DNA from: an uncultured delta proteobacterium
GTDB taxonomy: Bacteria; Desulfobacterota; Syntrophobacteria; BM002
Length of the DNA stretch: 64,000 nucleotides
Assembly (NCBI GenBank): GCA_963712115.1
Contig: CAVQGX010000042.1
Span: forward strand, 1-64,000
Reading direction: 5' to 3'
This document shows positions 1-64,000 of the stretch, piece after piece. The notes beneath the pieces were generated by a model. It saw only the letters and a list, made by a program, of their open reading frames with translations, had not been told where the DNA came from and made no database searches. Made by a program: the position numbers and the translations under genes. Position 1 is the stretch's first letter; every line of letters begins with the position of its first letter.

Positions 1-210
1 TCAATCGACCTATTCTGATTAGCAAGAGCGGACATGAAATGGTTAGGGGTATTTGGGGCGATGAATTGCCTTTCATTGCGAGGAAAGACCCGAAGACGGA
101 AATCGAGGAGCTTGCGAAATTGCAGGTGACTAAGTTCGCAGCTGTTTGGGTAGTTTCGACGGGCACAAGCATAAACAATAGAGGTGTAGCGACGGCCTGC
201 CTTTTTGGTT

Positions 211-272
211 GGAAACTGGAGATAGCATAATCCACACTTTTGCTATTTAGAACCAGCCACAATATCTGGGGT
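211..272. repeat. Type-A repeated site A1 (core with shortened spacer plus 16-bp box at 257-272)
   Basis: GGAAACTGGAGATAGCATAATCCACACTTTTGC...CCACAATATCTGGGGT. Close match to 10677-10742, with similarity continuing to about 300/10770. Confidence 0.8.
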
Positions 273-730
273 TGTTGAAACTATTCATTTTTCAAAGAAC
301 ACTGCGGAGCTTCAGTTCTGCCTCCACTCTTATAGGATAAATCTAGTGACAAGCCTCAAAGATGAGATAAAGAAAGCATTAGCTGAAACGAGAAAGCGCA
401 TTGCAAAGATTAAGGAGCAGGAAGGGAAATCCCAGGAAGAGCAGCGCAGGGCAGAAGCTTTAATGTTTGAGCCTGAAAAAAAGCGATAGATGCTTTAGCT
501 GGCGAGTTTTCTGATAATCCTACAATACGATTTGAGTTTAACGATTACGTATCAAACTTTTACGAGATAAACATTGAGTCTGAGGACTGGCACTATGAAA
601 TCAGAGTCAGATGTCAAGCTGATTCCTATGATGAAGGTTATAGGTTTCTATACTGGCTTTCCGTAGAAGATGTCTATTATGACCAGGAACTATTAGCTAA
701 AATCTATTACGAGGGCTGACCTGCCCCCAA

Positions 731-1633
731 TTAATGTACCACCTTTAGAGTTAGAGTGTTATCCGTTTTAATCTGCAACCAAGTTGAATCTAGGAGTCGC
801 GGTTTTATTGCTTCAGGTGCCGGTGGTTTGTACTGCAAAGCACTGTGTGGCCTTAAGGTGTTGTATTCTTGCCGCCACTTTTCTATCAGCACCTGGGCTT
901 CTTTTAGGGTGTAGAAGACCTCCCCATTGAGTAACTCATCTCTAAGTTTACCGTTAAAGCTTTCATTATAGCCATTCTCCCACGGACTACCAGGCTCAAT
1001 GAAAAGAGTCTTTACACCTATTCGAGCAAGCCAATCGCGTACCGCTTTGGCCGTGAACTCAGGACCGTTATCTGAGCGTATGTGCTCCGGTACTCCATGC
1101 TCTATAAAAAGATCCGTCAGGCAATGGAGTACATCATCGGCTCTTATGTTTCGGTCAGCCAAAATAGCCAAACACTCACGGCTGAACTCATCGATCACAG
1201 TCAGTATCTTAATGGAGCGCCCATCATGGGTACGATCCATAAGAAAATCATATGACCAGACGTGGTTTCTGTGTGTAGGCCGAAGCCTCATGCAGGACCC
1301 ATCATGAAGCCACAACCTGCCCCGTTTAGGTTGTTTTTGTGGAACCTTAAGCCCCTCCTGCCGCCAGATGCGTTGTACCCGCTTGTGATTGACCCTCCAG
1401 CCCTCCCGTCTCAACAGGGCCGTGATCCGACGATAACCGTAGCGACCATATCGACTGGCCAGCCTGATAATGTCGGCTGTTAGAGCCTCCTCGTCACCTT
1501 TGACAACCGGATTGTGTCTCTGGGTTGACCGCGGCTGCCCGATAACCCGGCATGCTCGCCTTTCCGATATGCCAAGTTTTCCCTGAACATATGCAACGCA
1601 TCGCCGGCGCCGGGCGGGGCTTAGTAGTTTCCC
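731..1633 (-). CDS. IS3 transposase OrfB (rve integrase core), expressed by -1 frameshift
   Basis: WSYDF...DEFSRE...SDNGPEF...[13 protein letters not shown] motifs. Slippery GGGAAAC at 1633-1627 followed by a GC-rich stretch, with an open -1 frame KLLSPARRR. Confidence 0.92.
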
Positions 1634-1899
1634 TCAAGCGCCTCCTTGAGAATCAACTTGTCTAAGGTTAACTCGGCAACAGCTTTCTTCAAACGTGAAT
1701 TTTCTTTCTCAAGTTCCTTAAACCGTTTGACTTGCGATACTTTCAAGCCACCGTATTCTCTGCGCCAGCGATAGTAAGTCTGCTCAGATATCCCAAGACC
1801 TCTGCAGATATCTCTGATCTTCATCCCTTGAGAAAGACCAACCTCAGCCTCTCGCAGCATTCTGATGATCTGCTCAGTTTTAAATCGTTTCCGGCTCAT
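1621..1899 (-). CDS. IS3 transposase OrfA (HTH)
   Basis: [20 protein letters not shown]...[14 protein letters not shown]...[10 protein letters not shown]. Confidence 0.93.
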
Positions 1900-2061
1900 T
1901 CTGACCTCCTTATGCATTTCTCCAGGCTGCACTATGATTCTCTCACAAAACCTGGACCGGTGTAAGGGGGTCAGGTCAGGGCGATGAAGATACCCTTCTA
2001 CAGAAGTTAATGACTATTCTTGCCACATATGAAGCAGATGTGTATCTCACATCAATTCCTT

Positions 2062-2199
2062 ATGACGACTAACGAAATCAAACGAATCAAAGTCCACCCT
2101 GACAAATGCCCCAAGTGCAAGCTCACCGTAATGGTAAAGCCAACTGAGAAAGTTTGCCCTGTCTGTGGGAGTTCGTTGCCAAGACCAGTGAAGCGTTGA
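2062..2199 (+). CDS. 45-aa zinc-ribbon-like microprotein
   Basis: MTTNEIKRIKVHPDKCPKCKLTVMVKPTEKVCPVCGSSLPRPVKR has two CPxC pairs and overlaps the stop of the upstream gene. Below the ORF-track cutoff. Confidence 0.55.
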   Translation: MTTNEIKRIKVHPDKCPKCKLTVMVKPTEKVCPVCGSSLPRPVKR

Positions 2200-2203
2200 A
2201 AGG

Positions 2204-2269
2204 CAACTATATCTTGTGCCAGATTAAATTTTAGCAAAGTGTGAATTAAGGGATGTAATATAAACTTTC
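2204..2269. repeat. Type-B repeated site B1 (box 2204-2219 plus core)
   Basis: CAACTATATCTTGTGC...AGCAAAGTGTGAATTA-AGGGATG-TAATATAAACTTTC. Confidence 0.88.
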
Positions 2270-2328
2270 AGGGTGATATGGGTAGGCGTTTATATAATTC
2301 ATCAAATGTTGAACGAGTATAGTAGCCA

Positions 2329-2562
2329 TCACTGGTCAATAATCTCCAGAACCACATTCTTCCTGAACTTGCCAGAGGCACCGTTCAAGATGGTCCGCAT
2401 GGCCTGGACATTGCGCCCTTTCTTGCCGATTATCTTGCCCATGTCCTCTTTCGCTACTTTCAATTCAATCACTAAAGTGTGTCCTCCAGCGATCTCGGTT
2501 ACTTCCACGTGTTGAGGATTGTCCACCATCGCCTTCGCCATGAATTCAACCAACTCTCTCAT
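2329..2562 (-). CDS. khpA: KH-domain RNA-binding protein (KhpA/UPF0109 family)
   Basis: MRELVEFMAKAMVDNP...DMGKIIGKKGRNVQAMRTIL, with the GxxG KH loop. Confidence 0.88.
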   Translation of the reverse strand: MRELVEFMAKAMVDNPQHVEVTEIAGGHTLVIELKVAKEDMGKIIGKKGRNVQAMRTILNGASGKFRKNVVLEIIDQ

Positions 2563-2622
2563 CGCCGTAACCTCTGTGCTGATCGTGCTTAAACGGAACT
2601 TCAGAGCTAACAAAACTAGTTT

Positions 2623-2808
2623 CTACTTGTACTTGTATACATTCAAGCCCATTTTAATGTGGCTAAATTCCTCGCCAGGCACGTTCACATTGCCAAGGGT
2701 GCTGGCAACTACAATGGTCTTACCTGATTTGCTAGGACCGTGATCTTGTGTTAGGTCCACGGTGATGATGAGGTTGTTGCCCTTGACTTCCATCTGTACG
2801 TTTTTCAT
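2623..2808 (-). CDS. Small conserved hypothetical protein
   Basis: MKNVQMEVKGNNLIITVDL...GPSKSGKTIVVASTLGN, with a strong GAGGGGGGAG RBS. Confidence 0.75.
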   Translation of the reverse strand: MKNVQMEVKGNNLIITVDLTQDHGPSKSGKTIVVASTLGNVNVPGEEFSHIKMGLNVYKYK

Positions 2809-2970
2809 ACTCTAGCTCCCCCCTCTTTGTTCATAGCCGCTCGTCTCAATGGTATTATTGCCAATATTTCATACTACCATAACCTTTTGAGAATCCTTAA
2901 TTCTTAATCAGCAACTTTGGCGATGCTCCCCTCCTTGACCCCTCTTTTCCCATTATGGTAGAAAGCATAA

Positions 2971-3075
2971 TGGGCGAGGTCCTCGATGATACTCTTCATC
3001 TGCCTCGCCCTAGTGCCCCTTTAAGGGTGGCCCCCATTGGCCTTAACTAAACTGGTCAGTGGGGGCTTTTTTTTC
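2971..3075 (+). ncRNA. Putative small RNA (5' hairpin plus family terminator)
   Basis: TTGACC -35-like element upstream. Stem GGGCGAGG/CCTCGCCC, then GCCCCCATTGGCC...GGTCAGTGGGGGC followed by a T-run. No ORF. Confidence 0.45.
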
Positions 3076-3109
3076 CACTCTTCCCCTGCTTCCCAGCACT
3101 GGAGATAAA

Positions 3110-3126
3110 TAGGCACGAACCTTGCT
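3110..3126 (+). promoter_or_regulatory. sigma54 -24/-12 promoter
   Basis: TAGGCACGAACCTTGCT (GG-N10-GC) upstream of the bactofilin gene. Confidence 0.7.
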
Positions 3127-3178
3127 TATCCTGTATGGCTGAAATCCTGAATGCTCCCTAAACAAAAGAGGATTAACC

Positions 3179-3616
3179 ATGTGGAAAAAGAAAAATGAAA
3201 AGCCGGAAGAGCAGGATTATAAACAGAAACTCTTCAGTAATCCAATGAAGCCTGTGGAGACAACTCTCATCTCAGCCAGTGTTAGCCTAGAGGGAAGTAT
3301 TGAAACAGAAGGAACTCTTATTGTGGAGGGGTCTGTGAGGGGTACCATAAAGTGTGGATCCTTGGAGATTCTGGAAAATGGCAGGGTCGAAGCGAACATT
3401 GAAGGTGAAAACGTAACTGTAGCAGGAAATTTTAAAGGCGAAATGATTTGCAGCCGCAAGTTAAGCATCCTCAGAACAGGAAAAGTGCTAGGGGAGATAA
3501 CATATAGTGCGCTTTCCATAGAATCTGGGGGATTATTGGATGGTACTCTTTCAAGAGCCAAAGCAGGAGACACCGCAATACTCCCTTTTTACAAAGAAGA
3601 CGATCAGTTTCTATAG
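3179..3616 (+). CDS. Bactofilin (polymer-forming cytoskeletal protein)
   Basis: TTLISASVSLEGSIETEGTLIVEGSVRGTI...LSIESGGLLDG, beta-helix repeats. Confidence 0.9.
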   Translation: MWKKKNEKPEEQDYKQKLFSNPMKPVETTLISASVSLEGSIETEGTLIVEGSVRGTIKCGSLEILENGRVEANIEGENVTVAGNFKGEMICSRKLSILRTGKVLGEITYSALSIESGGLLDGTLSRAKAGDTAILPFYKEDDQFL

Positions 3617-3639
3617 TATTCATACCGCTTTCATAGGTT

Positions 3640-3679
3640 GCCCCCATAAGCCATCACTGGTCAGTGGGGGCTTTTTTTT
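3640..3679 (+). terminator. Intrinsic terminator of the repeated family
   Basis: GCCCCCATAAGCC-ATCACT-GGTCAGTGGGGGC-TTTTTTTT. Confidence 0.7.
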
Positions 3680-3784
3680 GTTGTCACTTCGGCCCCCATT
3701 CCTGTAACTTGCCTGTTTGGAGGCCCTACCCCACCGATTGGAAGACAGTAAACTCTAGCTAGAGAAAATAGACAACGTAAATGC

Positions 3785-4510
3785 ATGCAGAAGCTATCGC
3801 ATCTAATCAATGGTGCTGTGCGCTGGTTGCGTACCATATCATTGCCAAAATCTCTGAATTTGCCAGTGGATGAAATCGCCAAGATACTTTGCTACGGAAA
3901 TTCAAACACCTGGGGATATGTTCCAGGGACTGGAAAACGATACTCTTTTGGCTCTCGCTGGCCTGGAATTTTACAAAATAGACTAGGAAAAAATGTGCGT
4001 GTGATTGAAGAAGGATTGAACGGAAGAACCACTGCTTGGGATGACCCGCTAGCAGAGGGTAGAGATGGAAAGAAAAGTCTCAAAGTCATTTTGGAGTCTC
4101 ACTCACCCATTGACTTACTTGTCATCATGCTTGGTACTAACGACCTGAAACACCGCTTTGGATTATTAGCTTCCGATATTGCACAAGGGGTAGGCGAACT
4201 CGTTCAAATGGCAAAAGAGAGCGATGCTGGACCTAATGGAGCCAACCCGCAGGTACTTTTGGTTGTACCACCTCGGATTCTTTTCTTGCCTGGTCAGACT
4301 GCGTTGGATTTTGAAGGTGCGCTCGAGAAATCAGGAAAGCTATCAGCTTACTATAAATCAGTAGCGAAGCATTTAAGTTGTGCATGTTTTGATGCGTCAG
4401 GGCTCGTAGCTGGCAGCTCGATTGATGGAGTACATTTGGACAAGAAGGCGCATCGAAAGTTGAGCAAAGCACTTACAGAGGTCATTGAAAACCTCATCTC
4501 TACACCTTAA
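3785..4510 (+). CDS. SGNH/GDSL hydrolase (arylesterase-like); true start probably near 3866
   Basis: ILCYGNSNTWGY, EEGLNGRTT, IMLGTNDLK and DGVHLD blocks. Confidence 0.88.
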   Translation: MQKLSHLINGAVRWLRTISLPKSLNLPVDEIAKILCYGNSNTWGYVPGTGKRYSFGSRWPGILQNRLGKNVRVIEEGLNGRTTAWDDPLAEGRDGKKSLKVILESHSPIDLLVIMLGTNDLKHRFGLLASDIAQGVGELVQMAKESDAGPNGANPQVLLVVPPRILFLPGQTALDFEGALEKSGKLSAYYKSVAKHLSCACFDASGLVAGSSIDGVHLDKKAHRKLSKALTEVIENLISTP

Positions 4511-4514
4511 AGGA

Positions 4515-4582
4515 AAACCATATTTAGTGTTAGATTGAAACCCAGGTGAGTGTGAATTAAGGGATGTAATCTAAAATTTCGC
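4515..4582. repeat. Type-B repeated site B2
   Basis: AAACCATATTTAGTGT...GAGTGTGAATTA-AGGGATG-TAATCTAAAATTTCGC, starting 4 bp after the SGNH stop. Confidence 0.88.
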
Positions 4583-4885
4583 AGTGGGCGAATTGAGGTT
4601 ACACCTTTCTAAATGCTTTAAAAGTACATGAATCATACACTCAAGTTATTTCACATCCCCCAAGACCCACCAGAGATCAAACTCAATTCTCACCCGTAAG
4701 GCTATCTCTCTTCTTCTTTCATTCTTCCATCTTTTACAGAATCGAGACATCAGTCAAAAATTGATCATTTGGCCAAATAGAACTTGGCCTTTTGGCAAAA
4801 TTTGGTGATTTACCAAGTTAGTCCTGCTTCCCTCCGGCAGTCATAAGTATTTGTTTTCAAATGAATTTACGGTTTACATGCTGCT

Positions 4886-4902
4886 TTGGCACTATCCCTG
4901 CC
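4886..4902 (+). promoter_or_regulatory. sigma54 promoter
   Basis: TTGGCACTATCCCTGCC. Confidence 0.6.
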
Positions 4903-4974
4903 TATAAAAGGCACCGCAAGAAGGTACACCAAAATTTCTTAGCTTAAAGAGAAATGGTCAAGGGGGAGATGAAT

Positions 4975-5136
4975 ATGAAAGCAATGCTACAGCACTTTTT
5001 GCACCCCTTGAATCTATGGTGTCGAGTAGGTGGAAATGGCAGGTGGTGCTTCAAATTATACGAAAAGTGGCTGTGGCAACCCTTATTGAGAGAATTGCTT
5101 TCTGATGGCCCAATCCAAAAGGAAGAGGGAGTGTAA
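4975..5136 (+). CDS. Small hypothetical protein
   Basis: GGGGAG RBS; MKAMLQHFLHPLNLWCRV...; first gene of an apparent operon. Confidence 0.6.
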   Translation: MKAMLQHFLHPLNLWCRVGGNGRWCFKLYEKWLWQPLLRELLSDGPIQKEEGV

Positions 5137-5141
5137 GCAAT

Positions 5142-5537
5142 ATGAATATTTCCTGCGCATACTGCAATAAACCTCTCACTCAAGGTCGGGAAGTTGTAAC
5201 AGTCTGTAGCGGTGGACGGTTGTATTTGTTCTGCACCATTGGGTGCAGAGACCTTTATGGATTCAGGAAACTCACCAATCGTATTTGCGCCAGGGAAGGC
5301 TGCAACAACAGGGTGCCAGAGGGAAACAGAATGCTATGTTCTAGTTGCCATCAGAGAGGAAACCACTTAGCGGAGTCTGAACTCTCCTTTGGTGAGGCAG
5401 AGAGAGCACACTGGGAAAGAATGGAGCGGGAACTTCATGGGCGAATTGAGGAGAGGATTAGAATCTATAGTTCCCAAGATATGTCCCAGGAAGAACTACG
5501 CTCTTTAGTGCCAAGTCTGCAAGAGGAAGCGGCATAG
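5142..5537 (+). CDS. Cys-rich putative metal-binding protein (TRASH/zinc-finger-like)
   Basis: CAYC...FCTIGC...CAREGC...CSSC, with a GGGAG RBS. Confidence 0.65.
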   Translation: MNISCAYCNKPLTQGREVVTVCSGGRLYLFCTIGCRDLYGFRKLTNRICAREGCNNRVPEGNRMLCSSCHQRGNHLAESELSFGEAERAHWERMERELHGRIEERIRIYSSQDMSQEELRSLVPSLQEEAA

Positions 5538-5553
5538 GTTTTGGGGAGGCAGT

Positions 5554-5709
5554 ATGGGTTTGATGTCCTATTTCTTTCTTTCATTTGTTCTCATCTTTTT
5601 CTTGTTGCTTGTCACAGTGTTTATACGTCTACTTTTGACGGATAACGAAGCGGTGGAAATAGATTTGCTAGAAGTTGAGGCAGAGTCAGACGAGACAGCA
5701 ACTCCTTAG
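5554..5709 (+). CDS. 51-aa single-TM protein
   Basis: GGGGAGG RBS; MGLMSYFFLSFVLIFFLLLVTVFIRLLL followed by an acidic tail. Below the ORF-track cutoff. Confidence 0.55.
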   Translation: MGLMSYFFLSFVLIFFLLLVTVFIRLLLTDNEAVEIDLLEVEAESDETATP

Positions 5710-5737
5710 TCGTGGATGAAATCCTTTCGAGGTCTCA

Positions 5738-6169
5738 ATGTTTCCGGAGTTATACTTGTCCGTTGGGTATATTTTTCTGGTAAGTCTGCTTCTACTAAGG
5801 GATGAATATCTAACCTGGAAGATTAACAAGAAGCGCCTTGACGTCCGAGCCAAACTCTCTTGGCCAGTCACGGTCGAAACTATCGCAGGACCCATTTACG
5901 GTCACACAGAAAACATTAGCGCCACTGGTGCGTTATTGGTCTGCCTACAGCCATTATGCAAGGGTGAAATAGTAAAAGTAGTCTTAAATGCTCCCAGTCG
6001 GCCCTTGGAGGTAGATGCTGAGGTGATTTGGATCGGCAGGTATCTGCCCCCTGAAAAGTACTATCCTCACAATGCAATAGGTGTCCAGTTCAAAAGAATT
6101 TCGGATGAGTCCAGAAGTTTTCTGGCTCTAATAGTGCATAATTGCTTGAACGCTGATAAGCGTTCGTAG
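5738..6169 (+). CDS. PilZ-domain protein with N-terminal TM segment
   Basis: KRLDVRAKLSWP (RxxxR) and TENISATGA (N/DxSxxG). Confidence 0.85.
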   Translation: MFPELYLSVGYIFLVSLLLLRDEYLTWKINKKRLDVRAKLSWPVTVETIAGPIYGHTENISATGALLVCLQPLCKGEIVKVVLNAPSRPLEVDAEVIWIGRYLPPEKYYPHNAIGVQFKRISDESRSFLALIVHNCLNADKRS

Positions 6170-6214
6170 GCTTATATACTGGAGAGATAGCGGCGCTTTG
6201 GTTCTGTTTTTCTG

Positions 6215-6231
6215 TTGGCATCGGGTTTGCA
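6215..6231 (+). promoter_or_regulatory. sigma54 promoter
   Basis: TTGGCATCGGGTTTGCA. Confidence 0.7.
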
Positions 6232-6317
6232 TTCAAAAACAGTGAGATGAGCGTGAGGCTCAAGTGGTTTTTTTGTCTCCTAGATCGCTATCTGTGTATC
6301 AGGGGTAAAGGTCCAAT

Positions 6318-7100
6318 ATGGCTGTTTATAAAGAAAAACGCCAATTCGCAAGGGTAGAGGTGAAATGGGCTGCCACCATTATTACCTCTAACGGTCAGCT
6401 TGTTGGTGAGACTATAGATATAAGTCAGGTTGGTTTGTCTATTTACTGCAAAGAACCACTACCTATAGGGCAGGAGTTTCGCTTGGAAATCCAGCCGCCT
6501 AACTTCCAGCCAATCACTGCTACTGCAATAGCAATCTGGTCAATGGATACAACCTTTTTGGAGGGTTTTCGAGGTTTTGTGACAGGTGCTGAATTTGAAT
6601 ACATCACTGAAGATGATATTAGGCTTCTTGGGGAGGCAATCAGAAACCAGCCAGAGGAGAAAGACTATCAGCAGAACTTAGAAGGTCGCAAGAGCCTTGA
6701 AAAAGATAGAATGGATAAACAGTCAAAGATTGCAGCTAAGAAAAAGCAAGTAAGTGGTCGGATATATCCGAGATTCAAAGTGATCAACTGGCCTACTATA
6801 ATTCTAACCAAAGATAAGATGATAGATGGAATAGCAAGAAATCTCAGTGCCAGCGGAGCATACATTTATTACGAAATGCCACAGAACAAAGCCGCACCTC
6901 TTCCTTTGAATGCACAAGTATCCCTTGTCATTAAAGTGCCCGACCGCTTTCCCCTCTTAGTTCGCTCTGAGGTTGTATGGTCCAGAATCATCAAGACTAA
7001 TGACGGCATTACATTGCTCGGAGCGGGTTTTAGCTTCACAGATATCTTTTTTAGTGATCGCCAATTTCTCCGTGAGATGGTCGCAAAGTATGCCTGGTAA
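6318..7100 (+). CDS. Tandem PilZ-domain protein
   Basis: KRQFAR...DISQVG and GRIYPR...NLSASG. Confidence 0.85.
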   Translation: MAVYKEKRQFARVEVKWAATIITSNGQLVGETIDISQVGLSIYCKEPLPIGQEFRLEIQPPNFQPITATAIAIWSMDTTFLEGFRGFVTGAEFEYITEDDIRLLGEAIRNQPEEKDYQQNLEGRKSLEKDRMDKQSKIAAKKKQVSGRIYPRFKVINWPTIILTKDKMIDGIARNLSASGAYIYYEMPQNKAAPLPLNAQVSLVIKVPDRFPLLVRSEVVWSRIIKTNDGITLLGAGFSFTDIFFSDRQFLREMVAKYAW

Positions 7101-7194
7101 GAGGTTCAATCGCATGGAAGAGAGTTAAAAATCATACCTGCATAATCCCAGAGCTTAGTGTAAGCGTGATCATCGGAAGTCCAGATCGCCACAC

Positions 7195-7310
7195 CCAGAA
7201 TGTGAATTACATACTCCCCACTTTTGCCCCTTCTGATCCGCCCCCACTTGTAGTAGTATCCTTCCAGAAGCTAAAAGTGTGAATTAAGGGATGTAATCTC
7301 AAGTCCGCTC
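7195..7310. repeat. Empty A3-box-B3 unit
   Basis: AATGTGAATTA-CATACT-CCCCACTTTTGC (A, with TTAAT deleted), box CCCCCACTTGTAGTAG at 7241-7256, then GCTAAAAGTGTGAATTA-AGGGATG-TAATCTCAAGTCCGC (B). Confidence 0.8.
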
Positions 7311-7346
7311 TCCTTCCATCTATGCTGTCCACCTACATATTTTATA

Positions 7347-7363
7347 GGGGCACAATCATTGCA
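7347..7363 (+). promoter_or_regulatory. sigma54 promoter
   Basis: GGGGCACAATCATTGCA. Confidence 0.55.
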
Positions 7364-7406
7364 TTCATCTGATAGTTTATTTGCACAAACTAAGCGATAG
7401 CCTATT

Positions 7407-7775
7407 ATGTTTAAGTTAGAACTGACGCTGCAAAACCTTGTGCTAAAAGAATACGCTCTCTCTGATGGGGCCAAACTGAGCATTGGCCGCCATTCTGAAA
7501 ACGACATTGTGCTCAAAGATATGAGTGTATCCCGCCATCATGCCACCGTTGAAGTAAGGGGACAGCAGTTGCTTGTCTTCGACGCAGGGAGCAAGAACGG
7601 GATAGCTGTGAACGGCACAAAAGTAAAATCTGCCGAACTGTACCATGGTGATGTTGTCAAGATTGGCAAGAATTGCAGCATCAAAGTGTCGGTCCCTCCT
7701 TCTAAGAAAAAGGAAGCAACCATAACCGGAGAACATGACCAAGAGAGTGGTACGTTGAAGGCATCTGACCCTTAA
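7407..7775 (+). CDS. FHA-domain protein
   Basis: IGRHSENDIVL...VSRHHA...DAGSKNGIAVNG...LYHGDVVKIG. Confidence 0.92.
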   Translation: MFKLELTLQNLVLKEYALSDGAKLSIGRHSENDIVLKDMSVSRHHATVEVRGQQLLVFDAGSKNGIAVNGTKVKSAELYHGDVVKIGKNCSIKVSVPPSKKKEATITGEHDQESGTLKASDP

Positions 7776-7940
7776 CCTACTGAATCACGTGGCCTGTAAC
7801 AGGCATAGAATCACCTGACCTTTTAACCAACTGAACTTTGGTTTCTTAGCCAAATTTGGCGATTTAATAACATTCCTCTATAGCAGTTCAACGAAGTTAA
7901 GTACCTATATTTAATATATTTATCTGCCTTTCTTCTTCAT

Positions 7941-8060
7941 TTGGCATCTTTTCTGCCTAAACTTATAAGCAGAAACCGTGGCTTCCTTGTCTTGAATACC
8001 ACGTTATGGCCCTAGCCCCCATCAGCCATCTGCGCCCTGTTTGATGGGGGCTTTCTTTTC
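7941..8060 (+). ncRNA. sigma54 promoter followed by a putative small RNA
   Basis: TTGGCATCTTTTCTGC; hairpin CGTGG-CTTCCTTGTCTTGAATA-CCACG; terminator GCCCCCATCAG...TTGATGGGGGC followed by T-rich sequence. Confidence 0.45.
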
Positions 8061-8144
8061 CACCGCTCCAATGCTGCCCACCTTTCAAGAAAGTCGGGCA
8101 TAGACTTTGCATTCTAAATGCAGTAAAAAAACTAGTGAGTCACT

Positions 8145-8249
8145 ATGGTCATTGCAGGATATGTAATCTCTTTCGTTACAGGCGTGGCAGTCGGCTTTGT
8201 CTTCGCAGTTGTCATACTTTTCCGTGACAAGCTCAACCGATCCCCCTGA
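8145..8249 (+). CDS. 34-aa hydrophobic peptide
   Basis: MVIAGYVISFVTGVAVGFVFAVVILFRDKLNRSP, with a sigma54-like GGCATAGACTTTGC near 8097-8110. Confidence 0.45.
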   Translation: MVIAGYVISFVTGVAVGFVFAVVILFRDKLNRSP

Positions 8250-8306
8250 AAAGAGACCAAAGTGCAGCGTAGTATTTTCCACCTTTTTTCACAACTGAGG
8301 TACATT

Positions 8307-8486
8307 ATGTCGGAGAGCAGAAGACCTACGGATTGCAAGAGCTACCCATTCTGTGAACATTTGAAGTCGGTACTCGAGAATGTGCCCGGCGACCTTGTAA
8401 TCACCAGGACCATAGTATTGCAAAGAGAAGCTGAGGCAGTCTGCGCCCAATGCCCCGACTTTGAACCCAAGCCGTATCTAGAGTAA
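8307..8486 (+). CDS. Small Cys-containing hypothetical protein
   Basis: GAGG RBS; C-x5-C...CAQC. Confidence 0.55.
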   Translation: MSESRRPTDCKSYPFCEHLKSVLENVPGDLVITRTIVLQREAEAVCAQCPDFEPKPYLE

Positions 8487-8545
8487 TCTACGCTACTCTT
8501 TACTTTTTGTTCCTGTCCCTTACCAGTTTGAGATGAGCGAGAGCA

Positions 8546-8749
8546 ATGATAGAGGTTCTGATTAGAGCATGTCCGCTTTTCGCTGGGGGTAAATGTCCAC
8601 AGCAGCAACAAATAGAAAAACTCTATCTATTTCCCCAGCTATCCACCATTGAGGAAATTGAAAAAATCTGCAGAAGCCAATGCTGCACCAAGGAGGCCCT
8701 TTGCTCCGATCACGCTGAAAAGGTTCTTGCACATCTTCGACAGTCCTGA
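8546..8749 (+). CDS. Small Cys-rich hypothetical protein
   Basis: ACPLFAGGKCPQ...ICRSQCC...C. Confidence 0.5.
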   Translation: MIEVLIRACPLFAGGKCPQQQQIEKLYLFPQLSTIEEIEKICRSQCCTKEALCSDHAEKVLAHLRQS

Positions 8750-8814
8750 CATTTATCACCGTACAGGGTTAACAACGGGGTTGCAGCATATGTTTTCCTT
8801 GTGCTAATCTGTGA

Positions 8815-8902
8815 AGCGAGTAGGGTCTCTCACCTTGACCCTACCCTAATCGGCTCTGTCCTCACTGGCCTTCGTTGCCTCGGTCAGTGGGGGCTTTTTT
8901 CC
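8815..8902 (+). ncRNA. Putative small RNA (hairpin plus family terminator)
   Basis: GTAGGGTC-TCTCACCTT-GACCCTAC, then CTCACTGGCC...GGTCAGTGGGGGC followed by a T-run. Confidence 0.45.
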
Positions 8903-8944
8903 TTCTCTGCCGCTGCTTCTACTCTCAAATTAGACCTAAAACTC

Positions 8945-8961
8945 GTGGCATATTTCCTGCT
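8945..8961 (+). promoter_or_regulatory. sigma54 promoter
   Basis: GTGGCATATTTCCTGCT upstream of the ATG at 9008. Confidence 0.6.
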
Positions 8962-9054
8962 AATTTAGTTGAACTTGCAAATGCAATTTTATACACGGAG
9001 TAACACTATGGTTGAAAAGGAAAAACGCACACATCATAGAGCCAAGCTATCAAT

Positions 9055-10293
9055 ACCGGAAGGCATCCTGTACGCACCGGACTCCTAAGTGTCCTGTGGC
9101 CGGGCCAGACCGAGGGACTGTCCCCTGAAGAGGTTACCCTGGCCGAGGTGCTCTCCAAGGCCGGTTACCAAACGGCCATGTGGGGCAAATGGCATCTAGG
9201 CGAACTGCCCGAGCAAGCGCCTGAAAACCAGGGGTACGACTACGCTTACTATGGCCTGTTCAACGGCGCTCCTGATGCATGGCCGGACAGTGCGGCGCTT
9301 TTCAACCAACCGACACCGGCCAAAGGCCCATTCTATGATTATCCCGGTAATGAGAAATACAAGGAGATGACGGGCATCGATCTCGACGGGCCAGCCGGTT
9401 ACGTGGGTCGCAAGGGCAAGGGTCGTGAGCCCATCGAGGGACTTGCCGGGACATTGAGCATCAAGCGCCAGGATGCCTTCGAGAAGGAATCTATACGCCA
9501 GATCCTTGACTATGTAAAGGAAAAGGCCAAATCTGAAAGTCCATTCTTCATCTACTGGGCCACATACACCCAGCAGATGACCGGCGCTGAGGATTACCAG
9601 AATGCGCCGCATGTGGATCGGGCCAACGCCCAGGCCTCGATGATGGCCCAGCACAACGCACACGTGCAGAGCCTTTTGCAAACTTTGAAGGACGAGGGAA
9701 TTGCCGAGAACACGCTCGTTGTCTGGTGGAGCGACAACGGGCCGATGTATGCGTTTTATCCGACTTCCGGCTATTCCTGGCTCCGTGGCGGAAAGGGCTC
9801 TGTTACCGAAGGTGGCGTGCGGGTGCCTGCCATGGCGTGGTGGCCGGGAATGATTGAACCCAATCAGGATCCCGCCGATATGATCCACCTTGTGGATCTT
9901 TACACTACCGCCGCGCGAATTGGCGGTGCGCTAGACAAGGTTCCCTCTGATAGGGTAACCGCCGGCATTGATCAGACCGCCTTGCTCCTGCTGGGTGAGA
10001 GTCACTCACGGCGCAATTACATGTTTCATTACAGCGGTGGCCAAATCGGTGCATTGCGTTACGAGGATTTTAAAATTCTCATGACAGGCCCCGGACACGG
10101 CGGCCTTCCCGGCATGGACTTCTATAATGTCCGGCGAGACCCAGGAGAGAAATTCGGTGCAATGTATCCTGGGCTTTTTGCAGTTACGCCCATTCAAAAT
10201 CACCTGAGGGATCATATGATGATGATTAGAAAGTTCCCGCACCGCCAGTCCGAGACCATGCCCAAAGGCGCGGAGATGACACCGCATGATTAA
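9055..10293 (+). pseudogene. 5'-truncated arylsulfatase
   Basis: The frame reads TGRHPVRTG...GYQTAMWGKWHLG...SDNG...RGGKGSVTEGGVRVP. The N-terminus and catalytic CxPxR motif are absent. Confidence 0.8.
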
Positions 10294-10676
10294 TCGCCAG
10301 GGTTGAGGGAGGCTTGTCTGAGCCTCCTTCAACCTTAGTTGGGCATGATGTTCCGCTACGCATCGGCACCTGTGCCGAAGCATTCCTGGGGATAGCTTGT
10401 TTAGCACAGACGCCTACAATTACGCCCTAGGCCTGGCAGTTCGGCTTATGTACTAGGGGCGAGGTACTGAAGAGACTAGTTCTCGCCATGAGCGACATAG
10501 TGTCGATCGCTGAAGAACTACCAAATCATGTATGCGAAACTAGGCAGCCAGAATGTAACGTATCTGCTATCTATCTGGAGTCCCGACCATGCCTCAGAAT
10601 TTTCGATCTGCTAATCATATCTGGATGATCAAGGTGTTTATTGCAAGCGGTTATTTCCTGGGTAGATCGGTTTACC

Positions 10677-10742
10677 GAAACTGGAGATGACATACTTTAA
10701 TCCCCACTTTTGCATTTTAGGGACAGACACAACATCTGGGGT
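10677..10742. repeat. Type-A repeated site A4
   Basis: GAAACTGGAGATGA-CATACTT-TAATCCCCACTTTTGC...ACACAACATCTGGGGT. Confidence 0.88.
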
Positions 10743-10786
10743 TATGGCGATATTCATTTTTCAAAAAGTCCCAAGATTCCTTAATC

Positions 10787-12192
10787 TGTTATTGACAAGT
10801 GATTTGTCCGGTTCATTTTGACAAATGAAATGTCCGCTCCATAGTTTTCAGTCCTCCCCCTGTTACCATGACGAGGCTTTAGCAACGGGGATACGGTTGG
10901 ATGCCTGGAGTTCAGTGCTGTGAGTTACTTGTTTTGGTACCGGCTTTCCTTTGGCATTGTAGCGACCCAGCAATCTAGTACCCCACCAGACAGTGTGTGT
11001 ATTATCGAGGTGTTTTCGCACAATAACACGTAAGCCTGCACAGGAGGCTCTTCCTGGCTGTTTGTCTATTTGGAGTCGCACCTTGTTCATGACCACAGTA
11101 TTGTCTTTAGCGACAGTGCGACCTTCTTCGAGACAGAGAATTTGGTTGAGGTTAGCGTTGCCAGCAGTGACAAAAGCACTTTGTGGGAGAGCTGGCTCTC
11201 TTTTGAATTCTTGATTGTACTGAGGCAAAAAGCGCTGACGCAGATACCGATTTGCCCCTTTGATGGTGGAGATTCTAGCGATTCGCAACTCATTAACCAA
11301 CCGATCCTGTAGGGTGCGATTGATGCGCTCACTTCGTCCTCGTGCTTGCGGCGAGTAGGAGGGAATATGCTCTACGCCGAGACGAGCCAAACAGCGTCCA
11401 ACTTGGGTGAGGTTTTCCTTGTCCACCCGACCTCCTGCCTTGGGAGTATGGAAGGCCCAGCTGGCCCGATCGGTATACAGTGCCATGGGGATCCCGTAGG
11501 TTTCTGTGACCTCGCCCAGGGCTGTCATCACCGCCCAGGTGGACTCTTTTTTCCACAGCTGGGCATACAGAAGACCGTTGGTGGCGTCATCGACTACGGT
11601 AATCATCGTTTGGTATTGCTCTGCGTTTCGGGCCAACCACCTATGACGGCTGCCATCCAGATGGAGCATTTCTCCAAACAGGGCCCGGCGCTCTCGTCTT
11701 TTGCGGTGTCTGCCGCGTTTACGTCTTTTTTTGACTAGGCCTGCTTCCTGGAGTGCTTTTTTGACAAAGCTGTATGAAAGGCTTACTTCATGTTCTCTGC
11801 GTGCAATCCCATGGAAATGGCGGACATTAAAGCCCTGATATCGCTCGCGGTAGAGGCGAAGTACCTTCTCAACCTCCGCCACCGGTGCCCGACGGGGCGA
11901 GGGTTTTCCTGTACGACGGTCCAAAAGACCGTCATAGCCATAGAGCTCGTAGCGCCCTCTCCAACGCCTCAAACTACGTGGGCTTATCGCCAAAATGTCA
12001 GCTGCTTGTGTCCACTTCAACTGTCCGCTCATCGCTCTAAGGATCACTTCTTGAATCTTCATTGCCCGCTCCAGCGCGGATGGCCCGTACAGTTTCATAG
12101 GCAACCCTCCTCGGTTACCTTTGTACAGCCTTCCGCCGAAAAGCGGACATTTCATTTGTTAAAATATGCGGTCACATTATGTACCAACTACA
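10787..12192 (-). mobile_element. IS1202-family (ISNCY) insertion sequence with 16-bp target duplication
   Basis: TGT...ACA ends; inverted internal ACAAATGAAATGTCCGC at both ends; direct repeat CCAAGATTCCTTAATC at 10771-10786 and 12193-12208. Confidence 0.9.
10863..12098 (-). CDS. DDE transposase (ISNCY/IS1202 family)
   Basis: N-terminal HTH; GEMLHLDGSRHRW...VDDAT...YTDR...SPQARGRSER..TLQDRL. Confidence 0.9.
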   Translation of the reverse strand: MKLYGPSALERAMKIQEVILRAMSGQLKWTQAADILAISPRSLRRWRGRYELYGYDGLLDRRTGKPSPRRAPVAEVEKVLRLYRERYQGFNVRHFHGIARREHEVSLSYSFVKKALQEAGLVKKRRKRGRHRKRRERRALFGEMLHLDGSRHRWLARNAEQYQTMITVVDDATNGLLYAQLWKKESTWAVMTALGEVTETYGIPMALYTDRASWAFHTPKAGGRVDKENLTQVGRCLARLGVEHIPSYSPQARGRSERINRTLQDRLVNELRIARISTIKGANRYLRQRFLPQYNQEFKREPALPQSAFVTAGNANLNQILCLEEGRTVAKDNTVVMNKVRLQIDKQPGRASCAGLRVIVRKHLDNTHTVWWGTRLLGRYNAKGKPVPKQVTHSTELQASNRIPVAKASSW

Positions 12193-12263
12193 CCAAGATT
12201 CCTTAATCTTGACTACCTACACTGCTTTGTGCCAATATGTCGACTCTGACCAAAGGAGGAAAC

Positions 12264-12701
12264 ATGAGCCGAGTTATAATCCTTGTCGCGATAACATTTG
12301 CACTTGTTACCTCGTTTGCCTTTGCAGACGAACAATACCGATGTACGGCCGACAGTGCCTCTGGTTTTTATTTCAACAGAGCAGCAGAGAGTTGGCAGCG
12401 CACAAAAATTAAGGCAGACTCTAAGTACACAATATCGAAGCCCGAGGGCAGTAAGTGGGCATTCGAGGTTCGCGAGATGGGAAACTTCTCTCCAATCGCT
12501 ACATGCCAGGATGGGTTCGATGAGGCGGGGTTTCTCTTTTGCAAGGCAACGGGTTACGATTTTAGATTCAACCGGAAGAACGGCCGTTATCTTGCCGCCT
12601 ATCTCCTCGGCTACTATAATGTCCTCCCAGGGGACAAGGAGATAACCGATGCAAAAAGTGCTAGGCCATATATAGAAATTGGCACGTGCTCCCCAATTTG
12701 A
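12264..12701 (+). CDS. Secreted hypothetical protein (cargo between A4 and B4)
   Basis: AGGAGG RBS, signal peptide MSRVIILVAITFALVTSFAFA, four Cys. Confidence 0.75.
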   Translation: MSRVIILVAITFALVTSFAFADEQYRCTADSASGFYFNRAAESWQRTKIKADSKYTISKPEGSKWAFEVREMGNFSPIATCQDGFDEAGFLFCKATGYDFRFNRKNGRYLAAYLLGYYNVLPGDKEITDAKSARPYIEIGTCSPI

Positions 12702-12791
12702 ACACCAGCCAAAGGCCTCTCCAGCCGCGCACCACAAACAACGTCCCTGGCCACAATACACTCACTTTCTCGGTGACTGTCAGTTGAAAGT

Positions 12792-12859
12792 AGACAAGAT
12801 CTTGTGCCAGATTCAAATCCAGCAAAATGTGAATTAAGGGATGTAATCCACAGTTTGCT
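12792..12859. repeat. Type-B repeated site B4 (most symmetric core)
   Basis: AGCAAAATGTGAATTA-AGGGATG-TAATCCACAGTTTGCT, arms 14/16 inverted-identical; box AGACAAGATCTTGTGC at 12792-12807. Confidence 0.9.
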
Positions 12860-13069
12860 CCCCCCATTTTTGCCACCCGCCCAAACTGCCAAAGATTGTG
12901 CTTTCTCTTGACAGCAAACGCCCCAGTAGCCTAATCTGAAACAAGTTCAATCTTCTCGTTCCAGCTCATTCTCGAGCGATCATATTTCTGAATCTGACCT
13001 GCCCTTGCCCTGTTCAAGTTCACTGCTTTTATCAGCTTGTCCTCTCCAACGCTTACAAGAGATATTGGC

Positions 13070-16000
13070 ATGGCAACAGAAGACTTCAAGCGTAAGCTCA
13101 CCGCAATCCTCAGTGCCGATGTCAAAGGTTACAGCCGCCTCATGGGCGAAGATGACCAGGCCACCGTCCGCACCATTACAGCTTACCGGGAGGTTATTAC
13201 TGGGGTTGTACAGAAACACAGAGGCCGGGTTGTGGACTCTCCAGGCGACAACATACTGGCAGAATTTGCCAGTGTGATAGACGCAGTTGGCAGTGCGGTG
13301 GAGATCCAAGAGGAACTCAGGGCAAAAAACGCTGAACTGCCTGAAGATCGCAGGATGGAATTCCGCATTGGAGTCAACCTTGGTGATGTGATCCATGAAG
13401 AAGAGCGGATATATGGCGATGGAGTCAACGTCGCTGCCAGAGTAGAGAGCCTAGCTGAGGCTGGAGGTATATGTGTCTCTGGTACCGTATTTGACCAGAT
13501 CGAAAGCAAGCTTCCCTTGGGGTACGAGTACCTCGGGGAGCAGAGTGTAAAGAATATCTCTAAGCCGGTGCGGATCTATAAAGCTCTTATGGATCCCGAG
13601 GCAGTGGGAAAAGTTATTGGGGAGCAAAAGGCTGAGCCAAGGCGAGGGCAAAGAATAGCTCTTGTGGTGGTGACCGCACTCCTTCTGATAGTAGGCGGTC
13701 TGCTGATTTGGCGTACTGCCTTCCCACCAGTGCAAGTCGCCTCTGTGGACAAGATGGCCTTTCCTTTGCCTGACAGACCTTCCATCGCAGTCTTGCCGTT
13801 TGACAACCTGAGCAAAGACCCAGAGCAGGAATATTTCAGCGATGGGCTCACTGAGGAGATCATCTCTGCACTTAGCAGCGTTCCAAAACTCTTTGTAATT
13901 GCTCGAAACTCCACATTCACCTACAAAGGCAAACCCGTAAAGGTACAACAGGTTAGTGAGGAATTGGGGGTTCGGTATGTTTTAGAAGGGAGCGTTAGAA
14001 AGAGTGGAGACAAGATAAGAATAACAGCTCAGTTGGTCGACGCAATTAATGGGCATCATTTATGGGCGGAAAAGTATGATCGAAACATAGATGACATATT
14101 TGCCGTTCAAGACGAGATCACCAAAAGAATCATCACGGCCATGCAGGTAAAACTGACGGTGGGCGAGCAAGTCCGAACTGCTGCCAGAGGCACAAATAAC
14201 CTTGAGGCCTATCTGAAGTGCTTGCAGGCGAATGAGTATATGCACCAGATTAATCCAGAGAGTAATGCTTTAGGAAAGCGATTGGCAGAGGAAGCCATTG
14301 CTTTAGACCCAGAGTATGCTTGGGCATACTATGTTCTAGGTAGAGGCCACATGCTTGACGTGTGGGTTAAAGCCAGTAAATCACCAAAGGAGTCCATAGG
14401 GAAGGCCATAGGATTAGTGCAAAAGGCTATTGCCTTAGATGACACAAATGTTGATGCTCAAGGCCTTTTGGCATTCCTATATTCAATGACAAGACAGTAT
14501 GACAAGTCCATTGTTCAAGCGGAGAAGGCCTTGGCCCTTAATCCCAATTCAGCTTGGGCCCATTTCGCTGTGGGTAAGACACTTAGTTTTGCCGGCAGGT
14601 GGGGGGAATCCATTCCGGAATATAAGAAAGCGATACGTGTTAATCCTATCCCGCCGGGCAATCAACTCTGGAGTTTAGGATTGTCCTATGCCTATACGGG
14701 GCAATACGACGAGGCAATACAATGGTGTGAAAAAGCAGTCCGTCAAGAGCCTAATGATCTATTAGCCCGCATGATGATGACTGTGGTTTATAGCTTGTCA
14801 GGAAGAGATGAGCAAGCTCGAGTTCAAGCCGCTGAAGTACTAAGGATACAACCCAAGCTTTCTATTAAGAAATTTGAAAAGAAGCTCACATACAAAAGGA
14901 AAGAGGACAGAGAGAAGTTTCTCGGCGCCTTGCGCAAGGCAGGGCTACCCGATGAGCCACCACTACCGCTACCGGACAAACCTTCTATTGCGGTGCTTGC
15001 CTTCGATAATATGAGTGCTGATCCTAAGCAGGAATATCTCGCTGACGGCATCACCGAACATATCATTTTCGCCCTTTCCAAGCTCTCGAAACTATTTGTC
15101 ATTGCCCGGCATTCGTCATTCGCTTACAAGGGCAAGCCCGTGAAGGTTCAGCAGGTGGGCAGGGAATTGGGTGTTCGGTATGTTATGGAAGGTAGCGTCC
15201 AAAGAGCAGGCGACCGCCTGCGGATAACGGCACAGCTTATTGATGCGACAACAGGGAATCACCTGTGGTCCAACAGCTATATTCGAGAGTTGAAAGACCT
15301 GTTTGCCATACAAGATGACATTACAAAGAATATCATCACGGCCATTCAAGTGAAACTGACAGAAGGGGAGCAAGCCCGAGCTGCTGCAAAGGGCACAGAT
15401 AACCTCGAGGCTTACCTCAAGTACTTACAAGCCAATGAGTTGATTCACCAGATTAATATAGAGAGTAATGCTTTGGCAAAGAAATTGGCAGAAGAAGCCG
15501 TTGCCTTAGACCCAGAGTATGCTATGGCTTACAAGGTTCTAGGGCAATCTCACATGTTGGATATATGGCTCAGAACCAGCAAATCCCGCAAAGCTTCTAT
15601 GGCGAAGGCCATGGAGTTAGTGCATAAGGCTATTGTCTTGGATGACTCCTATGCTGAAGCCCACGCCCTTTTGGGCTATCTATATACAATGACAAAGCAG
15701 TATGAAAAGGGCATTGCCCAAGCGGAGAAGGCCTTGGCCCTTAATCCCAATTCAGCTGAATCACATATGAGATTGGGTAAGACACTTAGTTTTGCCGGCA
15801 GGTGGGGGGAATCCATTCCAGTATATAAAAAAGCGATACGCCTTAATCCTATCCCGCAGAATATCTACTTCTATAGTTTGGGGATCTCCTACTTTTATAC
15901 GGGGCAATACGATGAGGCAATTGAATGGTGTGAAAAAGCAGTCCGTCAAGAGCCCGATTCTCTATACGCCCGAATAATGATGACTTTGGTTTATAGTGAT

Positions 16001-16144
16001 TCAGGAAGGCTAGAGGAAGCACGGGCTCAAGCCGCAGAAGTGCTCAGGATACAACCCAAGTACACTGTCAAAAGAGGCGCATACAAGAGGAAAGAGGATA
16101 CAGACCGGATGGTTAGTGCGCTACACAGGGCGGGTCTGAAATAA
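13070..16144 (+). CDS. Class III adenylate/guanylate cyclase-domain protein with TM and duplicated TolB-like/TPR modules
   Basis: RKLTAILSADVKGYSRLM...GDNILAEF...FRIGVNLGDV...GDGVNVAAR; PSIAVL(P/A)FDN(L/M)S occurs twice; TPR repeats. Confidence 0.92.
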   Translation: MATEDFKRKLTAILSADVKGYSRLMGEDDQATVRTITAYREVITGVVQKHRGRVVDSPGDNILAEFASVIDAVGSAVEIQEELRAKNAELPEDRRMEFRIGVNLGDVIHEEERIYGDGVNVAARVESLAEAGGICVSGTVFDQIESKLPLGYEYLGEQSVKNISKPVRIYKALMDPEAVGKVIGEQKAEPRRGQRIALVVVTALLLIVGGLLIWRTAFPPVQVASVDKMAFPLPDRPSIAVLPFDNLSKDPEQEYFSDGLTEEIISALSSVPKLFVIARNSTFTYKGKPVKVQQVSEELGVRYVLEGSVRKSGDKIRITAQLVDAINGHHLWAEKYDRNIDDIFAVQDEITKRIITAMQVKLTVGEQVRTAARGTNNLEAYLKCLQANEYMHQINPESNALGKRLAEEAIALDPEYAWAYYVLGRGHMLDVWVKASKSPKESIGKAIGLVQKAIALDDTNVDAQGLLAFLYSMTRQYDKSIVQAEKALALNPNSAWAHFAVGKTLSFAGRWGESIPEYKKAIRVNPIPPGNQLWSLGLSYAYTGQYDEAIQWCEKAVRQEPNDLLARMMMTVVYSLSGRDEQARVQAAEVLRIQPKLSIKKFEKKLTYKRKEDREKFLGALRKAGLPDEPPLPLPDKPSIAVLAFDNMSADPKQEYLADGITEHIIFALSKLSKLFVIARHSSFAYKGKPVKVQQVGRELGVRYVMEGSVQRAGDRLRITAQLIDATTGNHLWSNSYIRELKDLFAIQDDITKNIITAIQVKLTEGEQARAAAKGTDNLEAYLKYLQANELIHQINIESNALAKKLAEEAVALDPEYAMAYKVLGQSHMLDIWLRTSKSRKASMAKAMELVHKAIVLDDSYAEAHALLGYLYTMTKQYEKGIAQAEKALALNPNSAESHMRLGKTLSFAGRWGESIPVYKKAIRLNPIPQNIYFYSLGISYFYTGQYDEAIEWCEKAVRQEPDSLYARIMMTLVYSDSGRLEEARAQAAEVLRIQPKYTVKRGAYKRKEDTDRMVSALHRAGLK

Positions 16145-16157
16145 GGGGAGGTAAACA

Positions 16158-16961
16158 ATGAGCTTCGTCAAATCTATGCAATGGGTCAGTGAGAATCTTA
16201 CCAAGACAGTCGAGTTCTATGATGCAGAAATACTCATGGTCTATTTTGAAACGACCACATCTGCCGTGGAGAAGCTGCTTCCACCGCCGCTTGAGCCTGC
16301 ATCAGCGCCTCTCGGTATTGTCTTCGTCGCCAACTATCCCAGCACCAGTTTTCGTGTGAAGTATCTGGAAAGTGGCCTGTTCTTGCGTGCGGCTTTCCAG
16401 GGAGATGAAGGAAACTATTGCCTTTCGATGCCTGTTACGGACCACATGGCCATGATCCTTGGTCGCGAGATCTTCGGGTATCCCAAGAAAATCGGCCATA
16501 TCCACCTACAACGTAACGGGGAAAACGTTGAGGGCTGGACCGAGCGTCACGGAGTGCGTTTTCTGGATATCAAGGCAAGACTCACCGGCAGATTCAAGGA
16601 TGAGTACACGCAGAAAGTGATGGCTAAGGTCTTGCAGCCTCCCATGGATCCAATAATATACAACTTCAAGTACTTTCCTGCGCCGGAAAGGGTTGGCTTC
16701 GACTACAATCCACGCCTGGTAAGAGAAGTAGTGAATATACGCCCAAAGCAAGTGGAGATCGGCGAGGCTGAAATCACGCTCAGGTCCTCGGACCATGATC
16801 CGTGGGGCGACGTAGATGTTGTCCGTGTGCTGGGTGCGGTATATACCATAGGCGATAACACAATGCAGCCAGGCAGTGTCGTAGCTGAAGTGGATCAGAC
16901 GGAATTCGCACCGTACGCCTTCATGAAGCTAGATGTTTTCCATTCCACTGAGGATCAATAA
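16158..16961 (+). CDS. Acetoacetate decarboxylase family protein
   Basis: LLPPPLEP...YLESGL...GREIFGYPKKIG (Schiff-base Lys motif). Confidence 0.88.
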   Translation: MSFVKSMQWVSENLTKTVEFYDAEILMVYFETTTSAVEKLLPPPLEPASAPLGIVFVANYPSTSFRVKYLESGLFLRAAFQGDEGNYCLSMPVTDHMAMILGREIFGYPKKIGHIHLQRNGENVEGWTERHGVRFLDIKARLTGRFKDEYTQKVMAKVLQPPMDPIIYNFKYFPAPERVGFDYNPRLVREVVNIRPKQVEIGEAEITLRSSDHDPWGDVDVVRVLGAVYTIGDNTMQPGSVVAEVDQTEFAPYAFMKLDVFHSTEDQ

Positions 16962-16968
16962 GCTAGAT

Positions 16969-17036
16969 AGTAAACTTCATATTACATACTTTAATCCACA
17001 CTTCTGCTATTTTGATATATCCACCACATTTTGTGC
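16969..17036. repeat. Type-A repeated site A5
   Basis: AGTAAACTTCATATTA-CATACTT-TAATCCACACTTCTGC...CCACCACATTTTGTGC. Confidence 0.88.
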
Positions 17037-17142
17037 TGCGGCTTCTAGTGGGAAAAGTGATCATATGAAAAAGCTACCTCCTTCGAGGCCCTAGGTGTTA
17101 AATGGGCCTTGGGGATAACCAAAACAAAAGGAGGTAGCCACC

Positions 17143-18160
17143 ATGTATTATACCGGGATTGATTTACACAAGAAAACATCTTTTATTACTACAATCGATG
17201 CACGTGGAAAGATCGTCACCAGAGCCAACCTGCAGAATGTGGAAGAGAACATTTTGGCTTACTTTGCACAATCTAGGAGACGAGACTAAGATCGTCATTG
17301 AATCTATGGCATCGTGGTACTGGCTTTACGATCTTCTCACTGGAGAGGGTTTTGAGGTTGTGATCTCCAATCCAGTGAAGACCAAGGCCATTGCTTCGGC
17401 CAAGATCAAAAACGACAAGGTGGACTCTCATATGCTGGCTCAGCTTCTCAGGGCTGATTTGATCTCTACGGTTCATGTCAGCAGCCTTGAGACCCGTAAA
17501 CTCAAGGAACTTCTGCGTCATAGAAACAAATTGGTTCGAGATGCCACCCGCATGAAGAACCGTATCCATATGCTGCTGATGAAGAACAATTTTAGAAGTC
17601 CTTTTAGCGATCTTTTTGGTGTTCAGGGCCTGAGGTATCTGGAAGAGATTGACTTGCCAGATTACCATCGCCAACACGTTGAGACCTATCTTTTGCTCTA
17701 TGAAAGGCTCCAAGAGCAGATCGAGCCTTTAACCAAGAGAGTGCGTGCCCTGGCAAAGGAAAATCACACAGCCCAACTTCTTATGACTATCCCTGGCATT
17801 GGACCTATCACAGCCATGTTTATTGTAGCGGAGGTAGATGATATCTCCCGGTTTCGCTCATATCGGAACCTGGCTTCTTACGCCGGCCTGGTGCCTTCGT
17901 TAGATGCCAGTGCTGGCAAAGAGAAAAGGGGTAGGATCACCAAACAGGGATCCCGCTACCTGAGAACCGCTCTGGTCGAGGCTGCCCAGGCTGCAGCCAG
18001 AATGCAAAACTGCAGGTTGCGTGTTTTCTTCCGCAGAAGAATCGTCAAGGCGGGCTATCAAAAGGCCATTGTGGCCACAGCCCATAAGATCTTGCAGTAC
18101 GCTTTCTACGTTTGGAAAAACCAAACACCTTACAAGGAGACCTATCCTGTTTGCGCGTAA
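17143..18160 (+). pseudogene. IS110 transposase with one frameshift near 17263
   Basis: ATG at 17143 after AAGGAGG gives MYYTGIDLHK... The frame changes to ...IVIES...KNDKVDS...TIPGIG...YAGLVPS..SAG...GRITKQG. Confidence 0.85.
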
Positions 18161-18331
18161 CCCGTTAATTCACATGGCCCACAAAGGTGAGGCCGAGAAA
18201 GTGATTGGGACGCCGTTTATCAGATGCATGATAGTGTGACACCTTTGGGTGAACACGGATAGGTGTTTGGCGATGAGCCCAATATAGTGGGTCCAGGCGG
18301 ACAGTTAACAGAGCTTTTTTACTTGACAACC
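18161..18331 (+). ncRNA. Putative IS110 bridge/seek RNA region
   Basis: 3' non-coding end containing TTAATTCACA and GAAAGTG (match the target site) and ATAGGTG (matches the donor end). Confidence 0.6.
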
Positions 18332-18344
18332 AGCTTTTTCATAG

Positions 18345-18377
18345 GTGTGAATTAAGGGATGTCATCTAAACTTTGCT
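18345..18377. repeat. Type-B repeated site B5 (right part)
   Basis: GTGTGAATTA-AGGGATG-TCATCTAAACTTTGCT. Confidence 0.85.
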
Positions 18378-18594
18378 CCCACCCCTCCATGCTGTTCACC
18401 TCACTTTCTCCCTGGTCATTCACGCCAAGTTTTGGTTACAAGTTCTTCGTAAACTATTTTTCAATGTGTCCGACTTTACCCATCTTTTTCCTAGAGATTC
18501 ATTATACTTACCAATCTATATTATTCTAAACTTGGTATCAGTTTTGCATCTTAAAACAAAGCGAAACTGCATTAATGACAAAAGTCAACGATTA

Positions 18595-18670
18595 GGGCGC
18601 GTGGCCGAGTGGTCAAGGCAACGGTGTGCATAGCCGCTAGTCCCTAGTTCAATTCTAGGCGCGCCCTCCA
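18595..18670 (+). tRNA. tRNA-Cys(GCA)-like, atypical anticodon arm
   Basis: Acceptor GGGCGCG/CGCGCCC, U73 and encoded CCA; D arm GCC..GGC; T arm CCTAG-TTCAATT-CTAGG; anticodon loop GTGCATA. Confidence 0.75.
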
Positions 18671-19145
18671 ACTTTCCCCTTCGATTCTATGTGGGGATAA
18701 TAGAATTTTCGGTGTAACTCAGGTGAGTTTACGTTTTTATCATTCAATATGTCCTTAGGTCCGTCTTGCCCATCCCCTTTTTTCCATCAACGTGACTGCT
18801 AGCGTTGGTCATGATTGGTTTCCATCACCATTCTAAATGCCCTCCCTCCTTTACCTGATGCTGGTCATGTGATTTATTTCATGACCCTTCACCATGGCCT
18901 TGCAGTTTTGTTTCGAGGTAAGAAACAAAATATGTTCTTCAGACATGCTCTTGCAGCAGGTGATATGTTTCTGAAGTAACAGCGATAATTTTTCACACTC
19001 ACGTTGGGGGCACAACCAGGGAGATGGCCTCAAACCCTTTGGCACACCACTTGCTTCATAGCTATCTTGAATTGATAAAGAAGCGATATTTCTTTCGCAT
19101 CGAAAACAGTAAGAAGAAGAAAACAAACTAAAACCGTTCCTTAAC

Positions 19146-19237
19146 AGTCCGAAAAAGGCAAAGCACTCGAAAGAGTGTGACGCAAAGCCACTGGCCTAAG
19201 CCCCGGATCTCCGGGAGATGGTCGCAGGGCTGCCGGG
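19146..19237 (+). promoter_or_regulatory. c-di-GMP-I (GEMM) riboswitch
   Basis: GGCAAA-GCACTC-GAAA-GAGTGT-GACGCAAAGCCACTGGCCTAA...ATGGTCGCAGGGCTGCCG. Confidence 0.88.
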
Positions 19238-19298
19238 TGAGTGCAGTTTAAAGGTTGCCTCATGGGGCACTGTATTTCACCCATGGAGGCAACTCTCT

Positions 19299-19739
19299 GT
19301 GAAACCTCTTTATGACTTATCATCAAAATGGGAAAACTTATCATTATCCCGCCTCTCCAGATTGATATTTATTTGCTTGACGGCTTTGCTCATTGTTTTT
19401 CTTTCATATCCTAAAATTATCTATGCGGCTCAAGCAACATTGGAATGGGATGCTGTGATCCATCCGCTTCTTGAAGGTTACATGGTTTACTATGGCACCT
19501 CCAGCGGGGATTATGATGTGTCGTTGGATGTAGGTAACTGGACGAGTTGCACGATTGCAGCTCTTGAAGACGGTGAGACATACTATTTCGCTGTCACCGC
19601 TTATAGTACTGAGGGTGAGGAAAGTGACTTTTCAAACGAAGTGATTTGGCCTAGTAACAATAACATTTATGATGCTGGGACAGGGGGTGGGTGCTTCATC
19701 GATACCGCAGCCTACGGGTTCCTGTTCATGCCAATATGA
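19299..19739 (+). CDS. Exported fibronectin type III protein with CFI-box-like C-terminus
   Basis: GGAGG RBS with GTG at 19299; signal/TM segment; ATLEWD...GYMVYYG...YYFAVTAY...ESDFSNEV; GGGCFIDTAAYG. Confidence 0.8.
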   Translation: MKPLYDLSSKWENLSLSRLSRLIFICLTALLIVFLSYPKIIYAAQATLEWDAVIHPLLEGYMVYYGTSSGDYDVSLDVGNWTSCTIAALEDGETYYFAVTAYSTEGEESDFSNEVIWPSNNNIYDAGTGGGCFIDTAAYGFLFMPI

Positions 19740-19766
19740 TTCGGCAGAGGGTGGCATGGACTGCAC

Positions 19767-19970
19767 TTATGGATAATGTTGATAGTCGGCGTAGTAGGCC
19801 TCAAGATTGGTCTTGACATTTCGCAAATCGCTCTGAGCCGCCGAATTATAGCTTTTCTGTCGATAGGAGGTAAACTGAGGAATGGCAATGGCGGCAAGAA
19901 TACCAATGATGGCAATGACAATCAGCAACTCAATGAGCGTAAAACCTGAACGGTTAATTCTCTTTGACAT
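19767..19970 (-). CDS. pilA: Short type IVa pilin (Geobacter PilA-N-like)
   Basis: G|FTLIELLIVIAIIGILAAIAIPQF; mature length 58 aa. Confidence 0.88.
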   Translation of the reverse strand: MSKRINRSGFTLIELLIVIAIIGILAAIAIPQFTSYRQKSYNSAAQSDLRNVKTNLEAYYADYQHYP

Positions 19971-20010
19971 AAGTGCTCCGACATGAGCAGGCTCCCTTAG
20001 ATAATACCTC

Positions 20011-20382
20011 TTAAGTTCCTTTCAGCCATGCACTGAACTTATCTTGTAGTTCGCTGGAGACTACATTTCCGAGAAATGTAATATCATCTTCAGAAATGTA
20101 CTCAAATTCAGCACCCAATATAAAACGGCATGAAATCTTCTCAGAAGTGATTTCTTTCACCCAGACAGCCTTTGCAGTGACTATGAGCGGTTCGCGATTA
20201 GGTGGTTGGATTTCTAGACGAAACTCCTGCCCCAATGGTGGTAATTCTTGACAAAAGATGGATACACCTACCTGGCTGACATCTTTGGTCTCTCCAACGA
20301 CCTTAACATCAGTAGTAAGGACAGTCACGGGCCACCCAATGTCCGCCCTGAGAAATTCACGCTTTTCTCTCTCAAGAACCGT
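20011..20382 (-). CDS. PilZ-domain protein (start codon appears to be ACG, or lost)
   Basis: EKREFLR...DVSQVG...GQEFRLEIQPPN; paralog of the N-terminal half of 6318. Confidence 0.75.
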   Translation of the reverse strand, partial: TVLEREKREFLRADIGWPVTVLTTDVKVVGETKDVSQVGVSIFCQELPPLGQEFRLEIQPPNREPLIVTAKAVWVKEITSEKISCRFILGAEFEYISEDDITFLGNVVSSELQDKFSAWLKGT

Positions 20383-20471
20383 GGTGGTGATTTCCGCTTC
20401 TGAGATGCTAATAGGGCTCCAGAGAAATAATTGATAAAGCTGACGCGTAGTGCACAGCACTTCGGAGGTGA

Positions 20472-20488
20472 TGCAAGCCCGGTGCCAA
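20472..20488 (-). promoter_or_regulatory. sigma54 promoter
   Basis: TTGGCACCGGGCTTGCA on the minus strand. Confidence 0.7.
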
Positions 20489-20861
20489 AAAAAACGGAGC
20501 CAGTACCTTCTATAATTGGCTTTGAGAAATGAATAGTTCGGATTTGGCACTTTTTCCAAAGGTTCAGCAGTCAGTCCGCTAAAACACCAAATATTTAGGG
20601 AATTTTACCTTCGGCTCTGAAGATGATAGGTGTAGATAATGATGGAGTTAGCCTGAGACCCATGAAAGACGTGTAAAACTTCGTCGAGTTATGTGAAGCC
20701 ATAGTCAACGACTGCGTTACTTTATTTAATATCCCGACCGAGGTTCTCGGATTTCCACGAATTGGTGTAAAATACTCGGGTATCCAGATGTCGCAGGTAA
20801 CTAGCGTTTCCATACAAATAGGGTCAGGTCTCAAACTTGGATTTGACCACGGGATCTCCTG

Positions 20862-21200
20862 TTAATCCTCCAGATCTTCAATGTAGGATTCTAGCAACTT
20901 CAGGTTGACTGATATTCTCTGTCTTATGCGATCACTAAAGGCTGAGCCCTCTTCGGCTTTTAGCTCTATTGTCTTTTGGATGAATTCAATTGCTGACTTT
21001 GCATCCTGCCAATCTTCTTCCTTGGTTGGTCTAACCTGAGGATCCGAGAGGTCTTCATGCCTGGCATTGGTGGCCAACTCTATGATCAAAGTGTTTTTTG
21101 AAATTCTTTTGCCCCGTGACACCGTCTCTTCAGCTGATTTCAAAGTCAGCCAGTTATCGAGATCCTTGGGCAATCGTAACAGCCATTTCTTTTCCATCAT
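20862..21200 (-). CDS. Hypothetical protein with possible Arc-like ribbon-helix-helix N-terminus
   Basis: KKWLLRLPKDLDNWL...SKNTLIIEL. Confidence 0.6.
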   Translation of the reverse strand: MMEKKWLLRLPKDLDNWLTLKSAEETVSRGKRISKNTLIIELATNARHEDLSDPQVRPTKEEDWQDAKSAIEFIQKTIELKAEEGSAFSDRIRQRISVNLKLLESYIEDLED

Positions 21201-21831
21201 TCCCACCCTTAAATGATATCATTAGTACTAATTATATCAAAAAAAGCTAAATGTCAAGAAAAACTTGACAATCTAGAAAACTAGTGTTCTTTCATGACGC
21301 CCGTAGCTTTGTCGACCCGTGAGTTTCGCTAAAGATTCTGATGTTGCAAAATAATAATAGGGTTGATGGATTTGCTCACGATAATCTCTCAGCGTTGTCC
21401 TATAAGGTAAAGCATCCCCCGGCATAGCCGAGAGCTTTCAATATTAACTCATTCTAACCGTGGCGCCGCCATAGGGGGCTCACTGAAGTAAAGCTAAATC
21501 TTACCAGTTGCACAGCAGATGGTTTTTGAAACTACTCCGCGCGCATAGCATCCCTTGACGAGCTCAGAATAGGCACAACCTCTAATCGCGGCTAAAAGCC
21601 GCTCCCACAGTTTCACACCAATACTCCGTCACTCCAATACTCCAGTACTCCATTTTCTCCTGTTCACTATTCACTCTGCGCTCCAAAACCACCTTTTATG
21701 TATATGGGAAATGCTCAAATTCCCTCTGATCCAGTTATCTCGGCACTGATCTTGCTACAAAGTTTGTCTCTGACGACCCGAAATAATCCCATTTGCAGCG
21801 CTCGGGCACTCGGACAAAAAGGAGGGGCACC

Positions 21832-22266
21832 ATGGCGGAAAAAATTCTTGTAGTTGATGATGAAAAAGAAATAAGGGATCTGCTGAGTATTTATCTAAAG
21901 GAAGATGGTTACAACGTAATTGCAGCTTCAAACGGACAAGAGGCCATAAGCTTGGCACAGGCAGAGCATCCACAGGTAATCCTCATGGACGTCAAAATGC
22001 CCGGCATCGATGGGGTGGAAACCTGCAAGAGGCTGAAAGAGGAAGAAAGGACCAAATCAATTCCCGTCATTATGGTAACTGCCTATCAGGACAGAGACGT
22101 AGAAGCATATCTCGAAGGCGCCGATGACTTCGTCAACAAGCCTTTCGATAAAACAGAAATCACCTTTAGAGTTAGGTCCATGCTGCGAATCCGTCATCTC
22201 AATGACGAATTAGAGAGAGCAATGGCCTATATTGAGGAACTGGATAGAACCCTTCCCAAGCGCTAA
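21832..22266 (+). CDS. Single-domain response regulator
   Basis: KILVVDDE...ILMDVKMPGIDG...MVTA...FVNKPF; GGAGGGG RBS. Confidence 0.93.
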   Translation: MAEKILVVDDEKEIRDLLSIYLKEDGYNVIAASNGQEAISLAQAEHPQVILMDVKMPGIDGVETCKRLKEEERTKSIPVIMVTAYQDRDVEAYLEGADDFVNKPFDKTEITFRVRSMLRIRHLNDELERAMAYIEELDRTLPKR

Positions 22267-22523
22267 CTCACCACTGGAGAGAGCTACTTCATTGAAAAAA
22301 GGAGTTCTTGCCCATTAAGGGCAAGAAAATCTCCTGGTCTGTCAATTTTCCCAGCTTGAGGTAAAAAAGATTCGGGCCCTGCAGATCTGCATGGCGCATA
22401 GCGCCATGCGCATAGCGAAAATACTTCTCATCAACACTTTGCGCTATGCCCTTTGCGCTCTGCGATGATATGTCTTATTTTAGGTGGATATAAACGATTA
22501 TTTTTGCATCAGGAGTAGCTTAA

Positions 22524-23765
22524 GTGAGCCTCCCCTCGAGTGGCAGTAGCTTCGATCATAGAAAAAAAGCAGAAGATACAAATTTCAGATCTCAAATGGG
22601 GCCTATCTTTCTACTGGCCGCAATTTTCCTCTTGAATTTCCTGGGCAGAGTAATCCTTGCTCCCTTACTGCCAACCATCCAAAGGGAGTTAGGTTTTGGT
22701 CACGGAGAAGCAGGTTCCCTCTTTCTCTTGATATCGATGGGATATTTCGTCTCCTTAGTTGCCTCGGGATTTGTAGCCTCACGCCTCATGCACTACCGAA
22801 CAATAACCCTCTCTGCCTCCGCTATTGGATTGGCCCTGGTAGCCATCTCCTTCAGTGACAGCCAAGCGGGCGTGCTGGTGGGGTTAGTCCTCGTGGGCTT
22901 GGCAGCCGGGCTTTATCTGCCGTCCGGGATCTCCACCTTGACCTCCCTGGTAGGGCCTAACCAGTGGGGAAAGGCAATAGCTATTCACGAATTGGCTCCC
23001 AACCTTGGTTTCGTCTTGGCACCACTTATATCAGAGGCTCTGCTGAAATGGTTTTCCTGGCGAGGAATCCTTGGGGTGATGGGCGCGGCCTCTATTACCG
23101 CAGGGGCGGCTTTCGCCCGTTTTGGTAAGGGCGGCAGGTTTCCCGGCGCAGCTCCCAGTGTTGCCTCTTTCCAAGACATTCTGGCAAAGCCAGCTTTTTG
23201 GATCATGACCATCCTCTTTAGCCTCGGCATCACAGGCAGTTTGGGTGTTTACGCCATGCTGCCTCTTTATCTTGTAGCTGAGCGTGGCATGGATCAATAT
23301 TCGGCTAATATCCTGGTGGCCATATCACGCATCTCTTGCCTGGGGATGGCATTTATGGCAGGGTGGGCAACTGACCGTTTTGGGGCGAAAAGAATTATGG
23401 CCGCTGTATTTCTCCTCACCGGCACCATGACAGTCCTGTTAGGTTTAGTAAAAGGTTATTGGATCGTCATCATTGTATTCTTGCAACCCATGCTGGCTGT
23501 TTGTTTTTTCCCGGCAGGTTTTGCCGCCCTCTCTTGTATAGGACCTTCGAGCTCTCGAAACATTGCTGTCTCCCTAGCTATTCCCCTAGCCTTCCTCATA
23601 GGAGCGGGTGGCATTCCCACCGGGATTGGGATAATGGGTGACTTTGCCAATTTTGCTCTGGGTTTTGGCCTAGTGGGAGGGCTAATACTTGTGGGATTCA
23701 TCTTATCCTTAACCTTAAAGTTGCCTAAGGAACATGAATGTCCAGCCGCTTTTTCTGAAGAGTAG
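22524..23765 (+). CDS. MFS transporter
   Basis: About 12 hydrophobic helices; GWATDRFGAK motif A. Confidence 0.9.
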   Translation: MSLPSSGSSFDHRKKAEDTNFRSQMGPIFLLAAIFLLNFLGRVILAPLLPTIQRELGFGHGEAGSLFLLISMGYFVSLVASGFVASRLMHYRTITLSASAIGLALVAISFSDSQAGVLVGLVLVGLAAGLYLPSGISTLTSLVGPNQWGKAIAIHELAPNLGFVLAPLISEALLKWFSWRGILGVMGAASITAGAAFARFGKGGRFPGAAPSVASFQDILAKPAFWIMTILFSLGITGSLGVYAMLPLYLVAERGMDQYSANILVAISRISCLGMAFMAGWATDRFGAKRIMAAVFLLTGTMTVLLGLVKGYWIVIIVFLQPMLAVCFFPAGFAALSCIGPSSSRNIAVSLAIPLAFLIGAGGIPTGIGIMGDFANFALGFGLVGGLILVGFILSLTLKLPKEHECPAAFSEE

Positions 23766-23965
23766 CTTCTCCCGCTTATATAATAGACAAAAACAGAGGC
23801 TCTTTAAAAATTTCGATTTATAGCCTTACACAATGACAAATCTTTGCTTTGTCCACCCCCATATTTGCTCAGGATGGTTAAGGCTGGCATGATGTTTGTA
23901 TGTAACCTTATTGTCAGACCTTAGTCTGATGAAATCCAGCACCCGTGATATGATCTCAAGAGGGA

Positions 23966-25357
23966 TTGACTGAAGTGATCGGTTACTCAATATACATAGT
24001 AGACGACGACGCTGACATGAGAGAAGTGTTGAGCCTTGCCCTCGACGGGAAATATCAGGTTAGAACCTTCTCTACAGCGGGAAGCGCACTAGAGGCAATC
24101 AAAGATGACCCGCCCGATCTAATTCTGTTAGATATTGGGCTGCCCGACATGAGCGGGGTTGATGCTTTACGGCAGATTAAAAAACTTAGTCCAGACGTCC
24201 TGGTGGTAATGGTAACCGCCTCTACTGATATCAATACCGCCATATCCACCATGAAGCTCGGCGCCTCCGATTACATGATGAAGCCGATCAATGTTGATGC
24301 CCTGGACGTGAGTGTTCGAAACGTCCTTGACAAGATTAGGCTTAGAAAACAAGTTCAGGTCCTGCAGGAAAACTATCTAAAGGAAAACATCCCCTGTTTT
24401 GTGGGAGAAAGTAACGCTATCCAGGATGTAATGCAATTCGTGGATAAGGTGGCCAAAGCTGTCGACACTCCGGTACTTATACTCGGTGAAACTGGTACCG
24501 GTAAGGAACTGATAGCAAGCGCAATCCACTATAAGAGTCCAAACTTCAATGGGCCTTTTCTTACCTTGAACTGCTCGGCCATACCCAAAGACCTGATTGA
24601 GAGCGAGCTCTTTGGCTACGAAAAAGGGGCCTTCACCGGCGCCAAGGCAGCAGGTAAAAAGGGGCTGGTGGAACAGGCCGCAGACGGGACCCTTTTTCTG
24701 GACGAGGTGGGTGACCTGAGCCTCGACGCCCAGGCAAAACTCCTGCGCTTTCTGGAAGAGGGTGAGTATTATCGAGTGGGGGGAACCAAGAAGCTCCGGA
24801 TCCGTACCAGGGTTGTTTCGGCCACCAACAAGGATCTGGATACCATGATAGAAAAAGAATTCTTTCGACGTGATCTTTACTACCGCCTTGCAGTGATAAA
24901 GGTAGAGGTTCCGGCTCTCAACAAACGCCGTGACGATATTGTGCCTATTGCCAGGCACTTTCTTGCAGAATTTAGTAATAAACACGGAAAATCCTTTTCC
25001 GGGTTCTCTCTAGAAACCGAAGGTTATTTAAAAAACCACACTTGGCAGGGGAACATTCGCGAGCTGAGAAACCTCGTCGAAAGAGGCATACTTGTTGGCC
25101 AGGGGCCTGAACTATCTCCGCAGGATCTTGGTCTCGAAGGTATTACTGAACCCTTAGTTCCACCCACCGCCGAAAATGAGGACGGAATTCCAGCGCTGCC
25201 GGATGAAGGACTAGATCTTCAGGCCCTGGAGGAGCACTACATAAAAGAGGCTTTGCAAAAGGCCGATGGCAATGAAACAAAGGCGGCGAAGCTCCTGAGA
25301 ATGAGCTACTATTCCTTTCGCTATCGAAGAAAAAAACTCAAAGACAAGGAAGACTAG
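23966..25357 (+). CDS. sigma54-dependent response regulator (NtrC family)
   Basis: REC domain; GETGTGKE; ESELFGYEKGAFTGA; C-terminal HTH. Confidence 0.95.
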   Translation: MTEVIGYSIYIVDDDADMREVLSLALDGKYQVRTFSTAGSALEAIKDDPPDLILLDIGLPDMSGVDALRQIKKLSPDVLVVMVTASTDINTAISTMKLGASDYMMKPINVDALDVSVRNVLDKIRLRKQVQVLQENYLKENIPCFVGESNAIQDVMQFVDKVAKAVDTPVLILGETGTGKELIASAIHYKSPNFNGPFLTLNCSAIPKDLIESELFGYEKGAFTGAKAAGKKGLVEQAADGTLFLDEVGDLSLDAQAKLLRFLEEGEYYRVGGTKKLRIRTRVVSATNKDLDTMIEKEFFRRDLYYRLAVIKVEVPALNKRRDDIVPIARHFLAEFSNKHGKSFSGFSLETEGYLKNHTWQGNIRELRNLVERGILVGQGPELSPQDLGLEGITEPLVPPTAENEDGIPALPDEGLDLQALEEHYIKEALQKADGNETKAAKLLRMSYYSFRYRRKKLKDKED

Positions 25358-25429
25358 TCTCTCTACTATCCTCCCCTTCCATTTTTGCCATTATCCTCAT
25401 CACTTCGCCCGGAAGACGCTGAACGTGTG

Positions 25430-25700
25430 GTAAACAGTGAGCAGTAAACGGTAAATCGTTGGAACCGTTCAAGCCGTTGAAGTCGTTGAAGTCGTTCAAA
25501 TGGTGAACGGTAAACGGTGGAAATCGTTCATTCTTAGCTCTTAACTTTGAACTTGGAACTTGAACTTCAACCGACATCTGACCTCTGATCTCTGACCTCT
25601 GAGTTCTGCCTTCTGTCCTCTGCCCTATGCTCCATGCTCCATGCCTCATCAAATCCAAAATCCGAAATCCGCAATCCACAATTCGAAATCCGCAATCTCC
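25430..25700. repeat. Stack of degenerate 7-9-mer tandem repeats
   Basis: (GTTGAAGTC)n, (TTGAACT)n, (TCTGACC)n, (CCATGCT)n, (AATCCGA/C)n. Confidence 0.7.
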
Positions 25701-25826
25701 CCGCTGGCTAACTAGCAAATAATTGCTTGGCCATTTAGCCATTTTTTGCGATTTAGCTAGAGAGCATAGAATATTTATGATCTCATAAACTGTTGCAATT
25801 ATTCATTTTTTTGGTTTTTTTCTCCT

Positions 25827-25843
25827 TTGGCATTCCTTCTGCA
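25827..25843 (+). promoter_or_regulatory. sigma54 promoter
   Basis: TTGGCATTCCTTCTGCA. Confidence 0.65.
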
Positions 25844-25893
25844 AATTAGTGAAAACAAAAGAAATCAGAAAGCAGTTGAGGGGGAGGAAAGAG

Positions 25894-26376
25894 ATGAAAG
25901 CAATGGTTAAGAGATTAATAACGGGTTTGATGATTGTTTCATTTGTTGTTGGTTGGCCCATGGCCTCCATGGCCACAGAAGTGGACAGCATTAAGATTAT
26001 CGACTTCGGCTTGTACAAAACCACATGCGCCGGGTGGCAGGAAGCGGTTGGCACTCAGCGCGGCAAGATTCAAATCATAGGCCAACGGGAACTGGTAAAA
26101 CGGACTAAAATGATTCCCGGCAGTGACGGCACCGAATTTGGCATCCGTTACGTGGTCAATGGCCAAGAGGAAGGCGGTGAGGTGGATCTCCTGGTTAGAG
26201 TTTCCCATTCTGAAATGCAGAGTAGTGACGAGTGGGTAACTGCAAGGAAGATCGGTACTCCCTCCTTTGAAGGCTGGAAGTTCGATAGCGAGTCGCAGGT
26301 CGCCCCTGGTAAGTTGACCATTCAATTGTTTCACCAGGGAATAAAACTGGCTGAGAAGACTTTTACCGTATATTAG
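25894..26376 (+). CDS. Secreted DUF3859-like protein
   Basis: Signal peptide; IIDFGLY...IPGSDGTEFGIRY...KLAEKTFTV. Confidence 0.7.
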   Translation: MKAMVKRLITGLMIVSFVVGWPMASMATEVDSIKIIDFGLYKTTCAGWQEAVGTQRGKIQIIGQRELVKRTKMIPGSDGTEFGIRYVVNGQEEGGEVDLLVRVSHSEMQSSDEWVTARKIGTPSFEGWKFDSESQVAPGKLTIQLFHQGIKLAEKTFTVY

Positions 26377-27098
26377 CCAAAAAGACAGACTGAGGACATA
26401 TGATCTGGTAAGGAGGAGATTAACCCTAAAAAAATTTTAGACATAATATCCTTTTATTTACTTCCGGCTGCAACAACTCCAACTTTGGCCAACCATCCGC
26501 CCCGATTTAGCCAGGAAGGAGTTGTTAACCAAATTATCTCTGCCTCCCCTAGCTTGGTTGGATCTTATCCGACCAGGCTAGTGGGAGGCACCTCCCCCCC
26601 TATTAGATTTGTTTGCCTCGGCTAATTTAGGTATTTCATCCTTGAGGCAAACTCACTGCTCCTGCTCCATCCAATAGAATTTACTTGTAAAAACGAACCT
26701 GATACCCCTCGCGCACTAGTTGTCCTGTCCAATCCCATCTCTCTGTATACGTCAGGAGACCATTTCTCTCCTAATAAGTTTTCCCGCCTATCTTCTACTC
26801 AACACTTCCCAATGATTCGACCAGGGTAAATCCACCTGAATTTAGCGCCAATATTCCATTTGGCACGCTTCTTGATAATGATACTGAGCTAATCGGGCGC
26901 GGATGGCTGGAATCCTTCCAGTAAACAGACTCTTTGATTTTGGTTCATTAACTTATACTAATAAAGGTTTACGAGTCTGTACCTAAAGAAATTTAAAGGA
27001 TTCTCCGTCCACTTTTAGTATTAAAAAAATCATATTTACTGCCAAGACATGTCAGTAGGTATAAAAAAACTTACAAACACCTTGGGGGGAGCGCAATC

Positions 27099-27461
27099 AT
27101 GCTAAACACCTACAGAGTTATTACATTGAGCCTGGTAACAGCACTGTTCTTTGCGGCGCCTTTACTTTGTGTTCAGCCTATTTCTTTCCAGATCAAAAAA
27201 GCACAGCACATTCAGAACAAAAGGGTCAGAGTTGTTTCCCAAAAGGCTACGCAGAACCCCCATATCAATACCAGGAATGTCTCGGCGGCCTGGGCGAGGT
27301 CTATTCACAGAACCGGGTATAAGACTTTTCACCTGGAGGATCCCGTGTCCACCAGGGGCGGAGACGAAAGCTTGGATGAGAATGACCGAAGCGATTGGGA
27401 TGCTGCCGGAGAAGATGGCGGAATAGGTACCATAGGAACGGTATCCCCTTCGGACCTGTAA
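27099..27461 (+). CDS. Hypothetical protein with N-terminal hydrophobic segment
   Basis: GGGGGAG RBS; first ORF ahead of the pilin operon. Confidence 0.5.
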   Translation: MLNTYRVITLSLVTALFFAAPLLCVQPISFQIKKAQHIQNKRVRVVSQKATQNPHINTRNVSAAWARSIHRTGYKTFHLEDPVSTRGGDESLDENDRSDWDAAGEDGGIGTIGTVSPSDL

Positions 27462-27535
27462 ATTACCAAGGTTTGTGCTCAGAACATCGGTTCTGAGACT
27501 GGATGAGGAATCACTAATACATAAAGGAAGCAGTC

Positions 27536-28111
27536 ATGTGTTGGAGAAAAGGTTTTAGTACGAGACATCTTTCCGATCATCAGGGCTTCAGTGTAATCGA
27601 GCTTGCAGTGGTGGTGGGCATCGTTGTTGCTTTAGCCGTTCTTTCCGCACCAGTTATGAGCGGTTATAGCCCCTCTTACAATTCGAAAAAGGCGGCTCGC
27701 CAGATTGTCTCGCAGATGCAACTTGCCCGGATCCACGCCATTAAAAACAGAGTCAACACTGTGGTGGTATTTTATCCGGAAAGTTTCATCCCTGCAGAGC
27801 AGGCGAACTCTTTTTTAATCTATGAAGACACTGACAGCGACTGGATTCAGGACTCCGGTGAGCATGTCATAGTGCAGCGGATCTACATGCCGCCGAAAGT
27901 GCAGCTTATTTCGGCGACATTCACCTCAAATGGTTCTGGAGAGGCCACACAAACATTTTCCTGCGGCTTCGACTCCCAGGGTTTAGCTGCAAGACAGTCA
28001 GGCAGTGTAGTTTATGTAACTGGAGACGTCCAACTGAAAAACAGCAAGAACCAGACGAGAACCATAAGCTTTAACCCATTCGGAAAGACCAAGATATCCA
28101 TGGGGAGTTAG
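27536..28111 (+). CDS. fimT: Minor pilin, FimT/FimU-like
   Basis: QG|FSVIELAVVV...QLARIHAI; GspH-like C-terminus. Confidence 0.8.
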   Translation: MCWRKGFSTRHLSDHQGFSVIELAVVVGIVVALAVLSAPVMSGYSPSYNSKKAARQIVSQMQLARIHAIKNRVNTVVVFYPESFIPAEQANSFLIYEDTDSDWIQDSGEHVIVQRIYMPPKVQLISATFTSNGSGEATQTFSCGFDSQGLAARQSGSVVYVTGDVQLKNSKNQTRTISFNPFGKTKISMGS

Positions 28112-28114
28112 ATT

Positions 28115-28723
28115 ATGTGGAGATCACATCGCTCAACAAATGAAAGCCAGCGGATTAAGTTTCGAGAAAAAGGCTCCCAGGAGGGATTCAGCCTGGTGGA
28201 AGTATTGGTGGCAATCCTTCTTCTCACCGTAGGCCTCCTGGCTCTGGCCAAGATGCAAACCCAGGCGGTGGCAAGCAACTCCTTTGGCAACCAGTTGACC
28301 CAGGCAACCTTCTTGGCCCAGGACAAGCTGGAAGAGCTCCGGCTGTTGAACGAGTGTTTTCTGGAAGTGTCAGCCAGGCCTCAGATCAGCTGGACAACTG
28401 AGGACCAGGATGTTGTCGACAACTACAACAGTCAGCTGAGCGACGCAGTGGATAACTGGGTCGAAACCGATGGCCCCGACCCTGATAGCATCCCAGATCA
28501 ATTCGGTTGGCAGCCGGACTCGCCGGACCATATAAACAGTGACAGCCCTGGAGGCGCAGCCAACCCCATTGATGTCACCGGCGCCACAGTCTCCAATGGT
28601 GGCTACACCAGAACCTGGTACGTGGTGGATGACAGGCCGACAACCAAAGCCAAGACCGTGCGGGTGCGGGTTACTTGGGGAAATGGCCGCGAGGTATTTC
28701 TAGACACCGTGCTGTCGCAGTGA
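28115..28723 (+). CDS. pilV: Type IV pilus modification protein PilV
   Basis: EG|FSLVEVLVAILLLTVGLLALAKMQ. Confidence 0.82.
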   Translation: MWRSHRSTNESQRIKFREKGSQEGFSLVEVLVAILLLTVGLLALAKMQTQAVASNSFGNQLTQATFLAQDKLEELRLLNECFLEVSARPQISWTTEDQDVVDNYNSQLSDAVDNWVETDGPDPDSIPDQFGWQPDSPDHINSDSPGGAANPIDVTGATVSNGGYTRTWYVVDDRPTTKAKTVRVRVTWGNGREVFLDTVLSQ

Positions 28724-28729
28724 TGGAGG

Positions 28730-29518
28730 TTGCTAATGAAGCGAGGACTCAGGCGAAAATCAGTGGAAAGAAGTCTCTCAAAGCAGAGTACGCCAACCTG
28801 GAATAGCTTTCTCCGCTGTCAGGGATTTACCCTGGTGGAACTGCTCGTGGTTTTGGCCATAGTCAGCATTGTCATGGGAGGGATCTATTCGGTTTTTGTT
28901 CGCTCCAATAGGGTCTACATCTCCCAGGAAGAAGTGGTGGCCGCCCAGCAGGAGGCGCGCTCAGCCCTTGATATTTTAGGCAGAGAAATAAGAATGGCAG
29001 GATTTATTGCAGCCAATAATAAGACAGGTGGACTGGATCCCATTTTTGCTCCCGCCTGGGCCGGCAGTGGTGATTCCGCCATTGAAAGTGCTGTTGTGGA
29101 CGATACCAATAAGACCACCATCTTGGCATTCAAATCAAATCTGGACGGCATTGACACCGATCTGGACGGCAATGACGACACCGAAGCGGTGCGTTACGTT
29201 TACTACCATAGTGACCACGCTGATTCCACTCGGCAAAACACCCTGACACGAGAAGTTAAGCTCTGGAATGGCGGCTGGAGTGATCTTAGTGGAGGTGAGC
29301 AGCTATTTCTCGAGAACATTCAGGATCTCACCCTCACTTATCAAATGGCTGACGGCACCACCAGTGTTAATCCCACCGACCTTGAGGAGATCCGGGGGGT
29401 GGTCATAAGCATTACGGCACAGACTAGTATTGCCGTCGAGCCCTTTGAAGGTGGCAAGGATATTCGGACCCGACAGCTCATTTCTAACATCCAGATTCGC
29501 AACCTGGGTCTTTCCTAA
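28730..29518 (+). CDS. pilW: Minor pilin PilW
   Basis: QG|FTLVELLVV...REIRMAG...IQIRN. Confidence 0.82.
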   Translation: MLMKRGLRRKSVERSLSKQSTPTWNSFLRCQGFTLVELLVVLAIVSIVMGGIYSVFVRSNRVYISQEEVVAAQQEARSALDILGREIRMAGFIAANNKTGGLDPIFAPAWAGSGDSAIESAVVDDTNKTTILAFKSNLDGIDTDLDGNDDTEAVRYVYYHSDHADSTRQNTLTREVKLWNGGWSDLSGGEQLFLENIQDLTLTYQMADGTTSVNPTDLEEIRGVVISITAQTSIAVEPFEGGKDIRTRQLISNIQIRNLGLS

Positions 29519-29536
29519 GCAGGAGAGGAGTAGCAG

Positions 29537-30196
29537 GTGAAAGCCAAAGAGATGTTCGCAAGGATAAAACGGTTCGGCTTCAGAAGGTTTCTGGGTCGGT
29601 TAATTGGCAGCGATCGAGGCGTGGCCCTTGTTTTCGCCCTGGTGCTCCTGCTCGTGGTCAGCATCATCGGCAGCTCTGCCACCTTGACCTCCCAAATAGA
29701 CCTAAAGTTGAGCGGCAATACCAAGGTGATCCGAACCTCCTTTTACGTAGCGGACGGGGGCATCATGTTGAGTCCAAAGGTCATCAGCCAAATCATCACT
29801 GACCGGGACCTGCCTACATCTGCACAGACACCACTTATCACCTATGATGACTATGTCAAGGTTGGCGAGGATCCTCTCCTGTTAAAAAAGATCATGGGTT
29901 TCGCCATGGATAGCGATTATCAAGATGAGGACCTCAATGCCACTGACATCTCTATGGATAAGGGAACCCAGGGGAGTATGGCTGTGGATCTCACCCGGGT
30001 GGCCACCCGGTACCTTTCCGGGGGTGGAGTTGAGTTCGCCTCGGGAACCGAAGGCGTGGGGGTCGGTGGTGCCGCCAGTGCTGCTATCATCTATAGACTC
30101 GACAGCAGGGGCACCGTGGGCACAGCACCCAGAACCACCTCATCCAACATAGTGGCACTTTACCGCAAAGTGGCGGGTGTGGCTGGAGGAAGGTAA
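29537..30196 (+). CDS. pilX: Minor pilin PilX
   Basis: RG|VALVFALVLLL (no E5)...SGN...FYVADGG. Confidence 0.8.
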   Translation: MKAKEMFARIKRFGFRRFLGRLIGSDRGVALVFALVLLLVVSIIGSSATLTSQIDLKLSGNTKVIRTSFYVADGGIMLSPKVISQIITDRDLPTSAQTPLITYDDYVKVGEDPLLLKKIMGFAMDSDYQDEDLNATDISMDKGTQGSMAVDLTRVATRYLSGGGVEFASGTEGVGVGGAASAAIIYRLDSRGTVGTAPRTTSSNIVALYRKVAGVAGGR

Positions 30197-30198
30197 CC

Positions 30199-33100
30199 AT
30201 GAAGCATCTAAAGAAATATGCAATCACCCTGTTGATTCTGGCGCTGGCTCTTCTGGGGGCAACTGGAGCTGAAGGGACAAACACCATGGCCCCCTACCTG
30301 TCGACACCCATCTTCATGGCCAATGCCGTTCCTCCCAACGTTTTGATTATTTTTGATAATTCGGGGAGCATGAACGCCATGGCCTACTGGGAGGAGGAGG
30401 TCGATCACGACGACCTTACTCCGGGAGAATACGACATCATACCCAGTTCGCCCTACGACCCCACCAAGGACTACTACGGCTACTTTGTTGCCGGCACCAT
30501 GGGAAACAGGGTCATGTACACCTACTCCAGTAGCAAGTTCTCCAGGGACCCCAGCGGTCAGTGGGAGGGAAACTTTCTCAACTGGCTCACCATGCGGCGG
30601 GTAGACATCGCTCGCAAAGTCCTGGTGGGCGGCCTGGCCACCTCACGTACCGGGGGCGGTAACACCACCCTCATCGGCGAGGACCCGACACAGTCGAGCC
30701 GTTACTACAAGGTTGAACTGGATGCCGCCACTCTCGAGGACTACACTCCCCACGACGATGGCGACGACCTTTATGTGGGGCTAAAAGACGGCTACCTCTA
30801 TGTGAGTAAGGACCTCAATGAGAGTCCTTTCGACAAGTTTGATTACAAGTACACTGTCAAGGTCGAACGGGATTCCTCTTATGCAGACGAGGCCTTTGAC
30901 TTTCACGACGGCAACATTGCCGGGGTCATGCAGAAGGTGGGAGACAAAGCCTATTGGGGGCTGGAGTTCTTCCGCAACGGCACCGGCAGTGGGGATAACG
31001 GTGGTTACATCAAGAATCGCGTGGGCCATCCAACCATCACCAGTCTCTATACCAACATAGAAAATGAGGGCATGAAAAACTGGACGCCTCTGTCGGAAAG
31101 TCTTTATGTGGCTATGCAGTATTTCAAACAGGAGCCCATAGATCCGAGCTTGGCATCCCTGTACAACCCCGGCTACCAGATCAACTCCACCTGGGATCCT
31201 TACAACCAGGACGGGGAATCTGCTCACTGTGCCAAGAGCTTTGTCTTGCTCTTCACTGACGGCTCCTCCACTAAAGATTTGAGTATTCCGAACGCCTACA
31301 AAACCTATGACGGTGATCCCAATGATCCCAACACTCAGTCACCTTCTTATTCAGACGATGGTTCCGACTATCTGGACGACCTCGCCCTCTACGCCAGGAC
31401 CAATGATTTGAGAACTGACCTGGAGGATGATCAGAACATCGAACTCTTCGTGGTCTATGCCTTCGGCGATGATCCGGCGGCCAGGCGCTTGTTGAAAGAC
31501 GCCAGCAGAAACGGCGGTTTCATTGACAAGAACGGTAACAACCGGCCCGATCCTGCAGCTGGATTTATGGTGCAAACAGCGAACTACAGCACCCCTGACA
31601 CCGATGGCAACTGGTCCGAGTGGTGGGAAGACAAGAGAACCAGTGAGGATGGTTCAGCCCTGCCGGATACCTATTTCGAGGCCAAGGACGGCTGGAAGCT
31701 CGAACTGGAGCTGATCAATGCCATCACCAAGATCCTGGAGCGGGCCAACTCAGGTACTGCGGTCTCGGTACTTGCTACCTCGGGCGAGGGTGAAGGTTCC
31801 CTGTACCAGGCCTTCTTTAAGCCCAAGTTCTCAACGGCAACTGAAGAGGTTCACTGGACCGGATACCTGCAGGGGCTCTGGGTGGATGCCCACGGGAACC
31901 TGCGGGAAGACGTGGGCACTGCCGGTGTTCTTGAACTGGATACTGACCCGATTGTCGAGTTTGTCTATGACGACACCGAGGGAGCGACCAAATTCAAGCG
32001 CCACCTAGTGTCGGCGGCTCATCCATACGGCACGACAAATCCCCCTACCCTGCACCCGCTGCTGGAACTCAACCCGCTGTGGGAGGCAGGTTCTCAATTG
32101 GCGAGCCGCAGTGCCTCCAGCCGGGTTATCCATACCTTCGCGGACTCGAACGGTTTCATACCCTTCACCGAAGCCAATGAAGGCGAGCTCAAACCCTACC
32201 TGGATCTGGCCGACGATGAGGCTACTGGGTTATACAACTACCTGGGTCCTGACGAAGACAAGCGGGTGACCAACCTTATCAGGTACATCCGCGGGCTTGA
32301 TTCAGCTACAGACTTCGTAGACACAACTAACACCAGAAACCGCACCCTGGACGGCAAGGTGTGGAAGCTGGGCGACATAGTCCATTCCACCCCCACTCCG
32401 GTGGGACGCCCGGCGGACAACTACGATATCATCTATGGAGATGACACCTATGCGGCTTATTACAGGCTCCACAAGAACAGGGAAATCGCAGTCTACACCG
32501 GGGCCAACGACGGTATGCTCCATGCCTTCCTGGCGGGCGTTTTCGAGCCGGGAGCCAGCCTGACAGGCAATGGTGCCAAATTTACCGTGGACAACACCAA
32601 ATACTCAGGCCTAGATGCGGGCGACGAGATCTGGGCCTACATCCCCCAGAATCTTCTTCCGCACCTCAAATGGCTGGCAGATCCAAATTACATTGAGGGC
32701 ACCCACGTCTACTACGTGGACCTAAAGCCAAGGATCTTCGACGTCAGGCTGTACGAGGGTGCTGACGTCGGTGGCCCTCTCAATACTTTGTGGACAACGA
32801 CTATGACCGCCGAACAAAGGGCCGAAAGACCCAATGGTTGGTGCACCCTCCTTGTGGGCGGTATGCGTTTTGGTGGGGGCAGCATCACCGTATCTGGTGA
32901 TTGGGACTATGCCGGTCCTAATGGGAACACTAATAGGACTTTTAGCAGCACTTACTTCGCCATAGACATCACCGACCCCAAGGAACCCGTGTTCCTGTGG
33001 GAGAAAACCTACACCGGGTTGGGGTTTACCACCTCCTTTCCTGCTGTATTCAAGGTGGACGACAAGCAAATTATCGGCACAGAGCCCAACGAATCAGTGC

Positions 33101-34215
33101 AGGTGGACGGCCGGCACTGGTACCTTTTCTTTGGCTCCGGGCCCACCACCTATGAGGGCACCAGCACTCAGAACGGCAGGATCTTTCTGGTGGATCTGGC
33201 CACCGGAGATCCGGCACGGGTCTTTACCGAGTCCACTCACCCAACAAAAGGCACCACGGCCTCGCTGCCTCCTGCCGGTTTCATGGGCTCGCCGGTTACT
33301 GTCGATCTCAGCGTGGACTATTCGGTCAATGTGGCCTACATCGGTGAGAGCGATGATGACGGCGGAGCCTTATATCGACTCCAGGTTCCCGCCGCTCTCG
33401 ACTATGTCAACGACCAACCTGTTTTACTTTATACGGTCACCCCTAGTACCTGGGTCCTGAGCCAAATGCTAAAAACTGAACATCCAGTCACTGCTGCCCC
33501 TGCAGCGGCGGTGGGCACGGATGATTCTGGCAGCAGTCTCTGGATTTACTTCGGCACCGGACGCTACCTGTCCAATGGGGACAAGACTAACACCGATCCG
33601 CAATACCTTGTTGGCCTGAAAGATCCTTACTACAATGGACTGCTCTTGGATGCTCAGCGGGACGCTATCCTTGACTTGGAACCCCTCGCTGTCGCTCCTG
33701 TTGATAGCGACAGTAACAATCTCTTTTTCGATACCACGGGGGTGAGGATTTATACGGACGGCTCTACTTCAATAGCCGGTACTACTTTTGGCGATCTGAA
33801 AATAGAGCAGTCCTATGATGAGCGCTATGCGTGCGGCTGGTACAAGGAACTGGAGAGCGGCGAGCGGATCATTAACAAGCCTTCGGTTCTGGGCGGCATT
33901 CTCTTGGCGCCTTCCTTCGTGCCGAATCAAGACGTCTGTGGTTTCGGTGGCAGCAGCTATCTCCATGCCCTCTACTTTGAAACCGGTACCGCCTTTTACA
34001 AGAGCGTGGTGGGGCTGGATGATGCAGACCCAGGCAGAGTTCTGGACAGGATCAATCTGGGTTTGGGTATTTCTTCAAGTCTTGGTATCCATGTAGGCCG
34101 TGAGGGCGGCGCCAGGGGCTTCATCCAGCAATCCACCGGCACCATTGCTCAAATTAACCTGAACCCGGCTTTTAGTATCAAGAGCGGCTTCGTGAACTGG
34201 CGCGAAGTCAGATAA
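30199..34215 (+). CDS. pilY1: PilY1/PilC-family pilus tip adhesin
   Basis: PNVLIIFDNSGSM (vWA-like); LGDIVHSTP; GANDGMLHAF; YFGTGRY; C-terminal WRE. Confidence 0.9.
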   Translation: MKHLKKYAITLLILALALLGATGAEGTNTMAPYLSTPIFMANAVPPNVLIIFDNSGSMNAMAYWEEEVDHDDLTPGEYDIIPSSPYDPTKDYYGYFVAGTMGNRVMYTYSSSKFSRDPSGQWEGNFLNWLTMRRVDIARKVLVGGLATSRTGGGNTTLIGEDPTQSSRYYKVELDAATLEDYTPHDDGDDLYVGLKDGYLYVSKDLNESPFDKFDYKYTVKVERDSSYADEAFDFHDGNIAGVMQKVGDKAYWGLEFFRNGTGSGDNGGYIKNRVGHPTITSLYTNIENEGMKNWTPLSESLYVAMQYFKQEPIDPSLASLYNPGYQINSTWDPYNQDGESAHCAKSFVLLFTDGSSTKDLSIPNAYKTYDGDPNDPNTQSPSYSDDGSDYLDDLALYARTNDLRTDLEDDQNIELFVVYAFGDDPAARRLLKDASRNGGFIDKNGNNRPDPAAGFMVQTANYSTPDTDGNWSEWWEDKRTSEDGSALPDTYFEAKDGWKLELELINAITKILERANSGTAVSVLATSGEGEGSLYQAFFKPKFSTATEEVHWTGYLQGLWVDAHGNLREDVGTAGVLELDTDPIVEFVYDDTEGATKFKRHLVSAAHPYGTTNPPTLHPLLELNPLWEAGSQLASRSASSRVIHTFADSNGFIPFTEANEGELKPYLDLADDEATGLYNYLGPDEDKRVTNLIRYIRGLDSATDFVDTTNTRNRTLDGKVWKLGDIVHSTPTPVGRPADNYDIIYGDDTYAAYYRLHKNREIAVYTGANDGMLHAFLAGVFEPGASLTGNGAKFTVDNTKYSGLDAGDEIWAYIPQNLLPHLKWLADPNYIEGTHVYYVDLKPRIFDVRLYEGADVGGPLNTLWTTTMTAEQRAERPNGWCTLLVGGMRFGGGSITVSGDWDYAGPNGNTNRTFSSTYFAIDITDPKEPVFLWEKTYTGLGFTTSFPAVFKVDDKQIIGTEPNESVQVDGRHWYLFFGSGPTTYEGTSTQNGRIFLVDLATGDPARVFTESTHPTKGTTASLPPAGFMGSPVTVDLSVDYSVNVAYIGESDDDGGALYRLQVPAALDYVNDQPVLLYTVTPSTWVLSQMLKTEHPVTAAPAAAVGTDDSGSSLWIYFGTGRYLSNGDKTNTDPQYLVGLKDPYYNGLLLDAQRDAILDLEPLAVAPVDSDSNNLFFDTTGVRIYTDGSTSIAGTTFGDLKIEQSYDERYACGWYKELESGERIINKPSVLGGILLAPSFVPNQDVCGFGGSSYLHALYFETGTAFYKSVVGLDDADPGRVLDRINLGLGISSSLGIHVGREGGARGFIQQSTGTIAQINLNPAFSIKSGFVNWREVR

Positions 34216-34227
34216 GGGGGAGATTTC

Positions 34228-34605
34228 ATGTCAACACGTAAGATCTGCTTAGTTCTCGCTCTGAGTCTGCTGCTCGCAGCAGGTCAGGTGATGATTGGCT
34301 TGGCTGGGCAAGACAACCCTGGCAAACAGGCAAAGTTGGTTTCCACCGAGACCCTGCGGATAATGGACAAAGGGGTTGACTGTATCTACGTCGGCGAGCA
34401 ACCCCTGTACGTATTACCGGAAATTACCAAAATAACCAACAAATATGGCACCACTACTAGCCTGGACAGGCTGCGCATCCCCTGCCTGGCCGAGGTTACC
34501 TACACCAGGTGGATGAAGGGGGTAGACAAGCTGCCGGTGGTGGTTGAGTTGAAAGTAAAAAGAGAGTACCGCAATGCCACCGCCACCAGTTCCAGGGAAA
34601 TGTAA
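34228..34605 (+). CDS. Exported hypothetical protein
   Basis: GGGGGAG RBS; signal peptide; cotranscribed with pilY1. Confidence 0.7.
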   Translation: MSTRKICLVLALSLLLAAGQVMIGLAGQDNPGKQAKLVSTETLRIMDKGVDCIYVGEQPLYVLPEITKITNKYGTTTSLDRLRIPCLAEVTYTRWMKGVDKLPVVVELKVKREYRNATATSSREM

Positions 34606-34700
34606 AGTAAGCCAGAAAGGAGGATGTCAAAAAAAGTAAGTAAAGGATGCATCCAACAAAGATGCCATCTTATCCAGAGATCTAAAGGGGGAGGGGCGCC

Positions 34701-36728
34701 ATGAAAATGAAATTTTACCAGAGGATATTGATCCTACCGGTCCTAGTACTGCTGTGGAGCGCACTGGTTCCGTGTCTTGCCAGCGGTCAAGATTCCTTTG
34801 TCATCTCTGAAACCAGATTGACCAACAGTGAGGCTGAGTCAGCAGGGGACGAATTCGGCTACGGGGTGGCCATTGATGGTAGCACGCTAGTGGTCGGGGC
34901 TCCTTGGGCCGATGACGGGGCGAGCAATTCAGGTTCCGCCCACCTGTTCAGGCATACCGATGGTAATAACTTCCCGCAGACCAAACTCACTGAGAGTGAT
35001 GACCCTCAGACAGATGACCGTTTCGGCAATTCCGTGGATATCAGTGGTGACGCTCTAGTCATTGGAGCTTATTTAGACGATATTAATGCAAGAAATGCGG
35101 GCTCGGCCTTTGTATGGACTATTAACGAGCAAATTCGGCTAACTGGTGACTCCGAAGCAGGAAACGAATTCGGCTATGCAGTGGCCATAAGTGGCGATGT
35201 GGTGGTGGTCGGAGCCCATAAAGACGATGATAAGGGCCGTTATTCAGGCTCCGTCTATGTTTTCAGAAATAATGGATCCACCTGGATTCAAGAGGCTAAA
35301 CTCTTGGCCGGCGATGCTCTGGGAGGAGAAAAATTCGGCTCCTCCGTAGCCATTGACGGTGATACCATTGTAGTTGGGGCTATTTATGGTGGCGAGGGAG
35401 ATTCAAAATCAGGCTCTGTCTATGTGTTTAAGTACAACGGTTCTGACTGGGAAGAAGAGGCTGAACTTTTTGTAGAGCCCCGGGGGGATAGTGATAAGTT
35501 CGGCTATTCAGTGGCTATCGAGGGTGACACCATTATCGTTGGGGCACCCTATCACAGTTACGGGGAGGACGTTTCGGGCGCAGCTTATGTGTTTCGTCAT
35601 AGTGACGCAACCTGGATAGAAGAAGCCAAGCTCACCGATTCTGGTCTTTCCGAAGATGCCCGTTTTGGCAACAGCGTAGCCCTAAGCGGAAACACTGTGG
35701 TGGTTGGAGCTTATAAAGCTGACGCTTTAGACGTGGACAACAATCTCCTGCTAGATGTCGGCTCGGTCTATGTGTTTAGGTTTGACGGGTCTGGTTGGCC
35801 GGAAAAGGCCATACTAACCCCCTCTGATGCTGCGGCAGGAGATGAGTTCGGCTATGGAGTGGCCATAAGCGGCGACATTGTGGTGGTGGGGGCCCATAAA
35901 GATGACGGTTTGGACGTGGACGACAATGTCATGCTAGATGCAGGCTCTGCCTATATTTTCACCCTAGTTCCTGAGAATCATCCTCCTGTGGCCGATGCCG
36001 GGGAGAACCTGGAGGTCGAAGAAGGTTCTCCGGTCACTTTGGACGGATCTGACAGTTATGACCTCGATGGTGATGACCTGAGATACTCATGGACGCAGAC
36101 TGATGGGCCAGATGTTGACCTCGGCACTGCAAATGAAGCAACGCTAACCTTCACGGCACCTCCCTGGTCGGCCGGAAATGAGCACCTCACATTTCAGCTT
36201 GAGGTCAAAGATGATAGTGAAGCTGCTAGCACCGATGAGGTTAAGATCACCGTCTTGCAAAGCACAAACAGTATTACGGAGATCAACTCTGTTTTAGGTT
36301 CTGAGCATGGCCCATGGGGTATTGACAAGGACATATACACCTTCCATGGCACAGAAGGGAAGCAGGTGACTGTCACCCTCAAGGCTAAATCGGCTGGGAA
36401 GAACAATCACGGCGACCGCGCAACTCTGAAACTGAAGGATAATATAAGGGGTGTCAGTTTTTACAGGATAGACTCCGGTAGACTGCCAAACCAAATATCT
36501 GCGACCTTGCCTGCAACTGGTGAATACCAAGTCATTGTCGCTGGACAACCCAGGTTTTTCAGAGGCAAAAGGTTCTTGGGCGAATATACTATTACCCTGG
36601 AAGGCAATTCGGCAAGTCTGGAGAAAGGTGCAGGTTCTTCTGCTGCTCATAATAAGCCGGGGTGCTCTACCAAACCCGACAAGCAGCACCCTATCTGGAG
36701 CTGGATTTTAAGTCGTTTCAAACACTGA
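34701..36728 (+). CDS. Secreted FG-GAP (integrin-like) repeat protein with PKD/Ig-like and PPC-like domains
   Basis: Seven FGxSVAIxGDxxVVGA repeats; PVADAG...LDGSDSYD. Confidence 0.88.
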   Translation: MKMKFYQRILILPVLVLLWSALVPCLASGQDSFVISETRLTNSEAESAGDEFGYGVAIDGSTLVVGAPWADDGASNSGSAHLFRHTDGNNFPQTKLTESDDPQTDDRFGNSVDISGDALVIGAYLDDINARNAGSAFVWTINEQIRLTGDSEAGNEFGYAVAISGDVVVVGAHKDDDKGRYSGSVYVFRNNGSTWIQEAKLLAGDALGGEKFGSSVAIDGDTIVVGAIYGGEGDSKSGSVYVFKYNGSDWEEEAELFVEPRGDSDKFGYSVAIEGDTIIVGAPYHSYGEDVSGAAYVFRHSDATWIEEAKLTDSGLSEDARFGNSVALSGNTVVVGAYKADALDVDNNLLLDVGSVYVFRFDGSGWPEKAILTPSDAAAGDEFGYGVAISGDIVVVGAHKDDGLDVDDNVMLDAGSAYIFTLVPENHPPVADAGENLEVEEGSPVTLDGSDSYDLDGDDLRYSWTQTDGPDVDLGTANEATLTFTAPPWSAGNEHLTFQLEVKDDSEAASTDEVKITVLQSTNSITEINSVLGSEHGPWGIDKDIYTFHGTEGKQVTVTLKAKSAGKNNHGDRATLKLKDNIRGVSFYRIDSGRLPNQISATLPATGEYQVIVAGQPRFFRGKRFLGEYTITLEGNSASLEKGAGSSAAHNKPGCSTKPDKQHPIWSWILSRFKH

Positions 36729-36771
36729 GCAAAGGGTTATCACTGCCAAACTATAATTATAAGGTGGCACG

Positions 36772-36802
36772 AGGCAGAGTCGGTAGCGACTCTGCCTTTT
36801 TA
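36772..36802 (+). terminator. Intrinsic terminator
   Basis: AGGCAGAGTCG-GTAG-CGACTCTGCCT-TTTT. Confidence 0.8.
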
Positions 36803-37132
36803 TTGCTTGCTTCGATTCGCTTTTATTGGTAGAGTGCCTCCAAATTATTGAGAGCTCTGAATCTGTTAAATTTTTAATATCAATAGAAAATATTCTAAAA
36901 AAAGTTGTGTTCCAGGGGCAGGATTGCTATAGTAGCAAAAATTCCATACCTACCTGGTAAAACTGTAGCTTTTTCGCAACACTAATAGGTTAAATTCTGC
37001 TCAAGGCAGGGTTAATGCTACCATGAAGTGGCGCCGATTTGGACTGATTCTTTTCCAATTTTTGTTTATATTTCAAGTGGTTGACATCATTAGTACAATT
37101 TATCTGGCTATTCTAGCAAAATCCCCTCACCA

Positions 37133-37149
37133 TAGGCATGCTTATTGCT
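37133..37149 (+). promoter_or_regulatory. sigma54 promoter upstream of lpxC
   Basis: TAGGCATGCTTATTGCT. Confidence 0.55.
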
Positions 37150-37183
37150 CTAAAGTTACCTCCATTCTTCAGGAGACCAGTTA

Positions 37184-38113
37184 ATGCCCCTGCACCAGCG
37201 TACTGTTCAAGGCGAAATCGGCTGTACTGGAATCGGCCTGCACACGGGGAAAAAAGTCGCCATAACCATCAAGCCACTGCCGCCCAACAGCGGCATACGC
37301 TTCTGCCGCAGTGATCTTGTGGACTCCCCTTATATTACCGCCCGTCTCGAGAATGTGGTGGACACCAGGCTGGCAACTACTATTGGCCGCAACGGGCATA
37401 TTGTTTCCACGGTTGAACACCTCATGTCTGCCTTTGCTGGCATGGGAATCGACAATGCCCTGGTTGAATTGGACGGCCCGGAAATCCCCATCATGGACGG
37501 CAGCGCCGGGCCTTTTATGTATCTCTTAAGAAACGTTGGGATCAGACTGCAAGATGAGGTTAAGAAGTTTTTCTTAATCAAAAAACCTTTCAGCCTCAAG
37601 AGTGGAGATAAGAATATCAGCGTGTATCCATGCCGCGAATTAAAGATTACCTATATTATTGACTTCGATCACCCCTTACTTTCAGAGCAGACTTACGTTT
37701 TGCGCTTCTCTGGTCCTACCTTTATGAAAGAGATCAGCCGAGCTCGCACTTTTGGTTTCCTCAAAGATGTTGAGACCTTGAAAAACAACGGTTTCGCCCA
37801 AGGGGGCTCGTTGAATAACGCCATTGTCTTGGACGATTTTCGGGTTCTCAACTCGGACGGCCTTCGTTACAGAGACGAGTTTGTCCGCCACAAAATACTT
37901 GACCTCATCGGCGACCTTCACCTTTTGGGTATGCCCATTATTGGACACTTCGTCATTAATAAATCTGGACACACCCTTAATCACATCTTTCTCACAGAGC
38001 TTCGCAAGAGGAAAAAATGTTGGAAAACGGCCAAATTTCTTGATGAACATGCCCGCGAGGACCGAAAGATTTTGGTTCCCACTTTCGACTTTCCTCAGCC
38101 CGCCACAGTCTGA
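37184..38113 (+). CDS. lpxC: UDP-3-O-acyl-N-acetylglucosamine deacetylase
   Basis: GIGLHTG; TVEHLMSA; PIMDGSA; HKILDLIGDL; SGHTLN. Confidence 0.97.
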   Translation: MPLHQRTVQGEIGCTGIGLHTGKKVAITIKPLPPNSGIRFCRSDLVDSPYITARLENVVDTRLATTIGRNGHIVSTVEHLMSAFAGMGIDNALVELDGPEIPIMDGSAGPFMYLLRNVGIRLQDEVKKFFLIKKPFSLKSGDKNISVYPCRELKITYIIDFDHPLLSEQTYVLRFSGPTFMKEISRARTFGFLKDVETLKNNGFAQGGSLNNAIVLDDFRVLNSDGLRYRDEFVRHKILDLIGDLHLLGMPIIGHFVINKSGHTLNHIFLTELRKRKKCWKTAKFLDEHAREDRKILVPTFDFPQPATV

Positions 38114-38367
38114 ACTACTCTCCTCCGAACCCTCTTGCAATTTAGGCCTCTTTCAGATAACATCCCAAGTTAATTAATTGAAAATCTTGCGATTGTTAAA
38201 ACAAACGAGGAGTCTTTCCACAAATTTCCCGTGGTGGCTTGACCTAATTCCGCAAAGCGGAAACAGATGTGGGCAAGATATAATGGTTGAGGCTACAATT
38301 CGGGATAGGGACGCTCCCCTTGGGCCAATTCAAACCTCTTTGTCTGTGGGCACAGAGGCATCTAATC

Positions 38368-38946
38368 ATGTCCGTACTCCGGCGCCATTCACATATCTTT
38401 TTGCTATTTCTACTTCTCTGCCTCCTATGGTCGTCCCCTTCCCCACTCCGGGCCGCCGAGGCCACCCTATCCGATATAATAGTCACCAATACCCAGGAGG
38501 ACCTTCTTGTATTTTTTGATATTCAGGGCTGCTTTACCCGGGAGATGGAGGAGGCAATAGTCAACGGCATTCCTACTACGTTTACCATTATTATCAGGCT
38601 TTATAAAACCCGCACGCTTTGGTTTGACGGCTCTATCTCTTCCTTAAGGTTGGAACACACTATAAAGTATGACAGCCTGAAAAACGAATTTCGCGTAACC
38701 CGTTCGGAAGACAACAACAACGAACTAGTATTTAAGGAGTTCGAAGCGGCCAAAAAGGTCATGGCGGGAATTAGTAACATAGAGGTCGTACCACTGAAGG
38801 AGCTTCAAAGGAATAGTAAATATCAGCTCCGGGTGAAAGCAGAATTGGAAAAAGTCCGTCTGCCTCTTTATCTCCACTACGTCCTTTTTTTCGTAACCCT
38901 GTGGGACTTTGAAACGGACTGGTACACGGTTGACTTCACTTACTAA
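38368..38946 (+). CDS. DUF4390-family periplasmic protein
   Basis: Signal peptide; located upstream of ntrY; C-terminal WDFETDW. Confidence 0.8.
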   Translation: MSVLRRHSHIFLLFLLLCLLWSSPSPLRAAEATLSDIIVTNTQEDLLVFFDIQGCFTREMEEAIVNGIPTTFTIIIRLYKTRTLWFDGSISSLRLEHTIKYDSLKNEFRVTRSEDNNNELVFKEFEAAKKVMAGISNIEVVPLKELQRNSKYQLRVKAELEKVRLPLYLHYVLFFVTLWDFETDWYTVDFTY

Positions 38947-39056
38947 GAGAAGCATTTATAATCTTTTTATCAGTTAACCACTCAGCCACAGGCCAAGGGG
39001 GTTGTGAAGCAATTGCTACCCCATTGGCCGAATAATGCTAGCAGCAACAAAGAGCC

Positions 39057-41321
39057 ATGTTATCGCCAAAAAGACCTGATCGCACCGCGGAACAAAGGCG
39101 GAGGAGACGAGAAAGAATCATTATTATCGTCGCCCTGCCCCTCATACTTCTCCTTACCTACCTTGAGAGCCACTTTCTTCAGGTTGGCAGCAAGCTCCCC
39201 ATGGGCAGTAACATCGTTATTTTCGCCCTAATGAACATCAATGTGATCCTGTTGCTGTTCCTTCTCTATTTGATCGCCCGCAATGTGGTTAAGCTCATAT
39301 TTGAGCGGAAGCAGAACATTTTCGGACATCGACTGCGCACAAAGCTGGTGATCACCTTTATCACCCTTTCCTTGATACCAACCATCGTTCTCTTTGGATT
39401 GGCCACCCAGTTCATCTCCACCAGTATGGAATACTGGTACAATATACAAGTGGAGCAGTCGCTAAAAAAATCGCTACAAGTGGCCCAATCTCTCTATCAG
39501 AAAGCCATTGATTCCGGCTTCATCGTTAGCGCCCAGTTAAGTGAACTGATCTCCCGACACGACATGCTCAACAGAGACAAGAGCAAACAACTAACGGAAC
39601 TTACGCAGGAAGCCCGTCGTGCCCATGATCTCCATCACATTGCCGTTTACTTACCCAGTCTGCAGCTCATGGCAAGTGACACTAAAGATAAATCTCCTCC
39701 TATTATCCTCGACGAGTCCATGGGCAAAGTAATAAGGCAGACGTTTGAAGAACGTCAATCCCTGAATCACATCAACTCAACATCTGCTGGTGATCTGGTC
39801 TGGACTGTGAGTCCCATTCTCGCTTCAGGGGACTCAAAAAAGATAATGGGCATTCTGGTTATCGGAAGATTACTTCCTAAAGATCTTCTTACTGACATGG
39901 CTGAAATCACTACCGGCTTTGAGAATTACCAACAGATGAAAATGTTGAAGAAACCAGTGAAGATGAGCAATCTCATTACCCTTTCTATTGTCACTCTATT
40001 GATTCTCCTCTTCGCCTCCTGGTTCGGCTTTTACCTTGCCAAGAGCATTACTGTGCCTATTCAAGAGCTGGCTGAAGGCACCAGGCGTATTGCCCATGGG
40101 GACCTGGACGTTCATGTTGACCAGGATTCTGATGACGAGATTGGCACCCTGGTCAACTCTTTCAACCGGATGACCCTAGACCTCCAAGCTAGCAAGGCAG
40201 CCCTGGAAAAGAGCAACTTGGAACTGAAACTCACCAGTGAGGAAATAGAGAGAAGGCGGAGGTACATGGAAATAGTCCTGCGCAACGTTGCCGCAGGCGT
40301 GGTCTCGGTAGATGCGGAGGGCCACATCCGGACCATCAATAAATCTTCGGAATCCATATTTAGTCTCAAGGCCGAAGACGTGCTGAATCACCACTACTCT
40401 GAGGTACTGCAAGCAAACCACATGGAGATCGCCAGCAAATTCATTGAAATGCATCAAATTACCAAACAACGCACCTTGCAAAGGCAAGTCCGATCCTTGG
40501 TGGGTAACCGGCTAATGACCCTACTGGTCACGGTCTCTATCTTGCAAGACGAGGAAGGACAATATCTGGGCATTGTGGTGGTCTTTGATGACCTTACCGA
40601 ATTGGAAAAGGCACAGAGAATGGCTGCCTGGCGGGAGGTGGCAAGACGGATCGCTCATGAGATAAAAAACCCCTTGACTCCTATTCAGCTCTCAGCTCAA
40701 AGGTTGAGACGCAAGTACCTCCAGCGCTTTACCGAAGACGGTAAGGTGTTTGACGAATGCACCCGCACCATCATCAATCAGGTGGATGAACTCAAGCTCT
40801 TGGTCAACGAGTTCTCTAACTTCGCTAGGATGCCAACCGCTAATCCCTCGCCCAATGATCTAGCAGAAATCGTCCAGGAAACCCTATCGCTTTTTAGCGA
40901 AAGCCATCCGTCAACCAATTTTATATTCGAACAGCAAGATCCACTTCCTTTGCTGGACCTGGATCGGGAGCAGATGAAAAGGGTTATGATCAACCTTTTA
41001 GACAATGCGGTGGCGGCCGTGGATGAACACGGCGAAATCCGGGTTAATCTCTCTTTCGACGAGATTCTCAAGATTGTACGTCTTGAGGTCTCCGACAACG
41101 GACCTGGCATTCCGGCTGAGCACAAAATAGGCATGTTTGAACCATATTTTTCAACCAAAGAGAAGGGAAGTGGACTTGGCCTTGCTATAGTCAGTAATAT
41201 CATTGCGGATCATCAAGGTTTCATCCGCGTTCGCGACAATCAACCGCAGGGAACCACCATCGTTATCGAACTGCCGGGGGGCAGCCGCACCTCTGCCGAG
41301 TCCGTTACCGAACTAACCTGA
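39057..41321 (+). CDS. ntrY: NtrY-like sensor histidine kinase (HAMP-PAS-HisKA-HATPase)
   Basis: AWREVARRIAHEIKNPLTPIQLSAQRL. Confidence 0.9.
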   Translation: MLSPKRPDRTAEQRRRRRERIIIIVALPLILLLTYLESHFLQVGSKLPMGSNIVIFALMNINVILLLFLLYLIARNVVKLIFERKQNIFGHRLRTKLVITFITLSLIPTIVLFGLATQFISTSMEYWYNIQVEQSLKKSLQVAQSLYQKAIDSGFIVSAQLSELISRHDMLNRDKSKQLTELTQEARRAHDLHHIAVYLPSLQLMASDTKDKSPPIILDESMGKVIRQTFEERQSLNHINSTSAGDLVWTVSPILASGDSKKIMGILVIGRLLPKDLLTDMAEITTGFENYQQMKMLKKPVKMSNLITLSIVTLLILLFASWFGFYLAKSITVPIQELAEGTRRIAHGDLDVHVDQDSDDEIGTLVNSFNRMTLDLQASKAALEKSNLELKLTSEEIERRRRYMEIVLRNVAAGVVSVDAEGHIRTINKSSESIFSLKAEDVLNHHYSEVLQANHMEIASKFIEMHQITKQRTLQRQVRSLVGNRLMTLLVTVSILQDEEGQYLGIVVVFDDLTELEKAQRMAAWREVARRIAHEIKNPLTPIQLSAQRLRRKYLQRFTEDGKVFDECTRTIINQVDELKLLVNEFSNFARMPTANPSPNDLAEIVQETLSLFSESHPSTNFIFEQQDPLPLLDLDREQMKRVMINLLDNAVAAVDEHGEIRVNLSFDEILKIVRLEVSDNGPGIPAEHKIGMFEPYFSTKEKGSGLGLAIVSNIIADHQGFIRVRDNQPQGTTIVIELPGGSRTSAESVTELT

Positions 41322-41458
41322 TGTTAGCGCCCCTTGAATGCAGGAGATACTGGATGCTGGGTGCTGGATACTAGATATTAGATGAACATATGAGTTCTGT
41401 AATAAAAATCTAGCATCCAGGATCTAGTATCAAGAATCTAGTGAAGAGTCGTTTAACT

Positions 41459-42829
41459 ATGACCAGGACCATAATGATAGTAGATGATGAGCCGAGCATC
41501 CGCACATCCTTGGAGGGTGTATTGGAAGACGAGGGTTTCAAGGTTGTCTGCGCAAGCGATGGTCACGAAGCCTTGAAGACCATGGAAGAGGATATGCCGG
41601 ACCTGGTTCTACTGGATATCTGGATGCCCGGGATTGATGGGATTGAGACTCTGAAACGGATGCGGGAACTCCACCCTGCCCTCCAGGTTATTATGATCTC
41701 TGGCCACGGGACCATAGAGACGGCTGTAAATGCCACCAAGCTGGGGGCTTTCGATTTTATTGAAAAACCCCTTTCTTTGGAGAAAACCTTAGTCACCATT
41801 CAGAATGCTCTTAATTTTCGTCGGCTTCGAGATGAAAATATTATCCTGCGCCAAAAGGCGAGAGGGAAGCACAAGATCACCGGGGAAAGTGCAGTTATAA
41901 AACAACTTCGAGAAACAATTGAGCGCGTGGCTCCAACTCAGGCCACAGTCCTAATCACCGGCGAGAACGGAACCGGCAAGGAACTGGTAGCTCGCGCCAT
42001 CCATCATTTCAGCCCCAGAAATACTCGTCCTTTGGTTGAGGTTAACTGTGCTGCCATCCCTGAAGAACTTATCGAGAGCGAGCTATTTGGGCACGAGAAG
42101 GGCGCATTCACCGGAGCCAATGAACGGCGCCGCGGACGCTTTGACCTTGCAAATAACGGCACCCTCTTTTTGGATGAAATCGGTGACATGAGCCTGAAAA
42201 CCCAGGCTAAAATTTTACGGATTCTGGAGGAGCAGCGCTTCGAAAGAGTGGGCGGCAACAAAATTATCCAGGTTGACGTCCGTATTATTGCGGCCACCAA
42301 CAAAGATTTGAAGCGGGAGATCGACGAAGGCTGGTTCAGGGAGGATCTTTACTATCGATTGAACGTAATTCCTGTCTTCGTTCCGCCGCTGAGGGAACGA
42401 AAAGAAGACATCCCGCTATTGGTGGAAGATTTCGTGGTAGAATTCGCCCAGGAGGGCAAGTCGACCAGAAAGACTTTTGCCGAAGAAGTTATCCCTGTGT
42501 TGCAGAATTATCCCTGGCCAGGCAATGTGAGAGAACTCAAAAATTTCGTCGAGCGCTTGGCAATATTAGTCCCCGAGGAGGTTATCGAGCTTAGCCATAT
42601 ACCAGCCTCTTTCCACCAGTGCTTTGAAGAGGTCAGCCCAAGTACCGCTATGGAGCAAGCCAACTTCAAAACAGCCAAAGTTCAGTTCGAAAAAGACTAC
42701 TTGCGCAGGAAACTGGAGGAACACGATTGGAACATCTCAAAGACCGCAGGTGCCATCGGCATCGAGAGGAGCCATTTACACCGTAAACTCAAAGCCTACG
42801 GCGTTTCATCAGAGAAATCCAAGGAATAA
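41459..42829 (+). CDS. ntrX: NtrX-like sigma54 response regulator
   Basis: LLDIWMPG; ISGHGTIETAV; GAFTGA; IERSHLHRK. Confidence 0.9.
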   Translation: MTRTIMIVDDEPSIRTSLEGVLEDEGFKVVCASDGHEALKTMEEDMPDLVLLDIWMPGIDGIETLKRMRELHPALQVIMISGHGTIETAVNATKLGAFDFIEKPLSLEKTLVTIQNALNFRRLRDENIILRQKARGKHKITGESAVIKQLRETIERVAPTQATVLITGENGTGKELVARAIHHFSPRNTRPLVEVNCAAIPEELIESELFGHEKGAFTGANERRRGRFDLANNGTLFLDEIGDMSLKTQAKILRILEEQRFERVGGNKIIQVDVRIIAATNKDLKREIDEGWFREDLYYRLNVIPVFVPPLRERKEDIPLLVEDFVVEFAQEGKSTRKTFAEEVIPVLQNYPWPGNVRELKNFVERLAILVPEEVIELSHIPASFHQCFEEVSPSTAMEQANFKTAKVQFEKDYLRRKLEEHDWNISKTAGAIGIERSHLHRKLKAYGVSSEKSKE

Positions 42830-42842
42830 AGCCACCAAAAGT

Positions 42843-43010
42843 TAAATCCTAATATCTAATTTCTAAATCCTAAACAATTTCCAAATGCGCCAAATTCAAA
42901 TGAGAAAAACGAATTGACCCATTAATATGCATACGTCATTGGTTTTGAACATTTGGAAATTTGGATTTCGTATTTGTTTCGTGCTTCGAGCTTAGGATTT
43001 GGGATTTTGA
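42843..43010. repeat. Palindromic dispersed heptamer-repeat element
   Basis: AAATCCTAAACAA...TTTTGAACATTTGG...TTTGTTTCGTGCTTCG...GGATTT; similar to 58575-58735. Confidence 0.65.
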
Positions 43011-43026
43011 TTCTTTAGAATCAGCC

Positions 43027-44394
43027 TTACCGAAACCTCTTCTTCTCCTCCTCGATAACATCCACGAGCTCGTACATGATTTCCGGCAGCTTCATGCTGA
43101 CCCTGTCCCAGGAAACGGTCTGGGGCGTTTCGTAGAGTTGATCCCTCAGCTTTAGTCCGGCTTGGTCAATGGCGCGAGCAAGGCCACTTTTCATGAAAGG
43201 TTCAAACTCTTCATTGGCTGTGACGAAGCTCAAAAAACGGTCACTCAAACGGTAGGGTGTAATCAGCAGATCGCCAGCAAAGAGAATAGCATCCTTGAAG
43301 ACTGTGCGCACTGCATTCTCTTCTTCATTGCGATCGTATCGAAGCCCTGCAAAGGCAGCGTTGTCTGCGTACATCTTGATCAGGTGATCGGCCACATCCA
43401 AATAAGTAATGGTGAGGTCCCGGATGAAGTGATCGGAAATCTCCAATCCTTCTTCAATGACCAAAGCGCTCAGAAGGGTAGTGACGATGTCAACCCCCAT
43501 CTTGTGGATTCCACGACTACCATCCTCCTCCGATATTGGCTGGTGTTTGTGATCATAGGCGCCACCGAGGACCTCCACCTGGGCAATGGTGTTGGCCTTG
43601 CGGTAAACCTCGATAAGGGTAAAGATTTCTACTCCCCAGTTGGTAGCGAAGTGCATTCTGCGCAGCAAGCTGTTTTCGAAGGCAACCTCGCCCGACAGTT
43701 GATAGTGGAAATTTAAGAGAAAATCCACAATCCTGAGGACCCTGTCCTCTTGCGTATCGGTGAACTTGCGCTTGAGTGCAATAAGAAGAGGGTCTAGGAG
43801 TAACCTCTTGGCCCGACCATAAAGTTGGTCCTCCTTAAGCCGCGCATAATATGCCTTTGAAAACTGATAGTTTAAGACCACTACAGGAAAAAAAAGCCGG
43901 TCGATCATCTTCCGCTCAAAGGTCCTGATATCAGCATCAACCACACCAATGCACTCGGCGCCCAAAGCCAGAGCTATACCGAAAGAGAGGAACATGTTCC
44001 TCCCCTTGCCCGGCTCTTCCAGTCGGAAACCCGCCTCTGAGAGTTTTTTGTAGATTGAAGCGAACCCTGCCCCGTTGTTGTGTTGAATGAGAAAGTTATT
44101 CAATCCCTTGGATTTCAGGATATCAGCCAGTTCGAGTGCTTCTTCGTCGCTGGCACTATCCAGGCCAAAAATAATATGAGAGAGATACTCCACTGCTGTC
44201 AGCTGTTCGACAATGTTGCCGAACACCGGGCGGTTTTCTTCCTCGGTGAATTCAGTTGCCAGGAGAGGCACTACGAGCACGGCCTTTTTCCACTTGGAGT
44301 GGAAGAGAAGCTTTTCATCCATCTCATCCGGCTGGGAACCTAGGAGATGAAAGGTGGTGATTTTCGTGTGCTTTTGGGCAAAAAAAGACATCAA
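43027..44394 (-). CDS. Glucosyl-3-phosphoglycerate synthase-like glycosyltransferase
   Basis: GKGRNMFLSFG; DADI; KAYYAR...GRAKRLL; YQLSGE; WGVEI; YDHKHQ. Confidence 0.75.
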   Translation of the reverse strand: MMSFFAQKHTKITTFHLLGSQPDEMDEKLLFHSKWKKAVLVVPLLATEFTEEENRPVFGNIVEQLTAVEYLSHIIFGLDSASDEEALELADILKSKGLNNFLIQHNNGAGFASIYKKLSEAGFRLEEPGKGRNMFLSFGIALALGAECIGVVDADIRTFERKMIDRLFFPVVVLNYQFSKAYYARLKEDQLYGRAKRLLLDPLLIALKRKFTDTQEDRVLRIVDFLLNFHYQLSGEVAFENSLLRRMHFATNWGVEIFTLIEVYRKANTIAQVEVLGGAYDHKHQPISEEDGSRGIHKMGVDIVTTLLSALVIEEGLEISDHFIRDLTITYLDVADHLIKMYADNAAFAGLRYDRNEEENAVRTVFKDAILFAGDLLITPYRLSDRFLSFVTANEEFEPFMKSGLARAIDQAGLKLRDQLYETPQTVSWDRVSMKLPEIMYELVDVIEEEKKRFR

Positions 44395-44489
44395 TCTTCC
44401 CTCTGGATAAGAACTTTATGGAGAACCTCTGGGGACATGCTTTTATTAGATAACCTTACTAAATTAATTGCCGACATACAAGGGAATAG

Positions 44490-44960
44490 GCGTAATTGGG
44501 AATTCAGGAATTAAAGAATTGAGGGATTGAGGGATTTAAGATTTTAGATCGCAGATTGAAGCATGGAAATTACAAATCACAACACCCAAATAACAAATGG
44601 TTCGACAAGCTCACCACCCTGAGCCAAGTCGAAGGGCAAATAACAATGACCGAAATTCAAAATCCCAAACCTTCACATCATCTTAAAAAAAGAAAATTCC
44701 AAATATGTTTGGGTCATTGATCACTTGCCCTGTGGAATGCCACCTGTTGGCGGCCCTCCTCCAGAGGATTCCACAGGGTGAAAATTTGAGATTTATTTGT
44801 AATTTGGTGCTTGGGATTTGGGATTTTGGCTCGAGGATTTCGGATTGCGGATTTGAGATCACACATCCCACATCTCACATCTCAAATTTTAGGCATTTTA
44901 GTTCATTTTAGTTCACTTTAGACATTTAGAGCTCTCTATGCCCTCTGCTCTATGCTCTAT
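44490..44960. repeat. Nested short-period repeats with a REP-like hairpin
   Basis: (GGGATTGA)n, TTCGACAAGCTCACCACCCTGAGCC..GTCGAAGGG, (GGATTTG)n, (CACATCT)n, (CTCTATG)n. Confidence 0.65.
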
Positions 44961-44961
44961 G

Positions 44962-46224
44962 CTAAATTTCGATACCAAAAAAATTGGCAATTAGGAAAGC
45001 CAGTCGCTTCCGCAGAACTTCGTAAGAATAGTGACGGGTTGCCACCAAATAGTTATGGTTAACCATCCTCTCACGTCTTTCTGGGGACTCCAGGACCTCC
45101 CGCACCTGTTTGACCACGCGCTCTGTTATGAACCCGTCCATAACGATCAGATCAAACTCTTGTGGTTCAATATCCCTGATGAAAACCTCATAGCGATTAA
45201 TTAGCAGGGGTTTTCGAAAATAGACCGCCTCTAGGAAGGCGTTGCCGAATCCCTCATAAAGACTGGTGTAGGTGACAAAATCTGCGTGTGGATAGACATC
45301 CCAGAGAGTATAAACCTTCTCCCCCTTTTCATTAAGGCCACGCGTTTCGCCTATATGGCAAGAAACCAGCCTGAGGTCCACATTGTGGTCACGGGCATGT
45401 TCTTCCACAAAATGGGCATAGTCATAACCTTCGTCACCAGCTTGGTGAGAGATGACAAGTTTATATTTGGCATCCCCTAGTTGACTCACCAACTCGATGG
45501 CGTGTTCGATGCCTTTTCTCTGAACTATCCTGGTGGGTTGCAGAATGAGGACGTCACCTTCCTCTAGACCGATCTCTTGACGAAAATTCTTGCTATATTC
45601 AACATCTACCTGTGGTTGATTCTCGAAATCCAGCACATTTGGAATGACTGTGGCTGAGATTCCGGTACGCAATGCTAATTCTTCTTGGGCTAAGGTGCTG
45701 ATCACAACATGCTGGATACTTGGAAGTTTGGGCGGAAACGCCATCTGCAGATAATCTTGCACTGCGTTCAACGAAAACCGAACCCTTTCCCAAAAAAAAT
45801 CATGGTGATGGGCAATGGTGGGAATGCCGGTCTCTGCAATCAGCTCGGTAACCGCCAATCCCAGAGGGATATGCATGGGGATACTCAGGACATTCTGGGG
45901 AATAATTATATCGATGTTGAACTTCTCGATGAACTCGTAAAGCCTACCCTTTAGATAATTTCTCATGGCATGGATGTGACCGCTGATTTCCGAAGTCCTG
46001 TATTTCACCCCAAGTACGTGCTCATTGATCCACCTTACTTCCTCGTGGTCAAAAAAGGCCTCAACCACCAGCATGCTCGCCTTGGGATCCCGGTCTAGCT
46101 CTCCAGCAAACCAGTAGGAGACATGTTGCCTATCCCAAAGAAGCTGAGCCCATTTGGCAGCCTCTAGGGAAACGCCGTCTCTTCCAGCAAACCTGGTTGA
46201 GATGAAACCAATCTTTTTGCCCAT
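44962..46224 (-). CDS. GT4 glycosyltransferase (mannosylglucosylglycerate synthase-like)
   Basis: GRDGVSLEAAKW; AHHHDFFWER; QPTRIVQRKGIEHA; YEGFGNAFLEA. Confidence 0.8.
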   Translation of the reverse strand: MGKKIGFISTRFAGRDGVSLEAAKWAQLLWDRQHVSYWFAGELDRDPKASMLVVEAFFDHEEVRWINEHVLGVKYRTSEISGHIHAMRNYLKGRLYEFIEKFNIDIIIPQNVLSIPMHIPLGLAVTELIAETGIPTIAHHHDFFWERVRFSLNAVQDYLQMAFPPKLPSIQHVVISTLAQEELALRTGISATVIPNVLDFENQPQVDVEYSKNFRQEIGLEEGDVLILQPTRIVQRKGIEHAIELVSQLGDAKYKLVISHQAGDEGYDYAHFVEEHARDHNVDLRLVSCHIGETRGLNEKGEKVYTLWDVYPHADFVTYTSLYEGFGNAFLEAVYFRKPLLINRYEVFIRDIEPQEFDLIVMDGFITERVVKQVREVLESPERRERMVNHNYLVATRHYSYEVLRKRLAFLIANFFGIEI

Positions 46225-46234
46225 ATCAGCCGTT

Positions 46235-47086
46235 TCACCTTCCGCATGCCTTTAGCAATGTTTCATAGTTAGTAACCATCGGCCCTTTGCCAATTGTCCC
46301 ACCCAAGCGCACGCTTTGAGCATTACCCCAGAATAGTAAGGCCTGCAAACCATGTGCCTTTGCTGGCAAAATATCATTCTCACAGTCGTTTCCAACAACC
46401 AGAACTTCTTCAGGTCTTAGGCCTAAATAGAGAGCCCTTGTCCTGATAAGTCGAAAAAAGTAAGGGGAAGGCTTAGAAAAGCCCAGGTGAAAGGAGAGAA
46501 AAGTCAGCTCTGCATTGAAGTACTCCTCAGGTTTGATGTTTAAAACCTTTCCCAGAATGGGCAGAGTGTAAAACTGCGAATTGGACGCAAGGCCCAGTTT
46601 TATGCCGCTTCTTTTCAGCTTCAACAGGGCTTCCGCCGCTCCGGAAAAGGGTCGAACCGGATTTGCCATCAATTCACGGTAGGCCGCTAGCATGCGCGGT
46701 TGGCTAACGGAGGGATCCCCGCCTGCCCTGGCAATCATCTCAGTCCAAATGAGATCTACCTGAACCTCCGCTGGGGCAATGCCCATTTTTTCCTGTTCTT
46801 TGTGTTCTGAGCGGATGGCCTCGAAGAACCACTTGTGCCATTTGATCCCAATTGCCTCGGAAAAGCCGAAACGTTTGGCAGTCGCTATGAAGCTTTCCTC
46901 CCCTGAAGCAAGTCTCGCCTGTTCATTGAGATCCCCGACTTGAGGACAGACTAAAGTACCGTAAACGTCGAAAAGGATGGCTTTAGGATTCGGCTCTAAG
47001 GTGGGAACCACCCCTTTTGGTCTGGTGGGGGCGGGAACATCTACCTGGAACTCCTGCAAAATAGAAAGCCAGTTAGCCATTACCAT
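46235..47086 (-). CDS. HAD-family hydrolase (phosphatase)
   Basis: FDVYGTL; ASNSQFYT; KP; GNDCENDI. Confidence 0.88.
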   Translation of the reverse strand: MVMANWLSILQEFQVDVPAPTRPKGVVPTLEPNPKAILFDVYGTLVCPQVGDLNEQARLASGEESFIATAKRFGFSEAIGIKWHKWFFEAIRSEHKEQEKMGIAPAEVQVDLIWTEMIARAGGDPSVSQPRMLAAYRELMANPVRPFSGAAEALLKLKRSGIKLGLASNSQFYTLPILGKVLNIKPEEYFNAELTFLSFHLGFSKPSPYFFRLIRTRALYLGLRPEEVLVVGNDCENDILPAKAHGLQALLFWGNAQSVRLGGTIGKGPMVTNYETLLKACGR

Positions 47087-48678
47087 CCTCCTATTAACGG
47101 CCGATGAAATCGAGGGCGAAAATAAAGATCCAGCAGCCGGTCGCTCACATTTGCAATTTTCTTCTCTTGGTTTTCCCGATCAAAAATCCCTTCGAATGTT
47201 GCTGTGAGTTTTGCGGCATGGGACTCCAGACCGAAATGCTCCTCCACTCGCTGAGAAAAATCAGGGGGGAACCCTGCCGGTTCAATTGCTTTCGAGTTCA
47301 ACAGCTTCAACTCCCCCAGCAAATCTCCTCTCTGGAGACGACCGGCGAGACGGATCTGCTGGCTTAGTTCGAGAAAACCGAAATCTACAGCGGTCTTTGA
47401 AAAAATTGCCTCTACTTCCTCACTAAATCTGTCGACTGTTGAATGGTTCAGCCCCAACAATCTCCCCTGTTCTTGAGCGAATCTCTGACCCTTGCTGATC
47501 ATCTCCTTTCTCGTTTGTCCGTCTATGGGCACCAGGAACTCGTCATATAATGATGTTGCCGGGAAACCGACATCGACAAAATCAGAGGTTACATCATTAA
47601 GATTTCTTCCCACCAGAGGCCTACCTCGATTGGCCCCCTCGAGAAAGGTGAATCCGAATCCCTCCAGAAGTGAAGTGCTGACCACAACATCGGAGGCCAG
47701 AAGAAGATCGTCAAAACTAAAGGCACTTCCTACGAGTTCATGCCCAAATCCTACAACCGCGGCGTGTTTCTCTTTTCTGAACAGGTCTTTTACTGCTTCG
47801 GCGTAGGGACGTTCCGGCTCAGAGTTAGCATCCAGAGTGATGAGCAGTTGAGGAGAATCCTCTGCCATGGCAGCCAAGAGCAAAGCTTCCACTACGTTCT
47901 TTCTGCGAATGAGCCGAATGGGGAGAGTCCACCACGGTCGTCCGTATTCAAATTGATAGCCCTTTTCCCGGGCATAGATTTGCAAGTCCTTACCTATCGA
48001 TTCTTTGCTTTTTCTTTTTTCAGTGCGAACAAGGGGTACTGCGTTGGGTAGGACAAATATTCTCTCCCTGGGTATCCCCGCTTGGGCCAGTCTCTTGGAG
48101 TCTGCCTTGTTCAGCACTCCATAGCTTACATTCTGGGAAAGAGGGTAGAAATCTTCCAGACCTCCATGGCCCCAACATTTTCGCAAATGTTTCAGGTTCC
48201 AGAACCGGCCGCATTCTGCAAAGTCATGAATGTGGTAAAGAAATTGGTGCGCAACTCCCCTGTCAACCGCCTGCTGAGCCGCTTTCATTAGTGCGGCAGT
48301 CACCAGGGCATTTTTGCCCAGGGTGGGATTGTGGGCCCAAAACAGAGAGTCCCCTCTAACTTGTAGAAGAAACCAACTTGCTAAGCGGGAGGCCTCCTGC
48401 CAAAATGAATCTCTATCCGGCCAAACCCTTTCGCTATAGTCTAGCCTGGAATCCACTTCAACCTGAACCTCTAGGCCCCGCTGGTCCAGGAATGTCCGAA
48501 ATTCATCGATACCGGTTGTTCTCCCCGTGAGGACTTTGACCGACCGTTGAGAAAGCCAGCCTGACTGGCCCAGGGCAACCAGACTGTTCTTGAGGGAAGA
48601 GCAAACTCCTCCGGGTAGAAGATGATAGTGGACAATCACCAGACTGTCGGGGCGCGACATAGTCTCATTTCCTCCCAT
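47080..48678 (-). CDS. GT-B fold glycosyltransferase
   Basis: HYHLLPGGV; HNPTLGKN; HIHDFAE; RRKNVVEA; EGFGFTFLE. Confidence 0.8.
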   Translation of the reverse strand: MGGNETMSRPDSLVIVHYHLLPGGVCSSLKNSLVALGQSGWLSQRSVKVLTGRTTGIDEFRTFLDQRGLEVQVEVDSRLDYSERVWPDRDSFWQEASRLASWFLLQVRGDSLFWAHNPTLGKNALVTAALMKAAQQAVDRGVAHQFLYHIHDFAECGRFWNLKHLRKCWGHGGLEDFYPLSQNVSYGVLNKADSKRLAQAGIPRERIFVLPNAVPLVRTEKRKSKESIGKDLQIYAREKGYQFEYGRPWWTLPIRLIRRKNVVEALLLAAMAEDSPQLLITLDANSEPERPYAEAVKDLFRKEKHAAVVGFGHELVGSAFSFDDLLLASDVVVSTSLLEGFGFTFLEGANRGRPLVGRNLNDVTSDFVDVGFPATSLYDEFLVPIDGQTRKEMISKGQRFAQEQGRLLGLNHSTVDRFSEEVEAIFSKTAVDFGFLELSQQIRLAGRLQRGDLLGELKLLNSKAIEPAGFPPDFSQRVEEHFGLESHAAKLTATFEGIFDRENQEKKIANVSDRLLDLYFRPRFHRPLIGGW

Positions 48679-48981
48679 CAGTTACCTTATAATAATATCA
48701 AGTGGTTGGCAATAAGGGACCACAATAACGCACTAGCTCTTTGGCATTAGAGAATCTCCATTTCCTGGCAGTAGCAGCAGACTTAGGTTGGAGTGATGGA
48801 GTATTGGAGTGTTGCAAATATTTTTCGAGAATCAGAGTGCATTAATCCCATTACTCCAGTACTCCACTACTCCATTTTCTTTGGTGGCATAAATCTTGTA
48901 CATCTGCCTTACATATGATATAGGCTTCCGGCAAGGTTCTAGCTCGGATATCTGACGAATTACTGTCGCGAGACCACGAAG

Positions 48982-50244
48982 ATGGCAAAAAATATAGGCT
49001 TCGTATCAACTCGTTTTTCCGGAACAGATGGTGTTTCTCTAGAGTCTGCCAAATGGGCTGAGGTTCTACAGGCCAACGGGCACCAGTGTTATTGGTTTGC
49101 CGGAGAGATTGACAGGGATCCAGCAAAAAGTCTGTTGGTGGAGGAAGCTCATTTTGAACACGAGTCGGTCAAATGGGTTCAGGAAAAGGCGTTCGGCCGG
49201 AAAGGCCGGAAGGGAGTGGTCACAGACATGCTCCATGCGCTCCGCAGCCTCCTAAAAGTGAGACTCTATGAGTTCATCGAGAAGTTTCAGCTTGACCTGC
49301 TCATAGCCCAAAATTCACTGACAATTCCAATGCATATTGCCTTGGGGCTGGCAATCACTGAGGTAGCTGCAGAAACGGAAATTCCTATAATCGCTCACCA
49401 CCACGACTTTTACTGGGAAAGGGTCCGTTTCTCGGTTACCAGTGTTCACGATTACTTGCAGATGGCCTTCCCCCCAAACCTTCCCAATATTCAACATGCA
49501 GTGATAAACTCTGCCGCTCAGGAGGAGCTCGCTCTCCGCACTGGGGTTGCGTCTATTGTTATCCCCAATGTGCTGGATTTCGAGAATCCACCTCAGGTTG
49601 ATCATGAGTACACCGCTGACTTCCGTCGGGAAATTGGTTTGGAGGAGGGTGACATCATGGTCCTCCAGCCAACTCGTATCGTCCAGCGCAAGGGGATTGA
49701 GCACGCCATAGAACTGGTTAAAATGCTTCGGGAATCAAAATACAAACTGATCATCTCCCACGAGGCTGGAGACGAGGGGTATGATTACGCCGAATGGCTA
49801 AGAGATCATGCTCAGGATCACGGAGTCGATCTCAGGTTGATCGCAACCCGTGTGGGGGACAGACGGTCCGTCAATGATCACGGTGAGAGGCAATACACCC
49901 TTTGGGATGTCTATCCCCATGCTGATTTTATTACCTACCCCAGTCTGTATGAAGGATTTGGCAATGCCTTTCTGGAGGCCATTTACTTTCGCAAGCCCCT
50001 CCTGGTGAACCGTTACGGGGTTTTTGTCCGCGATATTGAGCCGCAAGCCTTTGACGTGGTGGTAATGGATGGATTTCTGACGAAAAAAGTGGTGCAAGCG
50101 GTTCGCGAGATTATTGAAAATCCAAAACGGTTAAAGCAAATGGTCGATCACAACTATGAAGTTGCCACCAGGCACTATTCTTACGCAGTACTGCGCAAAA
50201 GACTAAATTTCCTCATGGGAAACTTCTTCGGCATCGAGATGTAA
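48982..50244 (+). CDS. GT4 glycosyltransferase, paralog of 44962-46224
   Basis: Same length (420 aa) and the same motifs, ending NFFGIE. Confidence 0.82.
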   Translation: MAKNIGFVSTRFSGTDGVSLESAKWAEVLQANGHQCYWFAGEIDRDPAKSLLVEEAHFEHESVKWVQEKAFGRKGRKGVVTDMLHALRSLLKVRLYEFIEKFQLDLLIAQNSLTIPMHIALGLAITEVAAETEIPIIAHHHDFYWERVRFSVTSVHDYLQMAFPPNLPNIQHAVINSAAQEELALRTGVASIVIPNVLDFENPPQVDHEYTADFRREIGLEEGDIMVLQPTRIVQRKGIEHAIELVKMLRESKYKLIISHEAGDEGYDYAEWLRDHAQDHGVDLRLIATRVGDRRSVNDHGERQYTLWDVYPHADFITYPSLYEGFGNAFLEAIYFRKPLLVNRYGVFVRDIEPQAFDVVVMDGFLTKKVVQAVREIIENPKRLKQMVDHNYEVATRHYSYAVLRKRLNFLMGNFFGIEM

Positions 50245-50387
50245 TCCTTTATTCGATTTAAATATATGTAGCCCTCTCCGTGAATCTACAAAGTCCCTCT
50301 ATACTTCATATTGGTTGTTCCAACCGGTGAGCTCTGTGTATAATTAAAAGAAGAACTAGCCCGGATAAATGATAAGGAGGCCCTGCC

Positions 50388-51335
50388 ATGAGCAGAAGAT
50401 TTCTCTTTGGCGTAGACGATTCCGAAAACACCCTTCAGGCTCTCAAAAATTTTGCTGAACTTTTCCTGGAAAGTGATGTTATTTTGCACCTATTTCACGC
50501 CGTGCCTGAAAGTTCCCTCCTATATCCCGGAGAACTTTCTACTCTAGGTGGTGAGGTGTCGGAATGGGAAAAGGTGCAGGAGCGGCAAGCCCAGCGAGTT
50601 TTAGACAAGGCGGTCGAATTACTGGTGGAAATGGGCTATAAGCGCTCTCGACTCGAATCTGAGCGCATGTTGAAAAGCGTAGACACTGCACAGAATATTT
50701 TGGCTGCCTGCGAAAGCAACGAATTTGCCGCCATCGTCCTTGCCAGAAAGGGTCGCTCTGCTGTAAAGAGATTCCTCTTGGGAAGCACCACCACGAAGAT
50801 CTGCCAGTATTCAGAGGCGCAGCCTGTTTGGGTAATCGGCACTCCTCAACTGAAACCACCCAACATCTTGGCTGCTCTGGACGATTCCGATTGCGCTGAA
50901 CGCGTCTTTGATCACCTGGCTCAGTACCTTGCCCCATTTCCCGGAGCGCGGATAACTTTGTTCCATGTGATGCCAGCAAAACCGCCGGAGTTCTGGGACG
51001 ACGGCCACATTCTGGACGAGGAGGAACGGACCGAACGTGACGCTCTGGTGGCAAAGTGGCGGTCATCTCATGAGGAACGAATGGCAGAAATTTTTGCCAA
51101 AGCCAAGGAAGTTTTTACCAACGCCGGAATGAATGAAAAGCAAGTTGCCAACCAGATGCCGACTCGAATGCGCGGCATCGCTCGCGATATCATTGCTGAG
51201 GCCAGTCGGGGTAACTACAATATCTTAGCCTTTGGCCGAAGAGGTCTGTCTGCAATCAGTGATTTTAACCTGGGGAGCAGGGCAGCAAAGATGCTGCAAA
51301 GCGCCCGTGACTGCTCCCTTATCTTGGTAAATTAA
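50388..51335 (+). CDS. Tandem universal stress protein
   Basis: Two USP domains: ARKGRS..LLGS and GRRGLS..LGS. Confidence 0.9.
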   Translation: MSRRFLFGVDDSENTLQALKNFAELFLESDVILHLFHAVPESSLLYPGELSTLGGEVSEWEKVQERQAQRVLDKAVELLVEMGYKRSRLESERMLKSVDTAQNILAACESNEFAAIVLARKGRSAVKRFLLGSTTTKICQYSEAQPVWVIGTPQLKPPNILAALDDSDCAERVFDHLAQYLAPFPGARITLFHVMPAKPPEFWDDGHILDEEERTERDALVAKWRSSHEERMAEIFAKAKEVFTNAGMNEKQVANQMPTRMRGIARDIIAEASRGNYNILAFGRRGLSAISDFNLGSRAAKMLQSARDCSLILVN

Positions 51336-51552
51336 CCAGTTATTTGTCCGTGGTCCGTAGTCCGTTGCACCTCACTGCGTTCGCCGTAAAGCGAAGAGCG
51401 CCAAGCGCATAGGGTTAAAGCGAGAAAGGGCCAAGGCGAGATAGGAAAGAGAACGACTTTTCTTGCTTTTCCCGCTTTTCTCGCCCATACACGCTCTGCG
51501 CTATGCGAGTTTAAGCAACGGACTACAGACGACGGACCACGGACATCCCCAA

Positions 51553-51582
51553 ACAAAAAAGGGCGAGAATGAACTCGCCCCA
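51553..51582 (-). terminator. Terminator after the nuo operon
   Basis: GGGCGAG-TTCATT-CTCGCCC-TTTTTT on the minus strand. Confidence 0.7.
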
Positions 51583-51611
51583 TACCTTTGCCTGATTTTT
51601 GAGGTGCGCGA

Positions 51612-52355
51612 TTATTCCTCGCTTTCTTTCTTTGTTTCCTCTTCCTCCACTTCCTTTGCCAGCCCCTCACAAACTCCAGCCGGGCATACCTTCTGGTCTA
51701 CGTGTTTCTCGAACTCAGAGCGGAAATGCTTGAGGATGGTAACTACAGGATCACTGGTCGTCCTGGCAAAGTCGCAGTAGGGGGCATCCTGCATGGCCCT
51801 GCAAACCAGATCAAGCCTTTGGAGATCCTCCGGCTCACCCTTTCCTCCAATGATGCGCTCCAGGATTTCACGTAGCTCTAGCGAACCAACCCGGCAGGGT
51901 ACGCATTTACCACAGGAGACACCCTCCTCAAATTGTAGAAAGTACTGGGCGACCTTAACCATGCAGAAGCTATCGTCAATGGTGGCGATGAACCCGGATC
52001 GGTCGTATAAAATTCTCCCGGAGGTAGCTTTCAAGGGATCAATGTGCAGGAGATCAAAAAGGATGTGGCCTTGGGCCAAGGTGCCACTTACCACTTCTCT
52101 GGCCTTCTTTCCATCAACCTGCTCATAGAAAAAGCCCCTTTGGGGAAAGCCCACCAGAGCCCCGTAAGGACAGTCACCGTTGCAGCCAACCTTCATAGTA
52201 CCAACGGTCAATCCCAGATTGATGGCGGCGATCTCTTCTTCCAGCACCCTGCGAACCTCTTCACAGTCACACGTACAGGTGTCAGAGGGTGCGCAGATTG
52301 TTATACAGGCTCGCTGTTCATTGGCTTGGCAAAAGTTTGGGACTTGAGGTTCCAT
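51612..52355 (-). CDS. Thioredoxin-like [2Fe-2S] domain fused to a NuoF C-terminal [4Fe-4S] domain
   Basis: C...KVGCNGDC; SCGKCVPCRVG...YCDF...EFEKHV..KVCPAGVC. No FMN/NADH domain. Confidence 0.75.
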   Translation of the reverse strand: MEPQVPNFCQANEQRACITICAPSDTCTCDCEEVRRVLEEEIAAINLGLTVGTMKVGCNGDCPYGALVGFPQRGFFYEQVDGKKAREVVSGTLAQGHILFDLLHIDPLKATSGRILYDRSGFIATIDDSFCMVKVAQYFLQFEEGVSCGKCVPCRVGSLELREILERIIGGKGEPEDLQRLDLVCRAMQDAPYCDFARTTSDPVVTILKHFRSEFEKHVDQKVCPAGVCEGLAKEVEEEETKKESEE

Positions 52356-52420
52356 TCTACTTCGCTCTAGTTAATTTTAGGCATTTTAGACACTTTAGGC
52401 ACTTTAGCTCACTTACCCAT

Positions 52421-53842
52421 CTACATCAACATTCTGGCCGCTGCTCTGGCCACCTCAAGCAAATGATGGGGAAAAACTCCAAACACCACCATCAAGGCTA
52501 CCAGCGCTCCGGTGAGTACCTTTGTCGGTATGGAAACTGGAAGCCGGGGCTGCTCCACATCAGGCTCCATGAGATATGCTGCTTTCACCACCATGATGTA
52601 GTAGTAAAGAGAAATGGTGGCATTGACCATAGCGATAATAACCAGGGTGATATAGCCCTTCTCCATAGCTGCGGCGAATACCAAGAATTTTCCGGTAAAT
52701 CCTATTGTAGGCGGAATCCCTGCCAGCCCGAAAACAGCCAGCATCAGGGCCATGGCCAATATGGGCGAGCGGCGATGCAGCCCTGCCAGTTGAGCAATCT
52801 TCAGATCACTGCCGTCCTGGGCAACTTTAACAACCACCAGGAAACAGCAAAGATTCATCACCAGATAGGCCAGGGCATAGAATATGGCACTGGCATAACC
52901 AGTTTGGCTCATACTGAGAATTCCGATGAGCACATAGCCTGCATGGGAAATACTTGAATAGGCCAAAAGACGCTTCATGTCCTTTTGCACAATGGCAACC
53001 AGATTCCCCAGGGTCATGGAGGCAATGGAAAGGGTTACCAGCACATCCACCAGATATTTACTGTTGCCACCGACAAGAGACACCATTCTCATGATAATGG
53101 CAACAGCCGCCACTTTAGAGGCGGAGGCAATGTAGGCGGTTACCTGGTTGGCAGCTCCCTGGTAAACATCAGGAGCCCAGAAATGGAAGGGAAAGACGGC
53201 CAACTTGAAAAAGAAACCACACAGGACAAGAAGTAGGCCCACGATTGCAGCCGGATTACTGATAACATTGGGGAGGACATTGATAATGTCTACCACGTAG
53301 GTAGTATGGGTTACCCCGAAGATAAAAGAGAGGCCAAAGAGCATAACTGCTGAAGAGGTAGCCCCCACCATGAGATATTTGATGCCGGCCTCCACATCGA
53401 TTCCGTGTCCCCGGCGCAAAGGCACCAGAATGTAAAGTGAATAACTGGAGAGCTCCAAGGCGACATAGATGGTCAAAAGCTCCACACTGCTCACCAGCAT
53501 CATCATCGCCAAGGTGCAGGTGGTGAGGAATAGATAAAACTCGGGGTGGTGTCGCTCCTCTATGCCGTTAAGCTCTGTGCAGAGGCAGATAACCAAGAAG
53601 AAGCCCATGGCCAGCATCACTTTGAAAACCTGGGAAAAAAGGTCGACCCGATAGGCCTCGAAAAATAGGGTTCCCTCCAGTTTTACCGAAGCCAGAGCTA
53701 CAACAACCCCTACTGAAGCCAAGAGAAGTGCCGCGAAGTAGTCACGCCTGGGATTGGGGCGGGCAACCATTGCCAAGCCAAAGAAGACGACACCCATCAA
53801 CAAACAGTAAAGCTCAGGAATAAATAGAATCCACAATTTCAT
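52421..53842 (-). CDS. nuoN: Complex I subunit N
   Basis: [19 protein letters not shown]; [14 protein letters not shown]. Confidence 0.93.
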
Positions 53843-55320
53843 TACGGCAACCCGTTAATAAAGGGAATTGAAGCGACCTGTATCACATCAAGCATTACTG
53901 ATGGGAAAAGGCCGAAAAAGACAATTACCGCAACCAGGATCATCCTGGGAATACCCAGGCCGAATGTGACATCGGGCAGGTGGTCGAATTCCTCTCTTTT
54001 CTCACCATAAAAGGTTCGCTGTACCACCCGCAACATGAACAGGGCACTAACCACCAGGCCACAGATGGCCAGAGCACCCCGAATCGGGTAAGTCTTAAAA
54101 GCAGCGATAAAGACAAGTAGTTCCGCCCAGAAGCTGGCCAGACAGGGCACGCCGATTCCTGCCAGCGCGGCTACAATGAAATAACCCGAGGCAATGGGCA
54201 TTGTTCTGCTCATACCGCCCAGCTCCGGAATCATCTTGGTGTGGGTCTTATCGTAGATATAGCCCACGGCGGAAAACAAGAGTGCAGTCATGACCCCGTG
54301 GGCGAACATCTGAAACACCGCACCATTCAGGCCATCTACCGTGACCGTGGCCAATCCCAGACCAACGATACCCATATGAGACACACTGGAGTAGCCAATG
54401 ACGTACTTGAGGTCCGTCTGGGCCAGCCCCACGAAAGCACCGTAGACGATGCCGCAGGTGGCCAGCACCGCCATGAGTTGGGCCCAGTACTGCCAGCCCT
54501 CGGGGCAGAGGAATATGGCCACGCGCAAAACCCCAAAAGCCCCCAGCTTCATAAGCACGCCGGCGTGAATCATGCTCACTGCAGTGGGCGCGGCCACGTG
54601 TCCCACCGGAGACCAGGTGTGGAAGGGCCACACACCCGCCAAGATGCCGAAACCGAGATAGAGTAGGATGAAGGCAAATTTCTGTTGGAATGGAGTAAAA
54701 GTGCCCGGTTGCATAAGAGCGACTACATCGAAGGTGTTGAGACCCGAATTCACGAAGAGATAAAGGATGCCGGGCAGAATCAGAGCACTTCCCGCCAACA
54801 GATAAAGGGTAAGCTTCATGGCGCCGTATTCTTTGCGGGTGCTGCCCCAGATGGCAATGAGCGGATACATGGGGAAGAGAGAGACATCATACCAGACAAA
54901 AATGAAAAAGAGATCCATGCTCATAAAAACGCCGAAGACCCCGGCAACCAGCAGGAAGGTGAAAGCGAAAAACTCCTTAACCCGGGTCTCCAGCTCCCAC
55001 ATGGTGAGAACTCCGGTAAAGAGCACAATGCCTGTAAGCATCAACATGGGAAGGCTGAAGCCGTCAACCGCATTGAAATAATAGATGCCCAGTGATTTGA
55101 CCCACAGGACTTTCTCGACAAATTGGAGACCTCCCTGGGTCTTGTCATAGGCGAAAAAGAGGTAGATGGAGAGCACCATGGTAATCCCGGAGGAGACCAG
55201 GCTAACCCACTTGATCAGCATCTTACGCTCATCTGGAATAAAAAGGATCACCAGCAGGCCCACCACACAACTCAAGAGGATGGCGGTAAGATAGGGAAAA
55301 TTGGCAAACTCCATACTCAT
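53842..55320 (-). CDS. nuoM: Complex I subunit M
   Basis: [16 protein letters not shown]; GVLMKLG; YSSVSHMG. Confidence 0.92.
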
Positions 55321-55332
55321 GTGCCCTTAACC

Positions 55333-57246
55333 TTAGAAGAAGAAGTAAAGTGCCACCAGGGCCAGCACAGCAAACATCACCATTAAATTGTACTGGAGCA
55401 TTCCCGACTGCAGGAAGGAAAGCGCCCAGCCACTGCCAACTGTGGCCCTGCAAATTCCGTCGATGCCGCCGTCGATCACCCGGCGGTCGTTTCTGGTAAA
55501 CAGGTTAGAGACAATTCCGTAGATGAAATAATCGAGAAAGCGTCGATAGAAATGGTCAATGTACCAGCGGTTAGCAAAAAGAGCGCTGATTGGCTCTACC
55601 TTTTCGATAAAACCCACCTGGGAGGCCCCTTTGCGGCCAAACTCGAGCCAGGCCAGACCCACACCTGACAAGGCCAAGCCCACTGCTACATAAAGCAACC
55701 AGGCGTGGTGACCACCGTGAGCCTCACTACCACCGTGATGGCCAACCAGGAAATTCTCTAGAGGAGTCTGGAAGAAACCGAGCACCAGGGTGACAGAAGC
55801 AAGGATGATAAGAGGCCAAGCCATCACCCAGTAAATACCAGCATGATGATGGCCACCATCGTGTCCATGACCATGGCCGCCATGCTCCCCGTGGTGGGCT
55901 TTTTCGATCTTGTTTGGAAAGAGAATAGCAAAAATTAGTCGGAAGGAATAATAGGCGGTCAGAAAAGCACCCAACAACCCTGCCCACAGCCAGACGGGAT
56001 TGTGGAGTCCGGCCAAGCCGCCCATGATCGCCTCTTTGCTGAAAAAGCCGGAAAGCGGCGGCAGGCCAGACAAGGCTGCCGCGGCCAAGGTAATACACAC
56101 CATTGGTACTTTAAGGCCACGCCCCCCCTTTTTACCCATTTCGAAAAAATCGTTGGTTTCAAACTCGTGGATAAAAACTCCCGAGCAGAGAAAGAGCAAG
56201 GCCTTGAACCCGGCATGGGTGGTCAGATGAAAAATCCCGGCGAAATAACTGCCCGCTGCCAGTCCCATGACCATGAAACCGAGCTGGCTGATGGTGGAGT
56301 AGGCCCAGACCTGTTTGATGTCCCTGGTCACCATGGCCATGGTGGAGGCCAGTAGCATTGTAATGGTGCCGATGGCCAGGAATGTGGTCATGGCGGCGTC
56401 CGAATTGCTGAAAAAGGGGAAAATCCGGGCGAACATGTAAACCCCTGCCGCCACCATGGTGGCCGAGTGAAGCAGGGCACTAACAGGGGTGGGACCTTCC
56501 ATAGCATCGGGCAACCAGGTGAGCAAGGGGAACTGGGCGCTCTTGCCGGCAACGCCACCGAAAATCAATATAGCGCAAAGGGTTATCAAGGCTGGTGACA
56601 TACGCGCGGTCACATCAACGGAGTTCATATCCAGGATATTAAGGTTGCCGAAATTAAACAACACCAGAAGCAGTCCAAGGAAAAAGGCAATATCCCCGAA
56701 ACGGGTCATAACAAATGCCTTTTTACCCGCCTCTGAGGCGCTGAACTTTTCATAGTAAAAGCCGATGAGCAGATAGGAGGCCAGTCCCACCAACTCCCAG
56801 AAAACGTAAAATTGCAGCATGGTGGGCGCTATGCTCATGGTCATCATGGCCCAAGCGAAAAGGGACTGGAAGGCATAGTAGCGGGCAAACCCCGGATCTC
56901 CTGCCATGTAGCCTAAAGAGTAGACCTGAACTAAGAATGAGATAACCGCAACAATGGTGAGCATCAAAAGACTGAGTTGGTCCAGCAGAAATCCGAATGG
57001 AATGTAAATATCCCCTGAGATCATCCACTTGGCGGTGTACTGTATGGGTTTTTCCAAGTGCCAATGACTGCCGAGAAGGAAAAGTGCGCAAGAGAGGGAG
57101 ACACTCACAGCTGCAATGGACAGAGCGGCCGACAGTTTCGGATATGGCCGGGTGAAGATCATGATCAAGGCAAAAGTGACGAAAGGCAGCAGTGCTGCCA
57201 GTGCGGCAGCCATCAGAGTTGGATCTTGGAACCAGGAAGAGGTCAT
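55333..57246 (-). CDS. nuoL: Complex I subunit L
   Basis: GKSAQFPLLTWLPDAMEGPTPVSALLHSATMV. Confidence 0.95.
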   Translation of the reverse strand: MTSSWFQDPTLMAAALAALLPFVTFALIMIFTRPYPKLSAALSIAAVSVSLSCALFLLGSHWHLEKPIQYTAKWMISGDIYIPFGFLLDQLSLLMLTIVAVISFLVQVYSLGYMAGDPGFARYYAFQSLFAWAMMTMSIAPTMLQFYVFWELVGLASYLLIGFYYEKFSASEAGKKAFVMTRFGDIAFFLGLLLVLFNFGNLNILDMNSVDVTARMSPALITLCAILIFGGVAGKSAQFPLLTWLPDAMEGPTPVSALLHSATMVAAGVYMFARIFPFFSNSDAAMTTFLAIGTITMLLASTMAMVTRDIKQVWAYSTISQLGFMVMGLAAGSYFAGIFHLTTHAGFKALLFLCSGVFIHEFETNDFFEMGKKGGRGLKVPMVCITLAAAALSGLPPLSGFFSKEAIMGGLAGLHNPVWLWAGLLGAFLTAYYSFRLIFAILFPNKIEKAHHGEHGGHGHGHDGGHHHAGIYWVMAWPLIILASVTLVLGFFQTPLENFLVGHHGGSEAHGGHHAWLLYVAVGLALSGVGLAWLEFGRKGASQVGFIEKVEPISALFANRWYIDHFYRRFLDYFIYGIVSNLFTRNDRRVIDGGIDGICRATVGSGWALSFLQSGMLQYNLMVMFAVLALVALYFFF

Positions 57247-57248
57247 GG

Positions 57249-57557
57249 TTAGCCTCGTAGTTCTTGGGCCCGCTCGATGTTAATGGAGCGGAGCCTGCGG
57301 AATAAAGCCACTATGATACTAAGGGCAATGGCCGCCTCAGCTGCTGCAATGCCCATAATGAATAAAGTATATATCTGACCGACAATCGGATCAGGTGCCA
57401 AAAATCGGTTGAATGCCATGAAATTTATGCTGGCGGCGTTAAGCATGAGTTCGATGGCGATGAGCATACCGATGAGGGAACGGCGCTGGAATACACCGAA
57501 AATCCCGAGACTGAACAGCAAAGCCGCTATAAAAAGATAGGAATAGAGACTGTTCAC
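57249..57557 (-). CDS. nuoK: Complex I subunit K
   Basis: IELMLNA; IAAAEAAIAL. Confidence 0.93.
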   Translation of the reverse strand: MNSLYSYLFIAALLFSLGIFGVFQRRSLIGMLIAIELMLNAASINFMAFNRFLAPDPIVGQIYTLFIMGIAAAEAAIALSIIVALFRRLRSINIERAQELRG

Positions 57558-58090
57558 GACGGCCTCCTGCGGGCATAACCGGAAATTACAATGGCGCCGA
57601 GGATTGCCACTAACAGCACCAAAGAGATTGCTTCAAAAACCAGGTCGTACCGGGTAAGTAGATAATGACCCAGGGTAGTCACCGACCAATCACTGCTGCG
57701 ACTCGCGGCCGGCTGCCAGGGGGTGCGGCTTACAATCCCAGCCAACATAATGAAAACCGCCGCACCTACTGCCGCAGCTAACCCCACCTTGGGCAAACGC
57801 CGTTTGGGGACACTCAGGTGAAGGGGTCTGGACAGCATGATCGCGAAGATAATGGAGATACAAATTGCTCCCACGTAAATGAGCAGCTGCATGAGCGCAA
57901 TGAATGGGCTTCCCAGGTAAACGAAAAGGCCGGCCACCCCGGTGAGGCAGACAATGAGGCCCAAGATATTGTAGAGTATGTTCCGCGGGAATACCGCTAT
58001 AAGGGCTCCGGCAAAAGTAAGTGCAACTACGGCGGCAAAGCCTGCCTGAGCTAGAAGCTGTGGTTGGATAAGGCTCTGAACCGAGTTCAT
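57554..58090 (-). CDS. nuoJ: Complex I subunit J
   Basis: QLLIYVGAI; FEAISLVLLVAILGA. Confidence 0.92.
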   Translation of the reverse strand: MNSVQSLIQPQLLAQAGFAAVVALTFAGALIAVFPRNILYNILGLIVCLTGVAGLFVYLGSPFIALMQLLIYVGAICISIIFAIMLSRPLHLSVPKRRLPKVGLAAAVGAAVFIMLAGIVSRTPWQPAASRSSDWSVTTLGHYLLTRYDLVFEAISLVLLVAILGAIVISGYARRRPS

Positions 58091-58524
58091 GCCGACTCCT
58101 CCAACCGCTGAAGGAGGTCCACCACCCCGCCCCAACGGCTATAATGTGCTAAATCGTATTCGTCTGAAAATTTCAGAGTCTGGGTGGGACAGTTGGCCAC
58201 ACACAGACCACAGAGACTGCAATGAGAAAAATCGATAAAATATAGGCTGGCTCGTTTTTCGCTGTGGGTATGAGTCTTTTCGCCCTGAACCTTGATCACA
58301 TTGGTAGGGCAGAATCGCATGCAAGTACCACAGGCAACGCAATTATGGGTGCCGGTTTCTGGGAAGCTCTTAAACTCAATATGCCCTCGGTAGGCGGGGC
58401 TCATATCCAGATATTTCCGGGGGTATTGGACCGTAACCACAGGCCGATAGATACGCCGGATAGTAACCGACATCCCTGCGATCAGGCTCCAGCCACCCAG
58501 CAAAATGTCTTTGATCATACCCAT
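58087..58524 (-). CDS. nuoI: Complex I subunit I
   Basis: TVQYP; two CxxCxxCxxxCP motifs. Confidence 0.92.
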   Translation of the reverse strand: MGMIKDILLGGWSLIAGMSVTIRRIYRPVVTVQYPRKYLDMSPAYRGHIEFKSFPETGTHNCVACGTCMRFCPTNVIKVQGEKTHTHSEKRASLYFIDFSHCSLCGLCVANCPTQTLKFSDEYDLAHYSRWGGVVDLLQRLEESA

Positions 58525-58574
58525 AAGAGATTTAGCTCCGCTCAGTTCTACATTTCAAACGCGCCGTTGCGTTA

Positions 58575-58735
58575 TTAAATCCGAATATCGAATTTCGAAA
58601 TCCCAAACAAATTCAAATTTCAAAATCCAAATGACCAAAACTTTAGTCGAGTCTCTTGGGCTATTTTCCTTTTGAACATTGGAAAATTAGGATTTTGAAT
58701 TTGTTTAGTGCTTCGTGCTTCGGATTTAGAATTTC
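58575..58735. repeat. Palindromic dispersed heptamer-repeat element inside the nuo operon
   Basis: Similar to 42843-43010. Confidence 0.65.
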
Positions 58736-58797
58736 AGACGACCTACTGCCAGATCGCAACGCTTCTAGTTAACTGAAAACTCTTGCTATGTTGCAAG

Positions 58798-59802
58798 CTA
58801 ACGCAATAATTTTATGATCCCGGCATAGACGATCAGATGAAGCAGTGCCGCCGGAATCATGATCTTCCAACAGAAGTTCATGAGCTGATCGAATCGCAGC
58901 CGTGGGAAAGTCCAACGTACCCAGATTACAACAAAGATCAGCACATACGTCTTGGCCAAAAACCAAATCAGACCAGGCACCGGCAGAAACCCGAGAAAAG
59001 GCAAGGGTTTCCAGCCACCAAAGAACAGAGTGGTTGCCACCGCCGCCACAATAAGCATATTGGAATACTCAGCCAAGAAAAACAGGGCGAAACGCATTCC
59101 ACCGTATTCCGTGTGAAACCCTGCCACCAGTTCTGATTCCGCCTCGGGGATGTCGAAAGGCGCCCGGTTAGTCTCAGCCGTGGCGCAAATAAGATAAATC
59201 AGTGCGGCCACCGGCATCCAAAAAACGTTCCACACGGTAGACTGTGACTCCACGATCTTAGACATTTGCAAGCTGTTAGACCAGAGGAGAGCGCTAAGGA
59301 CTGTAAGCAGCAAGGGAATTTCGTAAGCAATATTCTGGGCTACAGACCTGACGGCACCAAGCAAAGAATACTTGTTATTGGAAGCCCAACCACCTACGAG
59401 AATTGCCAGCACGTTAAAGGTGGAGAAGGCGAAGATTACGAGCAGCCCAACGTTTAAATCCCGGATCTGTAACTTTTCACTGAAAGGAATGACCACAAAG
59501 CTGACCAGCACCGGCAGGAATATAGCGACGGGCGCCAGCATGAAAAGTTTCTTGTCCACATGGCGCGGGGTGATGAGTTCCTTACTCATCAGTTTGACAC
59601 CGTCAACAATAGTCTGAAGAATACCAAAGGGCCCAACCTCTTTAGGACCTATGCGAAGTTGGATGTGAGCAGCGACCTTCCTTTCCAGCCAGACCAGGAA
59701 CAAAGCGTTGACCTGCACCAGCGCCAGGACACCTACCAACCCCACAATAATCACGGTCAAATCGGGACCGAGATAGTTTACCAGTTTTTGCCAGGCGGCC
59801 AT
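58798..59802 (-). CDS. nuoH: Complex I subunit H
   Basis: [14 protein letters not shown]; [25 protein letters not shown]. Confidence 0.96.
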
Positions 59803-59821
59803 GCTTTTCTCCGCTTATATG

Positions 59822-60940
59822 CTAACGATCTACTTCAGGAACAACGATGTCAATGCTTCCCAGGATGGAGATAGTATCCGCTACCAGGGTTCCGGGGAGT
59901 ACATCTGTAAGGACTTGCAGGTTACCATAAGACGGGACCCGGGCTTTGAGTCGGTAGGGATAAGAGGTTCCGTCGCTCACTATGTAATAGCCCAGGGCAC
60001 CCCGGGCAGATTCGACTGCGAAGTAATAGTCTCCTTTAGGGGGTCTCACCTTGTGGGGCACCGCTGCCCTAAAAGGTCCCTCCGGCAACCTGTCCAGAGC
60101 CTGCTCGATAATGCGCAAGCTCTGCTCCATCTCCTGCAACCTGACCATATAGCGATCCAAGGCATCCCCAGTAGTGCCGGTGGGGATCTCGAAGTCAAAC
60201 TCGGAATAAACCGAATAGGGCTCTGCCCTCCGGATATCGTAAGCTACCCCGGCAGCTCTCAGGATTGGTCCGGTGCAGCCGAAGCGCAGGGCCAATTCAC
60301 GGTTGATCACCCCCACATCCTTGGCTCGATGAATAAAGATCACATTCTTGGTGACCAGGTTATGATAATCATCCCAGCGGCTCCGCAGACGGTCGATGAA
60401 TTTCCGTGTCGCCTCGATGAACTCGTCATCCACATCCTTGGCCACTCCGCCAAAACGGCAGTAGCTGTAGGTCAAACGGGAGCCGCTAACCCGGTCCAAA
60501 ATATCCAGGATGTTCTCCCGATCATCAAAAGAGTAAAGGAAGGGAGTGAAGCCGCCCAAATCCATGATATAGGTGCCGAACCACAGGAGGTGGCTGGAAA
60601 TGCGGTTCAGCTCGGCACAGATAACTCTGATGTATTCTGCCCGTGGTGGCGGCTCAATTCCCGCCATCTTTTCCACCGCAGCAACATAGCCATGGTTGTA
60701 AATCAGGCCTGCAAGGTAATCCATGCGGGAAGAGTTGGGGAGAAATTGCTCGTAGAGGTGGCTCTCCGCCATCTTCTCGTGGCCGCGGTGGCCGTAGCCG
60801 ATGATAGGGTCCGCCTCAACAATGTACTCGCCATCCAGTTTGAGGAAGAGCCTTAGGACCCCGTGAGTACTGGGATGCTGCGGCCCCATATTTAGATAAA
60901 AGGTCTGCTCGGTTATGGGCTCGAGGAACTCATTCGCCAT
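59822..60940 (-). CDS. nuoD: Complex I subunit D
   Basis: NMGPQHPSTHGVLR; GSIDIVVPEVDR; no NiFe CxxC ligands. Confidence 0.95.
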   Translation of the reverse strand: MANEFLEPITEQTFYLNMGPQHPSTHGVLRLFLKLDGEYIVEADPIIGYGHRGHEKMAESHLYEQFLPNSSRMDYLAGLIYNHGYVAAVEKMAGIEPPPRAEYIRVICAELNRISSHLLWFGTYIMDLGGFTPFLYSFDDRENILDILDRVSGSRLTYSYCRFGGVAKDVDDEFIEATRKFIDRLRSRWDDYHNLVTKNVIFIHRAKDVGVINRELALRFGCTGPILRAAGVAYDIRRAEPYSVYSEFDFEIPTGTTGDALDRYMVRLQEMEQSLRIIEQALDRLPEGPFRAAVPHKVRPPKGDYYFAVESARGALGYYIVSDGTSYPYRLKARVPSYGNLQVLTDVLPGTLVADTISILGSIDIVVPEVDR

Positions 60941-61403
60941 AGATCTCTTCCGTGCTCCTAAAAGCGTGGACTTTGCCGTAGTCTTTCAAAAGTGGATGGA
61001 AGTCAGCATCCTCCGGCAGCAAAATGCGGCGCAGATCCGGGTGATTGTCGAAGCGAATGCCGTACAGATCGAAGACTTCCCGCTCGTACCAGAGAGCCGC
61101 ATCATAAACGGTGCTGATGGTAGGAACCGATTCATTTCGTACCAGTTGCACTCTTACCAACGCTCTGGCCACACTGGAAAAGGAGTTAAACTGGTAGAGA
61201 ATTTGGACCCCCTCGGTGAAGTCCGCCGCGGTGATGGATTCCAGGAAGCAATCGGCCTCGCGGGCTGCTTGGGCCAAAGCCTCCACCTCCTTGCCCTTGG
61301 CTTCGATCTCCAAGGAAAAACCGTCTTTCTCGTAGTCCCGCGACCGAATGTGCGCCGGATCAACGACCTTTGACAATTCTTCTTTTAAATCTTCTAAGGA
61401 CAT
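60930..61403 (-). CDS. nuoC: Complex I subunit C
   Basis: [25 protein letters not shown]...HPLLKDY. Confidence 0.94.
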
Positions 61404-61884
61404 TACGTTTTTCGCCTTTGGTTATTAAGTCCTCTAAGGCCAGAAATCCCTGAATTAACCCCTCGGGTCGAGGTGGACAGCCGGGCACATAAACATCCAC
61501 AGGAACAATGAGATCAGCGCCTGGCACTATGGCATACTGACCATCGTATTCGAAAGGACCTCCTGAGATGGCGCAGTTGCCCATGGCAATACACCATTTC
61601 GGCGCGGGCATCTGCTCCCAAAGGGTAACTATAGTGGGGGCCATCTTCTTGGCAATGGTCCCCGCTACGATCATTAAGTCCGACTGCCGGGGTGAGGGGC
61701 GGAACACCCCTGCTCCGAAACGGTCCAGGTCGAAGCGACTGGCTCCGGCTGCCATCATTTCGATGGCGCAGCAGGCTAGACCGAAGGTCATAGGCCAAAG
61801 GGAATTGGCCCTACACAGGTTGAGTATCTCTTCTACAACCGCAAATTGCACCCGGGGGCCAGGGGCTAACTCCTTCTCTGCCAA
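61360..61884 (-). CDS. nuoB: Complex I subunit B
   Basis: GLACCAIEM; SPRQSD; PGCPPRPE. Confidence 0.96.
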
Positions 61885-62246
61885 GTGAAAACTCCTTTAC
61901 GCCAGGCGTAGACAATGGCCAAGGACAGAATACCAATAAAGATAACAATCTCAATGAAATCGCGAATTACATATCCTTTGTCGTAGGCCAAAGCTACCGG
62001 AAAGAGGTAGAGAACGTCCACGTCGAAGGCAAGAAAGATCAAGGCATAAATATAATAAGCAACACTGAATTGTATCCAAGCACTACCAATGGCGGGCATG
62101 CCGCTTTCGTAAGTCTCCGCCCGCTTGACCCCGACGCTTCTGCCGCCAATCAACCACGAGATGATGATCGGCGTTATGGCGAAGATAATACCTACCAGCA
62201 AAAAAACTCCCACGTAGAGGAAGTCGTGCAAGACCTGAGCTGTCAT
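61866..62246 (-). CDS. nuoA: Complex I subunit A
   Basis: YESG; FLAFDVD; YAWRKG. Confidence 0.94.
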
Positions 62247-62796
62247 ACCTTACTCTCGTTTGTCTAGGGCCACCCGCGGGGGAACAGCCTCAAGCGTCAC
62301 CCATATTGTTCTTTGAACGGCATGCGAGGCGGGATTAGGTTACTTGGTGCTATTTGGCACAAACGACGTGATTTGTAACAGAAATCCCTACGAGCGTCAA
62401 GGATAAAAGATAAATTTTCTGACTTGCTGGGAGATTTGCCTAATTTCCTTTGCTAGTGGCTCTTGAGAGAAACTCCTTGCTTCCTTTTCCGGTGATTCCC
62501 CCTCCCTAATATTTAAGATTGAAGATTGCAGAATTCTAATTTTTAAATCTGTATTTTATTACCATAAATCCTAAATCCGAGATCCTAAATCCGAAATCCG
62601 AAATCGACCGAGTTTCCCCTTGTACAACAGTCTGAAAAAGGTTATACTCCGTCGCCGGAGAAAGGGATATTATTCACAAAATCAGTGAAATCGATTCTCT
62701 TCTCCTTTGGCTAGTTTTTGCTTGACTGTAAATCCGACCTGCCTATAATGACCAGCGTTTTCAGCCTAAACATATCAGTGGACAAGGAGCATTAAG

Positions 62797-62997
62797 ATGG
62801 CCGCTCATGCAGCTGATCAAAGGACTAAATCCGATGATCCTTTCAGGATGTACGCCTCCCCAGTAGGCGCTACTTTTTTGCAGAAGGCGAACAAAATCTT
62901 TGAAGACTTTCCTGTCTCCAAATACATACTTTTCTCCTTGATATTTGCCATTGAAGTAGCCATCGTCTTCGCTTTCGCCATCTATCTTACCCGTTAG
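62797..62997 (+). CDS. Small membrane protein
   Basis: AAGGAG RBS; C-terminal TM helix. Confidence 0.55.
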   Translation: MAAHAADQRTKSDDPFRMYASPVGATFLQKANKIFEDFPVSKYILFSLIFAIEVAIVFAFAIYLTR

Positions 62998-63255
62998 AGC
63001 CCTGATGCGAAGAGTATGAGCCATAATCCCGGCGGGGGAGGGATTAATACATTTTTCCTTGCAGTAAGTCCTAAAATTCACGAAGTTAATGACTGTTTTA
63101 AAAATGTGTGTTATATGATCAGTCTTGTTTTCCCTTCCTGTGGCCAACCTGGCCAGCAAAAACCGGATGGAAATATCGCAGAAAGTCTAGTGGTAATGGT
63201 TCGCCACAGGTGCAAAGATTGTCTTTTGACCAGAACCATATAAAAGAGGGATTTC

Positions 63256-64000
63256 ATGAAGGAGAAGATTCGACTAACCATCAACGGGCAGGAATTTGAG
63301 GCCGAAGCGGGCAACACCATTTTGCAGGTGGCCAGGCAAAAAGACATCCATATTCCAACACTTTGCTTCAACGAGGTTCTTAGACCTATCGAGAGCTGTC
63401 GACTCTGCGTCGTTCGAGTGGAGGGAGAGGAACACCTTCAGGCCTCCTGCAGCACCGAAATCCAAGAAGGCATGGTGATTACTACCGATTCTGATGAAAT
63501 TCATCAAATCCGTAAGCTCATGCTCGAACTCCTCCTCAAGGAACACTACGGTGACTGTGTGGCCCCTTGCCAGCTAACCTGTCCGGCCGGAATAGATATT
63601 CAGGGCTACATTGCCCTCATTGCCCAGGGACAGTACATCGAGGCTTTAAAGCTTATTCGAGAGCGTCTCCCCATGCCCCTTACCATAGGTCGGGTCTGCC
63701 CTCACTTCTGCGAGTACAAGTGCAATCGGAACCTGGTGGAAGAACCCATCAATATCAACCACCTCAAGCGGTTTGTCGCCGACTATGAGATGCACTCAGG
63801 TAAACGTAACCCGCCGCCTCTGTCAGAACTCTCCGGCCGTAAAGTGGCCATCATAGGCGGTGGACCTGCCGGCCTTTCGGCAGCCTATTATCTCCGTAGG
63901 CTGGGGCACGGCAGCACCATCTTTGACGCCATGCCTCATCTCGGCGGCATGCTCCGCTACGGCATTCCTGAATACCGTTTACCCAAAAAAATCCTCGACT
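63256..64000 (+). CDS. Fe-S/FAD oxidoreductase (NuoG-like 2Fe-2S N-terminus plus GltD-like domain), runs off the window
   Basis: MKEKIRLTING...IPTLC...SCRLCVV...ASC...CVAPCQLTCP...GRVCPHFCE...IIGGGPAGLSAA...GGMLRYGIPEYRL. Confidence 0.88.
   Translation, partial: MKEKIRLTINGQEFEAEAGNTILQVARQKDIHIPTLCFNEVLRPIESCRLCVVRVEGEEHLQASCSTEIQEGMVITTDSDEIHQIRKLMLELLLKEHYGDCVAPCQLTCPAGIDIQGYIALIAQGQYIEALKLIRERLPMPLTIGRVCPHFCEYKCNRNLVEEPININHLKRFVADYEMHSGKRNPPPLSELSGRKVAIIGGGPAGLSAAYYLRRLGHGSTIFDAMPHLGGMLRYGIPEYRLPKKILD

Follow-up and report, generated by a model that had tools for sequence, protein, structure and literature searches.

Two opposed classes of a short intergenic site bound mosaic gene modules in polar chromosomal arrays of an uncultured delta proteobacterium

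Results

Anatomy of the sites and their array in the window

The genome of the uncultured delta proteobacterium under study (G000), which is of the sulfate-reducer type, contained a short site in two classes, A and B, which were strictly inverted with respect to each other, formed polar arrays and were conserved throughout the genus; the modules bounded by these sites were mosaic and unusually similar among relatives, with their junctions at the core of the site. We tentatively read A and B, at somewhat less than an even chance, as sites of a tyrosine recombinase acting in trans, closest in logic to the pdif/xrs modules of Acinetobacter.

Each site was built of a core of arm, spacer and arm (13-7-13) and a conserved flank of about 45 nt, and the conserved unit covered about 62-75 nt, more than the approximately 40 nt assigned to it in a first-pass annotation of the same DNA. 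The left arm (AAAGTGTGRATTA) was well conserved and was followed by a 7-nt spacer, AGGGATG in B and AAGTATG in A, and by an inverted and weaker right arm (TAATnnAnAGTYY); the two arms agreed most frequently at 7 of 13 positions and at 12 of 13 at most. Information content peaked at ATTAA and the spacer. The inner motif flanking the spacer was ATTA/TAAT, and the ends of the core read AAACT/AGTYY as compared to TAAC...GTTA in the true attC sites of this genome. An asymmetric succession of arm, 7-bp core and arm with one conserved arm, as in sites of the Rci/sfx type, was present in both classes. This arm-spacer-arm build supports, at the level of sequence, the tyrosine-recombinase core architecture proposed by the first-pass annotation, which had also described the two inverted versions seen here. 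A and B may be putative double-stranded recombination sites of the core type, a classification about which we are slightly more doubtful than confident.

Within the window, i.e., the whole stretch of 64 kb analysed, an nhmmer profile made from the nine copies returned exactly nine matches and none between 18.4 and 64 kb, in agreement with the earlier count. The B cores (n = 5, + strand, starting at 2239, 4550, 7277, 12827 and 18345) showed 0-1 mismatch to GTGTGAATTAAGGGATGTAAT, with 0 matches expected from 100 shuffles. The spacer AGGGATG was confirmed in all five B copies, the A spacer (CATACTT on the + strand) at 10687 and 16981, where it is intact, and the 14/16 symmetry of the arms in the B site at 12821. 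The list of nine copies holds except for the entry 17051, which marks the start of an IS110-family element; this element separates A from B in a pair with its B core at 18345. Likewise, small deletions (5 nt) do exist in two A copies, those at 211 and 7195, and the third copy has none. The features of the array were as follows.

213-276, - strand: A-type unit with a 5-nt deletion in the core (nhmmer, E = 2e-11; alignment)
717-1979, - strand: IS3-family insertion sequence, orfA 1621-1932 and orfB 731-1414 (Pfam HTH_Tnp_1, rve)
2062-2199, + strand: 45-aa zinc-ribbon ORF ending at a B unit (shared upstream sequence, translations)
2197-2268, + strand: B-type unit, core 2239-2259 (core match and nhmmer)
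2260-2942, + strand: module after the B site at 2239, with a KH-domain gene at 2329-2613 on the - strand (cross-genome matches)
3657-4570, + strand: module with SGNH hydrolase gene 3785-4510 and B unit 4511-4579, core 4550-4570 (cross-genome match)
7197-7306, no strand assigned: empty A-B pair, A 7197-7259 (-) with a 5-nt deletion, B core 7277-7297 (+) (nhmmer, B match 7235-7306, +)
10678-10748, - strand: A-type unit, core 10687-10707 (nhmmer, E = 1.6e-15)
10771-12192, - strand: 1422-bp insertion sequence, transposase 10863-12155, 24-nt inverted repeats (copies, metagenome contigs)
12193-12773, + strand: module with a gene for a secreted 154-aa protein, 12237-12701 (cross-genome match)
12785-12858, + strand: B-type unit, core 12827-12847, arms 14/16 symmetric (core match and nhmmer)
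16971-17042, - strand: A-type unit, core 16981-17001, the left member of an A-B pair that IS110 interrupts (nhmmer)
17052-18344, + strand: IS110-family element, transposase 17159-18160, inserted at the outward edge of the left arm of B (sequence comparison)
18308-18376, + strand: B-type unit, core 18345-18365, final site in the array (core match and nhmmer)
18595-18670, + strand: tRNA-Cys gene, 230 nt past the last site, boundary of the array

The edges of the unit at 2197-2268 were placed at 2209/2270 by the loose ends of many metagenome contigs. Contrary to the first-pass annotation, in which A...B pairs enclosed cargo genes, three of the four intervals in the window held mainly insertion sequences (IS3, the 1422-bp IS, IS110) or nothing, and the supposed genes at 346-2199 corresponded to the IS3 element and the 45-aa zinc-ribbon ORF. 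The IS3 element was rejected as cargo of the system on the basis of its Pfam domains (HTH_Tnp_1 and rve) and of its copies elsewhere (100% identity at contig C14, 94% in the relative G007). At other loci, too, B sites were preceded by this same small zinc-ribbon ORF. The 1422-bp IS had seven 100% copies in the genome and was absent from this position in contigs of three public runs (joint 10770 to 12193, side 81). Two further B sites carried a copy of the IS110-family element at this same position, and in a fourth B site an inverted copy lay next to the right arm.

Abundance and polarity of the sites

Scanning of the genome and its relatives with the site, as the first-pass annotation had suggested, gave 93 B and 53 A sites in the 4.9 Mb of G000 (146 in total, with four mismatches at most) vs. 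1 in the reversed-genome control. Among 109 neighbouring pairs, i.e., sites 10 kb apart or less, 107 shared one polarity when A was counted as an inverted B; when the type of site was ignored, 50 pairs were on the same strand vs. 59 on opposite strands. The ORF upstream of the site was co-oriented with it for 72 of 92 B and 45 of 53 A sites, and the whole consisted of polar arrays of co-oriented cassettes with one site behind each, including runs of 4-6 B sites in series. Units were intergenic and lay behind terminators, insertion sequences of three families occurred in or beside them, and the modules consisted of independent genes, among them those for PilZ, FHA, response regulators, OmpA and hydrolases.

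Bracketing by A and B, which had been proposed as the unit of organization, does not have that role: no A site lay within 260 nt of 75 of the 93 B sites. Close A-B pairs (n = 19) formed elements of conserved length, approximately 110 and 170 nt, with fixed spacings of 76 nt (11 pairs at 75-76) and 130-133 nt (six pairs), the longer of which contained a terminator hairpin. These pairs would be expected if A and B were the ends of a non-autonomous transposon or MITE of such lengths, sometimes with captured genes, mobilized by a transposase encoded elsewhere and leaving lone ends by decay or one-ended events. Some A...B intervals of the genome indeed enclosed genes or insertion sequences, and hundreds of different flanks surrounded the B unit in metagenome contigs. 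At four loci an A site had become joined to the middle of a canonical attC site, which counts for the recombinase reading as well. We consider transposon ends improbable nonetheless. All 19 pairs lacked a direct repeat at their edges, that is, a target-site duplication; their two-sided flanks were instead inverted copies of each other, so that symmetry reaches beyond the exchange point. The many lone B sites and the runs of B are also contrary to such ends, and no transposase recurred near the sites except that of IS110, which interrupts them. Y1 elements have hairpins of their own, and no Y2 transposase was detected, in a search that was also empty in all 14 control genomes and hence says little.

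Conservation and mosaicism among relatives

Of the 17 further genomes from the genus, 16 possessed the core, as did one genome of a second genus, and both spacer classes were conserved across genera. Both spacers persisted in spite of species-specific variants of the outer arm, which were common to A and B (GTTTAG in G013 and G008, GTGTGC in G018); of 42 mismatches in 23 sites of G013, one fell at nt 7-17.

Identity of modules of the window with their matches was 84-92% in G005, G011 and G017 and 96% in G002, as compared with 69-80% for core DNA at 20-40 kb in the first three (69-82% overall for neighbouring core genes), and these matches sat in other contexts in the other species. In G005, G015 and G011, and also at contig C53 of G000, the module at 2260-2942 followed a B unit other than that of the window. 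The SGNH module was 91% identical in G005, divergence beginning just past the core. In the closed genome of G002 an array with other genes stood beside the same core block. Modules bounded by sites therefore differ among relatives, as the first-pass annotation had anticipated, with homology stopping at the sites. The outcomes that it had named as contrary to its proposal were not found: the sites do not lie scattered one by one, the modules vary among relatives, and the sites, lacking a target duplication, do not represent termini of a catalogued transposon.

Comparison of 10,440 pairs of sites gave seven sharing the left flank only and 11 sharing the right flank only. For 14 of the 18 pairs the switch fell at or adjoining the core, most switch points being placeable only "within the core" because the core is invariant; for the other four it fell 15-46 nt to the left of the core. 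In two A/B hybrid pairs the right arm and its flank were common while the left arm and spacer differed, which places the exchange somewhere between nt 14 and nt 18 of the core. Homology between species began at nt 1 or nt 19 of the core, or stopped just after it. Two modules speak against a site-specific reading: in a duplicated one, homology ended before the next B unit, and the one with the 154-aa protein gene had, in G002 (96% identity), an A unit directly upstream and was entirely devoid of a B unit after it. The short assembled contigs of public runs showed neither an excision circle nor a junction produced by deletion or inversion; site-to-site joints in them had sides of 20-29 letters and were unreliable.

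Passive intergenic repeats, like REP/BIME or the dRS3/NIME of Neisseria, could produce mosaicism through RecA-dependent or microhomology recombination, e.g., after DNA uptake, with no dedicated recombinase; we regard this, the main alternative, as rather unlikely, although of real weight. The intergenic location of the units behind terminators, the two inverted types at two fixed spacings and the lack of a linked recombinase agree with it. So do the insertion sequences of three families, insertion in or beside REP-type repeats being known, and the four switch points outside the core, as homologous recombination would also give such points. On the other hand, the outer arms varied more across species than did the spacer and inner arm, which is unexpected for a homology patch or a dimeric binding site, the two spacer classes were strictly inverted over whole arrays, an identity of 21 nt is short for RecA, and the A/B hybrid junctions lay at the spacer edge. 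For NIME, homologous recombination and a specific recombinase were both considered in the study that describes them (PMC1797815).

Binding of a dimeric protein to the sites as operators or structural elements, independent of any recombination, would explain the palindromic arms and the intergenic position. This is very improbable given that the approximately 150 copies lie mostly behind genes and terminators, that there are two spacer classes in strict inversion, that the core is where module boundaries and duplications begin, and that the spacer is the best conserved part.

Search for a recombinase

No recombinase gene was encoded in the window, as supposed by the first-pass annotation, which had placed the enzyme outside it; however, no recombinase, including those of tyrosine type, was consistently linked to the sites. 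Among 1979 ORFs of at least 80 aa from site loci of relatives and array regions of G000, none encoded a recombinase except the genes on contigs C39 and C11 of G000; the C39-type integrase was found in four of the 18 genomes of the genus. An Rci-type invertase was absent from the window and from the vicinity of sites in relatives. The closed genomes of G002 and G013, which have sites, encoded exactly two tyrosine recombinases each, both Xer-like, and two Xer-like enzymes were the only tyrosine recombinases common to all genomes examined. Candidate enzymes are, besides this pair of Xer homologues, a 278-aa XerA-like protein and the C39-type integrase. A search for the dif of this lineage with a generic dif pattern gave no matches above control.

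We also considered whether A and B are attC sites of unusual form on which the integron integrase of the genome acts. IntI was encoded at C27:2350-3303 (TIGR02249, 487 bits vs. a cut-off of 265), the arrays resemble cassettes in having small co-oriented genes followed by a site, and A sites adjoin attC halves. An attC has terminal boxes of consensus ...AAC / GTT... and folds as a single-stranded imperfect palindrome. In contrast, lone B units folded no better than shuffles (mean z -0.2, n = 60; control 0.04; span -60 to +12), IntI at C27 was flanked by canonical and different attC of about 115 nt with no A/B site within 115 kb on the contig, and IntI exceeded the cut-off in four of 18 genomes of the genus, being missing from G002 and G013. 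The different attC, the poor fold and the absence of a linked integrase led us to reject this identity, which we hold to be extremely improbable.

Discussion

The reading of A and B as sites of a trans-acting tyrosine recombinase draws on their likeness to several known systems. As described in PMC11705084, pdif/xrs modules are bounded by inverted sites with divergent central regions and one poorly conserved arm, have no recombinase in cis, and are thought to be exchanged between compatible sites on different molecules. The same source gives the Xer motif as ATAA-central region-TTAT, with a XerC arm, a 6-bp central region and a XerD arm, and targeting of such sites by insertion sequences is reported in PMC10132070. 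Our arrays share the modules between many short, mostly inverted arm-central region-arm sites, the divergent centres, the one arm far from consensus and the lack of a recombinase in cis. They deviate from the dif-like motif, with a spacer of 7 instead of 6 nt and ATTA/TAAT instead of ATAA/TTAT. Unlike plasmid pdif, they are chromosomal, number about 150 per genome in polar arrays with two spacer classes and a flank of about 45 nt, and belong to uncultured Desulfobacterota. Dependence of the A/B sites on Xer is a predicted possibility.

Integrons likewise have polar arrays of small, mostly co-oriented genes with a site after each, a fixed chromosomal place with content differing among relatives, a sharp junction at one site edge and IS110-family elements that target the sites, but A/B sites are not folded single-strand hairpins and have no linked integrase or attI. 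In the account given by PMC11852207, the shufflon sfx sites are 12-7-12, with a conserved 7-bp core and one conserved arm, the other being variable, and are used in inversion. The R64 shufflon (Rci) comprises a few segments inside one pilus gene beside rci, which serve as its alternative 3' ends, and only inverts, whereas here arrays of tens of kb hold independent genes, modules move between genomes and no rci-like gene is adjacent.

REP/BIME/REPIN with RAYT comprise two mutually inverted repeat types at fixed spacings, behind genes and targeted by insertion sequences. The A/B sites share all these traits; unlike the dispersed REP, they cluster into arrays and bound mobile modules. The only RAYT-like gene of the genome (C20:238180-238446) was flanked by different, unrelated GC-rich hairpins, and RAYT repeats were rejected as their source. 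The dRS3/NIME of Neisseria, according to PMC1797815, are intergenic inverted-repeat arrays at syntenic places, linked to exchange of neighbouring genes; dRS3 are proposed recombinase binding sites targeted by an IS110-like phage recombinase, and NIME arrays are stated there not to have been observed outside Neisseria. They differ from our sites in sequence and build (6-8-6 vs. 13-7-13 with two spacer classes), and are tandem non-coding repeats beside genes, as against one site per gene block here.

We infer that a recombinase acts, which one it may be, and that one strand pair only would be exchanged. Supplied in trans and most likely of the tyrosine type, it would exchange strands at the edge between spacer and right arm. 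AGGGATG (B) and AAGTATG (A) would not be expected to recombine mutually if matching spacers are required. DNA to the right of the exchange point would travel as one block and DNA to the left as another. Repeated exchange with chromosomes or imported DNA bearing compatible sites would generate the polar arrays of accessory genes, and the same exchange would move modules between species of the genus. It is possible, if doubtful, that this represents an undescribed chromosomal gene-cassette system of uncultured Desulfobacterota, in which a host recombinase, possibly Xer, would import, stack and exchange modules via two opposed spacer classes. Such a system would add a third way of building cassette arrays to those of integrons and plasmid pdif, and it would also invade integron attC sites.

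The two conserved spacer classes with species-specific arms offer a testable set of substrates for an enzyme hunt, and a 13-7-13 site with two spacer classes may interest tool builders. If the repeats are passive instead, they would be a second case, outside Neisseria, of intergenic repeats focusing recombination on accessory genes. If a recombinase does act on them, cassette shuffling would extend beyond integrons and Acinetobacter plasmids to the chromosomes of abundant sediment bacteria, and genes for signalling and the cell envelope, such as those for PilZ, FHA, response regulators, OmpA and hydrolases, would move between species.

Anatomy of the sites and contents of the window

The motif GTGTGAATTAAGGGATGTAAT picked out in the first-pass annotation proved to be real, with five forward-strand copies at no more than one mismatch and none expected from 100 shuffles; an inverted, diverged copy was found at position 16981. 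Alignment of nine copies showed that A sites are the reverse complement of B sites with consistent differences, and that the conserved unit spans ~62-75 nt. With a profile built from the nine copies, exactly 9 matches were obtained over the 64 kb of the window, none of them beyond 18.4 kb. The GTGTGAATTAAGGGATGTAAT cores and the stretches between paired A and B sites (named by class and position) were as follows.

GTGTGAATTAAGGGATGTAAT cores and A-B brackets in the window
2239, forward strand, B core (at most one mismatch)
4550, forward strand, B core (at most one mismatch)
7277, forward strand, B core (at most one mismatch)
12827, forward strand, B core (at most one mismatch)
18345, forward strand, B core (at most one mismatch)
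A211 to B2239, IS3 element (717-1979) and a 45-aa zinc-ribbon ORF
A7197/B7277, pair without content
A10687 to B12827, 1422-bp insertion sequence and a small secreted-protein gene (orf154)
A16981 to B18345, single A-B pair interrupted by an IS110-family element

The two classes were sharply distinct, B reading GTGTGAATTA-AGGGATG-TAAT and A reading GTGTGGATTA-AAGTATG-TAAT. In many copies the left arm recurred inverted 3' of the spacer, so the full site can be written as AAAGTGTGRATTA, a 7-nt spacer and TAATnnAnAGTYY. Agreement between left and right arms had its mode at 7/13 positions and its maximum at 12/13, and information content was highest at ATTAA and the spacer and lower in the right arm. 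Many B sites were followed by a recurrent motif of ~40 nt, GCTCCCACCCCTCCATGCTG..CACCTCACTTTCTCC (for instance, at 18366-18420 and 7298-7340 of the window); in the related genome G011 it also followed a terminator without a B site. In two sites of the source genome (C54:2961 and C13:15503) the spacer was a hybrid, AAGGATG, with the A-type base at position 2 and the B-type base at position 4, possibly a product of A x B exchange within the spacer.

Genes between the sites of the window were ordinary accessory genes (KH-domain protein, bactofilin, SGNH hydrolase, two PilZ proteins, FHA protein, sulfatase fragment, TPR-adenylate cyclase, and acetoacetate decarboxylase). The A-to-B brackets had been read at first as holders of such cargo; this did not hold, as they contained mostly insertion sequences, of which the window has three. 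The 1422-bp element occurred in seven identical copies in the genome, and the contigs of three public runs lacked it (joint 10770->12193, shorter side 81 letters). This IS-free allele was the one solid joint obtained from the contigs of the four runs compared, among 24 runs listed, all of them Logan assembled contigs and none containing more than 0.38 of the sampled words. Many site-to-site joints in these contigs were left uncounted, their sides being only 20-29 letters long, and contigs of this kind cannot reveal excision or inversion. In sediment metagenome contigs the 62-nt B unit (2209-2270) had many different neighbours. The readings of orf154 as a hidden transposase and of the zinc-ribbon ORF found 5' of several B sites as TnpB-like were rejected, the former protein having a signal peptide and no Pfam match and the latter being only ~45 aa long.

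For IS110-family elements the A/B site was the target and not their own end. In three B sites one IS110 lineage abutted the outer end of the left arm, and in a fourth it abutted, in inverted orientation, that of the right arm, an independent demonstration that the arm sequences are equivalent.

Other features of this region were a tRNA-Cys gene (18595-18670) 230 nt past the last site, with the array on its 5' side, where integrase-borne islands usually do not lie, and a c-di-GMP-I riboswitch (19147-19237; 76.9 bits, gathering score 35) directly 5' of an fn3-domain gene (19218-19739), adjoining arrays rich in genes for PilZ c-di-GMP receptors. The 1035-aa TPR-adenylate cyclase gene has an internal duplication (13769-14320 and 14972-15523; period 1203 nt, 70-75% identity), and its paralogues were found again in other arrays. 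A 24-nt terminator-like repeat, ACTGGTCAGTGGGGGCTTTTTTTT, identical at 3051-3074 and 3656-3679, also stood at module ends in the genomes G005 and G011 and may be a second type of module boundary.

Distribution and polarity of the arrays

In the source genome (4.9 Mb in 70 contigs, the window being the start of contig C42) the nine-copy profile gave 210 matches at E<=10 and 152 at E<0.001. Counted as 21-mers with at most 4 mismatches from either core, there were 93 B and 53 A cores, vs. 1 core in the reversed genome. Arrays of A and B sites occupied about a dozen contigs, frequently at contig ends, with A and B on opposite strands; when A was read as inverted B, 107 of the 109 neighbouring pairs had the same polarity, as compared to a split of 50 vs. 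59 with type ignored. About four fifths of the ORF neighbours were co-oriented with the array, and many B units came directly 3' of a rho-independent terminator or a stop codon. The 19 close A-B pairs were spaced by 75-76 nt (12 pairs), 130-133 nt (6) or 215 nt (1), the 130-133-nt form having a terminator hairpin at its centre. Most B sites (75/93) had no A site within 260 nt, a few of them having a degenerate A with a 5-nt deletion.

Array cargo was varied: PilZ proteins (four), response regulators, FHA, OmpA, GNAT, SMR, NlpC/P60, a caspase-like peptidase, a FabH-like enzyme, GATase and a LuxR-type regulator; no recombinase was found among it. PilZ genes were recurrent in the arrays scanned with Pfam, and the biggest protein cluster near sites in this genome and its relatives comprised 65 ORFs, the longest member being PilZ-like by eye, which suggests a large paralogue expansion linked to the arrays.

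Conservation of the core

Of 17 other genomes of the genus, 16 contained the B core (at most 2 mismatches), as did the sole genome of a second genus; it was found in none of 22 other genomes, of which 3 belonged to further genera of the family and 19 to further families of the class. A scan of species representatives gave at least 100 core-bearing loci, and among those listed nearly all came from MAGs labelled Desulfobacterota, Syntrophobacterales, Desulfobacteraceae or Deltaproteobacteria. Also among the loci listed were exact cores on short contigs (L047, L054, L066, L078, L083, L086, and L098) of MAGs labelled Haliea, Thermoplasmata, Flavobacteriales, Dehalococcoidales, Dadabacteria or 'uncultured archaeon'; these are probably binning errors, transfer being an alternative. 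Full-text searches with 15-nt pieces of the core found no paper, and nothing relevant was found in the literature linking cassettes or repeats with Desulfobacterota.

The six outermost left-arm bases varied by species (GTTTAG predominant in G013 and G008, GTGTGC in G018), each variant being common to the A and B sites of a genome, with ATTAA and both spacers unchanged. In G013 only 1 of 42 mismatches (23 sites) fell in nt 7-17. Mutual strand-exchange compatibility would demand such a two-class spacer, conserved above the arms; neither a simple palindrome for protein binding nor a patch of homology would show this pattern.

The integron and other known families

A true integron integrase, IntI (317 aa), was encoded at C27:2350-3303 (TIGR02249, 487 bits vs. 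a cut-off of 265). The adjoining DNA carried canonical attC sites of ~115 nt with TAAC...GTTA ends, quite unlike A/B in sequence, so the A/B sites are not attC sites of that integron and this reading was rejected. Outside the window, C27:1-3303 contained IntI, at least three attC sites and, upstream, small reverse-strand cassettes, the contig beginning within the integron array. Lone B units folded no better than their shuffles did (mean z -0.2, n=60, vs. 0.04 in the control). No more than 4 of the 18 genomes in the genus had an IntI above the cut-off, and the closed site-bearing relatives lacked it. At four loci an A site was joined mid-way into a canonical attC, of which the attC half began just past the A right arm.

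A-attC fusions in the source genome (attC 3' half joined ~35 nt after the A right arm, same arrangement at all four loci)
C42:183889
C27:118257
C31:156392
C13:18486

No matching attC 5' halves were found near the four fusions. The joining of A into the middle of attC sites indicated that A/B elements invade integron cassettes and are not cassettes themselves.

Readings as RAYT/REP or IS200 repeats were also rejected, the repeats of these elements being unrelated to A/B: a RAYT-like Y1 transposase gene (C20:238068-238640) lay between GC-rich REP hairpins of its own, which form a separate repeat family, and IS200 copies had hairpins of their own. No Y2 (IS91-type) transposase was found, a weak negative since control genomes likewise gave none, and no serine recombinase was found in the source genome. 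The A-B pairs had no target-site duplication, and their outer flanks were inverted copies of each other; the symmetry thus extends past the exchange point, which is typical of recombination sites and not of transposon tips. An Rfam scan of window positions 1-20 kb (E<=1) placed no family at A/B sites, its matches being a tRNA, a c-di-GMP-I riboswitch and a sub-threshold sRNA match, all away from sites.

Candidate enzymes and the proposed nature of the exchange

Integrases on C39 and C11 adjoined two arrays of the source genome; integrases of this type were rejected as the enzyme because just 4 of the genus's 18 genomes carry one. No tyrosine recombinase ORF was found in the site-bearing loci retrieved from relatives, and blastp for recombinases over 1979 ORFs, from these loci and the array regions of the source genome, matched only the latter's own C39 and C11 genes. 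In 3 of the 4 loci examined (twice in G005, once in G011) a 278-aa XerA-like recombinase lay 25-470 nt from a site; in the source genome its nearest site was 2.7 kb away, and it was absent from the closed genomes G002 and G013, leaving it a weak candidate. These two closed, site-bearing genomes each encoded exactly two tyrosine recombinases, one XerD-like and one XerC-like, which makes Xer the default candidate; both proteins were present in every genome checked. The A/B sites are unlike the ATAA-central region-TTAT motif given for Xer sites in PMC11705084. The dif site of the lineage was not identified, matches to the generic dif pattern being no commoner than in the backwards control.

Among the 10,440 site pairs within the source genome, 7 shared only the left far flank and 11 only the right. 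For 14 of the 18 the switch was placed inside the invariant core or no more than 9 nt from it, and for the other four 15-46 nt to its left. Two A/B pairs had the right arm and 120 nt beyond in common (96-100% identity) and differed in left arm and spacer, which brackets the exchange at core nt 14-18, the spacer/right-arm edge. We tentatively propose, with a little less than even confidence, that a trans-acting tyrosine recombinase acts on A and B, exchanging strands at this edge; an enzyme of this kind is consistent with the build of the sites, their two spacer classes and strict inversion, the polarity of the arrays, the conservation of the spacer and the places of the junctions. The main rival, that A and B are passive repeats shuffled by homology, appears less likely to us, with the absence of a linked enzyme and the four switch points outside the core speaking for it.

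The closest described logic is that of the xrs/pdif modules of Acinetobacter plasmids (inverted sites, divergent central regions, one weak arm), for which gene exchange via cointegration between compatible sites and not excision has been proposed (PMC11705084). Further parallels are offered by shufflons, whose sfx sites are asymmetric and of 12-7-12 build (PMC11852207), and by the Neisseria dRS3/NIME arrays (PMC1797815).

Mosaic modules shared between species

Comparison between species showed the first 18.4 kb of the window to be a mosaic. The block after B2239 had 86-89% identity in G011, G005 and G015, where it stood behind other B-unit variants, with homology beginning 2-3 nt 5' of the core. 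Together with its B unit, the SGNH block was 91% identical in G005, diverging seven bases past the core; the block after B4550 was 89% identical in G017, from core nt 19; the second PilZ block was 90% identical in G011, ending just short of the A7197 right arm; and the orf154 block was 96% identical in G002. A second array (on C36) was likewise mosaic, the start of one block coinciding with spacer base 1 of an A site, and the pattern was also found with a G002 array as query. The place of the array was conserved, an array of the closed genome G002 adjoining the same core block (L009 789-7232 matching C42:20860-27804); its genes differed from those of the window array and matched scattered arrays of the source genome. 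The mid-chromosome sites of G002 and G013 showed no synteny. Core DNA (window 20-40 kb) gave long syntenic matches of 69-80% to G005, G011 and G017, and of 79-90% to G002. In similarity the modules thus exceed the genomes in which they lie by 10-20 points, pointing to their recent transfer between species.

Follow-up and report, generated by a model that had tools for sequence, protein, structure and literature searches.

An IS1111-type insertion element in a repeated extragenic site, and the covariation of its putative guide segments with its targets

We have analysed here an insertion sequence (IS) of the IS110 family that interrupts one copy of a short repeated site in the genome of an uncultured delta proteobacterium (contig CAVQGX010000042.1; the window is the whole stretch of 64,000 nt that was analysed). 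The locus raises the question of how the element finds this site, and of what kind of site it finds. The reading that we favor, and to which we give a probability of about nine in ten, is that this is an IS1111-type element with an RNA, derived from the non-coding region 3' of its transposase gene, that guides the transposase to the left arm of a multi-copy site.

The element and its transposase

The IS occupies positions 17058–18345 of the window (1288 nt, counting a single TG of the two junctions). The left junction reads GGGAAAAGTG up to position 17059 followed by ATCATATG, and the right junction reads CATAGG up to position 18345 followed by TGTGAATTAAGGGATG, with a GTG ambiguity of 3 nt at the junctions that makes the element ends uncertain by 3 nt or less. 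TG precedes the left end in every relative in which a left end was found, except for L090, which was misdetected.

Membership of the IS110 family is clear from the protein. Pfam identifies both DEDD_Tnp_IS110 (PF01548) and Transposase_20 (PF02371) in the window, the score with the NCBIfam model NF033542 ('IS110 family RNA-guided transposase') is 270 bits (cut-off 140), and the IS621 transposase of solved structure (8wt6) gives a match spanning both domains with an E value of 2e-13. Residues D7, E53, D91, and D94 are invariant in all seven aligned relatives. The C-terminal serine motif of the intact protein is GLVPSLDASAG, in which the residue following the serine is A and not G, and this serine aligns with the ESG serine of IS621, which we take to be the catalytic residue of that enzyme.

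We assign the element to the IS1111 type on the basis of its anatomy. Published members of this subgroup have subterminal inverted repeats of about 11–13 bp (range 7–17 bp), a left end that is short relative to the right end, with the longer non-coding region lying 3' of the transposase gene, a transposase of 330–350 residues, and asymmetric extensions beyond the repeats (7 or 6 bp at the left end, 3 bp at the right end). The repeats here, TATGAAAAAGCT and AGCTTTTTCATA, are 12 nt long and 100% complementary, the left end is 83 nt as compared to 185 nt for the right end (18161–18345) downstream of the transposase gene, and the intact transposase is 338 residues long, all of which fit the published ranges. 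The extensions outside the repeats total 8 nt, which the GTG ambiguity permits to be divided as 7+1, 6+2, 5+3, or 4+4. The original prediction of an IS1111-type IS110 element is borne out by the Pfam domains and the repeats, with refined boundaries. Matches obtained by tblastn against plasmids are all below 40% identity and labelled just 'IS110 family', and do not resolve the subgroup.

The transposase reading frame of the window copy is broken by a single extra base at 17268, as judged against the intact copy on contig C41, leaving open frames at 17143–17289 and 17159–18160. This base is absent from the contigs of relatives in all four of the public runs compared, and the frameshift is private to the window copy. 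Any further movement of this copy would consequently depend on transposase from the intact copies on C41 or C48.

Table 1. Features of the IS locus and its flanks, in window coordinates.
Feature	Position	Strand	Remarks
A-type site core	16981–17003	-	Left arm of the imperfect palindromic A'-B unit of about 100 nt that is split by the IS
Unit interior and left flank of the B site	17004–17057	+	Includes 6 nt partly matched by the left target guide
Left copy of the TG common to both junctions	17058–17059	+	Inferred crossover core
Short left end of the IS	17060–17142	+	Subterminal inverted repeat at 17064–17075; conserved in relatives
Inverted repeat in the left end	17073–17083 with 17128–17138		Able to pair with the ribosome-binding site; conserved in relatives
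IS110-family DEDD transposase gene	17143–18160	+	Frame broken at 17268
Target-binding domain of a putative seekRNA/bridge RNA	18161–18209	+	Outer stem 18161–18164 with 18206–18209; inner hairpin 18175–18195
Right target guide TTAATTCACA	18165–18174	+	Complementary to top strand TGTGAATTAA at 18346–18355
Left target guide	18196–18203	+	Sense of left flank plus TG; 6/8 in this copy, 7–8/8 in the other three
Putative donor-binding domain	18211–18272	+	Multiloop closed by 18211–18215 with 18268–18272
TTGACA box by the right end	18323–18328	+	Kept in relatives
Right subterminal inverted repeat and terminal GG	18332–18345	+	Repeat at 18332–18343
Right TG copy and remainder of the B site	18346–18374	+	Arm, 7-nt spacer AGGGATG, degenerate right arm

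A scan of 16900–18500 for promoters and terminators yields nothing above shuffled sequences, and no complete promoter in the linear IS. The TTGACA box near the right end could possibly be the -35 element of a promoter that is completed at the circle junction, as in an excised form of the element. No circle junction of the IS is present among the joints listed for contigs of the public runs; joints in those runs that skip about 1331–1342 nt are other A'-B units and not an empty version of the IS locus. Rfam searches of the whole window at the gathering threshold identify no family inside the IS. Their sole matches in the window are a tRNA (18595–18667) and a c-di-GMP-I riboswitch (19147–19237).

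Target specificity and the putative guide RNA

The IS sits in the left arm of a B site, one of two types (A and B) of a repeated site. The joined flanks of the element occur at 2232 (three mismatches) and 7270 (two mismatches) where none are expected, in agreement with the original observation that removal of the IS restores a B site, and the 13-nt site core is found five times in the window against an expectation of 0.09. Insertion is site-specific, as is evident from the flanks of other copies. The genome carries four copies of the IS and all four lie at the same position of A or B sites; in congeners, three of four right junctions are in A or B sites, with the fourth a degraded A-type remnant (L040), and four of six left junctions have A/B-type arms. 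Copies in metagenomes are also in A/B sites.

The nature of the 3' non-coding region suggests how this specificity may be achieved. By analogy to published relatives, the transposase would be a DEDD/RuvC-like recombinase with a C-terminal serine domain that works together with an RNA from this region, and we infer that such an RNA is made, is bound by the protein, and directs recombination. To the right of the crossover, the 5' segment of its target loop would pair with the top strand; to the left, the 3' segment would pair with the bottom strand, and the two pairings would overlap at the TG core. In this way the left arm of a multi-copy 29-bp site, of types A and B, would be the programmed target of the element, and guide alleles that differ by a single base would send sister copies to sites of type A or B or to variant sites.

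The three strings on which the RNA-guide proposal was first based, TTAATTCACA, GAAAGTG (18197–18203), and ATAGGTG (18259–18265), are all present at these positions, and the complementarity to the right flank extends further, such that the 13 nt at 18162–18174 are 92% complementary to 18346–18358. The likeness of GAAAGTG to the left side of the target holds to the extent that the slightly longer left guide matches the flank, but the window copy fits its own flank at only six of eight positions, and three other genomic sites with a perfect right-guide match suit its left guide better (seven or eight of eight).

Guides and flanks covary. In a set of nine elements, eight have scores of 14–18 of 18 for their own guide and flank, whereas the off-diagonal mean is 10.0, and the observed sum is reached by only one of 200000 permutations. 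In a larger set of 41 distinct relatives from genomes and metagenomes that fall into 14 target classes, the median score is 16 of 18 with own flanks and 7 with unrelated flanks, and 33 of the 41 reach at least 14. Between target classes just three of 1478 pairs reach 14 (median 7), and none of 20000 permutations of the guide-flank assignments reaches the observed score. Not all elements conform to this pattern: eight of the 41 score below 14, L052 has a right flank that matches its guide at only three of ten positions, and L009, L082, and L084 fit their guides only after a shift of 1 nt. The right flank is without the initial TG in one lineage (seven loci) and in L092, so that the 2-nt core is not general.

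Covariation extends to the level of single bases. Among copies that target A/B sites and have a right flank, 10 of 11 match the right guide at 9–10 of 10 positions, and the right-guide allele tracks the site, with TTAATTCACA found for GTGAATTA, TTAATCCACA for GTGGATTA, and TTAATTTACA for GTAAATTA; single-base variants thereby follow A-type, B-type, and variant sites. Copies that are 91–96% identical within one genome differ in their guides on this same scale. The distal five nucleotides of the left guide track even the variable flank of each individual copy, agreeing at 32 of 40 positions, which is equalled by 12 of 40320 possible assignments.

The placement of these segments within a predicted RNA fold is consistent with a role in target recognition. 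In the RNAalifold prediction both target guides fall outside the stems, in an internal loop that separates a conserved outer stem from the inner hairpin. Across 51 distinct sequences the inner hairpin has four pairs with compensatory changes, and its cells are paired in 93.5% of instances compared to 30–47% with slid partners, although these counts rest on an alignment fitted to the model itself. The minimum-free-energy fold of the non-coding region taken alone is no better than that of shuffled sequences (z -1.0). Contigs from RNA libraries of the public runs cover IS relatives including the non-coding region, and as these libraries may hold DNA they are not proof of transcription. The covariance model (R1) has no match in a second IS110-family element on contig C54.

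We also considered that the transposase protein alone picks the target, with the matching non-coding segments being passive, for example carried along or copied at insertion. The tracking of locus-specific variable flanks by the left guide is a pattern that flank copying could also yield. However, we regard this explanation as highly improbable: a covariance-model search (55 hits from 92 sources) finds the segments at fixed positions within a conserved, covarying fold, the two segments have opposite senses, one reverse-complementary and the other a direct copy, which is what pairing to two strands demands, and published experiments with IS1111 relatives found the RNA to be essential and reprogrammable. 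The covariation of guides with flanks, together with their position in the loop, thus supports guidance by an RNA as first proposed.

The second domain of this RNA would correspond to the junction of an excised circle, with one segment matching the right end plus TG and another matching the initial bases of the left end. ATAGGTG is identical to the right end plus TG, and ATGAT (18228–18232) is complementary to the first five nucleotides of the left end, core excluded. The proposed donor role of ATAGGTG is partly supported. The segment does not vary where the right end does not, and in L092, the one diverged relative (56% identity, different ends), it has changed together with the end, all three differing positions of the two proposed donor pairings being compensated. 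Against this, L096 has one uncompensated change in the donor segments, L092 is the only independent covarying lineage, and the segments overlap predicted helices 4 and 6, of which the helix partly overlapped by ATAGGTG has little covariation support.

The nature of the A and B sites

Each of the sites consists of one arm of 11 nt, a spacer of 7 nt that occurs in two fixed types, and a second arm that is degenerate. There are about 150 copies (155 counted), which are extragenic and confined to one genus and one sister genus, and their presence in 16 of 17 congeners supports, at the genus level, the expectation that the site is long-lived and multi-copy. Most are solo, but 17 paired units are found among the 155 sites, in two discrete sizes of 96–97 nt (12 units) and 153–154 nt (5 units) with inverted termini; the A/B consensus and the unit termini begin ATTAC and end GTAAT. 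By eye, the reverse strand of the B arm has a sigma-54-like TGGCAC motif, which we discounted because its spacing is off by one. The proposal that each 29-nt site forms a stable hairpin is likewise not supported, with z values of -0.02 to -0.98 for three sites.

There are several plausible models for the origin of these sites. In one, to which we give somewhat less than even odds, they are non-autonomous transposon remnants (MITE-like) or REP-like extragenic palindromes that the IS hunts as repeats, much as ISPa11 and ISPpu9 seek out REPs, or IS4321 and IS5075 the inverted repeats of transposons. The discrete sizes and inverted termini of the paired units, the extragenic location, and the copy number and narrow distribution are all as expected, and targeting of REP sequences and inverted repeats by IS1111 members is published. 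However, the predominance of solo sites and the weak folding of single sites do not fit well, and an association with a transposase is not apparent. The genome has four Y1-transposase genes, none of which is flanked by A/B sites or has one within 1.5 kb, and we reject a RAYT/REP association on grounds of adjacency. The lone transposase-like gene between A' and B sites encodes a 430-residue HTH protein (window 10863–12155), which we reject as the transposase of the sites as it belongs to a separate seven-copy IS; five of the other copies of that IS are without an A/B site within 3 kb, and one (on C53) has sites on one side only.

A second model, possible but in our view doubtful, is that these are sites of site-specific recombination that shuffles chromosomal gene modules, analogous to dif modules, with XerC and XerD the sole classical candidates for the recombinases. 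The arm and spacer organization suggests such a role, and one 2.2-kb module, delimited by a B core on one side and an inverted A core on the other, is found in three different contexts, with the adjoining module beginning within the same A core. Genes between sites are accessory, and the gene upstream of the IS is found in none of 17 congeners by DNA search. Of 655 internal endpoints of intragenomic repeats, 57 are within 40 nt of a site as compared to 0.25% expected, although both the IS copies and the fact that the sites are conserved inflate this enrichment. Two site-bearing single-contig congeners, which are 87–88% complete by marker genes, hold just two tyrosine recombinases each, of XerD and XerC size, and no serine recombinase is found in the three genomes searched. 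This notwithstanding, XerCD dif-type sites have an 11-6-11 organization with a conserved XerD arm, whereas the A/B spacer is 7 nt and the inner arm motifs are unlike published deltaproteobacterial dif sites, with only (T)ATGTAA in common; moreover, homologous recombination between 20–60-nt repeats could make the same boundaries.

A more specific version, which we advance as speculation and consider unlikely, is that the A/B sites are the crossovers of an undescribed module-shuffling system of the chromosome that is genus-wide in sediment Desulfobacterota-like bacteria, with XerC and XerD the sole classical recombinases in the two congeners. The RNA-guided IS would then be a specialized parasite of this system, its guide alleles having diversified base by base to types A, B, and even the variable flanks of individual copies.

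The suggested link to attC, by which the repeated site would be an integron attC site and the IS a member of the IS1111-attC group, merits scarcely any credence and is rejected: there are same-orientation arrays behind small accessory genes, an integron integrase in the genome, and paired units that fold as long imperfect hairpins (z -3.2), but the sites in the array adjoining intI are different ones, namely canonical attC sites about 115 nt long with ...TAAC / GTTA... ends, no such boxes are seen by eye in the A/B consensus or the unit termini, and it is a different IS110-family element, on C54, that occupies the attC-like half site. Neither the integron, nor RAYT genes, nor any transposase identified in this analysis accounts for the A/B family.

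Relationship to known systems

Because the seekRNA and bridge RNA mechanisms were published in 2024, the IS is not itself new. What it provides is a clear case of guide retargeting in nature, within a kind of system that is already known. It offers one IS1111 subfamily with constant donor ends, at least 14 natural target classes, and one relative with co-changed donor segments, a ready comparative set for the guide-design rules of IS1111-type elements, which are less worked out than those of IS621. It also presents single-base retargeting among copies in one genome and in close relatives, including guides tuned to the flanks of individual repeat copies, and the IS serves as an independent marker of about 150 related sites, spread across the genus, between which shuffled modules of accessory genes lie.

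The closest comparison is with ISEc11 and ISXne4, IS1111-family elements that use a seekRNA (Siddiquee et al. 2024, PMC11187229). In the portions of that paper drawn on here, these elements share the non-coding region 3' of the transposase gene, the subterminal inverted repeats, a transposase of about 340 residues, a top-strand match that lies 5' of the bottom-strand match with the two overlapping in the target, and natural retargeting, there between relatives of about 70% identity with the stems kept. They differ, in the same portions, in that their target is a short unique sequence whereas ours is multi-copy, in that retargeting here also occurs by single bases among copies 91–96% identical in one genome, in having extensions past the repeats that total 9–10 nt rather than 8, and in the serine motif, which is SG, TG, or TA and not the SA seen here.

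IS621 and its bridge RNA (Durrant et al. 2024, PMC11208160; structures 8wt6 and others) resemble our element in the DEDD and serine recombinase (the match at E 2e-13) and, in the sections of that source used here, in the two-domain logic of the RNA, with left guides of top-strand sense, right guides complementary, and the core within the target pairings. By the same sections, the IS621 RNA is encoded in the left end, whereas ours would be encoded in the right end with the guide order reversed, the donor nucleotides here are predicted in a multiloop, as that source reports for many IS1111 members, and the right donor match is only 5 nt and without the core.

In its choice of target the element is reminiscent of ISPa11, ISPpu9, and ISPpu10, IS1111-type elements inserted in REP sequences (PMC11187229, PMC12288879, PMC11208160). 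As these are described in the excerpts used, both cases have an IS1111-type element, RNA-guided by proposal here, that is present several times per genome and lands in an extragenic palindromic repeat of high copy number, but the A/B repeat is without a link to a RAYT-type Y1 transposase, has two spacer types, and marks the boundaries of shuffled gene modules. ISKpn4, ISPst6, and ISPa25 of the IS1111-attC group, and IS4321 and IS5075, which hunt Tn21 inverted repeats, similarly insert at one fixed position and orientation in a site for recombination or transposition that is present on many replicons, although the A/B target is neither attC nor a demonstrated transposon end. We note that the same genome does hold an IS110-family element, that on C54, in an attC-like half site.

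Finally, dif modules and the IS1202-family elements that target XerCD sites (PMC10132070, PMC13141974) provide a parallel to the locus as a whole. In the parts of these papers that bear on it, modules lie between inversely oriented short sites of recombination type, and an IS family is specialized on those sites. Those systems are found on Acinetobacter plasmids, with 28-bp XerC/XerD sites and DDE elements that insert beside the site, whereas at the A/B sites the Xer link is hypothetical, and the IS inserts within the arm of the site, to which we propose that it is guided by an RNA.

Anatomy of the element and its genomic copies

The IS (17058-18345) carries an IS110-family DEDD domain and a Transposase_20 domain, encoded jointly by open frames at 17143-17289 and 17159-18160, and the frame of this copy is broken by one extra base, 17268. 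Across the 70 contigs (4.9 Mb) of the genome there are four copies, at 100, 96, 91 and 91% identity; an intact 338-aa protein is encoded by the C41 and C48 copies, and the copy on C36 has a 1-nt deletion near the position equivalent to 17268. Base 17268 is absent from relatives' contigs in four of four public runs, and the frameshift is therefore private to the window copy. Against the NCBIfam model 'IS110 family RNA-guided transposase' (cut-off 140) the intact protein reaches 270 bits, and it aligns with the solved IS621 transposase over both domains (E 2e-13).

At the left junction the sequence is ...GGGAAAAGTG/ATCATATGAAAAAGCT, with the G at 17059, and at the right junction it is AGCTTTTTCATAGG/TGTGAATTAAGGGATG, with the final G of CATAGG at 18345; each junction and guide string quoted in the original prediction is present where it was placed. 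By literature criteria the element has IS1111-subgroup anatomy (subterminal repeats, a short left and a long right end, here 83 and 185 nt, and a 330-350-aa transposase). Only the terminal extensions lack a clean fit, totalling 8 nt (published, 9-10), the exact ends being ambiguous owing to the GTG common to both junctions.

We also note an inverted repeat (17073-17083 and 17128-17138) through which the transposase gene's ribosome-binding site pairs with the region beside the subterminal repeat; in the relative L092 (620-700) both arms are changed and pairing is retained. The sequence suggests translational masking of read-through transcripts. A ~95-nt element in a related genome (L037, G016:C172:5513-5609), in an A/B-type context, has the IS left end fused to its own reverse complement, perhaps as a hairpin-shaped IS derivative formed by deletion.

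Features of the IS and of the repeated A and B sites
Feature	Position or sequence	Basis
Subterminal inverted repeat, 12 nt, perfect	17064-17075 and 18332-18343	
Outer stem	18161-18164 with 18206-18209	RNAalifold
Inner hairpin	18175-18195	RNAalifold
Donor-side multiloop domain	closed by 18211-18215 with 18268-18272	predicted
Site part 1, 11-nt arm	AGTGTGAATTA or AGTGTGGATTA	
Site part 2, 7-nt spacer	AGGGATG in 89/101 B; AAGTATG in 45/51 A	
Site part 3, second arm, degenerate		

Covariation of guide segments with flanking targets

In an alignment of the four copies, what little variation the 3' region has falls in two segments, both of which change together with the flanks of their own copy. These are the right guide (18165-18174), complementary to the top strand, and the left guide (18196-18203), in top-strand sense; 18162-18174 is 92% complementary to 18346-18358 over 13 nt. 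Relatives were gathered from 14 loci in species genomes and 80 in metagenomes, and a covariance model built from ten sequences matched 55 of the 92 sources searched. The model alignment supplied the guide segments, and the conserved IS ends served to locate the flanks. Both flanks were present in 42 matches, which represent 41 distinct combinations and 14 target classes. The score of a guide pair against its own flanks has a median of 16/18 and is at least 14 in 33 of the 41, compared with a median of 7 for cross-class pairs, among which 14 is reached by 3/1478, and the observed sum was attained by none of 20000 permutations of the 41 combinations. An earlier nine-element matrix agrees (1/200000 permutations, namely the identity itself). 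The proposal that the IS is RNA-programmed against the repeated site is thus supported, at the level of sequence, by guides that covary with their own flanks. Eight of the 41 combinations score below 14. The right flank of L052, which is hybrid-like, matches at 3/10, the left end of L090 was misdetected, and at three loci (L009, L082 and L084) the guide fit requires a 1-nt shift.

Within the A/B-targeting clade, defined by at least 82% protein identity, the right guide matches 9-10 of 10 positions in 10 of the 11 copies having a right flank, and site type is tracked by the guide allele: B sites (GTGAATTA) by TTAATTCACA, A sites or the B right arm (GTGGATTA) by TTAATCCACA, and GTAAATTA by TTAATTTACA. 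In the left guide, the five distal bases face the variable part of the site; their agreement with their own locus is 32/40 positions, which is equalled by 12 of 40320 assignments. The 10-mer TGTGAATTAA occurs 77 times in the genome (~9 expected), and a given left guide fits few of these sites at 7-8/8. In the C41 copy, left guide and left flank agree at 8/8, with the best unoccupied site for that guide at no more than 7/8; in the window copy they agree at only 6/8.

Folding with RNAalifold (ten sequences) predicts an internal loop containing both guides, flanked by the outer stem and the covarying inner hairpin, so that the matches are predicted to sit in a loop when checked as the original prediction had proposed. 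In 51 distinct sequences, in an alignment fitted to the model, four pairs of the hairpin have compensatory changes, and overall pairing is 93.5% of cells as against 30-47% with partners slid by 1-3 columns. The top-strand-complementary segment precedes the other, and the two target matches share a TG overlap. At eight loci (L079, L083, L085-L088 and L096, of one lineage, and L092) the right flank begins with CA or CG, not TG, and the left flank still ends with TG; the guides pair exactly with the CA/CG bases, and the target matches therefore abut without overlap. Crossover geometry may differ within the subfamily.

In the predicted donor domain, ATAGGTG equals the right end followed by TG, and ATGAT is the complement of the left end's initial five bases. 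Neither segment varies among relatives having the same ends, and both are informative only where the ends differ. At L092 (56% identity, different ends) the segments are ATAGATG and TTAAT, with 3/3 differing positions compensated. ATAGGTG and ATGAT are likely donor-matching segments; the match of ATAGGTG to the donor end, claimed previously, holds for the right end plus TG and in the compensation at L092, and is weakened by one uncompensated donor-side change at L096 and by the overlap of both segments with RNAalifold-predicted helices having little covariation support. Donor nucleotides lie in multiloops for many IS1111 members, according to Durrant et al. (PMC11208160).

The repeated sites as target

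Removal of the IS rebuilds a B site, as predicted, in that the flank-joined string matches 2232 (three mismatches) and 7270 (two), with 0 expected. The window contains five occurrences of the 13-nt core, each on the + strand (0.09 expected), and alignment of four uninterrupted sites gives a core of ~30 nt. When other copies and their flanks were aligned, all four genomic copies were found in A/B sites, ...AGTG preceding the left end and TGT(G/A)(A/G)ATTA... following the right; the C48 copy lies in reverse orientation in a B-site right arm, reading TGTGGATTA on that strand. In 21 more genomes of the same family, where most IS matches are fragments ending at contig ends, three of four right junctions fall within sites of type B (G015, G009) or A (G009), the fourth (G011) being a degraded A-type remnant, and four of six left junctions have A/B-type arms (G014, G018, G016, G010), the two lacking them being from G012 (L039, L045).

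The description of the site as multi-copy and long-lived is supported, at genus level, by a genomic count of 101 B sites and 51 A sites (155 in total counting contig edges) and by a site 22-mer (at most two mismatches) present in 16/17 congeners and 1/1 sister-genus genome. It was absent from 22 other genomes (3 from other genera of the family, 19 from other families), and a reversed control pattern gave 0 matches in the same search. A semi-conserved stretch of ~45 nt lies upstream of the site. The majority of sites are solo, in same-orientation arrays following small genes, and inverted A'-B pairs (A' being an inverted A) form 17 units, whose sizes fall into two discrete groups, 96-97 nt (12) and 153-154 nt (5). 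At least three families of 30-40 nt recur among the sequences just after the B core (e.g. window 18366-18410, C3:122195 and C5:12305), and one of these, together with the B right arm, makes an 11-bp inverted repeat.

Some sites bound modules: C3:121403-123633, delimited by site cores, recurs at C3:127230-129442 and C39:10268-6917, and the adjoining module begins within the same A core. Of 655 internal endpoints of repeats measuring 300 nt or more, 57 are no further than 40 nt from a site, versus 0.25% expected, an enrichment inflated by conservation of the A/B sites themselves and by IS copies. Window genes between sites encode a bactofilin, a GDSL lipase, two PilZ proteins, a sulfatase, a cyclase-TPR protein and an acetoacetate decarboxylase, the last having no match in 17 congeners. 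By BLAST clustering, small PilZ-like proteins (19 members) make up the largest gene family near A/B sites, with two window members confirmed by Pfam. The IS-bearing site is followed 250 nt downstream by a tRNA gene (18595-18667), and a c-di-GMP-I riboswitch (19147-19237, 76.9 bits) lies ahead of the ORF at 19218.

The A/B sites are candidate recombination sites for Xer enzymes, because the tyrosine recombinases of two single-contig, site-bearing congeners number only two each, of XerD and XerC size, and no serine recombinase was found in three genomes searched. However, the spacer is 7 nt, and only (T)ATGTAA is common to the A/B site and published deltaproteobacterial dif sites; alternatively, the sites may be a MITE- or REP-like repeat. 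An integron attC identity was rejected, as canonical attC sites beside the integrase on C27 differ in sequence, and so was a tie to Y1 transposases, with 0/4 Y1 genes linked to A/B sites.

The integron integrase gene is complete (C27:2356-3300; 487 bits versus TIGR02249, cut-off 265), and at least four canonical attC sites (~115 nt) with small cassettes lie upstream (C27:1-3300) in an array running past the contig end. AttC-like 3' halves (...CCGACTGCAGCGAGTGGTTA) occur ~52 nt past A-type sites at C13:18542, C27:118312, C42:183943 and C54:12901, and integron-type and A/B-type sites are thus physically joined in places. A second, distinct IS110-family element (L132, C54:~11400-12960, minus strand), with a 3' non-coding region of ~400 nt, sits in an attC-like 3' half site directly past a truncated A site, part of a 153-nt unit; the covariance model built for the window IS gave no match to it. 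The 430-aa protein encoded at 10863-12155 (minus strand), with N-terminal HTH_28/HTH_32 domains and seven genomic copies at 99.5-100% identity, belongs to a recently active IS unrelated to A/B sites.

Comparison with known guided elements

The IS is of IS1111 type and is very probably a seekRNA/bridge-RNA-guided element, a new member of a kind already known. Its guide order is that of IS1111 seekRNAs, with the top-strand-complementary segment first and overlapping matches, as presented in PMC11187229, and the order in IS621 is the opposite (PMC11208160). Natural retargeting between IS1111 relatives of ~70% identity also appears in PMC11187229. Among the matches listed in a literature search, no IS1111 member targets Xer-type or module-bounding sites, and there such sites are targeted only by IS1202-family elements (PMC10132070, PMC13141974). 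This case adds depth, with 14 target classes on a single constant donor, retargeting at single-base scale inside one genome and its close relatives, one co-varying donor example, and an unexplained target family.
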